Positions 1 to 32,000 of a stretch of DNA of 32,000 nucleotides are shown here, piece by piece. This DNA comes from Candidatus Saccharimonadota bacterium (lineage in GTDB: Bacteria > Patescibacteriota > Saccharimonadia > Saccharimonadales > UBA4665). Every line of letters starts with the position of its first letter. Positions within the stretch are counted from its first letter, which is position 1. The notes below the pieces were generated by a model. It had not been told where the DNA came from. It saw only the letters and a program-made list of their open reading frames with translations, and made no database searches. The stretch spans positions 390,001 to 422,000 of the forward strand of contig CP064992.1 in NCBI GenBank assembly GCA_016699935.1, written 5' to 3'. The position numbers and the translations under genes are program-made.

Positions 1-374
1 TCGATACCTACGGCGGTTACGCGCGTGTTGGGGGCGGAGCCTTTAGCGGCAAAGACCCGAGCAAAGTTGACCGCAGTGGTGCCTATGCAGCCCGTTACAT
101 TGCTAAGAACATCGTTGCCGCCGGCCTTGCAACCAAGTGCGAAGTAGGTCTCGCCTACGTGATTGGCCAGCCCAAGCCACTTATGCAGACAATTGACGCA
201 TTTGGCACGGCCACCGTGAGCGAAGCAGAACTGTACGCCTTCAAAGACAAACTCATCGACACCAGCGTCAAAGGCATCATTGAAACACTCGATCTCCGCC
301 GTCCCATTTATAGCGCCACCAGCGCCTACGGCCACTTTGGCAAAGATGGTCTTCCGTGGGAAAAAATTGTGTAG
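1..374 (+). CDS. metK: S-adenosylmethionine synthetase, C-terminal ~124 codons (5' end outside window)
   Basis: Frame 3 is open from the window edge. Translation [43 protein letters not shown]...[17 protein letters not shown] carries conserved MetK C-terminal motifs ([15 protein letters not shown]). TAG stop at 372-374. Confidence 0.9.
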
Positions 375-417
375 CTCGGTATCGTTTCATCACTAACAGT
401 GGTAAAATCACTGGTAG

Positions 418-1866
418 ATGAAAAATAACGCGTCACTTGTCTATAACTTCTTTTTGGTAGTCGGTGATGCCGTGGCACTTCTCGCCAGCTTCATCGCTGC
501 ATTTGTTATTCGCGGCTCAAGTGACATTGCCGTTGCTAACCCCATGAACGGCGAGACGTATGTATTAATTTTTGCAAGTTTACTCCCATTTTGGATACTC
601 ATATTTGCTCTGCTTGGTCTCTACAATGCCAATATTTACGAGCGCCGGTTTGCAGAAGCTGGACGGTTGTTCATAGGCTCGTTCGTTGGCTTGCTGTTTA
701 TGGTTTTTTGGGACTACATGAGCTTGCAGACAATCTTTCCGGCTAAGCTTGTACCCATTTATGGGTTTGGCATTGCGTTTATAGTGCTGCTTTCTTTGCG
801 CAACATCGCCCGAATAATTCGGACTTCCTTATTTTCCTTTGGTATTGGCTTAAACCGTATTGTCATAATTGGAAAAACGCCAATTACGCGTGAGTTGCTC
901 GCATCGCTAGCGAATACCAAACAGTCGGGGTACAAGATAGCCGCGGTCGTTGGTTATAGCAAACGCATACCAGAAATGGTACCAGCGTTTGATACATTTG
1001 ATGAATTCCTCAAAAGTAAGCCGAAAGACATACACAACATTATTCAAACCGAGTTATATGCCGATGAAAAGCGGAATGCGGCAATCTTTGAGTTTGCACA
1101 GCAGCATCACATAAGCTATCGGTTCGTACCGGGAAATAATGAGCTGTTTGTGGGCAATATAGACGTCGATCTTTTCCGCAATGCCATCCCTGTCATCCAT
1201 GTCCACCACACGGCGCTGTTTGGTTGGGGGCGTATACTAAAACGACTCACCGACATCGTGTTTGGCGGCTTGCTACTGATTATTAGTTTGCCTCTGTGGA
1301 TCATTGCCGCAATTGCAATTAAGCTCAGCGATCCATCTGGTCCGGTATTTTATAAAGCAAAGCGAATGAGCCGTTTTGGCACTCCTATTTATGTCTACAA
1401 GTTCCGTACCATGAAACAAGCCTACAACAATATGTCCCCCGAGGAGGGGTTTGTAAAAATGGGCAAACCCGAGCTTATCAAAAAATACCGTGACAGCGGT
1501 GACCAGCTCATGTACGATCCGAGGGTCACATCTGTTGGTAGGTTACTTCGCACCGCCAGCCTGGACGAGTTACCGCAACTATGGAACGTTTTGCACGGTG
1601 AAATTAGCCTCGTTGGCCCGCGGGCACTCGATACATACGAATTGGAACGGTACGACAAAATGAACCTCATTCTTAGTGTAAAATCTGGCTTAACCAGCCT
1701 CGCGCTTGTGTCTGGGCGGCACGCCATGAGCTTTGAGGAGCGCCGCAAGCTCGACTTGTACTACGTACAGAACTGGAGTTTTTGGTTGGATATTGTCATC
1801 ATAACAAAGACGATACGGGTCGTCATAGAACGCTTATTCAGGCGAGGGGCCCGGTATGTCTCGTAG
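418..1866 (+). CDS. Polyprenyl-phosphate glycosyl-1-phosphate transferase (WbaP/EpsL-like initiating sugar transferase)
   Basis: Intact 482-aa ORF. Hydrophobic multi-TM N-terminus. C-terminal bacterial sugar transferase domain (LSDPSGPVFYKAKRMSRFG..FRTM..DPRVTSVGRLLRTASLDELPQLWNVLHGEISLVGPRA). Confidence 0.85.
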   Translation: MKNNASLVYNFFLVVGDAVALLASFIAAFVIRGSSDIAVANPMNGETYVLIFASLLPFWILIFALLGLYNANIYERRFAEAGRLFIGSFVGLLFMVFWDYMSLQTIFPAKLVPIYGFGIAFIVLLSLRNIARIIRTSLFSFGIGLNRIVIIGKTPITRELLASLANTKQSGYKIAAVVGYSKRIPEMVPAFDTFDEFLKSKPKDIHNIIQTELYADEKRNAAIFEFAQQHHISYRFVPGNNELFVGNIDVDLFRNAIPVIHVHHTALFGWGRILKRLTDIVFGGLLLIISLPLWIIAAIAIKLSDPSGPVFYKAKRMSRFGTPIYVYKFRTMKQAYNNMSPEEGFVKMGKPELIKKYRDSGDQLMYDPRVTSVGRLLRTASLDELPQLWNVLHGEISLVGPRALDTYELERYDKMNLILSVKSGLTSLALVSGRHAMSFEERRKLDLYYVQNWSFWLDIVIITKTIRVVIERLFRRGARYVS

Positions 1867-2985
1867 CCCGAAGCTACGTGTGGCAATCGTGCATGATTGG
1901 CTAGTAGGTGGTGGTGCAGAACTGGTTGTTGAGCAGTTGCACAAACTCTTTCCCGAGGCGCCAATTTATACATCATATACCACGAAAGAGTGGCGCAGAC
2001 GCCTAGACAATACGGTTATCACGGGCTGGCTCCAGCCGTTTGGCAAGCTCCGCAAATTCTTGCCCATGCTTCGTATACTCTACTTCACGCGCCTCAAACT
2101 TGACGGCTACGACCTGGTAATTAGCAGTTCTGGCGCCGAAGCAAAGGGCATAAAAGTACCAAAACGCACGGTGCACGTCAATTACTGTCATGCGCCAACC
2201 CATTACTACTGGCGTCGTTACGATGAGTACATGAAGCGACCAGGCGTTGGCGTCTTTGACCCGCTCGCGCGCCTTGGGTTGTGGCTGTTCGTAAAGCCCC
2301 TCAGGCGTTGGGATCTCAAGGCAGCACAGCGTCCTGATTATATAATTGCTAATTCCACACACATACAGCGTGAAATTCTGAAATATTATGGCCGCGAAAG
2401 CACCGTCATTTTCCGCCGGTCTATTTTGAGCGCTTTCAAAAACACCGGGCGCCCGCGAAACGAAAAGGTCTCATCATATCTGGGCGGCAGACGCCCTACA
2501 AGCGCTTTGACCTCGCCGTTGTGGCCTGCACAAAACTGGGCATACCACTCACTGTCATTGGAGCAGGATCGGACCATGCACGGTTGCGTCGTCTTGCTGG
2601 GAAAAGTGTAACGTTTCTTGGCAGGGTGAGTGATGCCGTTCTTGAGGAAGAATTTAGCCGGGCTGAGGGGTTGCTGTTCCCGGGGCTTGAAGATTTTGGC
2701 ATTACACCCGTGGAGGCGATGGCGGCTGGCATGCCCGTGATTGCCTACAAAGCTGGTGGATCACTGGATTACATCAGACCAAATGTGACCGGGGAATTTT
2801 TTGAGAGACAAACCGTTACATCACTCGCAAAAGTACTGCAACAATTCAACGGTGCAAAATACAGTAGTGCTGCCATAAAAGCATACGCAACAAAGTTCTC
2901 AAAGGAAAAGTTCACCACAAACATAAAATCCTTCTTGGTGGAATGTATCAAGCAGCATCGCTCCGTAGCTAAAAACGTCAAATAA
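1856..2985 (+). pseudogene. GT4-family glycosyltransferase, frame broken once (may be an assembly indel)
   Basis: ORF pieces 1856-2611 and 2521-2985 (second frame open from 2371) join into one ~375-aa protein. N-terminus RVAIVHDWLVGGGAE; C-terminus EDFGITPVEAMAAGMPVIAY (EX7E-type motif). The junction STVIF|PPVYFERF at the T4/C2 run 2409-2414 behaves as a 1-nt deletion. ATG 1856 overlaps the upstream stop. Confidence 0.8.
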
Positions 2986-3069
2986 ATGCTGCCAAGGCGG
3001 CTTGAAGCGCGTATGATGAGAGCAGATACTTGCTAGAACGCCTTCAAACTTGAACGAAAGGATAAGCTC

Positions 3070-4905
3070 ATGTGTGGCATTGTTGGCTATATTGGTTCTG
3101 AAGAAAAAGGTGTCTCAGTAGTGCTGGGCGGGTTGCAAGCACTGGAATACCGCGGCTATGATTCGGCTGGCGTGGCGTACCTGTCCGGGGACGATATTGT
3201 GGTGACGAAGCAGACCGGACGCGTCCAAGCATTGGTGGATTCACTCGGTGAGCCCACCCCAGAAAGTGCGACAGCCATCGGCCATACGCGCTGGGCGACG
3301 CATGGCACACCGACGAAGGCGAACGCGCACCCGCACTTTAATGCAAATAAGAGCATCATGGTCGTACACAATGGCATTATCGAAAACCACACAGAGCTGA
3401 GAGAAAGCCTGAAAAAACAGGGATACGAATTTCAGACGGAAACCGACACTGAAGTCATTCCACACCTGCTTGATTACTATGCAAAAGAAACCGATTCGTT
3501 CGAAGAAGCTTTTCACCGGACTCTCGATCAGCTACGCGGTGCTTACGGGCTTGTCGTCATGACTTCGCGTGAGCCAGATGCGCTGTATGCGGCGCGGCTT
3601 GGCAGCCCACTCGTCCTTGGTATCACTGATGCTAAGGCGCTGATACTTGCCTCTGACCCGGCGGCACTGATGGCTCACACAAAACAAGTCGTGTATCTCA
3701 ATGACCAGGAATATATTGTAGCTCGACGCAGCGGCGAGTATACACTCCACAATCTCAAAAATGATGTGGCCGTCGAGCGCCCTGCCGAGACGCTCGACTA
3801 CGATGCCGACAAGGCCTCCTTGGGCGACTACCCGCACTTTATGCTCAAGGAAATTCACGAGGCACCGCAGACGATACGTTCGGCCACACTGGGGCGAATA
3901 AAGCCGGAAAGTGGCATCGTGAAGCTCGGTGGATTAGAAAGCGTCGCCGATCAGCTCAAGTACATTGACCGCATCGTTATAGTAGCGTGTGGCACGGCAT
4001 CATACGCTGGACTCCTTGGCGAATACGCCATCGAGGAACTGGCCGGCATACCGGTTGAAGTTCAGATTGGCTCTGAGTTCAAGTACCGGAACGAGCCGTT
4101 TTCGCGTAGCACCGCGCTCATTGTCGTATCGCAATCTGGCGAAACGGCCGATACCATTGCCGCTTTGAAAAAGGTCGAGAACTACGGCGTATTGAAGCTG
4201 GGGGTTGTAAATGCCACCGGCAGTACCATTGCCCGCATGACCGACGCCGGCGTCTACTGCCATGCCGGACCAGAGCAAGCCGTCGCCAGCACCAAAGCGT
4301 TTTTGGCGCAGTACACCATACTGCTCCTCATTGCACTGTACCTCAGCAATGGCCGCACCGAGCAGTACAAGCCCTTACTCGAAGAACTCAACCGGCTCCC
4401 GCAAAAAGCAGAGCGAGTGCTTGAACAAGCTGAGCACATTAAATCCCTTGCCAAGAAATATGCCCACTACAAAGATTTTATGTACATTGGCCGGGGGTAC
4501 GAGTACCCTCTGGCGCTAGAGGGCACGCTCAAGCTCAAAGAATGTGCGCTCATTCACTCGGAAGGCTACGCGGCGGGCGAGCTAAAACACGGGCCCCTGG
4601 CACTCATAGACGAAAACTTCCCGACATTTGCCATCGCGACTAACTCGGAGCTACTTGAAAAAACCTACAGCAACATAGAAGAGATTCGCGCCCGAAAGGG
4701 CCCTGTCCTTGCAATTGCAACAGAAGGAAACGAGCAAATACGTTCGCTTGCGGATGATGTCATATACATACCCGATTCGCTCGAGCAAACGACTCCCTTA
4801 CTCGCCGCAATTGTTGTGCAGCTCTTTGCGTACTACGTGGCCGTCGAAAAAGGCCTAGATGTCGACAAGCCACGCAACCTCGCCAAGTCCGTAACCGTTG
4901 AGTAG
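3070..4905 (+). CDS. glmS: Glutamine--fructose-6-phosphate aminotransferase (isomerizing)
   Basis: Intact 611-aa ORF starting MCGIVGY (N-terminal Cys nucleophile). SIS-domain region. Canonical C-terminus KPRNLAKSVTVE. Confidence 0.97.
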   Translation: MCGIVGYIGSEEKGVSVVLGGLQALEYRGYDSAGVAYLSGDDIVVTKQTGRVQALVDSLGEPTPESATAIGHTRWATHGTPTKANAHPHFNANKSIMVVHNGIIENHTELRESLKKQGYEFQTETDTEVIPHLLDYYAKETDSFEEAFHRTLDQLRGAYGLVVMTSREPDALYAARLGSPLVLGITDAKALILASDPAALMAHTKQVVYLNDQEYIVARRSGEYTLHNLKNDVAVERPAETLDYDADKASLGDYPHFMLKEIHEAPQTIRSATLGRIKPESGIVKLGGLESVADQLKYIDRIVIVACGTASYAGLLGEYAIEELAGIPVEVQIGSEFKYRNEPFSRSTALIVVSQSGETADTIAALKKVENYGVLKLGVVNATGSTIARMTDAGVYCHAGPEQAVASTKAFLAQYTILLLIALYLSNGRTEQYKPLLEELNRLPQKAERVLEQAEHIKSLAKKYAHYKDFMYIGRGYEYPLALEGTLKLKECALIHSEGYAAGELKHGPLALIDENFPTFAIATNSELLEKTYSNIEEIRARKGPVLAIATEGNEQIRSLADDVIYIPDSLEQTTPLLAAIVVQLFAYYVAVEKGLDVDKPRNLAKSVTVE

Positions 4906-5989
4906 CTAGTGTTTCCGATGCGATTCGATTGTGTCGGAAAAGAATGTTAGGTAGGCTTCAGCGGTTTTGTTCCAGTCGTATGCTTTGAGTGTGGCCGCGC
5001 GAACTTCTGAGCGGTAGAGAGATGGATTTTTCACCTCGTTTACAATTTTTTCCAGATACGGCTTCACTTCATCGACAGGAACGAGCCAACCTGTTATGCC
5101 GTCAATAACGGCGTCGGTGACGCCAGAATACTCACCTATTACGGCAGGCGTGCCGCAGCTGGTGGCTTCTGTCACGACCATGCCGAACCCTTCGAAGCCA
5201 AAGCCCTGGCGGTTGGGCATCACGAACAAATCTGCGGCATTATAGAGATATTTCAAGTTGTCCCCCAGCACGTAGCCCGGCAGGTACACTGAGTCTTGTA
5301 AGCCACGTCGTTCTATGACGGCTATAGTAGCCTCGAAGTCCTTGCCCTTGCCTGCAATAATGCAAGCGACGTTTGGCAATTCTAGGCGCAAACTCGGCAT
5401 GACGTTTTCCACAAACCAGAGCGCGCCTTTTCGCTCAACGATGCGGCCGACGAGAATGATAAGCGGACGATTTGCTAGATCGACGCCGAGTTGTTCGCCG
5501 AGCATTTTCCGTGCGGCCGTACGATCTTTGAGATACCAGTCATCATGCACGCCCCAGTGAATACGCTGCGTCGACACGGCTGGAAGCTTCTGGTGCACCT
5601 TTTCTTCTGTAGCTCGGCTTATGACAGCTGCGGCGCTGAGGTGTTTCAGCGCTGGAATGACCGTTTTAACGTACAGCGGGTTTTGTAGACCATCTCTGTG
5701 CCGTGGATGGTCGCCACGACTGGACGACGAAGGAGTGCCCGGAAGATTGGCGTCGCGGCAGCCATTAGACCATCTTGCACATAAATAATGTCTGGTCGGA
5801 ATACCCACCCGTCGCAATCGCTCGAAGAGTTAACCACGGAAAAACAACCAGCAGCCATTTGTTTGCGCCGCCAAATTTAATGAGTTTGACATCTGCCCGC
5901 TTGGCTAACTCATCGTACAGCCAGGCGGCAACGTTTTCCATGCCGCCAACCGTTGGCGGAAACTTACGGGTCACATAGAGTATCTTCAT
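4906..5989 (-). pseudogene. GT4-family glycosyltransferase, two frame breaks
   Basis: Three minus-strand pieces (5765-6004, 5646-5858, 4906-5817) stitch to MKILYVTRKFPPTVGGMENV...PDIIYVQDGL...ATIHGT|DGLQNPLY...FGFEGFGMVVTEATSCGTPAVIGE. Junctions near 5814-5821 (G runs) and ~5695 both behave as 1-nt deletions. The likely start is the MKIL ATG at 5989. Confidence 0.8.
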
Positions 5990-6005
5990 ATCTGCATTAT
6001 ACACA

Positions 6006-6068
6006 AGTTTCGCACCAGCCAGCGGTGTCAGATGCTCCGCATTTGAGCAGGCTGGCTGGTGCGAAACT
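6006..6068. repeat. Perfect 18-bp inverted repeat (arms 6006-6023 and 6051-6068) with a 27-nt spacer, in a divergent intergenic region
   Basis: AGTTTCGCACCAGCCAGC ... GCTGGCTGGTGCGAAACT. All 18 positions are complementary by hand check. It lies between the minus-strand GT4 start (5989) and the phosphohexomutase start (6128). Confidence 0.9.
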
Positions 6069-6072
6069 CGTG

Positions 6073-6102
6073 TTATGCAGTGGCACGTAAGAGGGGTATA
6101 CT
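6073..6102 (+). promoter_or_regulatory. Candidate sigma70-like promoter for the phosphohexomutase gene
   Basis: TTATGC (6073-6078), 18-nt spacer, TATACT (6097-6102). Followed by a strong SD AGAGGAGG at 6117-6124 and ATG at 6128. Motif match only. Confidence 0.3.
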
Positions 6103-6127
6103 GGAAGACACAGTATAGAGGAGGCTC

Positions 6128-7474
6128 ATGGGCAATTTAGCGAACATTTTTAAGGCATACGACATACGTGGTCGGGTCGGAACAGAGCTGAGCGAGGATT
6201 TGGTAGAACGAGTTGGGCAGAGTTTTGCACAGTGGCTACCATCTGATGGTTCTGTGGTGGTCGGCCATGACATGCGACCAGATTCACGGCAGCTTGCCGA
6301 TGCATTGGCTCGTGGAATTACGCTTGCGGGGCGCGATGTCATTGACATTGGTTTGGTGACATCAGATATGGCAGTGTTTGGGGTAGAGCACTTTCAAGCC
6401 GCTGGTGCGGCCATCATCACTGCCAGTCATAACCCTGGCGAATATAACGGTATAAAATTGTTCGACAGTACGCCGAAGACCATTGGGCTTGACCAGGGGC
6501 TCGACGTAGTGCGAGATGGCGCGCTGAACCAGACTCGCCCCGAAGTAGCTGCGTCAACTGGCAGCGTGACTCACGAAGATTTGATAGAAGCCTGGGTCGA
6601 TTACTGCCTAGGCTTTGTTGACACCTCACGGTTTAAGCCAATCAATATCGCCATCGACTGCGGCAATGGCATGGCTGGCGTAGTGCTCGAAAAACTACTT
6701 GCTCGTCTGCCCTTTACGGTAGAGCGGCTTTATTTTGAGCCGGACGGCACATTTCCGAACCATGAAGCTAACCCTCAGAAGCTTGAGACACTCAAAGACT
6801 TGCAGGCCGCGGTTCAAAAAAAGGGTTGTTACCTCGGGGTTGCCTTTGATGGTGACGGCGACCGTATGGCAATGATAGATGAAACTGGTCGGCCAATTAC
6901 CGGCAGTGAAATGATGTCGCTGTTAGCTAGCAAATACCTCCAGACTCCCGAACCATCGTTCGTCTATGAGGTTCGGACGTCGCGTGCAGTCGTATCGCGC
7001 CTGGAATCACAGGGTTACAAGGGAGTCCGCTCCAAGGCGGGTCGCAGTAACATTGGTGAGGTTATGCGCGCCAACAACGCTGTGTTTGGCGGTGAAACCA
7101 CCGGGCACTTCTTTTTCAAAGATTACTGGTCGAACGACTCGGGCATGTTGAGCATGCTCATTGCTCTCGAACAGGTTTTCACCCAGGATCGTCCGTTATC
7201 AGAGGTGGTTTCAACCTCGCACACGACAAACCCAATGATTCCGGAAACGAACTTTGAGGTCGCTGACCCGAAAGGGATGCTTCAAAAAGTCAGCGAAGCG
7301 TTCGGCAAATACGAGCAAGATTGGCTGGATGGTCTGAGCGTCACCCTGCCCGACGGCTGGTTCAACTTGCGCGCCAGCAACACCGAACCCGTCATGCGCC
7401 TGAATGCCGAAGCCATGACACAAGCCGATTTGGACGGATTAGTAAAATGGGTTACTGAAATTATCACTAATTGA
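6128..7474 (+). CDS. Phosphohexomutase (phosphomannomutase/phosphoglucomutase family; GlmM-like activity not excluded)
   Basis: Intact 448-aa ORF. Phosphoserine loop TASHNPGEYNGIK, Mg site FDGDGDR, sugar loop GGETTGH. Confidence 0.9.
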   Translation: MGNLANIFKAYDIRGRVGTELSEDLVERVGQSFAQWLPSDGSVVVGHDMRPDSRQLADALARGITLAGRDVIDIGLVTSDMAVFGVEHFQAAGAAIITASHNPGEYNGIKLFDSTPKTIGLDQGLDVVRDGALNQTRPEVAASTGSVTHEDLIEAWVDYCLGFVDTSRFKPINIAIDCGNGMAGVVLEKLLARLPFTVERLYFEPDGTFPNHEANPQKLETLKDLQAAVQKKGCYLGVAFDGDGDRMAMIDETGRPITGSEMMSLLASKYLQTPEPSFVYEVRTSRAVVSRLESQGYKGVRSKAGRSNIGEVMRANNAVFGGETTGHFFFKDYWSNDSGMLSMLIALEQVFTQDRPLSEVVSTSHTTNPMIPETNFEVADPKGMLQKVSEAFGKYEQDWLDGLSVTLPDGWFNLRASNTEPVMRLNAEAMTQADLDGLVKWVTEIITN

Positions 7475-7493
7475 GAATGTAGAGGCATATTTC

Positions 7494-8240
7494 ATGGCAA
7501 AATCAGGCGAAAAATCTTATTTTAAGGAAATAGGGGAAGCTGGCATCAACTATACGCTTGCGAAGCCATTTTCAGACCCCCCAAACTTAGGTTCGCTCTT
7601 ACATGATATTGCGGCGGTTTTTAGTCTATTGCCCCCTCCCCCAGCTCGTATTCTGGATTTGGGGTGTGGTTCTGGCTGGACTAGTGCCTTTTTTGCACGT
7701 GCTGGGTACGATGTAGTCGGAGTTGACATATCTCCTGAAGCCGTTGAAGCAGCATCAAAACATTACTTAGAGCTGCCTAATGTGAGCTTTGTAGTTGGTG
7801 ACTACGATACCCTGGCATATTCAGGGGAGTTTGACGCCGCAGTTTTTTTTGATTCATTACATCATGCAGAAGATGAAGTACTGGCTTTAAAGGCAGCTTT
7901 TGTGGCACTACGGCCAGGAGGAATTCTTGTAGCCTGCGAGCCTGGAGTTGGACATAGCAAAACAGCAAAGTCAATTGACGCAATGGAACGATACGGAGTC
8001 AATGAACGCGACATGCCACCAAAATTACTTCGGATCCAAATGCGCAAAGCTGGATTTAGCACAATTAAAACATATGCTTACCCGGCAATCTCTCATAGGG
8101 CTTTGTATTTCAATCGAACTGGCTGGATTGGAAGACTGAGAAACATTGCGATGGTACGGGCGTTAACCGTGGGGATGCTCGCAACTATACTCCGTCGAAA
8201 CCATGGGATTGTAGTGGCGCATAGAGAAGCTGATACGTAA
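7494..8240 (+). CDS. Class I SAM-dependent methyltransferase
   Basis: Intact 248-aa ORF. SAM motif I ILDLGCGSGW, followed by VVGVDIS and DAAVFFDSLHH. Confidence 0.8.
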   Translation: MAKSGEKSYFKEIGEAGINYTLAKPFSDPPNLGSLLHDIAAVFSLLPPPPARILDLGCGSGWTSAFFARAGYDVVGVDISPEAVEAASKHYLELPNVSFVVGDYDTLAYSGEFDAAVFFDSLHHAEDEVLALKAAFVALRPGGILVACEPGVGHSKTAKSIDAMERYGVNERDMPPKLLRIQMRKAGFSTIKTYAYPAISHRALYFNRTGWIGRLRNIAMVRALTVGMLATILRRNHGIVVAHREADT

Positions 8241-8292
8241 AGCACTGTTTACACTAGTAAACCCTTTCCGTTAGTCTCTGGTATTGACCCAC

Positions 8293-8322
8293 TTGCATTC
8301 AGTGCCATAAAAGATGTATAAT
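8293..8322 (+). promoter_or_regulatory. Candidate promoter upstream of the 8352 gene
   Basis: TTGCAT (8293-8298), 18-nt spacer, TATAAT (8317-8322). Motif match only. Confidence 0.35.
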
Positions 8323-8351
8323 AATGCTCGTGTTAATGTAAAATATAAACT

Positions 8352-8920
8352 ATGCAACGAAAAGTCTCTCGCAAGCGTTTTAGTCGCAAATACTACTTAG
8401 CCCTCTGCTGCTTGTTTCTAGTACTGTGCGCTGGAGCTGTTTTTGTGCTCGAAAAAGACATACAATTAACCTCATTGGCCCAGAAACTACCCCTACATCG
8501 GAAGGACTAACAAAAGAACAACAAGGAAAAGTATCGAAAGCAAATGCAGACGCAAAACAGGTTTTCTTGGATGAGGCTTCAAAAAATCCTCCAGACAAAG
8601 TTAGTACCGACAGCTCACCTAATACGTCGCCTCAGAAGGGCAGCCTTACACTTAGTGCCGAAAAGTCCTCTGCAACCCACGTGACTGTACTCACAAAAAT
8701 AATGGACATAACTGATGGTAATTGTGAATTAGCAGTAAGCAATGGTACTAAAAACACGACACAAACTGCGCCTGTTATATTTCAGCCCGAGTTTTCTTCT
8801 TGCGCTGGGTTTAGCGTGCCCGTAAGTCAGCTTGGTACCGGACAATGGGTTATATCTGTAACAGTAAAGCCAGTTTCGGGAGATAGTATTAATAGTAAAA
8901 TTGAACTGAGAGTTGATTGA
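8352..8920 (+). pseudogene. Small signal-anchored secreted protein of unknown function, one frame break
   Basis: ATG 8352 gives MQRKVSRKRFSRKYYLALCCLFLVLCAGAVFVLEKD (basic N-terminus plus a TM helix). That frame then stops at 8508. ORF 8426-8920 continues in the -1 frame (INLIGPETTPTSEGL...VTVKPVSGDSINSKIELRVD). The likely junction is the A5 run at 8452-8456. Confidence 0.6.
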
Positions 8921-8921
8921 C

Positions 8922-10754
8922 ATGAAAAGCTATTGATATCAGCTTCACTAATAGCCGTTGTAGTTGCATCAAATACGTTACTATTCACTTCTCATTCCCA
9001 AGCCGTTACGGCTAGCGATTGGAAGGCAGGTCTAATTATTGATGACGGCGTTTTTACTAATGCCAATGATATGTCTGTTGCAGATATCCAATCATTTTTG
9101 AATAAAAAGTGCCCAATTGTGATACTAACGGCACACAACCAGCAAGTGAATATGGTCGGTCGGATATAACTCATGCACAATATGCTGCACTTAAGGTTGG
9201 GCGGCACCGCCTTATGTGTGTCTACGCAACTTTTATGAAGTTCCAAAACCGCGCCTAGCCCAGGCATACCCGCAAATAACTATAGTGGCTCAATTCCTGT
9301 AGGTGCCATCAGCGCAGCGCAAATGATATGATGCTGCACAACAATACCGTATTAACCCCAAAGTTTTACTAGTTAAGCTTGGCACTGAATCTCACGGTCC
9401 CCTTACTTCCGATTCATGGCCGCTCAGTTGGCAATATACCTTTGCTATGGGAGCACACTGCCCAGATAGTGGCCCGGGTGGTAGCGCAAACTGTGACACG
9501 AACTATGCTGGTTTCTCGATTCAAATGCGCGAGGCGGCTTCACTCTTGCGCTGGTATCTCGATGGAATGACACAGTCATGGTGGCAATACAGAAAGCCCT
9601 ACCAGGTCAATAGTATCTTGTGGAAGCCGGTTGTATCTGGATGTGGATCCGGAAACGTTTACATTGAGTCGAAAGCAACGGCCGCACTGTATACGTACAC
9701 CCCATACCAACCAAATCAAGCGGCACTTAATAATATGTATGGCACGGGCGATGGTTGTAGCTCGTACGGCAACCGTAACTTCTGGCGTGTTTACAGCGAC
9801 TGGTTCGGCTCAACACGATATGGTAATTTAGTACGTACTAACGGTGGCGGTGTATACCTCATAGAAAATGGCTACAAGAGAGCCTTCCCGAGCGAAATTG
9901 TGTTCCTTAGTTATGCATATAACTGGTCTGGTGTCACCGTCATCAGCCCATCGGAGATGTCATCTATGCCCGATGGCGCAGTGGTACCATACAATATCCA
10001 CTTTAGAGATGGGCACCTCGTTAAATCTCAGTCTGGCGGTGTGTACGTAATAGACAATGGGTTCAAAAGGCCCTTCCCTAACGAGGGGTCTTCTACAGCT
10101 ATGGATATGGCTGGTCAGACGCTCAAGTTATTAGCAACGCTGAATTGAGTCTCATACCCGATGGTTCAGTGATGGCGTACAATGTCCACCTCAGAGATGG
10201 TCGTCTTATCAAATCGTCAAGTGGTGGAGTCTACCTAATTGAAAATGGCCTAAGGAGAGCATTTCCAAGTGAAACCGTATTCCTGAGCTACTCATACAAA
10301 TGGTCTGATGTACTAAATATTAGTTCCTCTGAGCTTTCACTCATACCTGATGGCGCTTATGACATACAATACCCATTTTAAAGATGGACGACATGTCAAA
10401 AATTCGTCGGGCGGTGTATACCAACTTGAAAACGGTGTTAAGCGAGCCTTCCCAAATGAGCTGACATTCCTCAGCTACTCATACAAATGGTCTGACGTAC
10501 TACCCATTAGCAACGCTGAATTGAATCTCATACCCGATGGTTCAGTGATGGGCTATAACGTCCATTTTAGAGATGGATATCTTGTCGCCTTCCCATCTGG
10601 CGGTATGTACGTAATAGACAATGGGTTCAAAAGGCCCTTCCCTAACGAGGGTGTATTCTTCAGCTATGGGTATAAGTTCTTAGACGCCCTGGTTATTAGC
10701 AAGTCTGAGCTGAATCTTATCCCTGATGGGGTGGCAATGCCCCCAAAAATCTAG
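8922..10754 (+). pseudogene. Secreted ~610-aa protein: signal peptide, conserved Cys-containing N-terminal domain (weakly glycan-hydrolase-like), five C-terminal tandem repeats; at least 7 frame breaks
   Basis: The stitched translation reads MK(K)LLISASLIAVVVASNTLLFTSHSQA|VTASDWKAGLIIDDGVFTNANDMSVADIQSFLNKKVPNCDTNGTQPASEYGRSDITHAQYAALKGWAAPPYVCLRNFYEVPKPRPSPGIPANNYSGSIPVGAISAAQMI.DAAQQYRINPKVLLVKLGTESHGPL...AMGAHCPDSGPGGSANCDTNYAGFSIQMREAA.... Breaks are at 8925-8928 (A run), 9104-9108 (A run), ~9193, ~9254, ~9328, 10085-10088 (G run) and ~10354. Confidence 0.75.
9825..10754 (+). repeat. Five tandem ~189-nt (63-aa) coding repeats
   Basis: Repeat unit: xLVKSxSGGVY[LV]I[ED]NGxKRxFPxExVFxSYxYxWSDVxxISxxELxLIPDGxVMxYNxHFRDG. 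Unit starts are near 9825, 10014, 10203, 10391 and 10580. Confidence 0.85.
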
Positions 10755-10783
10755 GTGCACTCCTTTTTCATGCAAATCAGTGT

Positions 10784-11159
10784 CTATTCTTTATACGGGA
10801 GAACAATTTTCTTACCATCTTTTCGCATGACAGATATATCCCATCCCTCTTTACGCTCTCTCGACTCGCCAAATAATACGCCCCACTTTGCTTTTGGAAA
10901 GTAAAGGTCCATCAACTTCTGGTGACTCTTTGACTGAAAATCCATCAAAGTCCGAATTTGAAAACCTGCTGTACTCTGATTCAATCAATTGGCGTTCAAT
11001 ATCTGTAAGCTCATTTTTCTTGAAGCTTAAGCCAAATAACACTGGCCTGATGCGGCCACCCTTAATCAAAATCTTCGTTTCAACTTCTGCAAAATAGACT
11101 TCGTAAAATTTTCCTAAATCATTCTCATGGTAATATCTTAAAATATTTTTCAGCATCAA
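10784..11159 (-). pseudogene. Hypothetical ~125-aa protein, last gene of the island operon, one frame break
   Basis: Pieces 10851-11159 (MMLKNILRYYHENDLGKFYEVYFAEVETKILIKGG...) and 10784-10984 (...HQKLMDLYFPKAKWGVLFGESRERKEGWDISVMRKDGKKIVLPYKE) overlap in adjacent frames. I recognise no domain. Confidence 0.45.
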
Positions 11160-11164
11160 CGATG

Positions 11165-11982
11165 CTATCTTTTAAAACCTCGCTCCTTGTAGAGTGTATA
11201 GTTGCTCCAGGCATGCTGAAGATCTGCTTTGTCGTCCATGAGGTATTCTTTAAATCTTATATAGTCAATATTACTTAAAATTTCGCAGCGCAGATCATCA
11301 CCAGCTTCGAGACAAAGCTTTTGTTTTTGGATACTGTCTTGCCCATCATGTATACGGTAGATAACCAGGTTCTTTTCTAGCAGCATGAACTTATATTTAT
11401 GTAGGAGCTCAGTCTGTACCATAAATCATAGTCTTGGGTTACGGGCAATGCCGGATTAAATCCCCACTTTCAATTAAAGCTATCTTTGGTATCAACAGTG
11501 CGCAACCATTTATTCCTACATCCGCGGAAGTCGCTAGAAATATATCAAAGTATTTAAATGTTTTCTTATTAATTAGCCCTGCTTTTTTATTCCACTAGGG
11601 TATAAGCTACGGGCATTACTGACAACAATCGTGTCATTTGCTCGCGATGATACTATCAGTTTTATTTGCTCTTCAATCTTTCTTTTTCATAAAGGTCATC
11701 ATGTGACAACCACGAAAAATACTCACCAGTCATTTTCTGGGTGCCAAAATTCAGCGTACTCGCTACGCCGCCATTCTCTTTATTGTAGTATCTGATCTTA
11801 CTTCCGTACGACTTGGCAATTTTCTCTGTTGCACCACCATCAGTAGAACCGTCATTAACAACAATGGTCTCAACATTTTTATATGTCTGGGCAAGAGCAC
11901 TATCTATGGCTTCTCTGAGGTAGTTAGAGCCATTGTAGACGGGGATTACGATGGAGACTTTAGGGGTATCCTCTGCCTTCAT
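11165..11982 (-). pseudogene. GT2-family glycosyltransferase, about 3 frame breaks
   Basis: N-terminal piece 11662-11982: [43 protein letters not shown]...WLSHDD (GT-A fold, DxD-type). The middle region contains QDYDLWYRL in another frame. C-terminal piece 11165-11422: LVIYRIHDGQDS. Confidence 0.75.
11876..11964. repeat. ~89-nt block, ~93% identical to 16027-16115 (paralogous GT2 5' regions)
   Basis: Hand alignment: tttttatatgtctgGgcaagagcactatctatggcttctCtGaggtagttagagccattgtagacGgggattacGatggagactttAgg versus the copy at 16027. 6 mismatches. Confidence 0.85.
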
Positions 11983-11983
11983 G

Positions 11984-13360
11984 TCAGATCTTCAGTTTGC
12001 TTCGAATTATTCGGAATGACCTAATAACTATTTTACTACCGGTCTTTGACAAACCTTCGTATTCAATATTGGCCTTGAGTCTTCTGGGAATCGTTGCGGC
12101 TTTAGACAGTAACAGAAGTGTCCCATTAGTATTTTTGTGCTGATTACCTTCGTTGATAGACGACGAAAAAGATTTCGTTCAGTTCTCTTGAGAGCACACT
12201 CGAGAATAGCTGTTGATTCTGAATCGAATAACCTAGCTCACTATCAAGTGTTTTATGAAGCTCATTTTTGTCACTTATCTCTATCAGTGAATTGATAAGA
12301 TAGCGCCACTTGTTACCTATATGGTTTGAGTCATATGACTCAACCTTCTTCTTTGCATTTTCACTTAGTTTTTTATATAGTCTATTGTCATTTAAGATAT
12401 CACTGACTCTTAGCGCCATCGAAGGAATGTCACCCTGTTCGGTAATGTAGCCATTTTCTCCATTGGTTATGATATCCTCAATGCCTGGTATGTAATTACA
12501 GACAGACGGCACCCCAAAGCACGCCGCTTCATTTAATACCATACCAAAACCTTCGCTATTTGATGTAAGCAATAAAACTCTTGCTTCAACATAATAATCT
12601 TGCACATTGCTTACTTCGCCCACAAAGCTCAGGCAGTCAGATGGTATGGCGAAATTATTGATTAAATCATTTACCGTAGCATTGTCGTTCGATCTTATGG
12701 GGACATCGTTATCATACTTCCCGACCAATACTAACTTTGCATCGGGTACATCTTTGAGAACTAATGAGAAACACTCTAGTATCCTGTCAATTCTCTTCAC
12801 ATAATCATTGAATCTACCAACGCAAATAATTGTCTTGCTCCTAGATGCCTTGTCAACCTTTTTCGAGACTTCAAAGTTGTTTGGGTTGCCAATAACGTAG
12901 TTATTCTGAACATACATTCCGCAGAGTGCAGCGTTAAAATTGTTTGGCCATACAATAGCATCACAGTTCTCGTAGGCGTTCAACCTTTTCTCAACTACAT
13001 CATAGTGCGCAGGGCTTTTATAAGGGTAAAAATAGTACTCGTGATTTGAGGCTATTGTTTTAATCTTTGTACCTACACAAAGATCGTAAAAGTTTTGTTG
13101 TTTGTCGAACAAATTGATACATCCAATCACTACATCAACATCTAAGAGTAATGCATAGGCCAAAATTAACGAATCGAAGTGCTCTACGAAGAGATCGTCA
13201 GCTATTTTTATACTCGTAACATACTCAGGAACATCAATATAACTCTTTCTCTCATCATATGGTGTAATTAAAAATATTTCATAATCATTCTTTTAATTCT
13301 CTAAAAAGAGTGGACATTACTCTTCCATGCCCCTGTCAACCAATGTGCCGAGCTAAACAT
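11984..13360 (-). pseudogene. GT4-family glycosyltransferase; intact core ORF 12144-13163, frame breaks at both ends
   Basis: Core contains LLLTSNSEGFGMVLNEAACFGVPSV (GT4 EX7E region). The N-terminus stitches from ATG 13360 (MFSSAH..VDRGMEEVMSTLFRELKKNDYEIFLITPYDE). The C-terminal tail stitches to ...[33 protein letters not shown], with TGA at 11984-11986, one nt before the next ATG (11982). Confidence 0.7.
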
Positions 13361-13373
13361 TATCTTCTTTTTG

Positions 13374-14326
13374 CTAGTTGGTTTTGCAAACTTTGAAATT
13401 AGCGTACCCGCTCCAGTAGCCATCTGGTGCTCTGGGTAAACAAGATAAATCGTCAAGCAAAATCATTTTTGCAACATCGTGACCATTCTGGACTATCGAC
13501 CCATATATAATTTTTTCTATTAGAAATGCGGCAGTTCTCGGAATCCAGCATCAAAAATTTGCTTATAAGAAGCGACCGCATTTTCCCTGCTGCCAAAGTA
13601 ACTAGTAATATCCTCATAGCTTAAACTATTTATAACCTCAGAATGAAGAAAATCATAATCATGCTCTGCCGTCGGACCAATTAACGATTCCTGCTCAATA
13701 TGTGAACCGTAGTTTAATAGCGATTGACTGACAACTCTGAAATTTGCACCAGCAGATATTAACCTGCTAAGCATCACATAGTCTTGATATGGCGGAGTGA
13801 ACTATCAAATTGCCCACTATTCTTAAACATTTCTGTTGGAATAAGCATCGCGCAAGTGTTTAGACGCATCTCTGTAGCGAATGCTATGTAACAACCCGGA
13901 TGCTGCTCCAGCCTAGTGTCTACAGTGCAGTCATGTACTGTTCGGCCATTTTGGTTAACGATTGCCCAATTTGAAACTATTATCTTACTGCTAGCTTTAG
14001 TGACTCGTTTGACCAGTTGATCTCACTCTATCCGGCTCGTAAGTATCACCATTCGACAGCCATGAAAAATATCGGCCAGTTGACTTCTCGACACCATAAT
14101 TAAGCGCTTCGGCTACGCTACTATTTGGTCTTGTAAGAAACGTTATCCTATCACAGCTATATGACTTAACAATTTGATCAGCTACTCCACGGCTAGTGAG
14201 TTCGTTGCCTACTACAATAATTTCGATGTTATCATACGTTTGAGCTATGACGCTGTCTAGGGTATCTTTGAGATAATTCGAGTTCTCGTGGACGGGGATG
14301 ATAATAGAAACTCTAAGTTTCATCAC
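13374..14326 (-). pseudogene. GT2-family glycosyltransferase, several frame breaks
   Basis: N-terminal piece 13997-14326: KLRVSIIIPVHENSNYLKDTLDSVIAQTYDNIEIIVVGNE...WLSNGD. Piece 13520-13777 contains HDYDF. The stitched C-terminus ...IIYGSIVQNGHDVAKMILLDDLSCLPRAPDGYWSGYANFKVCKTN ends at TAG 13374-13376. Confidence 0.65.
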
Positions 14327-14329
14327 TTA

Positions 14330-16130
14330 TCAATCTCCTTCTTGCTTCTGACTGCCTTTATTGTTGCTATACCCCGCGATAAAGTTTGCGGGTAGCACGA
14401 AATGGAATACTACTTTTACTTTTGCTTTTATTACTGAGTCTTTGGTTGGGGTTAGTTGAATTGCTTCAGGCTGAACGGAAACTACCGGTCCTTCATATAA
14501 CAGGTGGTTATGCTCTTTTCACGTATGTCACTATTTATCTCAAAGAAGTAATTACATAGTACGGCTATATCCTGGTCGTACTGTGAGTAATAATCATCGT
14601 TCAGTAGGTACGTAATCAAGTTTTTTATTCCGACTATCAGTTTATTGCTGTCTTGTGCGTGAGTTGTGTTGTCAACATTAACAACCGTCAGTGGCTCATT
14701 TATTAGCAGGATTTCTGACCATTTGGCAATCTCAAGCCAAAAACGAGTGTCCTCGCCAATTCTAATGCTTTCATCAAAATAGATGTTATTATCAAGCAAG
14801 AACTTCTTACGAACGATTACTGTCGGGGTTGCAATTGTACAGTTGCTTATTATCCGCGGTATGACAATGCCTGTTAGCCCCCGGATCGCACTTCACGATT
14901 TGTTTATCTCTCTCGCGCCTTGTATATGAAGTATAGCTAATGGTGGGGTTATGTTTCGCCATCATAGCCAGCTGTTTCTCGATTTTGTCTGGCATAAACT
15001 CATCATCAGAGTCCAGGAATGCAATATACTCACCGGTTGAATGTTCGATACCGTGATTACGCGCCTTCTGCTGGGCCTGAGTTGGCTTTCAGGGTGACAA
15101 GTTTAATGTTTTTATGCGCTTCTGTTAATTTCTTAATTTTACTTATATTATCTGTGGAGTAATCATCGACTAGCACAATTTCGATATCAGTATATGTTTG
15201 GTTTAGTGCAGAATTAATTGCATTGATGGTCTTATCCACTCTGTTATAAAAAGGTATGACCACCGATACTTTGGGATTAAAAGACAGTTGCTCAAGCTCT
15301 TTTTTGAGTTCTGAAAACTTATCCTGGGCATATGCTAGAGCACCGGTATATGGAGTCGAGTTAAGAAAATTGACCATTTCAAAATAGAAGTTATTTAGTG
15401 TGCCTTCATATTTTATCTTCTCGTTTTTTGGTAAGCTCTTTATCATGTCAATCCACAGTTCGTCGCCCTCTGCGACTACCCTCGGAGAGACCTGCGTGTC
15501 CTGTTCTGAATGAAGCCTCGTGATAGATACTACGTCTTCCATGTGAACGAAATCATACTTAGCCTCAATCCTGCGCCAATAATCATAGTCTTGAGTACAC
15601 CGAAGTTTCTCATCAAACGCACCCATTTCGTCTAAGATGGATTTGGGAATCAAAATAGTAATACCATTAACGCAGCCCCGAAGTAGTGAGTACCTGCTCT
15701 TCCTCGTCAACATTTCATGATTATGAACCACCGGTGTAATTTGCTGACCTATGAGAATTGAATAATTCGCATATAGAAATACTTTTTTAAAGTTCAGCTT
15801 CGCTAAGAAATTAATCTGTTTTTCAATCTTATCCTGATAGTATAAGTCATCGTGACTTAGCCAACAAAAATACTCACCTGACATTTTTTTAATTCCAAGA
15901 TTGATTGCAGTGGCGACGCCACCATTTTCTTTGGCGTAGTAGCTTATTTTATTACCATATGACTTGGCAATTTTTTCAGTTGCCCCATCATCGTTCGAAC
16001 CATCGTTCACAACGATTATTTCAATGTTTTTATATGTCTGAGCAAGAGCACTATCTATGGCTTCTTTTAGGTAGTTAGAGCCATTGTAGACTGGGATTAC
16101 TATGGAGACTTTGGGATTTCCAGCGTTCAT
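14330..16130 (-). pseudogene. Two-domain (GT2-GT2) glycosyltransferase, first domain intact, second domain frame-broken
   Basis: ORF 15057-16187 holds domain 1 ([43 protein letters not shown]...WLSHDD...QDYDYW) and the start of domain 2 (PKVSVVIPFYNRVDKTINAINSALNQTYTDIEIVLVDDYSTD). Pieces 14807-14995 and 14482-14799 continue domain 2 (EYIAFLDSDDEF in a shifted frame, then GEDTRFW). The likely start is the MNAGN ATG at 16130. The stitched stop is TGA 14330-14332. Confidence 0.8.
16027..16115. repeat. Partner copy of the 11876-11964 block
   Basis: See 11876-11964. It lies in the 5' region of the two-domain GT2 gene. Confidence 0.85.
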
Positions 16131-17080
16131 CTTTTTCGCCTTTTTACCGTATGCCCCAATTCTGCCAACTTCGAGGAAAAGCGCCATCTTTTGCTACTAT
16201 AGATTTCTCTCAGCTCTTTATTTAATGCCGATACTATTTGCTCAAGAGCGCCAATCTCTCATTTTACTGGCATACTCATTTTTGAGTACTTCATATTTGG
16301 CATCAATAATCTTTAGCTTTGAAGCCCTTTGATCTTGGATATCTAAAATATTTTTACAAAATTAAAGTTATTATCCCTTAACTCGTCAAACACCTCTTCG
16401 ACAGTCACTGCCCTTAGGGGAAATGTGAAATAATCACTAACTTTTGGCATATTATCTTTACTGGCAATGCAGATAATACTATTAATATGTATGCTTTTGG
16501 GAATCTTGTCGTAAGTTATGCCTTCAAGATCCTCATAGAAGAACTCAACATTTTTATACTTTGGGAAATCTTTTTCAGTAATACCTGTAAGTAAATGGTA
16601 TATATTACCTGGGGCTTCATTGTAGGGGACGTTGATACACAGCCTGTTCGTAAACTTATCTTCTTTTACGATAGCTAATCCATTTTTAATATGCTCTAGA
16701 ACATGTCTAGTCACAATATAAGAGTAGTCTTCCTTCTTTTTCAAGAATTTAATCGCATCGCAGATTTCATAGTCTATTTTTTTACTGTAATAGTTTCTTT
16801 TCGCCCACTCTAATGATTCCTCGGAAACATCGATGCTCTTTACAATATTTGTTTGTTCTATGTTAGCATAAGTGAACGAAGCATACCCTGTTCCAAAACC
16901 TAAATCCAATATAGATATATCTTTAAGATTAAGGGAAGCTACATCCTTCTTGATTATCTGCTTAAAAAAATGATGGGAGCTAAAATGCCTCACTAGTTCA
17001 CAATCATCGTGTGATAAAAAAGGGACCAATCTTTCTCCGTCATTAAAGATAGAATCCACATCAATATTTTCTTGACCCAT
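16127..17080 (-). pseudogene. Class I SAM-dependent methyltransferase with a ~70-aa C-terminal coiled-coil/basic tail; tail reachable only through two frame changes
   Basis: ORF 16343-17098 carries motif I ILDLGFGTGY. The likely start is ATG 17080 (TAATG overlap with the epimerase stop). After the TAG at 16343, the adjacent frame reads (K)NILDIQDQRASKLKIIDAKYEVLKNEYASK. The original frame then resumes as EIGALEQIVSALNKELREIYSSKRWRFSSKLAELGHTVKRRKR. It ends in a TGA (16127-16129) that overlaps the next ATG (16128-16130). Confidence 0.65.
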
Positions 17081-18183
17081 TAGACCCCCTTCTTCCATAC
17101 TGTCCGATTAATATACCCTGTGTAGCTCATGATTATCCTCACGCCCTTTTGTGAGACATTATCGACATCGTAGTCCTTTACTATAGGCATTCGAGTAGAT
17201 GTCACGATCTTAATTGAATCTAGGATAGTATCCTTATCGAGGCCAGTCATTATGAGCGTACCCTCGTCCATGCCCTCTGGTCGTTCGTGCGCCTGACGCA
17301 CGGTAATAGCTGGGAACCCTAACAGTGACGATTCCTCGGTAATGGTGCCACTGTCAGAGATAACACAGTAGGCATTCTGCTGGAGCTTAATATAATCCGC
17401 AAATCCAAGAGGTTTCATTGGCTGCACTAGTTCGTGCAGCTTGATGCCCTTGGCGTCAATAAGCTTCTGCGTCCTCGGGTGAACCGAGAAAATGACCGGC
17501 ATCTTATAGGTTTCGCAGATTGCGCTGATAGATTCAATAAGGTCAGTGAAGTTTTTCGCTATCCACATTCTCTTCACGGTGAGCGCTAAGTAAAAATATC
17601 CTTTCGGGCTTAAACCTAGCTGATCTAGCACATTACTATCGTCAATCGATTGTTTATGCTTGGATAGTACTTCTTTCATACTAGAACCAACTTTAATAAC
17701 TGTTTCTGGACGAATACCCTCTGCGACCAAATATCGCCTGGCATGTTCGGTTAGTGTCATATTAATATCACTTAAGTGATCCACCACCTTTCGGTTGAGC
17801 TCCTCGGGGACTCTTTGGTCAAAGCATCTATTGCCCGCCTCCATATGAAATACAGGTATTTTGTTTCTTTTTGCAGAAATGGATGCTAGGCAAGAATTTG
17901 TGTCGCCATACAAAAGTACGGCGTCTGGCCTATGTTCTTTAAATATCTTATCTGACTCAATAATCACGTTGCCTATTGTTTCAGCTGCATCTTTACCTGC
18001 GGCATTCATAAATATGTCTGGCTTTCTAATGCCCATACCATCGAAAAAGATTTCGTTCAGTTCATAGTCATAGTTCTGACCGGTGTGAACGAGCACGTGC
18101 TCGGTGTATATATCGAGTTCTGGGATGACGCATGCTAACTTGATAATCTCTGGCCTTGTACCAACTATTGTCATGACTTTCAT
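17080..18183 (-). CDS. UDP-N-acetylglucosamine 2-epimerase family (non-hydrolysing; FnlC/CapG/WbvD-like); ORF open but contains a locally scrambled 12-codon stretch
   Basis: 367-aa ORF: MKVMTIVGTRPEIIKL...VLLYGDTNS...ISDSGTITEESSLLGFPAITVRQAHERPEG. The family HREEN motif is present only in an alternative frame between 17552 and 17596 (see finding). Confidence 0.85.
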   Translation of the reverse strand: MKVMTIVGTRPEIIKLACVIPELDIYTEHVLVHTGQNYDYELNEIFFDGMGIRKPDIFMNAAGKDAAETIGNVIIESDKIFKEHRPDAVLLYGDTNSCLASISAKRNKIPVFHMEAGNRCFDQRVPEELNRKVVDHLSDINMTLTEHARRYLVAEGIRPETVIKVGSSMKEVLSKHKQSIDDSNVLDQLGLSPKGYFYLALTVKRMWIAKNFTDLIESISAICETYKMPVIFSVHPRTQKLIDAKGIKLHELVQPMKPLGFADYIKLQQNAYCVISDSGTITEESSLLGFPAITVRQAHERPEGMDEGTLIMTGLDKDTILDSIKIVTSTRMPIVKDYDVDNVSQKGVRIIMSYTGYINRTVWKKGV

Positions 18184-19030
18184 TTTGTTACCCTCTGACT
18201 TTCGCTATACAGGGACTCGTGTGCGGTAACCCAGTCAGCCATTTCTTCCACCATCTGAGCATAGCTCGGTATTTCAAAATCAAAATCTGTTGTCCTCATC
18301 AAGCTTTTATTGCTTACGTAATCACTTTTACGATTGATGATAATGTCTTTATTGAAACTCTCTTTGAACAAAGAAATAAGGCTAAATTTATCTATCGTTT
18401 CATTGTTCACCGCATGCCGGAGGCCGGTGAGATTATTGACGATTGCTTTTTCCATACATTTTGCAAATTGGAGTGTGGTCACCCCTGTCCAGATAACTTT
18501 GTCGAATCCATTGGTTTCTTTTTCTTGGTTCATAAACCACTGGAACAGACCAATTCCATTTTGGTTTACATCTGGGCCAACTATTGACGTACGGAGCGTT
18601 ACGCTCGACTCATTATTCGTTTCACCGAGGCCCTTAGACCGTCCATAAAAGTCATTTGCATTTCTAAAGCTGTTTTCGGTGTACTCGCCCGCCTTGCCGT
18701 CAAAGACGCAGTCGGTTGAAACATGCACAAATTTTGCGCCTTTAGCTCTACATATGCCATCGACATGGTGCGGCAGATAGCTATTGATGAGGACCGCCAG
18801 TGGCTTGTTGTCTTCTGCCACCTTGTTCAATATACCAATACAGTTAATGACGGCGTCCGGTTTAAAATCCTCAACAAATGCTTCAATATCGTTCATATTT
18901 TTGTGGCATCAAATATGTAATCGGCGCCATCGAACCGAGACGTCCCTCGTACGTCATGACCCTGTTCCTGGAAATACAAACGTACAATGTGGCCAAGCAT
19001 TCCATCAGAACCTAGTACAAGTAATCTCAT
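18180..19030 (-). pseudogene. RmlD-like NAD(P)-dependent sugar-nucleotide 4-reductase (WbvR/FnlB-role candidate), one frame break
   Basis: ATG 19030 gives MRLLVLGSDGMLGHIVRLYFQEQGHDVRGTSR (Rossmann GxxGxxG), then a stop. ORF 18180-18896 continues with DAVINCIG...VHVSTDCVFDG...Y..SK. ATGA overlaps at both ends (19027-19030 and 18180-18183). Confidence 0.75.
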
Positions 19031-20022
19031 GTTTCGACCTCCCCATTTTTATTAGGAGCTCGATTGTCCCCTTTTCGTCCAATCGTTCGGTAACATCGGA
19101 GCTATACGGTCGGTATTCTTTACTTCACCGCTACCCTCCGGGTAGAATGTATTGTAGTTCATGTCGCGGTTATCCATGGGGATTCTGAAGAAATTACCCA
19201 TGTCTTCGCTCTTTGAAACTTCTTCACTCGTGACCAACACCTCATGCGCTTTTCGCCATGCCTAGTGCCAATAATGACCGTTTTTGCATTTGACCCTTTA
19301 TATTTCTTTACTGCGGCCGCTAAGGTAGCGATGGTTGCTGCTGGCGCCTTCTGCACGAAAAAGTCACCCTGTTTGCCATGCTGAAATGCAAAATAACCAA
19401 ATCTACTGCGTCTGCTAGTGTCATCATAAATCGAGTCATGTTAGGGTCGGTTATGGTTAGTGGCTTGCCTTCTGAGATAAGTTTATAAAAAGAGGTATCA
19501 CTGAGCCACGTGAACCCATAACGTTTCCGTATCTCGTTAGGCAAATAGTCGTCTTTGCGCCCACGCCAAGCTGGCGAGCCTTGGCGACGATGATTTTCTC
19601 CATCATGGCTTTGCTGGTGCCCATCGCATTTATGGGGTAGGCCGCTTTGTCGGTACTGAGGCAAATTATCTTTTTACACCATGGTTTATGGCGGATGTGA
19701 GGACATTGTCTGTACCGATCACATTCGTCTTTACCGCTTCGAGTGGAAAGAATTCACAAGATGGTACTTGCTTTAGAGCGGCCGCATGAAATATATAATC
19801 AACGCCTTTCATCACAACATCAACACTGCTCATGTCTCGCACGTCGCCGATGTAGAATTTGAGCTTCGGGTTGTTATAATGCTTTCGCATGTCATCTTGC
19901 TTTTTCTCATCGCGCGAAAAGATTCGGATTTCACTAACGTCAGTATGTAAAAATCCTTTGAGCACTTCATTACCAAAAGAGCCCGTGCCACCCGTAATTA
20001 GTAATACTTTGTCTCTAAACAT
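19027..20022 (-). pseudogene. UDP-N-acetylglucosamine 4,6-dehydratase/5-epimerase (FnlA/CapE/WbjB/WbvB family), about 3-4 frame breaks
   Basis: N-terminal piece 19666-20022, MFRDKVLLITGGTGSFGNEVLKGFLHTDVSEIRIFSRDEKKQDDMRKHYNNPKLKFYIGDVRD...HAAALKQVPSCEFFPLEAVKTNVIGTDNVL, is near-consensus for this family. Pieces 19320-19664, 19159-19356 and 19052-19240 continue it. SD GAGGAG lies upstream. Confidence 0.85.
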
Positions 20023-20050
20023 ACACTCTCCTCGCAGTATGCATTATGTT

Positions 20051-21233
20051 TCAATTACCGCACTCTTCACCCTCTTTCGTACTTGTACTCAAGCCTCGAG
20101 GGGCCCCCAACGTCCACTTTCCATCATCGATTACTCTGAACGCAAATGCCATCTCTTTTATATCAATCACTCCTCCTGTTTTACTCATCACCGCTGCCGA
20201 TGCCGAATATCTCCCGGGTCCAATGTCTAACTTTATAGTACAGGTAAAATCAGCATGAGTCAGCCCTGTGCAATCGTCGAGTTACTACCAAATACATAGA
20301 CACCATCACTCCGTGTGATGCCAGTCCCCATTATGTGCTTTGGTCGGGTCGAATTTTCCTTCCAAGATACGTGAAGTGATAATTCTTCGGATGGCAGGTA
20401 AACCTCTTTCACTGGGAGTTTGATAATAAACTGTGAGTCCTTGGGTTTCTTAGTGTCCTTGGCATTTTCAGTGCAGTTTCTTGAGCGTCGTCTTTCTTTG
20501 TGTTCATGTCCGAATACTGCTCGGCGACACTATCCACAGAGCCTATGTGCACTATCTTTCCATCATCTATGAGCATTGCTCTGGTACAAAGATTTCGTAC
20601 GGTGCTCATATCGTGCGTCACGAGTACTACCGTTTGCTTGGTTCTCCTGTATTCCTCAAATATTCTGAGGCACTTTTGTTGGAACGCTTCGTCGCCGACC
20701 GCGAGGACCTCGTCGAAGATGAGTATGTCGTTTTTGGCTTTGATGGCTATGGAAAATGCAAGCCGCACCTGCATGCCAGAAGAATAGTTCTTGAGCTTCT
20801 TATCCATATGCTCGTGGAGTTCAGCAAAATCTACAATTTCATCGTACATTCCGTCTACGACCTTACGCGGATAACCAAGCAGTGAGGCGCTTAGGTACAC
20901 ATTGTCTTTCCCGCTGAGTTCGGGGTTGAACCCAACACCAAGTTCTATAAAAGGAGTAAGATTCCCATTGATTTCGACCGCACCACTATCTGGCGCATAT
21001 ACACCAGCGAGTATTTTTAGCAGCGTGCTTTTGCCGCTACCATTTCGGCCAACTATACCAAAGAACTCGCCTTTCTTAACCTCAAAGTCAATTCCATCCA
21101 ACACTTTTTGGCGCTGTTTTATGTGCTTTTTGCCAGCATTTACCAACAGCTGTTTTATGGACGTGTTCTTACTTTCTGCAATCTCAAAATTTGTATGTAG
21201 ATTATGTACTTTAACTGCTATATCGTCAGTCAT
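20051..21233 (-). pseudogene. wzt: Polysaccharide ABC exporter ATP-binding protein with C-terminal carbohydrate-binding-like domain (Wzt type), 2-3 frame breaks in the C-terminal third
   Basis: ORF 20409-21233 holds Walker A GRNGSGKST, signature YSSGMQVRL and Walker B ILIFDE. Downstream frames read ENAKDTKKPKDSQFIIKLPVKEVYLPSEELSLHVSWKENSTRPKHIMGTGITRSDGVYVFGSNSTIAQG, then LTHADFTCTIKLDIGPGRYSASAAVMSKTGGVIDIKEMAFAFRVIDDGK. The stitched length is ~390 aa. Confidence 0.78.
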
Positions 21234-22025
21234 CTATATATTCTCCGCAAACAATCTTGCTTGACTCTTGAAGTAGATACTCGACAGCACTACCGATATG
21301 GCAACTATAGCAATGGGGATCAGGCCGAACCATAACGGGGCTATCTGCCACACATTAATAGCATCTGGAGTAACTAGCATATACCGCGCATCCTGAATAA
21401 TTTGCGTCATGGGATTAAGGAAAAAGTACTGGCGATACTGTTCTCCAACATACGTTAGTGGGTAGAGAATTGGGGTTGCATAAAATGCAGCCTGTAGGCC
21501 AACTTCCCAGATGTATGTAATATCTCGGAACTTTACATACAGTGCCGACAAGAAGAATGCCAAAGCTGTTGAAAAATAAACAATTCCGCAAATGGAAGTG
21601 GCAACAGTAGCCAAAGCCAAGTTGGACTGACTCCATTGATAAATGCAAAAAGAATAACTACTACTAGGTTGATTCCCAGATTGATTAGTGCTGACGCAGA
21701 AGAGCTCAAAACCGTCAGGTAGCGAGGAATTGCTATTTTTCTAATCAAATCGCCCTTACCCACAACCGCACTCATACCAATAATCGTTGACTCCGCAAAG
21801 AAGTTCCAAATCACGATTCCCAGAAGAAGGTAAACGGGATAGTGTGGTACGCCCTTGCCTATCTTAAAAATGTAAGTAAAAACAACGTACAGGATCACAA
21901 ATAGAAATAGCGGGCGGAGCACCGACCACAGATATCCAAGTGCTGAGCTCTGGTATCTTACCTTAAAATCAGCACTAAACCATTTCTCTCAATATTGAGC
22001 GATTTTTTATCGACAGATATCTCAT
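21234..22025 (-). pseudogene. wzm: Polysaccharide ABC exporter permease (ABC-2 type, Wzm/TagG-like), at least 2 frame breaks
   Basis: ATG 22025 gives MRYLSIKNRSILREMV, then a shift into SADFKVRYQSSALGYLWSVLRPLFLFVILYVVF... (piece 21533-21922), then piece 21234-21620. Multi-TM throughout. It abuts the wzt start (21233). Confidence 0.75.
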
Positions 22026-22036
22026 ATGCTCAAGTG

Positions 22037-22045
22037 ATTATACCA
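22037..22045 (-). promoter_or_regulatory. Candidate extended -10 element (TGGTATAAT) for the island operon
   Basis: The reverse complement of 22037-22045 is TGGTATAAT, 11 nt upstream of the wzm ATG (22025). No good -35. Motif match only. Confidence 0.3.
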
Positions 22046-22122
22046 CTGATTAGTCATAACGTATTAGTGGCCGCCCCACACGCTATTTGCTATCTCCTCC
22101 CCATGGGTCATACTATGTACTG

Positions 22123-23240
22123 ATGAAACGAGTCGCACTCATCAGAAATTCATACTCCTACGACTTCGGTGGGGCGGAAATTTATCCCATTAACTTAGCG
22201 AAGCTGTTGCCCGCCCATGGCTACAAACCAATAGTGCTTTCTGCAAACAAAAACACTAACCTATGCCAAAGATGCGCACGTAGAAACTGTTCGTTCGCCC
22301 TGGTGGTCATTCCAAAATTTTAGTGGAACGGGGCTGCTGCTATTCCCTCTCTACGTTTTCTGGCAGCTTTTTGTGACCTTGTGGTACGTTGTATTCTTTT
22401 TGTGGAAGCACATTGATGTAGTCCACGCCCAGAGCCGAGATGATTTCATCACTGCCACCCTTGCAGCTAAAATCCTGGGCAAGAAGGTGGTTTGGACCGA
22501 TCACGCAGATCTGAAATACATTTATATGCACCATAAAAAATGGTACAAGAACCCTGTTGAAAGTTAGTTTACCTAGCGGGTAAATTGGCCGACCACATCA
22601 CAATAGAGAGTCGTAGCGAGAAGAAGCTAATTGAAGAGTCTTTGGGCGGCAATTGCCTAACAACTACTTGGTTATCCATCTTGGCGTAGTAGACAAATAC
22701 AAGCCCGCTGCGCGAGACCGCGACACAGTAGTTTTGGTTTCCACCTCCAGACTAGTCAAGGCTAAGGGAATTGGAGAGATGATTGAGGCATTCAAATTAG
22801 TTGATGATGCGAATGCTAAATTAAAGATTTGCGGGGATGGCCCTGACGCTGCTTATTTTAGATCCTTAGCCAGCGGGATTAGTAACATTGAATTTCTAGG
22901 CCACGTGGAAGATGTAGTTCAAATTCTGCGCGAGTCAGACATACTAGTACACCCGAGCTATCATGAAGGTTTTGGACTCTCTTTAGTGGAGGCGGAGATG
23001 TGTGGTCTGCCCATAATCGCCTGCAACGTAGGAAGCATACCCGAGATTGTTAAAGATGGTACGAGTGGTATTTTAGTGGAGCCAAAAAACGTTGATGATC
23101 TAGCCAAAGCCATGGCTCTTCTAATAAAAAGTCACAAACTGAGAATCGACATGGGCCAAGCTGGACGCAAAATATTTCTGGATAACTTCCAGTTCGACAG
23201 AATCGTTCAAGAAAAGTTCCTTCCTATTTACTATTTGTAA
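22123..23240 (+). pseudogene. GT4-family glycosyltransferase, three frame breaks
   Basis: MKRVALIRNSYSYDFGGAEIYPINLAKLL... continues after breaks near 22250 (A run), ~22558 and ~22645 into piece 22653-23240, which contains VHPSYHEGFGLSLVEAEMCGLPIIACNVGSIPEIV. All three breaks behave as 1-nt deletions. Confidence 0.8.
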
Positions 23241-23258
23241 TTTTTATGTTACAATAAA

Positions 23259-24074
23259 ATGATGCCACCTCTCCGTTCTACCCCTGACTATTCACCCAAA
23301 AGGGTATTAGTTCACAACGCCCTTGAGGAGGCCTGGACTGCATACCTGCACCCTACCGAGCCAACCGAAGACATCGACCTGGTATGGGCATTATCTGCTC
23401 CCGGTACCGTAAAAACCCCGGCACAGTTTGAGCAAGAACCGGAAAACCCCTACAATGGCGAGTCTTTCAATGTTGGAATTGTTAATCACGCAGTCAGTGT
23501 TGTATTAAAGGTAACAGCGCTTCGCACCGGGAAGACAGTGGAAGAAGTCACAAAAGACGATATTATTAATCGCGGCCCCAAGCTGTTGTATAACGGTGAA
23601 TCGCTCAAAACCAAGGGAACGCGTTTTTCGAGTCAAAACGAAGACTTTTTAGAATTATGCAGGCACGTAGATTTTCCGATTCCTTTTCAAAACATAATCA
23701 TTGGTGAGATAGCTGAAGCTCACACACCTGCTCAGGTAAAACAGCTCGCTGAATTACTGCGGCGGGACGATGGTGTTCCACCTCCACGTAAGGTAGCCGT
23801 AGTCTGTGGTATACCCCACATGGTACGCACGGGTCGGTATTTGCAGCATTTTCGAACACTATTCTCTGATGGGACCAGCTTTGTACCTTCAGTCATTCCC
23901 CAGGGCAGCAAAGAAAAAATGAGCAAATTAACAGCCCTAGAGGTTAGAAAAGCGCTGTTTTACGCAGCTGTCGGCCATCTAGACCCAAGCTCTATCTTCT
24001 TCCCAAATGGCGTTCCTGACGCTCGTCCTCGCAATGTTCTACGCGACCAACGCACTACTAGACAGCACAAGTAG
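23259..24074 (+). CDS. Hypothetical protein, tentatively DUF218/YdcF-like (ElyC/SanA superfamily)
   Basis: Intact 271-aa ORF. The functional call rests on weak resemblance only: AEAHTPAQVKQLAELL plus KVAVVCGIPHMVRTGRYL resemble the DUF218 NT-ENA / VTS-HM-RA pattern. Confidence 0.5.
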   Translation: MMPPLRSTPDYSPKRVLVHNALEEAWTAYLHPTEPTEDIDLVWALSAPGTVKTPAQFEQEPENPYNGESFNVGIVNHAVSVVLKVTALRTGKTVEEVTKDDIINRGPKLLYNGESLKTKGTRFSSQNEDFLELCRHVDFPIPFQNIIIGEIAEAHTPAQVKQLAELLRRDDGVPPPRKVAVVCGIPHMVRTGRYLQHFRTLFSDGTSFVPSVIPQGSKEKMSKLTALEVRKALFYAAVGHLDPSSIFFPNGVPDARPRNVLRDQRTTRQHK

Positions 24075-24183
24075 GCCAGATTAAACATAATTAACTCAGT
24101 GTTTAACCAGAGCCGGACTAACTAGTTGGCGCTATTATCAACAATTCAAGAAGCTCTACGCTGAGGCGAGGAGAGAACTCAAG

Positions 24184-24192
24184 TGCTATAAT
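24184..24192 (+). promoter_or_regulatory. Candidate extended -10 element (TGCTATAAT) upstream of the GT4 pair
   Basis: TG at 24184-24185 and TATAAT at 24187-24192, 66 nt upstream of ATG 24258. Motif match only. Confidence 0.3.
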
Positions 24193-24257
24193 ACGATCTG
24201 TCGATTAGCATATTGGTTGTTCACTGGTCTATACGTGATGCGGACATATTTGTTTCT

Positions 24258-25415
24258 ATGAAAAAACTAGCAGTATTAAAATCCTTTTTGATGCCGGGCC
24301 GTTGGTCAATGGCAACAAGACTGGTGTTGGCAGAACGACCGAGGGGTTAGTTTTGGCGCTCGCTAGTGAGTTTCCCGAACAAATTGAATTGGTCGGTCAC
24401 TATTTTGATTTCATGAACCGCAAGAAGAATATTGAAGTCCCTGTAGCTTCAAATATTCGCTACAGACGCACAGTATTTATACCAGGTAAGGTCTTCAATA
24501 TGCTGAGGCGACTTGGCGTTTGGATACCTTTCGAGCTACTCGCAAAAGAACGAGGAGACTTTCATATTTTCCCTAGCTTTATTGGCTGGCCTAGTCTATT
24601 CCGCACACCTAGCGCACCCTTTATACACGACATAACATATATTGACTACCCAGAATATGTTAATGGCCCAGCTCAATTTGATTTAAAAACCATCATACCC
24701 AGAACAGTTCGCAGAGCGGCTTTTATTATCACTAATTCCGAGTCTTCTAAACAAGGAATATTACGCGAGTACCCTACGGCAAGGAAGCCTATCATTGTCG
24801 AACATTTGCCCGCTGTAGGCGCTGTGTTTATTTCTAAAAAGAAGCTGCTACGTGCTTACAAAGGCTGGGAGTCACGGGCAAATACCTGTTGTTTTTCGGA
24901 ACTTTGGAGCCACGCAAAAACCTGGTTGGGCTTATCGACGCATACCAAAAGCTAAAACCCATCGTACGCAACCAATACGCTCTGGTAATTGGTGGTGGTA
25001 AAGGCTGGAAGGATGATGAAATTATAAGTAGCCTCAACCGGCTCAGGGCGTCTGGCGCAACAATCTTTCAGACGGGATTTGTCAGCGACAAAGAGCGAGC
25101 AGCGCTATATATGGGCGCAACATTGTATGTGATGCCCTCACATTATGAAGGTTTTGGCATGCAACTTCTTGAGGGTATGACCTATGGTGTTCCCATGCTC
25201 GTGAGTGACATACCTGTGCTGCGCGAGGTCGCAGGAGATGCCGCAGCTTACTGCGGGACAGACCCCTCATCTATCGCTGTCGCACTTGAAAATCTGCTCA
25301 GTACTCCTGACCGGCGCGAAAAACTAGTCCAGGCGGGCAAAAAGCGGTTGCACAGTTTTTCTTGGAAAATGTTGCACGTGACATATACGCTAACATATTG
25401 GAGCACGTTCAATGA
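24258..25415 (+). pseudogene. GT4-family glycosyltransferase, three frame breaks
   Basis: MKKLAVLK then a shift (~24285, T run) into ILFDAGPLVNGNKTGVGRTTEGL (piece 24302-24955). A second shift (~24880) leads into LFFGTLEPRKNL...MPSHYEGFGMQLLEGMTYGVPMLVSD. A third shift (~25364) leads into ENVARDIYANILEHVQ. The stop TGA 25413-25415 overlaps the next ATG. Confidence 0.8.
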
Positions 25416-26501
25416 GCCGTATTGTCATCGACGCGCGCGAGTCTGGCACGAGCACTGGGCGATATGTCGACAAGCTCATCGAAAATCTCCACGCCCTACA
25501 GCCATCTCATTCATTTACGGTGCTGACAAAATCCCCCGTCTTGCCGCGCTGCAAAAACTTGCGCCCAGTTTTGACATAGTTCCGTCAGACATAAAAGAGT
25601 TTACCTTTGCCGAACAACTAGCCTTGAAGCGACAGATTCAAACCCTACGCCCCGATCTTGTTCACTTTACAATAGTGCAGCAACCGGTTTTTTACCGGGG
25701 AGTCGCCGTAACAACCATGCACGATCTAACGACCCTCCGTTTTCGTAACCCCGCAAAGAATACAGCGGTGTTTTGGGCCAAACAGCAGGTTTACAAATGG
25801 GTCAACAAGCGAGTTGCACGTAAATCTGTTGCTGTTATAACGCCGAGTGATTTTGTGAAGCAAGATGTTGCGCGGTACTGTAGTATTGCGCCAAGCAAAA
25901 TAACGGTTACCCACGAAGCAGCGGAAGCTATTTCAGATGCGGCGGAGTCAGTTGAGCTTCTAGCTGGCAAAGTATTCCTGATGTACACAGGAAGGCCAAC
26001 GCCACACAAAAATCTGGGGAGGTTGATAGATACATTTGCGGTGCTGCAAAAACATACCCTGAGCTTGTGTTAGTTTTGGCTGGGAAGAAAGATGCGAACT
26101 ATGCGCGGCATGAGGAACGTGTGCAGCGTTACGGCATACAAAATGTGGTATTTACCGGTTTTGTCAGCGAGGGCAGCTGCGCTGGCTGTATGAAAACTGT
26201 GCAGCGTATGTTTTCCCTTCATTAAGCGAGGGTTTGGGTTGCCGGGACTCGAAGCCATGGTGCACGGTGCGCCCGTAGTAAGTAGTGATGCAACGTGTTT
26301 ACCCGAAGTATATGGCGACGCAGCGCTGTATTTTGACCCGCTAGACGTTACCGACATGGCCGCAAAGATAGCTAGGTGCTAGACGACGAAACGCTACGAA
26401 GCAATTTGATACAAAAGGGCAGAGAACAAGCCACAAAATACTCCTGGCGCCGCACCGCCGAACAAACCCTGGAAATCTACGAGAAAGCCCTCGGGGATTA
26501 G
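25412..26501 (+). pseudogene. GT4-family glycosyltransferase, about five frame breaks
   Basis: MSRIVIDARESGTSTGRYVDKLIENL..., then LMYTGRPTPHKNL, then (stitched) [79 protein letters not shown]. Breaks near 25520, 26048-26052 (A5), 26171, 26233 and 26368 are all deletion-type. Confidence 0.8.
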
Positions 26502-26508
26502 TAGTCTA

Positions 26509-27067
26509 CTACTGAATAATATTCTTTTTGCGCCGCCCCGAGCAATCATATTCAACCGAAAAATCCCTTTTTCGCACTATCACTACCTCTTCCGTCCCCA
26601 GTTGTTTTATAGCCATAAGTTACTGCACAGGTTAATGACTCATAGGAGTAGACAAGCACTCCTAGTGGACTGTAATCTTTGAGTAAATTCCTGGTGTTAT
26701 CATACTCAAACTTCCAGGGTAATTCTTTCCTCTGCATATTTATCTTTCCGACGATTTGGTCTCTTTCTCCTCAGTAACAACATAGCTAACCTTCCCAGAA
26801 ATCATGCAGCTTAAGCGCCCCTTGTCGTATTTTGCTGACAAATATCTACACTGCCTGGCTACCTCTTTTGAGCTTGGTGCAAATTTTGCGGCGTCGTTCG
26901 TTAACTGAGTAATCTGGGCGCTTTTCTTCATCAAATACTTTTTTTCATTTCTCACCTCTTTGTGCCGGTTCAGCACAAAACCGCTTGCTACCACCACGCC
27001 CAAAACAAGTAGGACGCTGAGGATGTATAGTACGCTTTTTCCACTCTGTTAGAAATTCTTTAACCAT
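26509..27067 (-). pseudogene. Membrane-anchored hypothetical protein(s), fragmented; may be one ~185-aa protein or two small ORFs
   Basis: ATG 27067 gives MVKEFLTEWKK, then a shift at an A5 run into SVLYILSVLLVLGVVVASGFVL (TM helix) and ORF 26740-27003. ORF 26552-26737 follows in another frame. No recognisable domain. Confidence 0.4.
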
Positions 27068-27085
27068 AAGTGTATTTTACCAGCT

Positions 27086-30000
27086 TATTTGTTGTTACGA
27101 CGAAAAACTACTACCAAAACCGTAAACAGTGAGTCAATGTCACCGCAGGCAAAACCCAGACCTTATTTCCTTTGTGCAACAATGTTCTAGCAAGTGGCGC
27201 TGATAGCTAGGTCTGAATTGCGGGCTGCTTGCAGCACTCAGTACCTGCGGCAACGTTTCTGTGCTGTTTGTATTAATAATATTAACGTTCTCTGTTTCTA
27301 GGTTATTGACAGCTGTACCGTATTCCTTTGCGATTTATTTAAGCGCTATATTCATTTGTTTGCTGCTAACCGTGCTCAGGACTTGAGCTGATGTACTTTG
27401 CTTTTCCTCTGGTTTTCTCTGAGGAACCTTCGAACCAACAGCGGGTATGTTTGGGGCAGGGGCAGCAGTAGGGTGTTTTTGAGGCTTGAAAAATATGAGT
27501 CTTCCTCTGTGCTGGTACTTACTGGATCAATCAGCAGCGGGTCGAAAGAGGTAATTCTGGCAGGACTTCTGGAGTTATGCTCCCTGCATCGGCGATGACA
27601 CCATCACACGCATCATCTATCCCATCCTTATCTTCGTCTTTACCACTTTGCGGGAACGCGACACGCAAGAATCTGACGCGTTGGGCATGCCATCACCATC
27701 ATAATCATTTTCCTCTGCTGCGACATACACCATTTGTCGTAAATCAATACTCTTACCACTCGTGTCAGTTGTGTAGATATCTAGTCTGTGGAAGCCAGCT
27801 TCGATATCTGCTGGAACATTAAAACAAAAGGAGCATTAACGTCGTAGACCCCTTCAAAAAGTGTCGTTGGGTCTGAGTGCAAAACACCTTGGACTGGGGT
27901 TTGAGTTGCTTTTGGCACGCTTGTTGTTAGAGATATTGCTGGCGTACTTACCACCATCTGACCAAAACAGGTGCTTCTCTGTCCGCTTCTTGCCAGACCA
28001 CACTCTCTCGGCAGGAGTCCTGTGATGGCGCTTTGGCTTTGTTATTTGAACGAGTTGCTTGTATCGAGTGTCGGTTTATTGTTCAGTTTAGGAGCACCCT
28101 TTGTGTCGGCGTAGTAAGGTTGGTTGTTTTCGACACAATATTCTGGCTAAGTAGACGATGTCCGAATGTAGTAGGATGGTACGACTCCTGGCCAATAAGC
28201 TTGAAGGGTCCGCTATCATTGCCCTTTGTCACGCCGTTCATTCCCGCCTTGCCTTTAGGCGCTTCACACAGTCTGTAGCCATTGAGCGCATTTTCCGCAT
28301 CAACATAGTACGCTCCAGCCTCAGCCGCTGCACGTTTAATGACGCTATTTAAATAAGATATTAACTGCGACCTAAATTTCACTTCACTAGAATTCAGTTT
28401 TACATTTGCGCCACAATCACCGTCAACTTTGGCAATTTGTGGATAGCCGACCACGTAGAGGCGACCGCCACTTTCTCAACACACTCGTATACGTTTTCAC
28501 GAGTCGCTCATACTGCCCCAGTATTTGTTCCATGAGCTTGTTTACGGTCTTCATAGTACTGATAGCACGTTCCGCTTGAGGCGGTTGGGACGCATGTCGC
28601 GATTATCTTTGCAAAATGTATGTCATTTCCACCAACCGAAAGGAGCACGATGCGAGGCTTGTACTCGCGAGCAAAGACAACCTGATTGGCGTAGCCGGGA
28701 GAGAAAGATTTAGTATGCTCTGCTGATTTCTTCTCTTCCAGTTTGTATCGAATATTTATCAGCTACCTGTCCTCCGTATTTCAACTCATTTTCAGGCTTA
28801 ATCTTTTCGTCAAAACACTTGTAACGGTCACGTCGTATGTCTTCGCGCCGGAGCAGGCGACGGAGTGGCCGTGTTGGAAGGCTTGGGCGCCTACTCGGTA
28901 GGGGTAGGAGAACCACGAAAGGTGGCATTTGTTCTGCTTTGTGTCGGTACCGGCAAAGTACGTCCCGGCAGCGCCTTCGCCGGAGATATAGGAGTCACCC
29001 ATGCCTAGTACGCTTATGTATTCGCGGGTGGTGGACGCGGGTACGCGGAGGCTGTAGCGGGCAACGCTATAGGCTGATTGTCCGGTGCGGTCGTATATGG
29101 TGTCGAATGTCAGGGTGTCGTCACTGGTAAATCGAACCCGGCGAGGATATTCAGCCGTAGGCAGCACATTGTGTATGCCACGAGTATTCCCCGTGCGATA
29201 TTCGCCCGTCCAATAGTCTTTGTAGTCACAGCCGTTGTTCTTGGTCGGTTCTAGGAAGTTCGGGTATTGGTCACGACAGGTTTGCGTATCATAGACACGT
29301 AGAGAGGGACGTGTACTATTTCCGCTTGGCACCGAAAACGTCGCCGCTATAAATCGGCCATCATCGCTAATAGCGAGGTTATTTGTGCGGCGGTAACCGC
29401 CGTAGCTATACGTTACAGCATCCCATGAAATAAGTTTTCCTTTGAGGGTTGAAAGGTTGTATTGATAGATGCCCTTCCCGTTTACTATAGCCGCGAACCA
29501 CTCTCCGTTAGCAGAATAGGCAATGTCGGACGTACTAATATTGAGGTAGTTAGTACTGTCTGGGGTTTTGAGAATAGTTGTGGGTTCACCACGGTATTCG
29601 TACACTTTTTTCGTAGGCAGGCCGTAGTATTCAGCGTACTTTAGCTGTGAGGCGTCGTAGCTGCCAATTCTAAGCATAATGCCGCTTGTCCAGCTGCGCG
29701 GAGAAACTGCCGTAATAAGCATCCCCGGGTGACCTGGGACGCTTGGTAAGGCATAGCCACCGTAAAACGGATCGTACTCAAAGAGCCCTTTGGGCCGTCA
29801 ATTAGCTTGCCGCCCACAATCGTACCGAGCGGCGTTTTGTATGCGCAGGCGTCTATGGTGCCTGAGCCATTCGGGATCTGCGTCGGTGTGCAATCTTGGC
29901 TAAGGCTTAGTGGCTCTTGGTTGGCAGGAAGTTCGGCCACCTTTTTCAATGATGGGCTCAGTAGCACTCAGCCAAGCCGTCCGTGGCGCGGCAGCCCACA

Positions 30001-30153
30001 CCACTCCCCGCCCATAAGCAGCGCAACGAGGCAAAAAATTATTGACCATAGTTTACTCGACTCATGCAAAACTCCCACCACCCCAGCCTTGCCAGGAGAT
30101 AGCGCGATTTTGCGTAACTCGAGTTTATTACTTTGTCCCATAAAAAGACTCAC
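27086..30153 (-). pseudogene. Large (~1000-aa) secreted multidomain protein: signal/TM, beta-propeller-like region, SGNH/GDSL hydrolase domain, Ig-like region, thrombospondin-type-3-like Ca-binding repeats, low-complexity linker and C-terminal hydrophobic tail; at least 10 frame breaks
   Basis: Hydrophobic N-terminal segment SKLWSIIFCLVALLMGG. Piece 28781-29722 has propeller-like repeats (SANGEWFAAIVNGKGIYQYN, ISDDGRFIAATFSV), then SGNH block I GMGDSYISGEGA. A shifted frame at 28560-28680 gives block II IVLLSVGGNDI. Piece 28083-28454 gives block V ESYHPTTFGH. Region 27600-27720 gives NDYDGDGMPNASDSC and GKDEDKDGIDDACDG. Confidence 0.7.
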
Positions 30154-30163
30154 TAAATACCAG

Positions 30164-30192
30164 ATTATATCGTATTATACGACAATATGCAA
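30164..30192 (-). promoter_or_regulatory. Near-consensus sigma70-type promoter for the SGNH-hydrolase gene
   Basis: The reverse complement reads TTGCAT, a 17-nt spacer (attgtcgtataatacga), then TATAAT. The -10 ends 10 nt upstream of GTG 30153 and 22 nt upstream of ATG 30141. Confidence 0.5.
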
Positions 30193-30222
30193 TAATAGTA
30201 TTTTGCTCGTGTTTTTGGTTCG

Positions 30223-30689
30223 TTACGCGGCGGGTTTGAGGACGATGTGGCGGTCGCGGCCTTCGCCTTCGGAGTCGCTTATGAGCCCTGCGTCTGAAGC
30301 AACCCGGTGCACGGTGCGGCGGTCAGCGGCGTTCATGGGCTGAACCTCAAATGGCTCACCCGTTTCCTTCACCTTCTTCACCCACTCTTCGGCAGTCTCC
30401 GCGAGCCGATCGGCGCGCTGTTTTTGTACTCGGCAACATCGACGTTCACCCGACACACGGCGTAGTTTTGGTTCTTCAAGGCACTACTAACCAAAAACTG
30501 CATGGAGCGCATAGTTTCACCGCGCTGGCCAATCAAAAATCCATTGAGGTGGGTTGAGGGGATATTGAGCTCAATAACTTCATTGTCTTCTGTGGTCGCG
30601 TACACATCTGTGTTTAGGCCGTAAAACGACAACAAATCTTCTAGGTACTTCTTGGCATACTGGATAGCCGCTTCAACATCATTATTCAT
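30223..30689 (-). pseudogene. jag: Jag/KhpB RNA-binding protein (KH + R3H domains), one frame break
   Basis: Pieces 30378-30689 (LNIPSTHLNGFLIGQRGETMRSMQFLV) and 30223-30456 (QPMNAADRRTVHRVASDAGLISDSEGEGRDRHIVLKP, the R3H domain) join at the coding-strand A5 run 30421-30425 as a 1-nt deletion. Conserved position downstream of yidC. Confidence 0.8.
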
Positions 30690-30691
30690 GG

Positions 30692-31648
30692 TTACCTCCG
30701 TTTCTTCTTAGACTTTTTGGAGGATTTTGTATGTGTTTGTTTTGTGGTTGTAGTGACAATTTCTGCTTCAGGGGTAGATGAGTATGATATTTTGCTGCCG
30801 CGTTCTGTTTTGAGTGGCTTGTCGGATTCGGCGGCTTCGACGAGCTGTTCGGCATCATCTTCGAGCGCTTTCTTCTGCTGGAAGTACGCAACGACTCCGC
30901 CCGTAAACCAGTACAGGCTCAGTGCGGCTGCCAGGTTAATCGTAAAGAAGAACACCATAAATGGGATGATGTACTGCATGCTGCGGCCAACGGCAGCACT
31001 CACTTCGGCCTGGTCGGCTTGCTTGCCGTCACCGGCCGCTTTCAGGATATGACGAAGTTTCCGCGCCTCTTTGTCTGCCGGCATAAGCTGCCGGCTCGTG
31101 AGAAACTGTATGCCCGCACTCAAGACAACGAGAATGAGCGCCGGAATATACGTCCCTTGGGCATTTAATGCCGCCCTCGAGAGGTCAATAACACCAAACA
31201 GTGAGTTATCGAAAGCTTTGATGTTTTCTGCTAGATGCTGCATCCATGGGAGGTTCTGCAGTGGCCCGTATGCGAACTGTACAATTTGGTTGGGGTCTTT
31301 TATGACTTTTATGAGACCCATGTACAGTCCAATCAGCACAATCATTTGAACGATCAGTGTCGGAAAGGCTCCAAATGGGTTAACGCCGCGCTCTTTGTAC
31401 AGCTCCATCATCATCTGGCCTTCGCGTTGTCGGTCGCCTTTTGCTTCCTTCTTGATGCGCTTGAGTTCTGGTTGGAGCTGCCGGGTTATTTTTGTCTGCC
31501 TCAGCTGCTTCTTGACAAGTGGCCACATCAATAACCTGATCACGATAGTAAATAAAATGATCGCCAAACCAAAGTTATGCCCTGGTATCAGTGCGTAAAT
31601 AAGCACGAGCAAATTAAAGATGGGTTGGACGACGAAATCCGTAAACAT
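30692..31648 (-). CDS. yidC: Membrane protein insertase YidC (short, monoderm type, Lys-rich C-terminal tail)
   Basis: Intact 318-aa ORF. IILFTIVIRLLMWPL..KQ....QP....I......D.......ELYKERGVNPFG is the YidC/Oxa1 core. The C-terminus KSSKKSKKKRR is a typical ribosome-binding tail. rnpA lies immediately upstream. Confidence 0.92.
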   Translation of the reverse strand: MFTDFVVQPIFNLLVLIYALIPGHNFGLAIILFTIVIRLLMWPLVKKQLRQTKITRQLQPELKRIKKEAKGDRQREGQMMMELYKERGVNPFGAFPTLIVQMIVLIGLYMGLIKVIKDPNQIVQFAYGPLQNLPWMQHLAENIKAFDNSLFGVIDLSRAALNAQGTYIPALILVVLSAGIQFLTSRQLMPADKEARKLRHILKAAGDGKQADQAEVSAAVGRSMQYIIPFMVFFFTINLAAALSLYWFTGGVVAYFQQKKALEDDAEQLVEAAESDKPLKTERGSKISYSSTPEAEIVTTTTKQTHTKSSKKSKKKRR

Positions 31649-31649
31649 A

Positions 31650-32000
31650 CTACTCCTTTTGTCCTTCTACTATACCACGTTCCTCTCGCGTGAATCGCCC
31701 CGGCAGTGCTTTTGACAACACCCCGTGGAGTTCGTTTGTAAGCTTGCGTGGTGTCAGTGTCGCGAGAGTGACATCGTACACGGTGACTATACAGTCGTAA
31801 CCTCCTAGAGCGCCCTGATACTGCGTCCGGACAAGTTCGTACAGGCGGCGCCGAATGCGGTTGCGAATAACCGCCGATTTGCTTACCTTACGACTAACAA
31901 CAATGGCAATACGGTATCCGGGCTCGTCCCTCTTGCTGTAGCGGAACGACAAAAACCTACCCCGTACTTGTTTGCCGCGGTACGCCAACCGTACACCCCT
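31650..32000 (-). CDS. rnpA: Ribonuclease P protein component (5' end probably outside window)
   Basis: RGKQVRGRFLSFRY...IAIVVSRKVSKSAVIRNRIRRRLYELVR contains the RnpA RNR motif. The frame stays open up to the window edge (..RGVRLAYRG). It is followed by yidC, the canonical rnpA-yidC-jag order. Confidence 0.85.
   Translation of the reverse strand, partial: RGVRLAYRGKQVRGRFLSFRYSKRDEPGYRIAIVVSRKVSKSAVIRNRIRRRLYELVRTQYQGALGGYDCIVTVYDVTLATLTPRKLTNELHGVLSKALPGRFTREERGIVEGQKE

Follow-up and report, generated by a model that had tools for sequence, protein, structure and literature searches.

Clustered frame breaks in a Saccharimonadales genome are very probably unpolished Nanopore patches of a hybrid assembly

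The many frame breaks in the window (the whole 32,000-nucleotide stretch of CP064992 analysed here) almost certainly constitute an assembly artefact, not a real biological feature. The evidence from the sequence, together with the assembly procedure as published, makes it very probable that the breaks are errors in unpolished Nanopore consensus patches of a hybrid Unicycler assembly, because the genome joins accurate short-read contigs with unpolished Nanopore consensus. The "broken" genes are therefore not to be read as decaying.

Frame-break census

Events were called against intact orthologues from relatives using frameshift-aware protein-to-DNA alignment, which revealed approximately 66 frame breaks in the window, 38 of them high-confidence (strong alignment on either side). 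This total falls within the 50–70 events of the original prediction; its count was about 21 affected genes out of 29, and 17–18 of approximately 28 genes are hit here. The commonest event is the 1-nt deletion, and single genes carry up to approximately 16–19 breaks each. The orthologues are intact in all relatives examined, and as a control the same aligner returned 0 internal events on relatives that were Illumina-derived or polished. One of them is CP064993 (L084), a metagenome-assembled genome (MAG) from the same plant, produced by the main pipeline of Canu, Racon, medaka and Illumina-Racon (PMC8012365). Calls in GT2-a, GT2-b and the Wzt C-terminal domain are of low confidence owing to distant references and were left out of the homopolymer statistics. 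A gene finder combining codon usage with frameshift dynamic programming merged adjacent genes and misplaced shifts; homologue-guided alignment was used instead.

Neither in-frame stops nor large deletions were found in the well-aligned regions of the window genes, as had been noted earlier; three in-frame stops were flagged, all within poorly aligned, weakly conserved stretches. The sites previously picked out by hand (2409–2414, 8452–8456, 8925–8928, 9104–9108, 10085–10088, the 22250 region, 25364, 26048–26052 and 30421–30425) all check out. A run of at least four bases lies within 10 nt of 23 of the 38 confident events, compared with 14.1 expected (P = 0.003). The proposed deletion bias is borne out, and the accompanying claim that nearly every junction lies in a homopolymer was too sweeping. 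Roughly one confident event in four is +1-frame; this group includes at least one 2-nt deletion (the tandem repeats are spaced by 187/376 nt, not 189/378) and at least one apparently genuine insertion of a single base, at 28534. Approximately 40% of the confident events have no adjacent run of four or more. Homopolymer undercalls alone therefore do not account for the errors; the non-homopolymer share still fits a low-depth consensus, though it is less diagnostic. Among A/T runs, the ratio of 5-base to 6-base runs is 4.8 in the window and 1.9–5.2 in relatives.

Nanopore R9.4.1 homopolymer errors, as described by Sereika et al. 2022 (PMC9262707), are similarly deletion-biased, with a risk that climbs steeply with run length, and similarly fragment open reading frames without nonsense codons. 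Relative to that description, the window differs in its share of events away from runs of at least four, in its occasional insertions and 2-nt deletions, and in that its errors fill only about 43% of the sequence, not all of it. Such a spectrum is a closer fit to raw consensus at low depth (~13x) than to an assembly polished with medaka.

Clean and dirty segments of the window

The events are clustered (dispersion index 2.4, P = 5 × 10−5). Event-free gaps of at least 1.5 kb total 17.1 kb compared with 5.5 kb expected, a value reached by 0 of 20,000 random placements, confirming the earlier statement that the errors are not uniformly distributed. Dirty segments are contiguous stretches of 0.1–4.5 kb with roughly one indel per 200 bp, together making up approximately 40–43% of the window, and alternate with event-free (clean) segments of 1–3.8 kb:

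1–2408: event-free; metK 3' end and the priming sugar transferase 418–1866
2409–2414, plus strand: lone 1-nt deletion in a TTTTCC context; GT4 gene 1856–2985
2415–5682: event-free; GT4 C-terminal half, glmS 3070–4905 and the 3' part of a minus-strand GT4 gene
5683–5814, minus strand: short dirty patch with two 1-nt deletions; GT4 gene 4909–5986
5815–8347: event-free; PMM 6128–7474 and methyltransferase 7494–8240
8348–11687: dirty, ~14 events; small secreted protein C1, repeat-domain protein C2 (8921–10754) and GT2-a (minus strand)
11688–13389, minus strand: event-free; GT4-like gene 12147–13292
13390–15065, minus strand: dirty, ~8 lower-confidence events; GT2-b and the C-terminal domain of a two-domain GT2
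15066–18903, minus strand: longest event-free segment (3.8 kb), within a low-GC glycan island
18904–20419, minus strand: dirty, ~8 events; reductase N-terminus, FnlA/CapE-like dehydratase (19118–20022) and Wzt C-terminal domain
20420–21575, minus strand: event-free; Wzt ATPase domain and Wzm C-terminal half
21576–22637: dirty, 5 events from L086 orthologue alignments; Wzm N-terminal half and GT4-375 N-terminal half
22638–24259, plus strand: event-free; GT4-375 C-terminal half and the 271-aa protein 23259–24074
24260–28815: largest dirty segment (4.5 kb), ~25 events; GT4-384, GT4-364, a 198-aa protein and the C-terminal two thirds of the GDSL/SGNH gene
28816–29781, minus strand: event-free, ~320 codons; central part of the GDSL gene, which is heavily broken elsewhere
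29782–30424, minus strand: dirty, 4 events; GDSL N-terminus and Jag
30425–32000, minus strand: event-free; Jag N-terminal half, yidC 30692–31648 and rnpA

The clean segments hold 23 runs of at least six bases and 72 runs of five without any frame break. The priming sugar transferase (437 of 482 residues identical to L082, Pfam Bac_transf at full length), glmS (567 of 611 residues identical to L082) and yidC (291 of 318 identical to L086) each align with 0 events, and PMM and the 271-aa protein are likewise clean against orthologues. For the methyltransferase at 7494–8240, which has no counterpart at the same position in the relatives' neighbourhoods, a full-length Pfam domain is the sole check. 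All of these reading frames had originally been listed as unbroken and remain so. The GT4-like gene 12147–13292 is an open frame of 382 codons with a full Glycos_transf_1 domain. The longest event-free segment consists of long open reading frames (the GT2 N-terminal part, a methyltransferase, UDP-GlcNAc 2-epimerase, whose Pfam Epimerase_2 domain spans residues 10–344 of 347, and most of an RmlD-like reductase), and its 8 runs of at least six bases cause no frame break. Across the event-free centre of GDSL, 316 residues align (score 1190) with no event, on which five of five references agree.

In the dirty segments, the L082 and L009 proteins pass from frame 2 to frame 1 at 2410–2413, and at 5681–5684 (gene strand) the window has A4 in comparison with A5 in L083. 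Within 8348–11687 the repeat spacings are 377/187 and 188/376, not multiples of 189, and 8925–8928 is an A4 directly 3' of the ATG, where A5 gives back MKKLLISASL... The events in 13390–15065 were called from paralogue and L042 alignments together with the ORF map. FnlA carries four high-confidence deletions (19667, 19479, 19393 and 19247) in an alignment to PDB 4j2o with 210 of 295 residues identical. The GDSL events recur with five references; a homology search with the repaired GDSL protein yielded four better references, the best match being 64%, with no near-identical sequence found. The Jag deletion sits in the run 30421–30425, which has 6 bases in relatives.

Breaks follow contiguous segments, not gene class. 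Segment boundaries fall inside the GDSL gene, Wzt, Wzm, GT4-375 and the two-domain GT2, and GC content is nearly equal in clean (46.6%) and dirty (45.1%) segments, so that the errors lie in blocks regardless of gene borders or base composition (clustering P ≤ 5 × 10−5). Jag is a conserved gene, yet it is broken, and many glycan and accessory genes are clean. No event falls in the priming sugar transferase, in one GT2, one GT4-like gene or two methyltransferases, in the UDP-GlcNAc 2-epimerase, in the ATPase domain of Wzt or in a 320-codon part of the broken GDSL gene. The earlier division into damaged surface or accessory genes, to which the breaks had been said to be confined, and sound housekeeping genes does not hold. 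Faster-evolving genes tend to fall in dirty segments, a tendency that a biological reading would predict equally; amino-acid identity to relatives is 58% for GDSL, 47% for C2 and 30% for the 198-aa protein.

Nucleotide comparison with relatives and selection on broken genes

For nucleotide comparison the metagenome contig L081 was used, at 96% identity; its genes are intact at the places where eight 1-nt deletions break the window. The 2.1 kb dirty stretch shows 8 deletions and 0 insertions relative to L081, in comparison with 0 indels over the 1102 nt of the clean 1.1 kb next to it:

24261–24266: A7 shortened to A6
24836–24840: A6 shortened to A5
25366–25369: A5 shortened to A4
25533–25537: C6 shortened to C5
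26048–26052: A6 shortened to A5
26173 and 26232: deletions in a GCGAGGG[A] context
26368: 1-nt deletion

Two of these deletions have the identical context AGCGAGGG[A]. In the dirty stretch, shortening affects 4 of 4 L081 runs of at least six bases, 1 of 10 runs of five and 0 of 97 runs of 3–4, and the clean stretch has 0 shortened runs; undercalls are thus dependent on homopolymer length inside the blocks and absent outside them. Since L081 is another strain, what it reveals is limited to the ancestral or intact state, and the comparison points to, rather than directly proves, longer runs in the source population. Exact-sequence look-up with glmS, the 271-aa protein, P0001 and methyltransferase 7494–8240 found no same-strain contigs. 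A glmS scan of GTDB species genomes gave the taxonomy and a few references; its relatives, at no more than 65% amino-acid identity, were unfit for nucleotide comparison.

A recent deletion would likewise leave longer, intact runs in relatives; these runs, the enrichment of breaks near homopolymers and the frequent breakage of fast-evolving envelope and secreted genes are compatible with recent, genuine pseudogenisation, namely slippage frameshifts accumulating in genes for surface glycans and secreted proteins in a reduced, repair-poor Saccharibacteria genome. True decay in host-dependent reduced genomes proceeds through nonsense mutations, larger deletions and relaxed constraint, with genes affected as units. 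The window resembles such pseudogene-rich genomes in its many disrupted genes, its small genome of host-dependent type and the intact orthologues in relatives; it differs in its lack of nonsense codons, its low dN/dS and its error blocks, whose ends lie within genes. Up to approximately 16–19 frameshifts accumulate in one gene without a nonsense codon (in well-aligned regions) or large deletion, and the mixed lesion spectrum of decay (nonsense mutations, larger deletions, indels in both directions) is not what was found. Nor was relaxed selection relative to intact neighbours: dN/dS is 0.16 in each of two broken GT4 genes, not above the 0.30 of the intact 271-aa neighbour, on small counts of 17–32 substitutions per gene. 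Furthermore, clean and dense segments split single genes (the 320 clean GDSL codons; one clean half each in Wzt, Wzm and GT4-375), Jag is broken and many glycan genes are not, every run of at least six bases is shortened in one segment when the 23 elsewhere carry no frame break, and the mosaic is exactly that predicted by the documented assembly recipe. Slippage-driven decay, one of the explanations originally put forward, is consequently exceedingly unlikely.

The A/T tracts just after start codons in surface or secreted genes (24261–24266 and 8925–8928) occupy the classic position of contingency loci, and might suggest programmed frameshifting or phase variation at homopolymer tracts, with the assembly having caught "off" states. 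The tracts are, however, merely 4–7 nt long, there are several breaks per gene, some in non-repeat contexts, and the pattern is segmental and not linked to gene starts. The relatives have in-frame tracts without conserved slippery or stimulatory elements, and neither a shift site conserved in relatives nor a single switch per gene was observed. As an account of the whole pattern, phase variation has a next to negligible probability. That a small minority of the breaks is real, with 24261–24266 (GT4 gene) and 8925–8928 (repeat-domain secreted protein) as candidate contingency tracts, is a very slim prospect; if true, those A-tracts would represent phase-variable surface switching in an epibiotic Saccharibacterium, hidden among sequencing errors.

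Assembly history and consequences for the locus

The source of the window is the MAG Hirt_18-Q3-R61-65_BATAC.98_uni, a circular 1,226,308 bp genome of a Saccharimonadales bacterium from Danish activated sludge, deposited as CP064992 (PMC8012365, Supplementary Data 3; Singleton et al. 2021). The window's glmS product is QQS18916.1 at 100% identity, and its yidC product is 100% identical to the NCBI YidC of CP064992. Coverage was 6.05 for Illumina (2x150 bp reads) and 13.5 for Nanopore (R9.4.1, Guppy 2.2.3 flip-flop), and for the "uni" MAGs the binned reads were re-assembled with Unicycler v0.4.6 using --no_correct --no_pilon --mode bold, a hybrid assembler with its short-read polishing disabled (PMC8012365). 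Further polishing is described for Flye MAGs only, and no homology-based polisher is mentioned (PMC8012365). From this text and the --no_pilon setting, we infer that the Unicycler MAGs were not polished later. Unicycler starts from a graph of the short reads, whose contigs it joins by long-read bridges, filling dead ends directly with long-read consensus, and Pilon is its final error-reducing step (PMC5481147; Wick et al. 2017).

At approximately 6x Illumina, dead ends would be expected often in the short-read graph, which is presumably why it broke at these places. Unicycler would then have pasted raw Nanopore consensus into the dead ends as bridges, with Pilon, the usual repairer of such patches, switched off. 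The expected outcome is a mosaic of frame-clean, Illumina-quality blocks and low-depth Nanopore-consensus blocks with indels, which would be mostly 1-nt deletions, likelier with increasing homopolymer length, with some 2-nt deletions, single-base insertions and context-specific deletions; in such a mosaic the frame breaks would therefore not be biological. The association with surface and accessory genes would be a by-product of where the short-read graph broke. Most likely, then, the clean parts came from the Illumina graph from the start and were not "corrected", and the dirty parts are, again most likely, raw Nanopore consensus inserted by Unicycler as bridges. The window resembles known unpolished Unicycler long-read bridges (PMC5481147) both in the alternation of accurate short-read blocks with error-prone inserts at dead ends and in the small indels that Pilon normally removes; it differs in that each dirty segment is assigned as a putative bridge from its error pattern alone.

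A similar mosaic could arise if a long-read assembly had been polished throughout and short-read or homology-guided polishing had failed only in strain-variable, unmapped regions. Variable genes do tend to hold the dirty segments, and in the main pipeline the Canu and Flye assemblies did pass through Racon together with Illumina reads (PMC8012365). This scenario is nevertheless very unlikely: the "_uni" suffix denotes the Unicycler route with --no_pilon, the post-polishing is given for Flye MAGs without mention of a homology-based polisher, and errors in 4 of 4 runs of at least six bases, in the dirty stretch compared with L081, are as expected of untouched R9.4.1 consensus, not of a medaka-polished one. 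The original prediction gave two options without choosing, and suggested that the assembly and polishing history be checked. That history, the Unicycler --no_pilon recipe, backs the long-read-error option, as does the sequence evidence. In essence this option, long-read undercalls in places lacking short-read information, is right; its mechanism differs in detail, as the clean parts were most likely never corrected and no correction from homologues is described.

Unpolished Nanopore patches have consequences beyond this window. CP064992 is a public "complete, circular, high-quality" Saccharibacteria genome, yet approximately 40% of the window is of raw-consensus quality, and gene calls, pseudogene counts, metabolic reconstructions and claims of surface-glycan gene decay drawn from CP064992 would be wrong in dirty stretches. 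Five other "_uni" MAGs of the same recipe are probably affected alike, and scans for frame breaks should first look for a block-wise error mosaic and at the assembly history. With the errors repaired, what remains is an unremarkable, intact glycan cluster of the cell envelope, with a priming transferase, GT4 and GT2 genes, Wzm/Wzt and fnlABC-like genes, and with a conserved ~990-aa SGNH/GDSL protein adjoining yidC-jag.

Gene content of the locus

The window is gene-dense, and the ORF map shows many same-strand ORFs touching or overlapping in different frames. From left to right, the locus contains:

Left end: metK 3' end, then a priming sugar transferase (418-1866)
After the priming transferase: GT4 gene, glmS, GT4 gene (minus strand), PMM, methyltransferase
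Between the methyltransferase and the low-GC island: two secreted proteins
Low-GC (35-43%) glycan island: GT2 and GT4 genes, methyltransferase, UDP-GlcNAc 2-epimerase, RmlD-like reductase, FnlA/CapE-like dehydratase
Right of the glycan island: Wzt, Wzm, three GT4 genes around a 271-aa protein, a 198-aa protein
Right end: SGNH/GDSL protein of ~990 aa, Jag, YidC, RnpA

Among genomes, those with the best glmS matches are Saccharibacteria/Saccharimonadales MAGs; the window glmS is 100% identical to QQS18916.1, and yidC is likewise 100% identical to an NCBI protein. The island (10800-20400, especially 17080-20022 on the minus strand) has a GC content of 35-43% against 45-53% in its flanks. Its fnlABC-like set of dehydratase (210 of 295 residues identical to PDB 4j2o), reductase and epimerase is adjoined by the GT2, GT4 and methyltransferase genes, and the island looks like a horizontally acquired L-FucNAc-type glycan cluster in a Saccharimonadales genome. 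It contains three paralogous GT2 N-terminal domains (11690-11964, 15841-16115 and 13997-14326), one pair sharing 79% nucleotide identity over 275 nt. In the secreted protein C2, a domain of ~189 nt (63 aa) with the motif GGVY.IENG.KRAFP.E..F.SY.Y.WSDV is repeated in tandem at least five times at 9846-10751 (plus strand); the orthologue in relatives has 748 aa, and the C2 fragments match no Pfam family. The SGNH/GDSL hydrolase (26950-30250, minus strand), directly downstream of yidC-jag, is found at the same place and with a conserved length of ~980-1000 aa in many Saccharibacteria (208 matches at E <= 1e-20; loci L085-L087) but evolves fast: its best match has 64% amino acid identity, vs 92% for YidC from the relatives concerned. 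The enzyme is probably surface-located or secreted in this epibiotic group.

Number and type of frame breaks

Frame-changing events were counted with a purpose-written, frameshift-aware protein-to-DNA aligner, using as queries intact orthologues from relatives: loci L082, L083 and L084 on the glmS side, L086 on the yidC side, the 96% identical metagenome contig L081, PDB 4j2o for FnlA and four additional GDSL homologues. The window contains ~66 events (with an uncertainty of ~10 up or down), of which 38 are flanked on either side by strong alignment, spread over 17-18 of ~28 genes; the calls in two glycosyltransferase genes (GT2-a and GT2-b) and in the Wzt C-terminal domain are based on distant references. 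Control alignments of Illumina-derived or polished relatives gave no internal events, including three GDSL references at 55-71% identity. As the original prediction held, in-frame stop codons are absent from well-aligned regions, and every coordinate it named is a real break point, including 8925-8928, where adding a fifth A behind the ATG brings back the signal peptide MKKLLISASL...

Deletions of 1 nt make up most of the events; about one in four is +1-frame. The tandem copies of the 189-nt C2 repeat are spaced at 377, 187, 188 and 376 nt. These spacings are independent evidence of lost bases and identify the "+1" event near 10353-10379 as a deletion of 2 nt. At 28534 a single base appears to be genuinely inserted. 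Nearly every resolved junction had been placed in a short homopolymer; the enrichment is real but partial, with a run of at least four bases within 10 nt of 23 of the 38 confident events vs 14.1 expected (P = 0.003).

Distribution of the breaks along the window

The events are strongly clustered (dispersion index 2.4). Event-free gaps of 1.5 kb or more add up to 17.1 kb vs 5.5 kb expected, and 20,000 random placements never gave as much. Stretches free of events are:

1-2408
2410-5682
5815-8460
11688-13389
15066-18903
20420-21575
22638-24259
28816-29781
30425-32000

The original observation is confirmed in part: the breaks exist in the sequence, are mostly 1-nt deletions and are unevenly distributed. 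Their confinement to envelope/accessory genes, with housekeeping genes clean, does not hold. Clean envelope/accessory genes include the priming transferase, a GT4-like gene and the Wzt ATPase domain and, inside the low-GC island, a GT2, a methyltransferase, the epimerase and most of the reductase, whereas Jag, a conserved gene adjoining yidC, is broken. The GDSL gene has 320 clean codons mid-gene and 14-19 breaks elsewhere. GC content is alike in clean (46.6%) and dirty, event-dense (45.1%) DNA. These observations leave a partition by gene function unsupported; the breaks are partitioned into blocks that ignore gene borders. The class I SAM methyltransferase at 7494-8240, previously listed with the housekeeping or conserved ORFs, is indeed frame-clean and contains T8 and C6 runs, but has no same-position counterpart in L082 or L084 and is therefore an accessory gene. 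Dirty blocks tend toward faster-evolving genes, which may reflect strain microdiversity breaking a low-coverage assembly graph, or chance.

Comparison with a closely related contig

L081 (WBZP01002862.1) matches window positions 23158-26369 at 96% identity and carries three intact genes. Relative to it, the first 1.1 kb of the window contains no indels and the next 2.1 kb contains eight 1-nt deletions and no insertions: five shorten runs (A7>A6, A6>A5, A5>A4, C6>C5 and A6>A5), two fall in one shared context and one lies at 26368. In the dirty stretch, shortening affected 4/4 L081 runs of at least 6 bases, 1/10 of 5 bases and 0/97 of 3-4 bases, whereas 23 runs of at least 6 and 72 runs of 5 in clean window segments show no frame breaks, so that two error regimes coexist in one sequence. 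The two in a shared context, single-A deletions at 26173 and 26232, 59 nt apart, have the 8-mer context AGCGAGGG[A]; the pair looks like a context-specific basecalling error, with few counts of the motif elsewhere. Inside the glycosyltransferase gene GT4-364 (26091-26375 vs L081 2940-3225), identity drops abruptly from ~97-98% to ~80% (56 mismatches in 285 nt), which could mark an inter-strain recombination breakpoint or a divergent C-terminal module.

Genuine gene decay had been offered as one explanation. dN/dS against L081 is 0.16 in each of two broken GT4 genes vs 0.30 in their intact neighbour, indicating no relaxed constraint. A few breaks could be real, for example in A-tracts directly after start codons, although nothing in the data demands it, and decay is a very improbable account of the locus.

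Assembly history and origin of the breaks

CP064992 is the circular MAG Hirt_18-Q3-R61-65_BATAC.98_uni (f__UBA4665, g__GCA-2746885), with coverages of 6.05 (Illumina) and 13.5 (Nanopore) (Singleton et al. 2021, Supplementary Data 3, PMC8012365). Sequencing combined PromethION R9.4.1 reads (Guppy 2.2.3 flip-flop basecalling) with 2x150 bp Illumina reads; the "_uni" MAGs were assembled in Unicycler with --no_correct --no_pilon --mode bold, and further polishing is described only for Flye circular contigs (PMC8012365). In Unicycler, Pilon is the last step and lowers small errors, and a fragmented graph harms assembly quality (PMC5481147). CP064993 (L084), from the same plant, was assembled through the study's principal Canu route and polished with Racon, medaka and Illumina-Racon, and its orthologues are intact in the tested region. 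Exact-sequence look-ups for a same-strain short-read contig found none.

The frame breaks are almost certainly an assembly artefact, arising from Nanopore bridges that a Unicycler hybrid assembly left unpolished. Illumina depth of ~6x would give a highly fragmented SPAdes graph for the source population; our Lander-Waterman estimate (150-bp reads, 45-77-nt overlaps) gives contigs of ~0.5-1.6 kb, similar in magnitude to the clean blocks (1-3.8 kb). Bold mode would bridge the gaps with a consensus of ~13x R9.4.1 reads, probably without later correction, a point on which PMC8012365 is not explicit for Unicycler MAGs. Such a model predicts clean blocks alternating with dirty blocks at roughly one indel per 200 bp, as seen, and errors that would be deletion-biased, homopolymer-length-dependent and in part context-specific and non-homopolymer, with no nonsense codons or sign of relaxed selection. 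The frame breaks are no biological feature of this organism; the value of the finding is as a caveat on GenBank record CP064992 and on the other "_uni" MAGs produced in this way.

Follow-up and report, generated by a model that had tools for sequence, protein, structure and literature searches.

The closest solved structure to the exporter ATPase of the locus described here is a 404-aa ABC transporter (8dku/7k2t, 4e-62, with TagH/TarH behind), which we take to be the Wzm-Wzt O-antigen exporter of Aquifex aeolicus. As for the sugar precursors, UDP-L-QuiNAc is made by WbvB, WbvR and WbvD (PMC6765297). An operon combining such an exporter with sugar enzymes that look WbvB/WbvR/WbvD-like (UDP-L-RhaNAc/L-QuiNAc) rather than FnlABC was found at positions 10755-22122 of a 32,000-nt stretch of a Candidatus Saccharimonadota bacterium (contig CP064992.1; hereafter the window). 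We consider it highly probable that it is the central operon of a chromosomal locus for a cell-surface glycan, resident and ancestral in this Saccharibacteria group, with a swappable cassette and with frameshifts that are most likely assembly errors. Related contigs and loci are designated by L numbers, L001 being the closest relative, and the features are as follows.

418-1866, plus strand: polyprenyl-phosphate glycosylphosphotransferase (PGT), the likely initiating enzyme (TIGR03025, 325.9 bits, cut-off 295.6; Pfam Bac_transf, 2.1e-55)
8426-10754, plus strand: tandem-repeat protein, left boundary gene, with repeats of about 63 aa (189 nt)
10755-17079: variable cassette (methyltransferase, G1, G2, G3), the most AT-rich part of the region (38.4% GC)
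10777-11982, minus strand: G3, single-domain GT2 glycosyltransferase, about 394 aa (Pfam Glycos_transf_2, 5.8e-26)
11984-14326, minus strand: G2, GT2-linker-GT4 fusion glycosyltransferase, about 774 aa (Pfam Glycos_transf_2, residues 6-130; Glycos_transf_1, residues 483-656)
14330-16130, minus strand: G1, two-GT2-domain glycosyltransferase, about 596 aa (Pfam Glycos_transf_2 twice, 3.5e-63)
16127-17080, minus strand: class I SAM methyltransferase, about 315 aa (Pfam Methyltransf_25, _31, _23 and _11)
17080-18183, minus strand: fnlC, non-hydrolysing UDP-HexNAc 2-epimerase of the FnlC/WbvD/WecB family (TIGR00236 wecB, 227.9 bits, cut-off 210)
18180-19030, minus strand: RmlD-like 4-reductase at the fnlB position, 283 aa (NCBIfam RmlD models)
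19027-20022, minus strand: fnlA, UDP-GlcNAc 4,6-dehydratase/epimerase of FnlA/CapE/WbvB type (profile match of the intact L001 orthologue)
20051-21233, minus strand: wzt, exporter ATPase (Pfam ABC_tran, 2.2e-20)
about 20466-21233, minus strand: nucleotide-binding domain of wzt (Pfam ABC_tran)
about 20051-20460, minus strand: C-terminal carbohydrate-binding-type domain of wzt (Wzt_C, 30.1 bits, just below the Pfam cut-off of 30.4)
21234-22025, minus strand: wzm, ABC-2 permease of the glycan exporter, 262 aa after repair (Pfam ABC2_membrane, 7.6e-13)
22120-23240, plus strand: GT4 glycosyltransferase, divergent right boundary gene, about 372 aa (Pfam Glycos_transf_1, 2.3e-40, for a C-terminal fragment)
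30226-30689, minus strand: khpB/jag (KH and R3H domains), housekeeping gene adjoining yidC (tblastn with the L003 protein)

All genes of the operon lie on the minus strand, as the preliminary description had it, yet they number nine and not 11; its separate GT2, "unknown" and GT4 genes form the single protein G2, collinear with intact genes of L083 (777 aa) and L011 (779 aa). Its count of four GT2 domains and one GT4 domain agreed with Pfam, and its six junction motifs were all found in place (ATGA at 19027-19030, 18180-18183 and 16127-16130; TAATG at 17078-17082; TAG/ATG between wzm and wzt at 21233/21234; TGAcATG at 11980-11986). The assignment as an ABC-transporter-dependent glycan operon of tightly coupled genes held, together with its content (Wzm/Wzt, a three-enzyme UDP-2-acetamido-2,6-dideoxy-L-hexose pathway and a methyltransferase) and the location of the initiating transferase and glmS/PMM outside the operon, within GC-richer DNA. 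The operon is not "self-contained", however: it depends on the flanking PGT, whose gene is intact and lies outside it, and the GT4 genes of the flanks are probably needed too.

Among the sugar enzymes, the intact L001 orthologue of fnlA, with 516.7 bits against NCBIfam TIGR04130 (FnlA), fell short of the equivalog cut-off (730). The reductase was matched in NCBIfam by two dTDP-4-dehydrorhamnose reductase (RmlD) models only, the better being TIGR01214 (77.8 bits), and not by the WbjC-type reductase model; its PDB matches likewise included RmlD reductases and none of WbjC/CapF type. Assignment as FnlB/WbjC was thus rejected in favor of a WbvR-like second step. The fnlC product was identical to P0001, an NCBI protein named Candidatus Saccharibacteria bacterium. 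In the exporter, the amino acid sequence of Wzm was 98-99% identical to that of the intact 263-aa L001 gene.

The methyltransferase was 53% identical over its full length to a 316-aa ORF of L014 and carries a helical, probably coiled-coil, C-terminal tail. It is the candidate chain terminator or modifier; WbdD was absent from its PDB matches, and the L001 methyltransferase is of another type (Methyltransf_24). G1 was collinear with an L083 gene, and its non-self homologues with at least 59% identity over near-full query coverage all measured 580-621 aa, the best being P0122 (606 aa, 81% identical); a G1 fragment was 100% identical to an NCBI protein named Candidatus Saccharibacteria bacterium. 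G3, collinear with genes of L083 (384 aa) and L049 (361 aa), has its stop codon 22 nt from that of the convergent repeat-protein gene. The repeat families of the latter (D2-D4) are spaced at 187-189 nt, and the protein had no match in Pfam or PDB. The GT4 enzyme of the right flank was 95% identical to a 309-aa product of L001 and 52-68% identical to the 374-aa gene of L083.

A pathway can be proposed from the enzyme families involved. The UDP-GlcNAc pool would be supplied by GlmS and a PMM/GlmM-type mutase and converted to UDP-L-RhaNAc and/or UDP-L-QuiNAc by the WbvB/FnlA-type dehydratase-epimerase, the RmlD-like reductase and the WecB-family 2-epimerase. The flanking PGT would start the chain on polyprenyl phosphate at the inner membrane face, and G1, G2 and G3, with their four GT2 domains and one GT4 domain, would build the polymer, probably with the flanking GT4 enzymes. 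The methyltransferase with its helical tail may then modify or cap the chain, and Wzm/Wzt would export the finished product, its end probably being recognized by the C-terminal domain of Wzt. Attachment to the envelope would follow by a step encoded outside the window. The sugar product, the capping, the recognition of the chain end and the final acceptor are predicted from homologues.

The operon of wzm, wzt and the three sugar enzymes was found in 16 related Saccharibacteria contigs, with glycosyltransferases following it in 15 (all except L005). The order GT4 (opposite strand)-wzm-wzt-fnlA-fnlB-fnlC was seen in L001, L003, L005, L006, L008-L016, L049 and L079, and the same operon also in L083 and L084. 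Wherever a relative's contig reached far enough, the neighbors were shared as well. On one side the divergent GT4 gene is kept adjacent to wzm, and on the other a repeat-protein homologue, convergent to the operon, adjoined the glycosyltransferases in 12 of 14 loci compared among relatives, with glmM or glmS beyond it in four of these 12. The genes rnpA-yidC-khpB lie a few kb from the operon in the window and are adjoined by dnaA in two relatives; dnaA, yidC or khpB was found upstream of the operon in L003, L010, L016 and L049. Because related Saccharibacteria carry the operon at the same chromosomal spot, the locus is regarded as resident and not as a foreign insert, contrary to the earlier proposal of a horizontally acquired island plugged into a native locus.

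That proposal had drawn on composition, and the region is indeed poorer in GC (40.9%) than its left (1-10754; 49.5%) and right (22123-32000; 47.9%) flanks, the host value being estimated from these approximately 20 kb. It is not, however, in the mid-30s, since 35% was reached in one 1-kb window only. The dip has two steps (38.4% at 10755-17000 and 43.9% at 17001-22122), the second lying near the neighboring GT4 (44.7%) and repeat-protein (45.3%) genes. GC3 is 0.54-0.60 in the PGT, glmS, glmM and yidC genes but only about 0.48 in the core and 0.35-0.40 in the cassette, and tetranucleotide usage correlated somewhat less with the flanks (0.37-0.61) than flank segments did among themselves (0.62-0.74). 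These figures, and the compactness of an operon on a single strand, would suit a recent foreign island of 11.4 kb between the repeat-protein and GT4 genes, which we nevertheless hold to be very unlikely, given the shared neighbors just described. Moreover, the variable segment was below its flanks in all 13 loci including the window (by 2.4-10.8 GC points, mean 6.5), with the core intermediate, and its GC tracked that of the flanks (r = 0.86), so that low GC belongs permanently to the locus, being common to 12 of 12 related contigs, and is not a sign of recent import. The window itself, with a dip of 10.3 points, stands near the top of this range. The best fnlC matches in a genome scan were Saccharibacteria (79-89% identity), ahead of Dojkabacteria, Bacilli, Clostridia and Paenibacillus (mostly 70-76%) and Bacteroidota (62-72%). 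The core, at 88-100% nucleotide identity to L001 (fnlB 100%, fnlC 97.8%, fnlA 88%; blastn blocks from fnlC rightwards 94-96%), resembled the right-flank genes (96-99%; right-flank genes and wzm 98.6%, 97.8%, 95.9% and 96.2%). No tRNA was found in the region, no direct repeat at its boundaries and no integrase among the ORFs scanned, as already stated in the preliminary description. The locus is therefore syntenic and compositionally similar in relatives, yet the cassette is replaceable: across 10755-17079 only patchy DNA matches of 64-75% to L001 and no collinear homology were obtained, with 85% identity resuming in the repeat gene on the left. The Wzt C-terminal domain was 33% identical to that of L001 but 57-67% to those of L003 and L083, while the nucleotide-binding domain was 91% identical to L001. 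Relative to L001, these two pieces have thus been replaced between flanks of 94-99% identity. A recent import of the cassette from outside the phylum (e.g. Firmicutes), leaving the core alone native, would agree with its extreme AT-richness, its absence from the closest relative and the G1 homologues of 49-61% identity in Dojkabacteria, Bacilli, Romboutsia and Paceibacterota; we give this as little credence as the island. Named G1 matches outside Saccharibacteria are clearly more distant, and one of the top three non-self matches (81%, 78%), like many lower ones (66-76%), lies on a contig equal in length to that of an fnlC match of 82-86%. Both contigs examined carried the Saccharibacteria-type operon, L083 has the identical nine-gene architecture with its cassette intact, and cassette GC follows host GC across relatives (44-47% in L083, where the flanking GT4 gene has 52%).

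The nine genes contain about 28-30 frame changes, with more in the flanking genes, including the repeat-protein gene and the right-flank GT4 gene (three or four). The preliminary description had "stitched" the ORFs and passed over them. They comprise two in the methyltransferase (near 16350 and 16255), three in G1 (at about 15064, 14880 and 14515), at least five in G2, about six 1-nt deletions in G3, two in the C-terminal part of wzt, and in wzm a homopolymer deletion (A6 to A5 at about 21573) and a 1-nt insertion near 21977. The fnlC ORF is open, but between T7 to T5 (17557) and A6 to A5 (17597) a 12-residue out-of-frame patch reads YLALTVKRMWIA, whereas LL(A/S)(H/T)REEN(V/L)D(S/N)E stands in the six homologues shown, the conserved REEN motif being lost. 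Were the frameshifts real, the lineage would recently have inactivated its glycan locus by homopolymer slippage under relaxed selection, or would express it only via slippage. In keeping with this, nearly every glycan gene is affected while the glmS, PMM/GlmM, PGT, yidC and rnpA genes are open, the open genes keep uncontracted 6-8 nt runs (contraction is therefore not universal), and the truncated products are deposited at NCBI as proteins. This reading is nonetheless improbable. Most likely the frameshifts arose as errors in a long-read-based assembly, not through gene decay, and the genes are probably intact in the organism. Almost all of the frameshifts were homopolymer deletions of 1-2 nt, and 23 of 25 indels relative to L001 in the 17-26.4 kb blocks were deletions in the window. 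Runs of at least 6 nt in L001 were shortened in 10 of 11 cases, always downward (6 nt, 7/8; 7 nt, 3/3, two of them straight to 5; 5 nt, 2/32). No stop codon by substitution occurred in 2,422 repaired codons, as compared with 16 frameshifting indels in these genes, and base differences from L001 were mostly synonymous (wzm, 25 synonymous and 3 nonsynonymous; fnlA, 92 and 13). Without any substitution, fnlB has a deletion (T6 to T5 at 18899), and fnlA has six 1-nt deletions inside 630 nt (19041, 19119, 19249, 19393, 19491 and 19671), some outside homopolymers. The conserved housekeeping gene khpB is affected likewise, a deletion at about 30426 having shortened an A-run (now A5) and split the gene; the intact 157-aa L003 query gave two collinear tblastn pieces in frames -1 and -3, with the junction at GAGTACAAAAACAGCGC. 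Error density is uneven, contrary to a model of uniform error, since the window keeps 33 runs of at least 6 nt (two in glmS, three in the methyltransferase gene at 7494-8240 and five in the N-terminal half of G1, whose frame is intact; relaxed selection explains the latter no better). A hybrid or partly polished assembly would fit this pattern. Of the frame changes in the methyltransferase, G1 and G2, for which no close reference exists, about seven are +1 shifts (insertion or 2-nt deletion).

Taken together, the cassette and the Wzt C-terminal domain have in all likelihood been exchanged among Saccharibacteria over a conserved exporter and sugar-precursor core, and the exchange proceeds by homologous replacement inside the phylum rather than by a foreign element being inserted. 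The ranking of relatives by identity correlated poorly from gene to gene, and the core is therefore also affected by lateral exchange inside the phylum. The locus is of an ordinary kind in an under-studied phylum, and the swap of cassette and Wzt C-terminal domain resembles O-antigen or capsule serotype switching.

Gene models for the operon were built by following the intact homologues of related contigs, and the repaired proteins were searched with Pfam and NCBIfam models. Nine genes were recovered in place of the eleven proposed in the preliminary description, whose gene of unknown function turned out to be the linker of the glycosyltransferase G2; the operon junctions it listed were all present and correctly placed. 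From wzm to G3, the genes are:

21234-22025, minus strand: wzm, ABC-2 permease (ABC2_membrane on the stitched protein)
20051-21233, minus strand: wzt, ATPase with a C-terminal domain resembling Wzt_C (ABC_tran on the stitched protein)
19027-20022, minus strand: first sugar enzyme (fnlA), FnlA/WbvB-type dehydratase-epimerase
18180-19030, minus strand: second sugar enzyme (fnlB), RmlD-like reductase, 283 aa
17080-18183, minus strand: third sugar enzyme (fnlC), WecB-family 2-epimerase
16127-17080, minus strand: class I SAM methyltransferase with a helical C-terminal tail
14330-16130, minus strand: G1, two GT2 domains
11984-14326, minus strand: G2, GT2-linker-GT4
10777-11982, minus strand: G3, one GT2 domain

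The permease and ATPase pair adjoins glycosyltransferase genes, and an identical nine-gene architecture with every gene intact was found in L083, a Logan metagenome contig (248, 385, 333, 283, 367, 335, 606, 777 and 384 aa, in order). Hereafter, wzm to fnlC are referred to as the core, and the methyltransferase with G1-G3 (10755-17079) as the cassette. The biggest repeat lay within the cassette: a 275-nt direct repeat (79% identity, 11690-11964 vs. 15841-16115) formed by the N-terminal GT2 domains of the paralogous G3 and G1, which could be a substrate for internal recombination. Scans for promoters and terminators over 10500-22400 gave chance-level counts (26 vs. 31 ± 6; 13 vs. 9 ± 3).

The same operon, with the same neighbors, was found in relatives, in conflict with the earlier proposal that it is a horizontally acquired island. 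The loci compared were 14 from Saccharibacteria (obtained from a fnlC scan and earlier look-ups) together with L083 and one further contig, L084. The common order across these 16 loci was GT4 genes, wzm, wzt and the three sugar enzymes, with a divergent GT4 gene adjoining wzm in most of them and an optional methyltransferase plus glycosyltransferases following the sugar enzymes in 15; next came a convergent repeat-protein gene (12 of the 14 loci compared), with glmM or glmS beyond it in four. Upstream of the GT4 genes, where the contig reached that far, lay dnaA and yidC-khpB in two relatives (L003 and L010; rnpA was called in L003) and yidC-khpB in two others (L016 and L049). The right end of the window carries rnpA-yidC-khpB, a group that adjoins dnaA in two relatives, and dnaA next to rnpA-yidC-khpB is an arrangement typical of the replication-origin region. 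No relatives were found in a search with the 271-aa hypothetical protein encoded at 23259-24074. In L003 a GT4 gene directly follows khpB, and nothing corresponds to the stretch at ~26.4-30.2 kb of the window.

With regard to composition, the operon was AT-richer than its surroundings, as had been proposed (40.9% GC in 10755-22122 vs. 49.5% in the left flank and 47.9% in the right flank), yet the dip was smaller than the figure estimated by eye. It consisted of two steps (38.4% in 10755-17000 and 43.9% in 17001-22122), the second of which comes near the GC of the boundary genes, 44.7% for the neighboring GT4 gene and 45.3% for that of the repeat protein. GC3 was 0.54-0.60 in glmS, glmM, yidC and the gene of the initiating transferase (PGT), ~0.48 in the core and 0.35-0.40 in the cassette. 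The variable segment was 2.4-10.8 GC points under the flanks in 13 of 13 loci (the window and 12 relatives), with the core in between, and its GC tracked that of the host, taken as the GC of the flanks, across loci (r = 0.86-0.88); the cassette had 28% GC vs. 33% in the flanks in L016, and 42.5% vs. 50% in L011. The island reading is therefore refuted by the shared synteny, the operon being present at the same site in the related Saccharibacteria contigs that reach far enough, including one with flanks 94-99% identical, and by a GC dip that was seen again in 12 of 12 relatives measured, with a segment GC that follows the host's (r = 0.86). Neither did the best hits have a foreign origin: a fnlC search of species-representative genomes returned 79 loci, the top matches being from Saccharibacteria (79-89% identity), while identity elsewhere was mostly ≤76% (Dojkabacteria, Bacilli, Clostridia and Paenibacillus mostly 70-76%; Bacteroidota 62-72%), and the closest G1 matches fetched were on contigs carrying a Saccharibacteria-type operon. 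The absence of mobility features noted in the preliminary description was confirmed, with no integrase among the ORFs scanned, no tRNA in the region and no direct repeats at its boundaries. Low GC across a polysaccharide operon should not be taken as evidence of a foreign island.

What does differ between relatives is the content of particular segments. The close relative L001 (GCA_009612975.1), in which the genes are intact, aligned to 17089-26369 in three blocks with 94-96% nucleotide identity, while 10755-17079 had no collinear homology to it; L001 carries another methyltransferase and other glycosyltransferases in the cassette position. Nucleotide identity to L001 was 98.6%, 97.8% and 95.9% for the right-flank genes GT4_401, hyp271 and GT4_309, and 85% for the repeat-protein gene. 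The Wzt C-terminal domain was 33% identical to that of L001 and 57-67% identical to those of L003 and L083, vs. 91% to L001 for the ATPase domain, and the closest cassette was that of L083 (G1 81%), whose epimerase was only 86% identical. Since the cassette and the Wzt C-terminal domain diverge from L001 while the flanks are conserved, the sequence comparison indicates that Saccharibacteria exchange both of them, each being replaced between flanks that stay conserved, in the manner of serotype loci. Identity within the core was itself strongly mosaic (17089-22025: wzm 96.2%, Wzt ATPase domain 90.7%, fnlA 88.1%, fnlB 100%, fnlC 97.8%), a pattern that suggests recombination breakpoints within it, and the weak correlation of gene-by-gene identity ranks across relatives, an informal measure of recombination, hints at wider mosaicism. 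The idea that the Wzt C-terminal type strictly follows the type of cassette or methyltransferase was not cleanly supported, given L083, which shares the cassette and a similar Wzt C-terminal domain and has a different methyltransferase domain, and L014. Short Wzt proteins (255-281 aa) lacking the C-terminal domain occur in L010, L014, L016 and L084, and L014 has two methyltransferase genes despite its short Wzt, so that any link between this domain and chain capping is not a simple one.

Nearly every gene of the operon is split across several frames of the minus strand, and the stitching of frames, mentioned only in passing in the preliminary description, conceals a large feature. In the aligned blocks the window differs from L001 by 25 indels, of which 23 are deletions in the window, mostly within A, T or C homopolymers. 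Shortening depended on run length in L001: 3 of 3 runs of 7 nt were affected (two becoming 5 nt long), 7 of 8 of 6 nt and 2 of 32 of 5 nt, and shorter ones almost never; over 17-26.4 kb, shortening affected 10 of the 11 runs of at least 6 nt in L001. Such one-directional, length-dependent contraction towards five bases is a known signature of nanopore homopolymer miscalling. Frame repair left no substitution-derived stops in 2,422 codons, vs. 16 frameshifting indels in the same genes, and base differences were mostly synonymous (92 vs. 13 nonsynonymous in fnlA; 25 vs. 3 in wzm); fnlB had no substitutions with respect to L001, yet one deletion. The damage also reached khpB/jag (KH and R3H domains, 30226-30689, minus strand), adjoining yidC, which is split at GAGTACAAAAACAGCGC, the frame shift falling at an A-run now reduced to A5; its L003 orthologue is intact (157 aa). 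Based on the one-way, run-length-dependent deletions, the lack of nonsense changes, the synonymous excess and the hit in khpB, assembly error is the most likely cause of the frameshifts, and reading through the frames was right.

The same evidence (no nonsense in 2,422 codons, the synonymous excess and 23 of 25 indels being deletions) speaks against a cluster of pseudogenes. Homopolymer error acting uniformly was rejected as well, since the window still has 33 homopolymers of 6-8 nt, several inside frame-intact genes. These clustered in frame-intact stretches (1-8.6 kb and 15.07-17.02 kb), and the surviving runs of at least 6 nt included some in the N-terminal half of G1, in glmS and in a second methyltransferase gene at 7494-8240. 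Real gene decay would likewise leave the intact half of G1 unexplained. Assembly error of blocky density, with long runs surviving in frame-intact stretches and shortened in 17-26.4 kb, looks as if accurate and inaccurate sequence had been joined, which fits a hybrid or partly polished assembly. Frame changes of +1, i.e., insertions or 2-nt deletions, were found in the methyltransferase, G1 and G2, the comparison being with L083 DNA, which is 69% identical and noisy. GT4 genes in the flanks that had been regarded as host-like in GC were also split or apparently fused by frameshifts (1856-2985, plus strand; 4906-6073, minus strand; 24260-26073, plus strand), and the indels relative to L001 at 24263, 24836, 25366, 25533 and 26048 were all in homopolymers.

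An open frame was no guarantee of a correct protein. The epimerase ORF (17080-18183) reads YLALTVKRMWIA where its homologues have LL(A/S)(H/T)REEN(V/L)D(S/N)E: 12 out-of-frame residues between a T7 run contracted to T5 and an A6 run contracted to A5 (17557-17597, minus strand) replace the REEN motif, and the ORF remains open because the two contractions total 3 nt. Both this ORF and the 376-aa GT2 fragment of G1 were 100% identical to deposited NCBI proteins named Candidatus Saccharibacteria bacterium, and the deposited epimerase includes the scrambled patch. The proteins deposited for this contig are thus distorted by systematic indel errors, being truncated (a 376-aa fragment of a ~600-aa enzyme) or locally garbled (the epimerase with its REEN motif scrambled). 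Where frames need to be stitched, relatives should first be compared for homopolymer errors.

Several genes outside the operon deserve mention. The repeat-protein gene (8426-10754, plus strand; 17452-19101 in L001), which is the convergent neighbor of the operon in most relatives, is built of tandem repeats of ~63 aa (189 nt) in which the motif LIPDG...GGVY.IENG.KR.FP recurs. The protein had no Pfam or PDB match and could be a wall-binding or glycan-binding protein. The methyltransferase gene at 7494-8240 (plus strand) has a GC3 of 0.36 amid GC-rich neighbors, and in L014 the gene directly upstream of wzm (5817-6542) is a homologue with 48% identity; it may be part of the glycan system and change position. 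On the minus strand, 28083-29967 holds a large gene in at least three ORFs, the middle piece of which carries a GDS(Y) motif, VLGMGDSYISGEGA, suggestive of an SGNH/GDSL hydrolase.

For the sugar enzymes, an FnlABC/CapEFG (UDP-L-FucNAc) pathway was rejected. The first enzyme matched TIGR04130 (FnlA) with 516.7 bits, under the equivalog cut-off of 730, while clearly belonging to the same superfamily, and the second, instead of being of WbjC/CapF type, matched only RmlD models in NCBIfam (77.8 bits for the better one). No match to NF047837 (WbcJ-type reductase; WbjC/CapF-type) was obtained for the latter, and its PDB search returned RmlD reductases and no WbjC/CapF-type reductase. Owing to the RmlD-like second enzyme and the sub-cut-off FnlA score, the trio was likened to WbvB/WbvR/WbvD, which produce UDP-L-QuiNAc (PMC6765297). 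The enzyme types (FnlA-like dehydratase/epimerase, short RmlD-like 4-reductase and WecB-family 2-epimerase), their order and their adjacency all fit; as judged from domain types and gene order, the trio resembles this pathway, with L-RhaNAc, L-QuiNAc or both as the inferred product.

For Wzt, the closest solved structure was the ABC transporter of entries 8dku/7k2t (4e-62), with TagH/TarH next; 8dku, 7k2t and 6an5 are presumably structures of the Aquifex aeolicus Wzm-Wzt O-antigen exporter. Its Wzt_C domain scored marginally in the window (30.1 bits vs. a cut-off of 30.4) and was recorded for the orthologues in L001 (weak), L003 and L083. The PGT (418-1866, plus strand) passed TIGR03025, and no Wzx/Wzy-type families were detected among the ORFs scanned, which cover the small ORFs in part. 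On Pfam, the operon methyltransferase consists of a class I domain and a helical C-terminal tail; Pfam and PDB searches gave no informative match for it, and none to WbdD in the PDB, the best hit being an unrelated methyltransferase (E = 0.0027). A WbdD-type chain terminator was hence rejected as an assignment, domain and tail being present without a sequence relationship to WbdD, and a capping role would be by analogy only.

From the enzyme families, the following route can be proposed. GlmS and the PMM/GlmM-type mutase would feed the UDP-GlcNAc pool, from which the three operon enzymes would make UDP-L-RhaNAc and/or UDP-L-QuiNAc; the flanking PGT would prime polyprenyl phosphate, and G1-G3, probably together with the flanking GT4 enzymes, would lengthen the chain in the cytoplasm. 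The methyltransferase would then modify or cap the chain and Wzm/Wzt export it, the product being presumably a polymer linked to wall or membrane, given the Gram-positive-type envelope of Saccharibacteria, and the linkage would need a ligase that is encoded outside this window.

The main practical results are the refutation of the island and the systematic indel errors of the contig. As a broader reading, we consider it possible, at somewhat less than even confidence, that a Saccharibacteria clade has a conserved surface-glycan locus (an L-RhaNAc/L-QuiNAc pathway plus Wzm/Wzt) diversified in a serotype-like manner, with recombination between lineages swapping the cassette and a separate swap affecting the chain-end domain of Wzt; that host range or phage sensitivity could depend on the variable glycan, since these bacteria live attached to host bacteria; and that the 63-aa repeat protein could be its wall-binding partner. 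A literature search found no description of such a locus in Saccharibacteria. The locus offers a candidate, open to testing, for the principal surface glycan in one group of Saccharibacteria, with a predicted rare sugar (L-QuiNAc or L-RhaNAc) and a strain-variable part, of relevance to the recognition of these epibionts by hosts and phages.

Among known systems, the capped O-polysaccharides made by the ABC-transporter route (Wzm-Wzt and WbdA/WbdD in Escherichia coli O8/O9a; Wzm-Wzt in Aquifex aeolicus) share a Wzm permease, a Wzt ATPase carrying an additional C-terminal domain (here a marginal match to Wzt_C), multi-domain GT2/GT4 polymerizing transferases, an operon methyltransferase with a helical tail, and no Wzx/Wzy-type gene among the ORFs scanned; as here, the C-terminal domain of Wzt changes between E. 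coli serotypes independently of its ATPase domain. However, the E. coli system starts with WecA, whereas the initiating enzyme here is a WbaP/EPS-type PGT, and WbdD has no detectable sequence match to the methyltransferase. The envelope of Saccharibacteria is Gram-positive-like and would have no lipid A-core acceptor, WaaL or outer membrane. A monoderm type of host is shared with the wall polysaccharides of Gram-positive bacteria (rhamnose-rich streptococcal and lactococcal polymers, Geobacillus S-layer glycans, TagGH/TarGH teichoic acids), as are a polyprenol-linked polymer that is assembled intracellularly before an ABC-2 transporter carries it out, and, likewise, a conserved core and a variable glycosyltransferase region in a single locus, a pattern that is reportedly described in reviews of these polymers; TagH/TarH were the second-ranking structural matches of Wzt. 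Rhamnose-rich polysaccharides differ in using dTDP-L-rhamnose (RmlABCD) rather than a route from UDP-GlcNAc to L-RhaNAc/L-QuiNAc, and the window showed neither an LCP ligase gene nor one for an S-layer oligosaccharyltransferase. The sugar genes have a likely counterpart in the WbvB/WbvR/WbvD pathway of Vibrio cholerae O37, the Rickettsia pso operon and Proteus, with three adjacent genes of these enzyme types in the same order, unlike FnlABC/CapEFG with their WbjC/CapF-type second enzyme. The likeness to O-antigen and capsule serotype loci lies in a GC below that of the rest of the chromosome (here, of the flanks), conserved flanking genes, glycosyltransferases replaced between strains otherwise 94-99% identical, and mosaic identity; in contrast to them, the exporter and sugar-precursor genes are here the conserved part, and the Wzt C-terminal domain, 3 kb away from the cassette, forms a second patch that is swapped separately. 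Every part of the system is of a known kind: ABC-transporter-dependent glycan assembly, a WbvBRD-like sugar pathway and a low-GC variable cassette.

Follow-up and report, generated by a model that had tools for sequence, protein, structure and literature searches.

A candidate methyl-capping chain terminator with a short predicted ruler helix, encoded by a split gene in a Saccharibacteria glycan cluster

In the capped-glycan systems that have been characterised, the terminator always resides in a coiled-coil protein and the Wzt component of the exporter carries a carbohydrate-binding module (CBM); that this strategy is widespread has already been recognised (PMC11231755). The WbdD protein of E. 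coli O8, a simple methyltransferase, recruits the polymerase through its C-terminal region (PMC3482155), and ORF6 of Klebsiella pneumoniae O7 carries a methyltransferase-kinase, a coiled coil and a pair of GT2 modules on a single polypeptide (PMC11231755). The O8 reference used for comparison was the WbdD of E. coli IAI1 (WP_000535779.1), a methyltransferase-only chain terminator of 425 aa. Here we analyse a glycan gene cluster within a stretch of 32,000 nucleotides (“the window”; contig CP064992.1, positions 390,001 to 422,000). An earlier reading of the letters of this window, called here the sequence-only reading, had guessed at a CPR-like host, and the host does indeed belong to the Saccharibacteria. 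To our knowledge these CPR bacteria have no LPS, unlike the E. coli host of the O8 WbdD.

As assembled, the methyltransferase ORF (17080..16346, minus strand) is closed by a TAG at 16345..16343; a further ATG upstream, at 17098, overlaps fnlC. Beyond the TAG approximately 72 extra residues are encoded, in a shifted frame and then in the original frame, and stitching of the methyltransferase and this tail gives a protein of 317 aa (Table 1). The coordinates agree with the earlier proposal that the gene be read past its stop, through a -1 frame and back into the original one, as far as a TGA lying over the ATG of the next gene. The same 4-nt ATGA overlap is present in the related locus L001. At the first frameshift site the window reads GTAAAAAT and this closest homologue GTAAAAAAT (A6), and the frameshift-aware alignment puts a one-base deletion at 16356; for the second frameshift the sequence alone does not fix which base was lost or gained. 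An exact-pattern scan of metagenome contigs over the A5/A6 site gave no match, and hence no independent assembly of the window strain.

Table 1. Features of the glycan cluster, in window coordinates
Feature	Position	Strand	Remarks
Wzm permease	21237..22025	-	2 frameshifts
Wzt ATPase with C-terminal carbohydrate-binding module	20076..21233	-	3 frameshifts
fnlABC, UDP-L-FucNAc-type precursor genes	17083..20022	-	NCBIfam
FnlA	20022..19041	-	5 frameshifts; NCBIfam FnlA match
FnlB	19030..18183	-	1 frameshift; weak rmlD-family matches
FnlC	18183..17083	-	compensating frameshift pair
Methyltransferase, catalytic part as assembled	16346..17080	-	245 aa from the RBS-proximal ATG 17080
First frameshift site, A5 run	16351..16355	-	one added A restores ...FNFVKNILDIQ...
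Tail segment 1, shifted by one base	16261..16352	-	NILDIQDQRASKLKIIDAKYEVLKNEYASK; N-terminal half of long helix
Second frameshift zone, A4 run then GAGAGA	16255..16265	-	returns to original frame
Tail segment 2, original frame again	16130..16258	-	EIGALEQIVSALNKELREIYSSKRWRFSSKLAELGHTVKRRKR; ends basic
S296-x-x-W299 motif	16195..16166	-	opens short basic helix; window text S-K-R-W-R-F-S-S-K-L
ATGA overlap	16127..16130	-	tail TGA 16129..16127 over GT2-GT2 ATG 16130..16128
Dual GT2 glycosyltransferase, candidate polymerase	14341..16130	-	~600 aa stitched, 5 frameshifts
GT4-containing glycosyltransferase, basic C-terminal helix	11987..13681	-	~565-580 aa stitched, 5 frameshifts

Homologues of the stitched protein were then compared. 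Around 18 of these, 309-335 aa in length, are uninterrupted, carry the same tail and cover 95-100% of the stitched 317 aa. One of them, P0002, is 71% identical overall to the stitched protein, with 39 of 82 tail positions identical, and NILDIQDQRASKLKIIDAKYEVLKNEYASK aligns without gaps to its NILEILDIRTQQ...; by tblastn, the window tail matches those of the homologues with E = 1e-10 to 1e-12. In the alignment LDLGFGTGY and TRHVLEHI are invariant motifs of the methyltransferase part, and the tail keeps S296 and W299 in 18 of 18 sequences. It is clear from the uninterrupted homologues and from these two invariant residues that the tail belongs to the methyltransferase, as had been claimed; as judged from sequence, this is one gene with one predicted product of ~317 aa. 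More widely, the family numbers 78 clusters at E<=1e-30; coiled coils, varying greatly in length, are present in many members, and some members are fusions to GT domains (P0087, P0091). In the distant relatives P0027 and P0035 (500-540 aa) the methyltransferase is joined to a coiled coil as well as to a basic tail. A scan of GTDB genomes found a relative in one species representative only, a Lac Pavin Saccharibacteria MAG, a single hit which gives no picture of how the family is spread.

The protein is predicted to consist of a class I SAM methyltransferase, a helix of ~56 residues with heptad character and a short basic helix at S-x-x-W-[KR]. The methyltransferase part scores above the cut-off for Pfam Methyltransf_25/31/23/11 and, in the AF2 model (mean pLDDT 83.6), core residues 1-235 have high pLDDT and are followed by helices at 239-294 (~56 residues) and 297-316. 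Pfam searches detected no kinase domain, in keeping with the sequence-only reading, which had also described a coiled-coil and basic tail. Of that description the long helix followed by a basic one is upheld by AF2, but the periodicity expected of a coiled coil is weak in the window and moderate in the homologues. The long helix measures 49 to 73 aa across the orthologues; in the homologue tails the a/d positions are rich in hydrophobic residues (0.56-0.81 vs 0.22-0.40) and heptad periodicity reaches z = 3.9, whereas the stitched helix of the window gives z = 0.6 (single register), with clean a/d heptads in tail segment 2 (I276-L279-V283-L286-L290-I293). Coiled-coil Pfam families match below threshold only. 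The tails are positively charged overall (net +4 to +9), and 18-26 residues follow the S-x-x-W motif. Since the hydrophobic-moment test gave no significant amphipathicity for the terminal helix (median z 0.8; window -0.2), an amphipathic membrane helix at the C-terminus was dropped as a candidate; the terminal basic helix may bind the membrane. When the family profile was searched against PDB sequences and the AF2 model was run through Foldseek, the matches were generic class I methyltransferases (the bacterial Hen1 RNA 2'-O-methyltransferase domain, phosphoethanolamine methyltransferases, ChlM and spermidine synthases), with no specific neighbour.

Among the neighbouring genes, ABC2_membrane, ABC_tran and TagH/Wzt-type NCBIfam matches identify Wzm and Wzt, which are 78% identical to their intact L001 counterparts (the L001 Wzt has 387 aa). 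Once stitched, Wzt contains ABC_tran and Wzt_C (PF14524; 34.2 bits, cut-off 30.4), so that a Wzt with a binding module does stand beside the methyltransferase, as had been noted earlier. There is a wecB-type 2-epimerase NCBIfam match among the fnlABC genes. Five related loci were looked up (L001, L002, L006, L007 and L008), and gene order is conserved in all of them: wzm, wzt, fnlABC, methyltransferase, multi-domain GT. Wzt_C is present in four of these five and, with L009 and L010 included, in 6 of 7 related loci, L002 being the one without it. Megablast found no match to the cluster in E. coli genomes, and tRNA and Rfam scans were likewise empty.

Taken together, we lean towards the interpretation that the ~317-aa protein is a methyl-capping terminator akin to O8 WbdD, has a short ruler and acts in a Saccharibacteria glycan pathway; the comparative context fits a pair of terminator and polymerase. 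The C-terminal motif would serve as an anchor, either at the membrane or on the glycosyltransferase complex whose genes lie directly downstream, and the helix would keep the methyltransferase head several nanometres off. A lipid-linked glycan with L-FucNAc-type sugars would be O-methylated at its non-reducing end once the chain reached the head; the methyl cap would then halt extension and form the epitope for the binding module of Wzt, licensing export by Wzm/Wzt. This would be the logic of the O8 / Klebsiella O5 WbdD, in a smaller form, within a cell-envelope glycan pathway of Saccharibacteria. A bolder interpretation, which we put forward tentatively and hold to be possible but on balance doubtful, is that the protein represents an undescribed family of chain-terminating O-methyltransferases, with a head unrelated to that of WbdD and a portable module of helix and S-x-x-W-[RK] motif that is also carried by the polymerising glycosyltransferases of the cluster; it would then form part of a minimal terminator-polymerase machine in which the 49-73-residue helix is an unusually short ruler, and the first case of cap-and-check length control in the CPR.

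Alternatively, the enzyme may methylate the repeat unit at internal residues, or else a primer or adaptor sugar, without terminating the chain, the helix and basic motif serving as a tether to a membrane-bound glycosyltransferase complex. A helix with an S-x-x-W-[RK] tail is indeed also found on glycosyltransferases of L007 (12390-14219), L008 (9952-12375) and L002 (11102-13321), and the window GT2-GT2 protein has at its C-terminus SIPFRATRKL (14411..14382), which resembles the methyltransferase tail motif; since the tail is common to glycosyltransferases, it resembles an address or docking tag of general use more than a ruler specific to terminators. Furthermore, L002, from a Saccharibacteria MAG, retains the methyltransferase-tail protein beside a Wzt without a CBM, and there are several methyltransferases per cluster (another at 7494-8240 in the window, Methyltransf_24 genes in L002 and L008), any of which may be the capping enzyme instead. 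Nevertheless, we consider internal methylation unlikely: in every experimentally resolved capped system it is the coiled-coil protein that bears the terminator (PMC11231755), Wzt_C occurs in the window as well as in most of the related loci, the stretch of the window from wzm to the last glycosyltransferase holds no other non-GT modifying enzyme, and the genes of P0027 and P0035 lie directly after wzt-CBM, the position of wbdD in E. coli. It is very improbable that the substrate is instead a nucleotide-sugar precursor, such as an intermediate of the UDP-L-FucNAc pathway, methylated ahead of polymerisation. The gene always directly follows fnlC in the close family, and a 2-epimerase gene is present in L009 and, together with an FnlA-like gene, in the Roseobacter MAG locus L010, as this would suggest; but the long helix and basic docking tail, the tight coupling to a polymerase-type GT gene and the GT fusions of P0087 and P0091 point to action at a membrane assembly complex and not on soluble precursors. 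Curated families of NDP-sugar C-, N- or O-methyltransferases also gave no match, the hits being generic class I models, with NCBIfam scores all far below their cut-offs.

Frameshift-aware alignment gave at least 34 frameshifts in 11 cluster genes (within 11,987-26,492) and no in-frame stop codons; additional frameshifts lie in a surface-repeat protein (8933-10781). The methyltransferase gene is thus no special case: interruptions of this kind run through almost all the genes of the cluster, and programmed frameshifting and phase variation were rejected for this reason. The frameshifts could be real, in which case the methyltransferase gene, like the bulk of its glycan cluster, would be a pseudogene giving no full-length protein. 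Frameshift density is very uneven, with none in a set of core genes that add up to ~6.7 kb (GlmS, GlmM, a WbaP-like gene, MT248, YidC and RnpA), and the GC content of the cluster is lower (42.6% vs 51%), as is frequent in variable accessory loci; genuine decay of accessory surface genes was therefore kept as a rival. We nonetheless regard it as rather unlikely, as neutral decay should yield nonsense substitutions as well as frameshifts, and as 23 of the 34 frameshifts have a homopolymer of at least 4 bases no more than 8 nt away (11.4 expected, P<0.0005), with a bias towards deletions, a signature of long-read consensus error. The housekeeping gene khpB/jag, of the rnpA-yidC-jag operon, is also split, and polishing against reads or references that cleans conserved genes and misses strain-specific loci would account for the unevenness. 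Probably, then, the two interruptions of the methyltransferase gene are homopolymer or short-repeat length errors of an uncorrected long-read assembly. The tail had been called cryptic; it is real, but its hidden state is most probably an artefact of the assembly. More generally, gene calls of this contig in variable loci are unreliable, and proteins that appear truncated there need stitching before they are interpreted.

Of the known systems, O8 WbdD is among the closest, and a WbdD-type likeness had been proposed from the start. This is sustained by the tail motif and the gene context and fails for the catalytic domain. In both proteins an N-terminal class I SAM methyltransferase, without a kinase domain, is followed by a helical region and then by a motif of the type S-x-S-W-R-I-T-x-P-L-R. 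Past its coiled coil O8 WbdD reads ...NSRSWRITQPLR..., and its motif, S-R-S-W-R-I-T-Q-P-L-R, is close to the S-T-S-W-K-I-T-K-P-L-R of the orthologue P0006, for which the tail is the best-aligned part (31.6 bits, E = 2e-5). The tail HMM scores 9.1 bits on O8 WbdD, a value reached by 0 of 5000 composition-matched shuffles. A relaxed regular expression for the motif also matches an unrelated surface-protein repeat and is too unspecific for use alone; a profile of the motif run against 5.8 billion proteins returned five tiny ORFs only (...SWR[IV]TAPLR...), which say nothing of domain context, and blastn with the O8 C-terminal DNA, seeking O9a wbdD, returned O8-type genes only. The catalytic domains, by comparison, align with an hhalign probability of 9.5%, over the SAM motif only, and by BLASTP with E = 0.006 over 87 aa; WbdD is absent from the PDB sequence matches and from the top 50 Foldseek matches. 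By these alignments the two heads are not specifically related, and what they have in common appears to be the generic SAM fold and SAM-binding region.

The gene context is similar but not identical. The O8 wbdD adjoins wzm/wzt-CBM and directly precedes the polymerising glycosyltransferase (wzm-wzt-wbdD-wbdA in IAI1); in the window the methyltransferase gene likewise lies between wzt and the polymerising glycosyltransferase, but the order is wzt, fnlABC, methyltransferase, GT2-GT2, so that it is preceded by fnlABC and not by wzt. The helical spacer is also shorter: it measures ~56 aa, that of O8 WbdD, by eye, roughly 85 aa. The window protein lacks the extended C-terminal membrane- and polymerase-binding region of the O8 type, ~105 residues following the motif in O8 WbdD in place of 18-21 here.

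The cap logic is already known; the novelty lies in the lineage of the host and in how small the protein is. If the terminator interpretation is correct, Saccharibacteria, tiny epibionts whose envelopes are poorly known, would cap and proofread a surface glycan so as to define its length, as is done for enterobacterial O antigens, and a known system of capping and length control would be extended to a new bacterial group. The 317-aa protein would also be a small model for the molecular-ruler idea, and where clusters lack annotation the S-x-x-W-[RK] tail motif may help to recognise partner terminators and polymerases.

Other capped systems share parts of this arrangement. WsaE of Geobacillus stearothermophilus, a methyl-rhamnosyltransferase, has a methyltransferase domain that caps an S-layer glycan, Gram-positive and dependent on an ABC transporter; its methyltransferase is fused to rhamnosyltransferase domains, unlike that of the window, and the comparison is offered as a lead. 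The WbdD of E. coli O9a / Klebsiella O3 is a kinase-methyltransferase with an experimentally shown coiled-coil ruler. Its logic is alike, with a head, a coiled coil, a polymerase-recruiting C-terminus and a Wzt CBM that reads the cap (PMC3482155, PMC11231755), but it has a kinase domain, which the window protein does not, and the window helix is much shorter; among the PDB matches, the solved WbdD structures show no sequence or fold match to the window protein. Relative to ORF6 of Klebsiella pneumoniae O7, as that protein is described, the window proteins are separate and have neither a kinase-like domain nor an internal CBM, yet the order of modules is the same, the methyltransferase-helix gene and the overlapping GT2-GT2 gene corresponding to the ORF6 arrangement split in two.

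The genes concerned are all encoded on the minus strand. The methyltransferase ORF, as assembled, has GAAGGGGG directly 5' of its ATG at 17080; a further upstream ATG (17098) overlaps the fnlC 3' end. The sequence-only reading had proposed that coding sequence continues past the stop at 16343-16345, through a change of frame, to a TGA that overlaps the ATG of the next gene, and all of these elements were found (see table). When the product was rejoined across the frameshifts ("stitched", 317 aa), a protein search returned uninterrupted homologues of 309-335 aa at 95-100% coverage, including P0002 (71% identity) and P0006 from a Candidatus Saccharibacteria MAG (55% identity). The tail was found in all 18 aligned members, with S296 and W299 invariant in the 18-sequence alignment. 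Furthermore, homologue tails match the window segment outside the ORF (E = 1e-10 to 1e-12); between the window and P0002 tails, 39/82 positions are identical. Judged by these comparisons, the tail is genuine coding sequence.

Coordinates and reading-frame status of features in the methyltransferase region and flanking genes
Feature	Coordinates	Strand	Details
Methyltransferase ORF, as assembled	ATG 17080 to TAG 16345..16343	minus	245 aa, class I SAM-methyltransferase domain
First frame change	16355..16351	minus	A5 run; A6 in closest homologue
Tail segment 1	16352..16261	minus	one-base-displaced frame straight after the stop; reads NILDIQDQRASKLKIIDAKYEVLKNEYASK
Second frame change	16265..16255	minus	within A4/GAGAGA stretch
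Tail segment 2	16258..16130	minus	back in original frame; reads EIGALEQIVSALNKELREIYSSKRWRFSSKLAELGHTVKRRKR
Tail TGA	16129..16127	minus	overlaps ATG 16130..16128 of dual GT2 glycosyltransferase gene
Wzm			2 frameshifts
Wzt			3 frameshifts
FnlA			5 frameshifts
FnlB			1 frameshift
FnlC			2 frameshifts, compensating
Methyltransferase			2 frameshifts
GT2-GT2			5 frameshifts
GT4 (582-aa type)			5 frameshifts
Three further GT4 genes			3, 5 and 1 frameshifts
WbaP-like	418-1866		intact
GlmS	3070-4905		intact
GlmM	6128-7474		intact
YidC	30692-31648		intact
RnpA	31650-31988		intact

A frameshift-aware dynamic programme was used to align intact proteins from the syntenic locus L001 with the window. In the region 11,987-26,492 it placed 34 frameshifts, spread over 11 genes, and no in-frame stop codon was present in these 11 aligned cluster genes. 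Counted modulo three, about 24 of the frameshifts are deletions and about 10 insertions, and 23/34 have a homopolymer of 4 or more bases within 8 nt, against 11.4 expected (P<0.0005). The surface-repeat protein gene (8933-10781) is likewise split, as is the housekeeping gene khpB/jag of the rnpA-yidC-jag operon (KH domain 30378-30689, R3H domain 30223-30456), and frameshifts are pervasive over 8,900-30,700. The gene for a 248-aa methyltransferase at 7494-8240 is also intact. Since uncorrected long-read consensus error is characterised by indels without nonsense mutations, homopolymer enrichment and a deletion bias, the frameshifts are probably an assembly artefact, and the frame breaks that make the tail look cryptic most likely have the same origin. 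Highly conserved genes would be clean if polishing had been effective only where the match to reads or references was good. True decay of accessory surface genes is a possible but doubtful explanation of the same indels; no second, independent copy of the strain turned up when metagenome contigs were scanned for the exact pattern.

The gene calls on contig CP064992.1 are unreliable in variable regions. At 17557-17591 the fnlC ORF is open throughout and yet holds its compensating shifts 34 nt apart, both adjoining 5-base homopolymers; because of this pair, a short stretch of FnlC is probably mistranslated despite a seemingly intact ORF. On the minus strand, 26.5-28.1 kb is without long ORFs, and the other items in 26,500-29,970 (a GDSL-lipase-like fragment at 28083-28454 and Pfam-unmatched ORFs at 28781-29722 and 29641-29967) look like parts of at least one larger gene broken by frameshifts.

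An AlphaFold2 model of the stitched protein, built on the 18-sequence alignment (mean pLDDT 83.6), has a Rossmann-type core (residues 1-235), a single long helix (239-294), a break at S295-S296 and a second helix (297-316). The helical tail that had been proposed is thus predicted, while its coiled-coil character is less clear: the 3.5-residue periodicity is weak in the window helix (z = 0.6, with uncertain junction residues) and ranges from 0.4 to 3.9 across orthologues. In its C-terminal half, the long helix carries a clean a/d pattern (I276, L279, V283, L286, L290, I293), orthologue tails are hydrophobic at 56-81% of a/d positions versus 22-40% elsewhere, and the tails give sub-threshold Pfam matches to coiled-coil families. 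From N238 to S296 the orthologues span 49 to 73 residues, and the net charge of the last 18-26 residues is +4 to +9. A hydrophobic-moment test for amphipathicity of the last helix was not significant; an amphipathic membrane helix was therefore rejected, and we term it a basic docking helix. The top structural neighbours of the stitched protein are bacterial Hen1 RNA 2'-O-methyltransferase domains, and the invariant H126-x-x-E129-H130 and H162 (window about 16,590-16,705) may provide a Hen1-like metal site to methylate a sugar hydroxyl.

The window belongs to a Saccharibacteria genome; its GlmS shares 82-86% identity with proteins labelled Candidatus Saccharibacteria or Saccharimonadales. The cluster runs wzm, wzt, fnlA, fnlB, fnlC, methyltransferase-with-tail, multi-domain glycosyltransferases; this order is kept in 5/5 related loci examined (L001, L002, L006, L007, L008), and tailed homologues lie near wzm/wzt, where the sequence-only reading had proposed to look for them. 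The carbohydrate-binding module Wzt_C is present on the stitched window Wzt (34.2 bits, cut-off 30.4) and in 4/5 related loci. The exception to this pairing of candidate terminator and CBM is L002, a Lac Pavin Saccharibacteria MAG, whose Wzt (5151-5927) has just 258 aa and no Wzt_C though a tailed methyltransferase is present. In distant relatives of 500-540 aa (head identity 40-45%), the same methyltransferase is combined with another methyltransferase-like domain, a repetitive coiled coil and, at the C-terminus, a basic helix; in both loci looked up (P0027 and P0035, one a Roseobacter MAG) the gene is directly 3' of wzm-wzt(CBM). An exhaustive profile search of 1.84 billion representatives gave 78 clusters at E<=1e-30; many inspected members have the head and a coiled coil of about 30 to 300 residues, and fusions to GT2 or GT4-like domains also occur among them.

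The plus-strand product of 7494-8240 is a second, tail-less class I methyltransferase, 47.5% identical to the L002 methyltransferase directly upstream of wzm; this protein could be the glycan methyltransferase instead. The plus-strand protein of 8933-10781, without a Pfam match, has ~63-aa internal repeats (...NGxKRxFPN...FxSYxYK...) and is a conserved cluster neighbour in L001, L002, L006 and L007, with a 174-190-aa partner gene beside it in the last three. GC content is 42.6% in the glycan cluster (10,801-26,500) against 51.0% (1-8240) and 48.7% (26,501-32,000), a pattern compatible with a locus that is variable or exchanged horizontally. The short coiled coil and S-x-x-W-[RK] tail of the methyltransferase recur at the ends of glycosyltransferases at L007:12390-14219, L008:9952-12375 and L002:11102-13321 (IYSSRRWRYSSKAAK, IRNSKRWQII, FLLWRISKPIRL), and the window GT2-GT2 ends in the related SIPFRATRKL (14382-14411); such a tail may be a common docking or address tag for an entire assembly complex.

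In characterised capped systems the terminator resides in a coiled-coil protein and the CBM on Wzt (PMC11231755). It is on this literature rule that we base the best-supported, moderately probable reading of the methyltransferase as a candidate methyl-capping chain terminator, in which the helix would keep the methyltransferase head apart from the membrane-bound polymerase and the Wzt module would recognise the capped product. The chief alternative, in which methylation is non-terminal and the tail serves only for docking, is rather unlikely, but it draws on the tailed glycosyltransferases of related loci and the related end of the window GT2-GT2, on the L002 locus without a CBM, and on the further methyltransferases in these clusters. 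Methylation of nucleotide sugars by the enzyme is improbable. The cap-and-check strategy proposed for the terminator and its hallmarks are established and described as widespread (PMC11231755), and none of the papers in the library searched links Saccharibacteria to Wzt; what distinguishes this case is the small size, the non-WbdD catalytic head and the CPR host.

The closest comparison is with WbdD, the E. coli O8 chain terminator, in which a simple methyltransferase is joined to a C-terminal region that recruits the polymerase (PMC3482155). Serotype O8 E. coli IAI1 carries the genes as wzm-wzt-wbdD-wbdA, and its 425-aa WbdD has a class I methyltransferase, a helical region and then ...LHNSRSWRITQPLRWL...; its best alignment with P0006 (31.6 bits, pairwise E = 2e-5) falls in precisely that region, at the P0006 tail ...TSTSWKITKPLRSL... 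The family tail profile scores 9.1 bits at the correct position of WbdD, a score reached by 0/5000 composition-matched shuffles. The motif recurs elsewhere, often in short, possibly fragmentary gene calls, since the small database ORFs P0315-P0319 have a coiled-coil stretch followed by an S-x-SWR[IV]TAPLR end. The catalytic domains share the SAM-binding region alone (hhalign probability 9.5%), and solved WbdD structures are absent among the sequence matches and the 50 best fold matches of the methyltransferase. The window protein thus has the layout and tail motif of O8 WbdD, but its catalytic domain is outside the WbdD family and it lacks the ~100-residue C-terminal region. Klebsiella O7 ORF6, a single chain with methyltransferase-kinase, coiled-coil and GT2-GT2 modules (PMC11231755), resembles, by module description, what a fusion of the two overlapping genes in the window would encode.

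Follow-up and report, generated by a model that had tools for sequence, protein, structure and literature searches.

A Wzt glycan-binding domain probably obscured by homopolymer errors in a Saccharibacteria surface-glycan locus

Geobacillus stearothermophilus NRS 2004/3a has a Wzt that serves an S-layer glycan, which carries a 2-O-methyl-rhamnose cap and involves the methyltransferase-glycosyltransferase (GT) WsaE. Saccharibacteria are ultra-small epibionts without LPS. In systems whose Wzt ATPase bears a C-terminal carbohydrate-binding domain (CBD), the undecaprenyl-PP-linked polymer is capped at its non-reducing end by a terminating enzyme, with methyl, phosphomethyl or Kdo as the cap (PMC9445017). 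The CBDs of Wzt form a strand-swapped jelly-roll dimer, whose binding of the cap is required for export (PMC9445017). Our literature search for Wzt in Saccharibacteria found, in the library searched, no paper linking the two, and a broader search returned nothing specific. Here we analysed a 32,000-nt stretch of a Candidatus Saccharimonadota genome (contig CP064992.1 of assembly GCA_016699935.1, positions 390,001-422,000; hereafter the window) in which a wzt gene lies on the minus strand. The region downstream of its ATPase ORF is very probably the CBD of a normal single-polypeptide Wzt, part of a Wzm/Wzt exporter of lipid-linked surface glycan, whose 389-codon ORF has been broken by consensus errors in the assembly.

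The ABC ATPase ORF runs from 21233 to 20409 (274 aa) and ends, as an earlier note on this DNA had it, at 20409, with a TGA stop at 20411-20409 inside the linker. The database call for this gene (P0042) is likewise 274 aa long and lacks PF14524, in line with the warning that a simple ORF caller would miss the domain. When intact homologues were searched against the window by tblastn, they aligned colinearly through frames -1, -3 and -2 (total E ~1e-165), with segments in frame -1 from 21233 to ~20466, in frame -3 from ~20454 to 20266 and in frame -2 from 20269 to ~20120. The same note had read a beta-rich continuation in two frames, and a three-frame translation of the minus strand from 20520 to 20000 does place the peptides FIIKLPVKEVYLPSEELSLHVSWKENS…GITRSDGVYVFGSNS in frame -3 and FTCTIKLDIGPGRYSASAAVMSKTGGVIDIKEMAFAFRVIDDG in frame -2; what that reading missed is a third frame change further on. 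The first frame change is a one-base deficit at ~20454-20468 according to frameshift-aware alignment, three-frame translation and alignment of the homologues' linkers, and we infer its exact base since the linker is variable. It is this change that creates the false stop at 20409-20411. The repair of the second change could conceivably sit elsewhere within 20266-20277. The third is seen as a one-base gap in the window at ~20118-20120 in a DNA alignment with locus L001, an intact counterpart of this region in the Saccharibacteria metagenome-assembled genome (MAG) GCA_964536265.1.

Repair of the third frame change restores a conserved C-terminal strand, VDVGGPSRLEYKYERG, and with it the conserved last strand VDVGGPSRLEYKY, and leads to the true stop, a TGA at 20069-20067. 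Aligned homologues finish with …DDGRVDVGGxSRLxYxYEEDK, the family's end being …DDG[KR]xDVGGxSRLxYxY with DVGGxSRLxYxY common to all, which VDVGGPSRLEYKYERG matches. Owing to the third change at ~20120, the tail proposed earlier, KWTLGAPRGLSTSTKEGEECGN (KWTLGAPRGL…CGN, stopping at 20051), thus lies in the wrong frame, and the stitched length of ~394 aa becomes 389 aa. All three changes are net one-base deficits at short homopolymers, and with these frame changes the assembly splits wzt into four frame segments and has no uninterrupted ORF covering both the nucleotide-binding domain (NBD) and the CBD. With one base restored at each of the three runs, wzt encodes 389 aa and a stop, laid out as an NBD, a linker of ~30 aa and a Wzt_C CBD (Table 1).

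Table 1. Coordinates of wzt, its segments and frame changes, and the neighbouring genes in the window.
Feature	Position	Strand	Basis or remark
wzt, full coding region (reconstructed)	20067..21233	-	Colinear tblastn, frameshift-aware alignment, homologue identity
Nucleotide-binding domain, frame -1	20466..21233	-	Pfam ABC_tran, PDB matches, motifs
Wzt_C CBD, corrected residues ~280-389	20067..20400	-	Pfam, profile against PDB, AF2, Foldseek
Frame change 1 (-1 to -3)	20465..20468	-	A4 in linker, inferred A5
Frame change 2 (-3 to -2)	20264..20266	-	G3 inside CBD, inferred G4, reads …SNSTIAQGLTHADF…
Frame change 3 (-2 to -1)	20118..20120	-	A3, inferred A4
wzm, ABC-2 permease partner, directly upstream of wzt	21234..21985	-	tblastn of L001 Wzm, Pfam
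fnlA-, fnlB- and fnlC-like genes, immediately downstream of wzt	17080..20022	-	NCBIfam FnlA TIGR04130, rmlD-like, wecB; synteny with L001
FnlA-like UDP-GlcNAc 4,6-dehydratase/5-epimerase	19024-20022	-	At least 5 pieces, six one-base gaps
Apparently intact fnlC/wecB-like ORF	17080-18183	-	Compensating deficits at 17553-17596
SAM methyltransferase, 251-aa ORF and probable tail	16190..17098 (ORF 16343-17098)	-	Pfam methyltransferase families

The NBD translation contains the expected motifs (Walker A GRNGSGKST, signature YSSGM, Walker B ILIFDE, H-loop VTHD), matches Pfam ABC_tran (E 2e-20, 74 bits) and is 88-90% identical to orthologues by tblastn. In a sequence search of the PDB the best match was Aquifex aeolicus Wzt (8DKU/7K2T, E 1e-61), with an alignment that extends into the CBD, and the runners-up for the NBD were TagH/TarH and mycobacterial Wzt, so that the nearest NBDs are those of glycan exporters and not of importers or drug pumps. 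In NCBIfam, TagH and galactan Wzt came out best for wzt, but none of these best matches reached its equivalog cut-off. Over 98% of its length, the repaired protein shares 78-82% identity with more than 40 intact Saccharibacteria proteins of 385-395 aa that carry Wzt_C, with full-length matches down to E 1e-196. PF14524 is present in more than 100 of the 120 homologues listed, nearly all of the intact ones of 385-395 aa have precomputed PF00005 and PF14524 annotations, and those that are named come from Candidatus Saccharibacteria as 'polysaccharide ABC transporter ATP-binding protein'. Judged by these similarities, the wzt product appears to be an ordinary single-chain member of a well-populated Saccharibacteria family that Pfam already annotates. 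Among the related Saccharibacteria Wzt loci (L006-L019), about half match the NBD alone (residues 4-243), so exporters with and without a CBD on Wzt both occur in the phylum.

The proposed test of the extension against the Wzt C-terminal family gave a positive answer. Pfam Wzt_C (PF14524) scores 33.2-36.4 bits on the stitched and corrected sequences (E 6e-9 at 36.4 bits), above the gathering cut-off of 30.4, and intact homologues score at the same level (33.7-37.1 bits). A profile built from 28 sequences of the C-terminal region matched the A. aeolicus CBD (8DKY, 6O14) at E 2.5e-12 over the whole domain, and against the whole PDB nothing else was significant, the next match being at 0.07. The predicted structure agreed with the anticipated jelly-roll as well. 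Of the AlphaFold models, all of monomers, that of the full-length protein has a pLDDT of 81.7, and that of the last 128 residues (pLDDT 82.4) has eight β-strands arranged as a β-sandwich/jelly-roll. In Foldseek searches the full-length model matched full-length WzmWzt best (E 6e-33), above NBD-only entries, and the top 12 PDB matches of the CBD model were all Wzt CBDs, from A. aeolicus, E. coli O9a (2R5O) and R. terrigena O12 (5HNO), at E 2e-5 to 3e-4 and TM 0.56-0.68, with generic Ig-like folds appearing only from rank 13. The rmsd of these CBD superpositions is high (4-7 Å), as expected from strand-swapped crystal dimers. These sequence comparisons and models indicate that the extension downstream of the ATPase ORF is the C-terminal glycan-binding domain of Wzt. 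In the profile alignment, Trp362, the Aquifex residue that lids the 3-O-methyl group of the cap (PMC9445017), falls opposite an Ile, so the lid residue is not conserved and the nature of any cap is not readable from the sequence.

The gene order around wzt is syntenic with L001. Residues 3-249 of the L001 Wzm (PF01061) match the window by tblastn over two frames (73-87% identity); a one-base deficit at ~21575, next to a T run, splits wzm, and Pfam ABC2_membrane was found on its C-terminal fragment. Downstream, the three fnl-like genes look, from their family matches, like a pathway to a UDP-2-acetamido-6-deoxy-L-hexose precursor of the FucNAc type. After repair their products are 92% (FnlA, against GCA_964536265.1), 85% (FnlB) and 92% (FnlC) identical to orthologues at the amino acid level. 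One one-base deficit lies in fnlB, and the fnlC ORF hides a deficit of one base at a T5 run and another of two bases at an A run 40 nt on. As these compensate each other, ~14 fnlC codons are probably mistranslated with the ORF unbroken, and open ORFs in this contig are not to be assumed correct.

Further downstream of wzt lie a SAM methyltransferase gene and genes for multi-domain GT2/GT4 glycosyltransferases. Elsewhere the window encodes an initiating polyprenyl-phosphate sugar-phosphate transferase, GlmS, GlmM, more GT4s and a second methyltransferase; the two SAM methyltransferases (7494-8240 and 16343-17098) have no specific family assignment. The methyltransferase ORF near wzt probably extends, across two frame changes, into a tail resembling a coiled coil, …LNKELREIYSSKRWRF… (…ILDIQDQRASKLKIIDAKYEVLKNEY… / …LEQIVSALNKELREIYSSKRWRFSSKLAEL), whose motif IYSSKRW is shared with the C-terminus of the co-positioned 344-aa methyltransferase of L001 (AIYSSKRWKYAEKLDKV). 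Apart from this short C-terminal motif the two enzymes have no significant overall similarity and their catalytic parts are not detectably similar, so that the test of the window enzyme as an orthologue of its positional counterpart was negative save for the motif. Scans of the window for tRNAs and Rfam families found none.

Several other genes of the window were noted in passing. On the plus strand, a 394-aa ORF at 24889-26073 is an artefactual fusion in which residues 1-153 come from one GT4 gene (its C-terminal GT1 domain) and residues 235-342 from the next (its N-terminal domain), the stop of the first gene having been removed by a one-base deficit at ~25365. Also on the plus strand, a fragmented gene at 9300-10760 (frames 3, 2, 3) has internal repeat modules of ~100 aa and no Pfam match; its product resembles parts of Saccharibacteria proteins of 587-839 aa (loci L004, L014 and L018) and a repeat protein at the edge of locus L002, and may be a surface protein. 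On the minus strand, ORFs of 313 and 123 aa at 28083-29722 lack Pfam matches and seem to be parts of a single split protein that bears an SGNH-hydrolase motif of the GDS(Y) type (VLGMGDSYISGEG) and, C-terminally, …SYHPTTFGH. A rnpA-yidC-jag cluster occupies the right end of the window (30226-31976, minus strand), which indicates that the window adjoins dnaA and the origin of replication, as L001 does.

Frame changes across the window were surveyed with protein-to-DNA alignments that allow for frameshifts, using orthologues from L001, L003 and other loci, and were located in jag (one homopolymer deficit, at an A run at 30423), two GT4 genes, wzm, wzt, fnlA (six), fnlB and the large GTs. In the well-conserved genes, pairwise DNA alignment resolved every change to a single-base gap in the window beside an A, T or G run, for instance GCG-AAAAGCG against GCGAAAAAGCG and ATA-TTTTTAC against TTATTTTTTGC. 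The well-placed events, about 17, are all one-base deficits beside homopolymers, with no gains, larger indels or nonsense codons among them, and not one of the 5,294 repaired codons is an in-frame stop; in divergent GTs, a few events of less certain placement are +1, not -1. One-directional deletions linked to homopolymers are typical of long-read consensus errors. The events are dense at 10-26 kb (at least 20, in nearly every gene), against a single one, at ~2410, in the first 8 kb, where the genes for GlmS (611 aa) and GlmM (448 aa) are unbroken. The glycan island at 8-28 kb has a GC content of 38-47%, against ~50% in its flanks. Homopolymer density differs modestly between 0-8 and 10-26 kb, which accounts only partly for the uneven spread, and the local excess of errors may well stem from lower read depth where an island varies between strains. 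Homopolymer-length spectra gave no discrimination between the window and 14 related Saccharibacteria loci from short-read assemblies, and two metagenome scans with patterns tolerating an extra base at frame changes 3 and 1 found no independent copy from the same species.

Could the frameshifts instead be real, with the wzm-wzt-fnl-GT island decaying in a reduced-genome epibiont and the CBD a pseudogene remnant? Homopolymer slippage is the main natural source of frameshifts, and real decay of the island would give the same uneven pattern, with events concentrated in the low-GC 10-26 kb and only one in the flanking 0-8 kb. However, the confident events are uniformly one-base deficits and leave no stop in any repaired codon, while neutral decay long enough for six indels per kb would have added many substitutions and stops as well. 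The fnlA gene is the clearest single piece of evidence that the frame changes would be consensus errors: six indels within 1 kb, no stops and 92% identity are unlike natural decay, and fnlB and fnlC keep similarly high identities. Further, jag is hit too, outside the island and beside yidC and rnpA, and the still-open fnlC holds its compensating deficits. Stop-free repaired frames, identities of 85-92% and one-base deficits thus make genuine pseudogenisation improbable in our judgement. As the deficit pattern is unlike decay and fits long-read consensus errors, we consider it highly likely, from the alignments, that wzt is intact in the living organism and that its split is an assembly artefact. 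The domain would then be 'hidden' through single bases dropped in homopolymer runs locus-wide, with no biological cause.

The split might also be functional, the ATPase and the CBD being separate proteins acting in trans, or being joined by programmed frameshifting or transcriptional slippage. The first frame change does fall in the inter-domain linker, and the part of PMC9445017 that cites work on E. coli O9a has a separately expressed CBD restoring export by a Wzt that lacks its own. Yet here the CBD is itself cut twice more, inside the β-sandwich and before the last strand, so that no frame encodes a foldable domain. The runs are of 3-4 bases, far below the length of known slippage sites, no homologue is split likewise (close relatives are all single ORFs), and unrelated neighbouring genes have identical defects. 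We reject this explanation as scarcely credible. There is also a very small chance that an intact extension is a generic Ig-like or β-sandwich appendage with some other role, such as dimerisation only, and reads no cap. The Foldseek E-values of the isolated domain are modest (1e-5 to 1e-4) with Ig-like folds close behind, the Pfam score is only ~6 bits over the cut-off, and the cap-lid Trp of Aquifex is not kept. Against this, the sole significant PDB profile matches are Wzt CBDs, the position, length and C-terminal strand are the same as in solved CBDs, and conservation of CBD pockets between cap types is known to be no more than moderate (PMC9445017).

If the extension is a Wzt CBD in an intact gene, as we favour, its working can be sketched by analogy with the described transporters. 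Two Wzt subunits would dimerise through their NBDs and by exchange of the last β-strand of their CBDs, and the CBD would bind the completed undecaprenyl-PP-linked polymer at its modified non-reducing end. Binding of the cap would tie chain termination to entry of the polymer into the Wzm channel and to its ATP-driven export. Of the components of a CBD-type system, the window encodes every one except a proven terminator, and by the same analogy it is a reasonable inference that the exported glycan would be capped and bound by the Wzt CBD. The methyltransferase at the fnl end of the locus is, from its predicted features, the best candidate for a terminating or capping enzyme, possibly WbdD-like with a coiled-coil ruler. 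A fuller proposal, to which we give slightly less than an even chance, is that Saccharibacteria make a length-controlled, capped and possibly O-methylated glycan of the FucNAc type, whose export is proof-read by the CBD-type Wzt and whose chain is ended by the coiled-coil methyltransferase as a WbdD-like terminator or ruler.

For annotation, the glycan island has ~1-2 single-base homopolymer deficits per kb, and as a result ORF callers cut short or split most island genes, and domains like Wzt_C are lost. Claims on gene content or pseudogenes in this genome first need re-polishing or a frameshift-aware annotation. With this locus, a family already well represented in Saccharibacteria gains a further CBD-type Wzm/Wzt exporter, and by analogy the locus supports, but does not prove, the idea that monoderm epibionts couple glycan capping to export as do E. 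coli O9a, Aquifex and Geobacillus. Were the capped-glycan proposal true, the low-GC island, variable between strains, would determine host-epibiont or phage interactions in the manner of a serotype.

Among known systems, the TagH/TarH exporters and mycobacterial Wzt/RfbE (7DD0, 9CFL, 6JBH, 9QFX) resemble the window protein closely in the NBD (E 1e-42 to 1e-46) but are without Wzt_C, the C-terminal extension of TagH being of another kind. The likeness to G. stearothermophilus, taken from its description only, lies in a monoderm cell, a CBD-type Wzt for a non-LPS glycan and a methyltransferase together with multi-domain GTs, whereas the sugar chemistry differs. With Raoultella terrigena and Klebsiella O12, whose Wzt CBD (5HNO, 5HNP) recognises a β-Kdo cap, the window domain shares its fold (E 3e-4 to 1e-3, TM ~0.6) at 13-14% identity, and no WbbB-like Kdo-transferase gene was recognised in the window. 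The C-terminal domain of E. coli O9a Wzt (2R5O) likewise agrees in fold (Foldseek E 2e-4, TM 0.56-0.58) at 15% identity. As in the WbdD system of that strain, a SAM methyltransferase with a possible coiled-coil tail adjoins the polymerising GTs, but no kinase domain was found, and the methyltransferase is a putative terminator.

The closest overall likeness is to the A. aeolicus Wzm-Wzt O-antigen transporter (7K2T, 8DKU, 8DL0; CBD 6O14, 8DKY). Its Wzt has the same one-chain order of NBD, linker and CBD in ~390-400 aa, is 43% identical in the NBD with an alignment reaching the CBD, and heads the structural matches of the full-length model as well as those of the CBD model; in both cases an ABC-2 permease gene adjoins. 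The two differ in that CBD identity is only 16-20% and in that the window locus is predicted to make FucNAc-type precursors, not Rha/Man. Since a Saccharibacteria host is expected to have no LPS, the polymer exported here would not be an O antigen.
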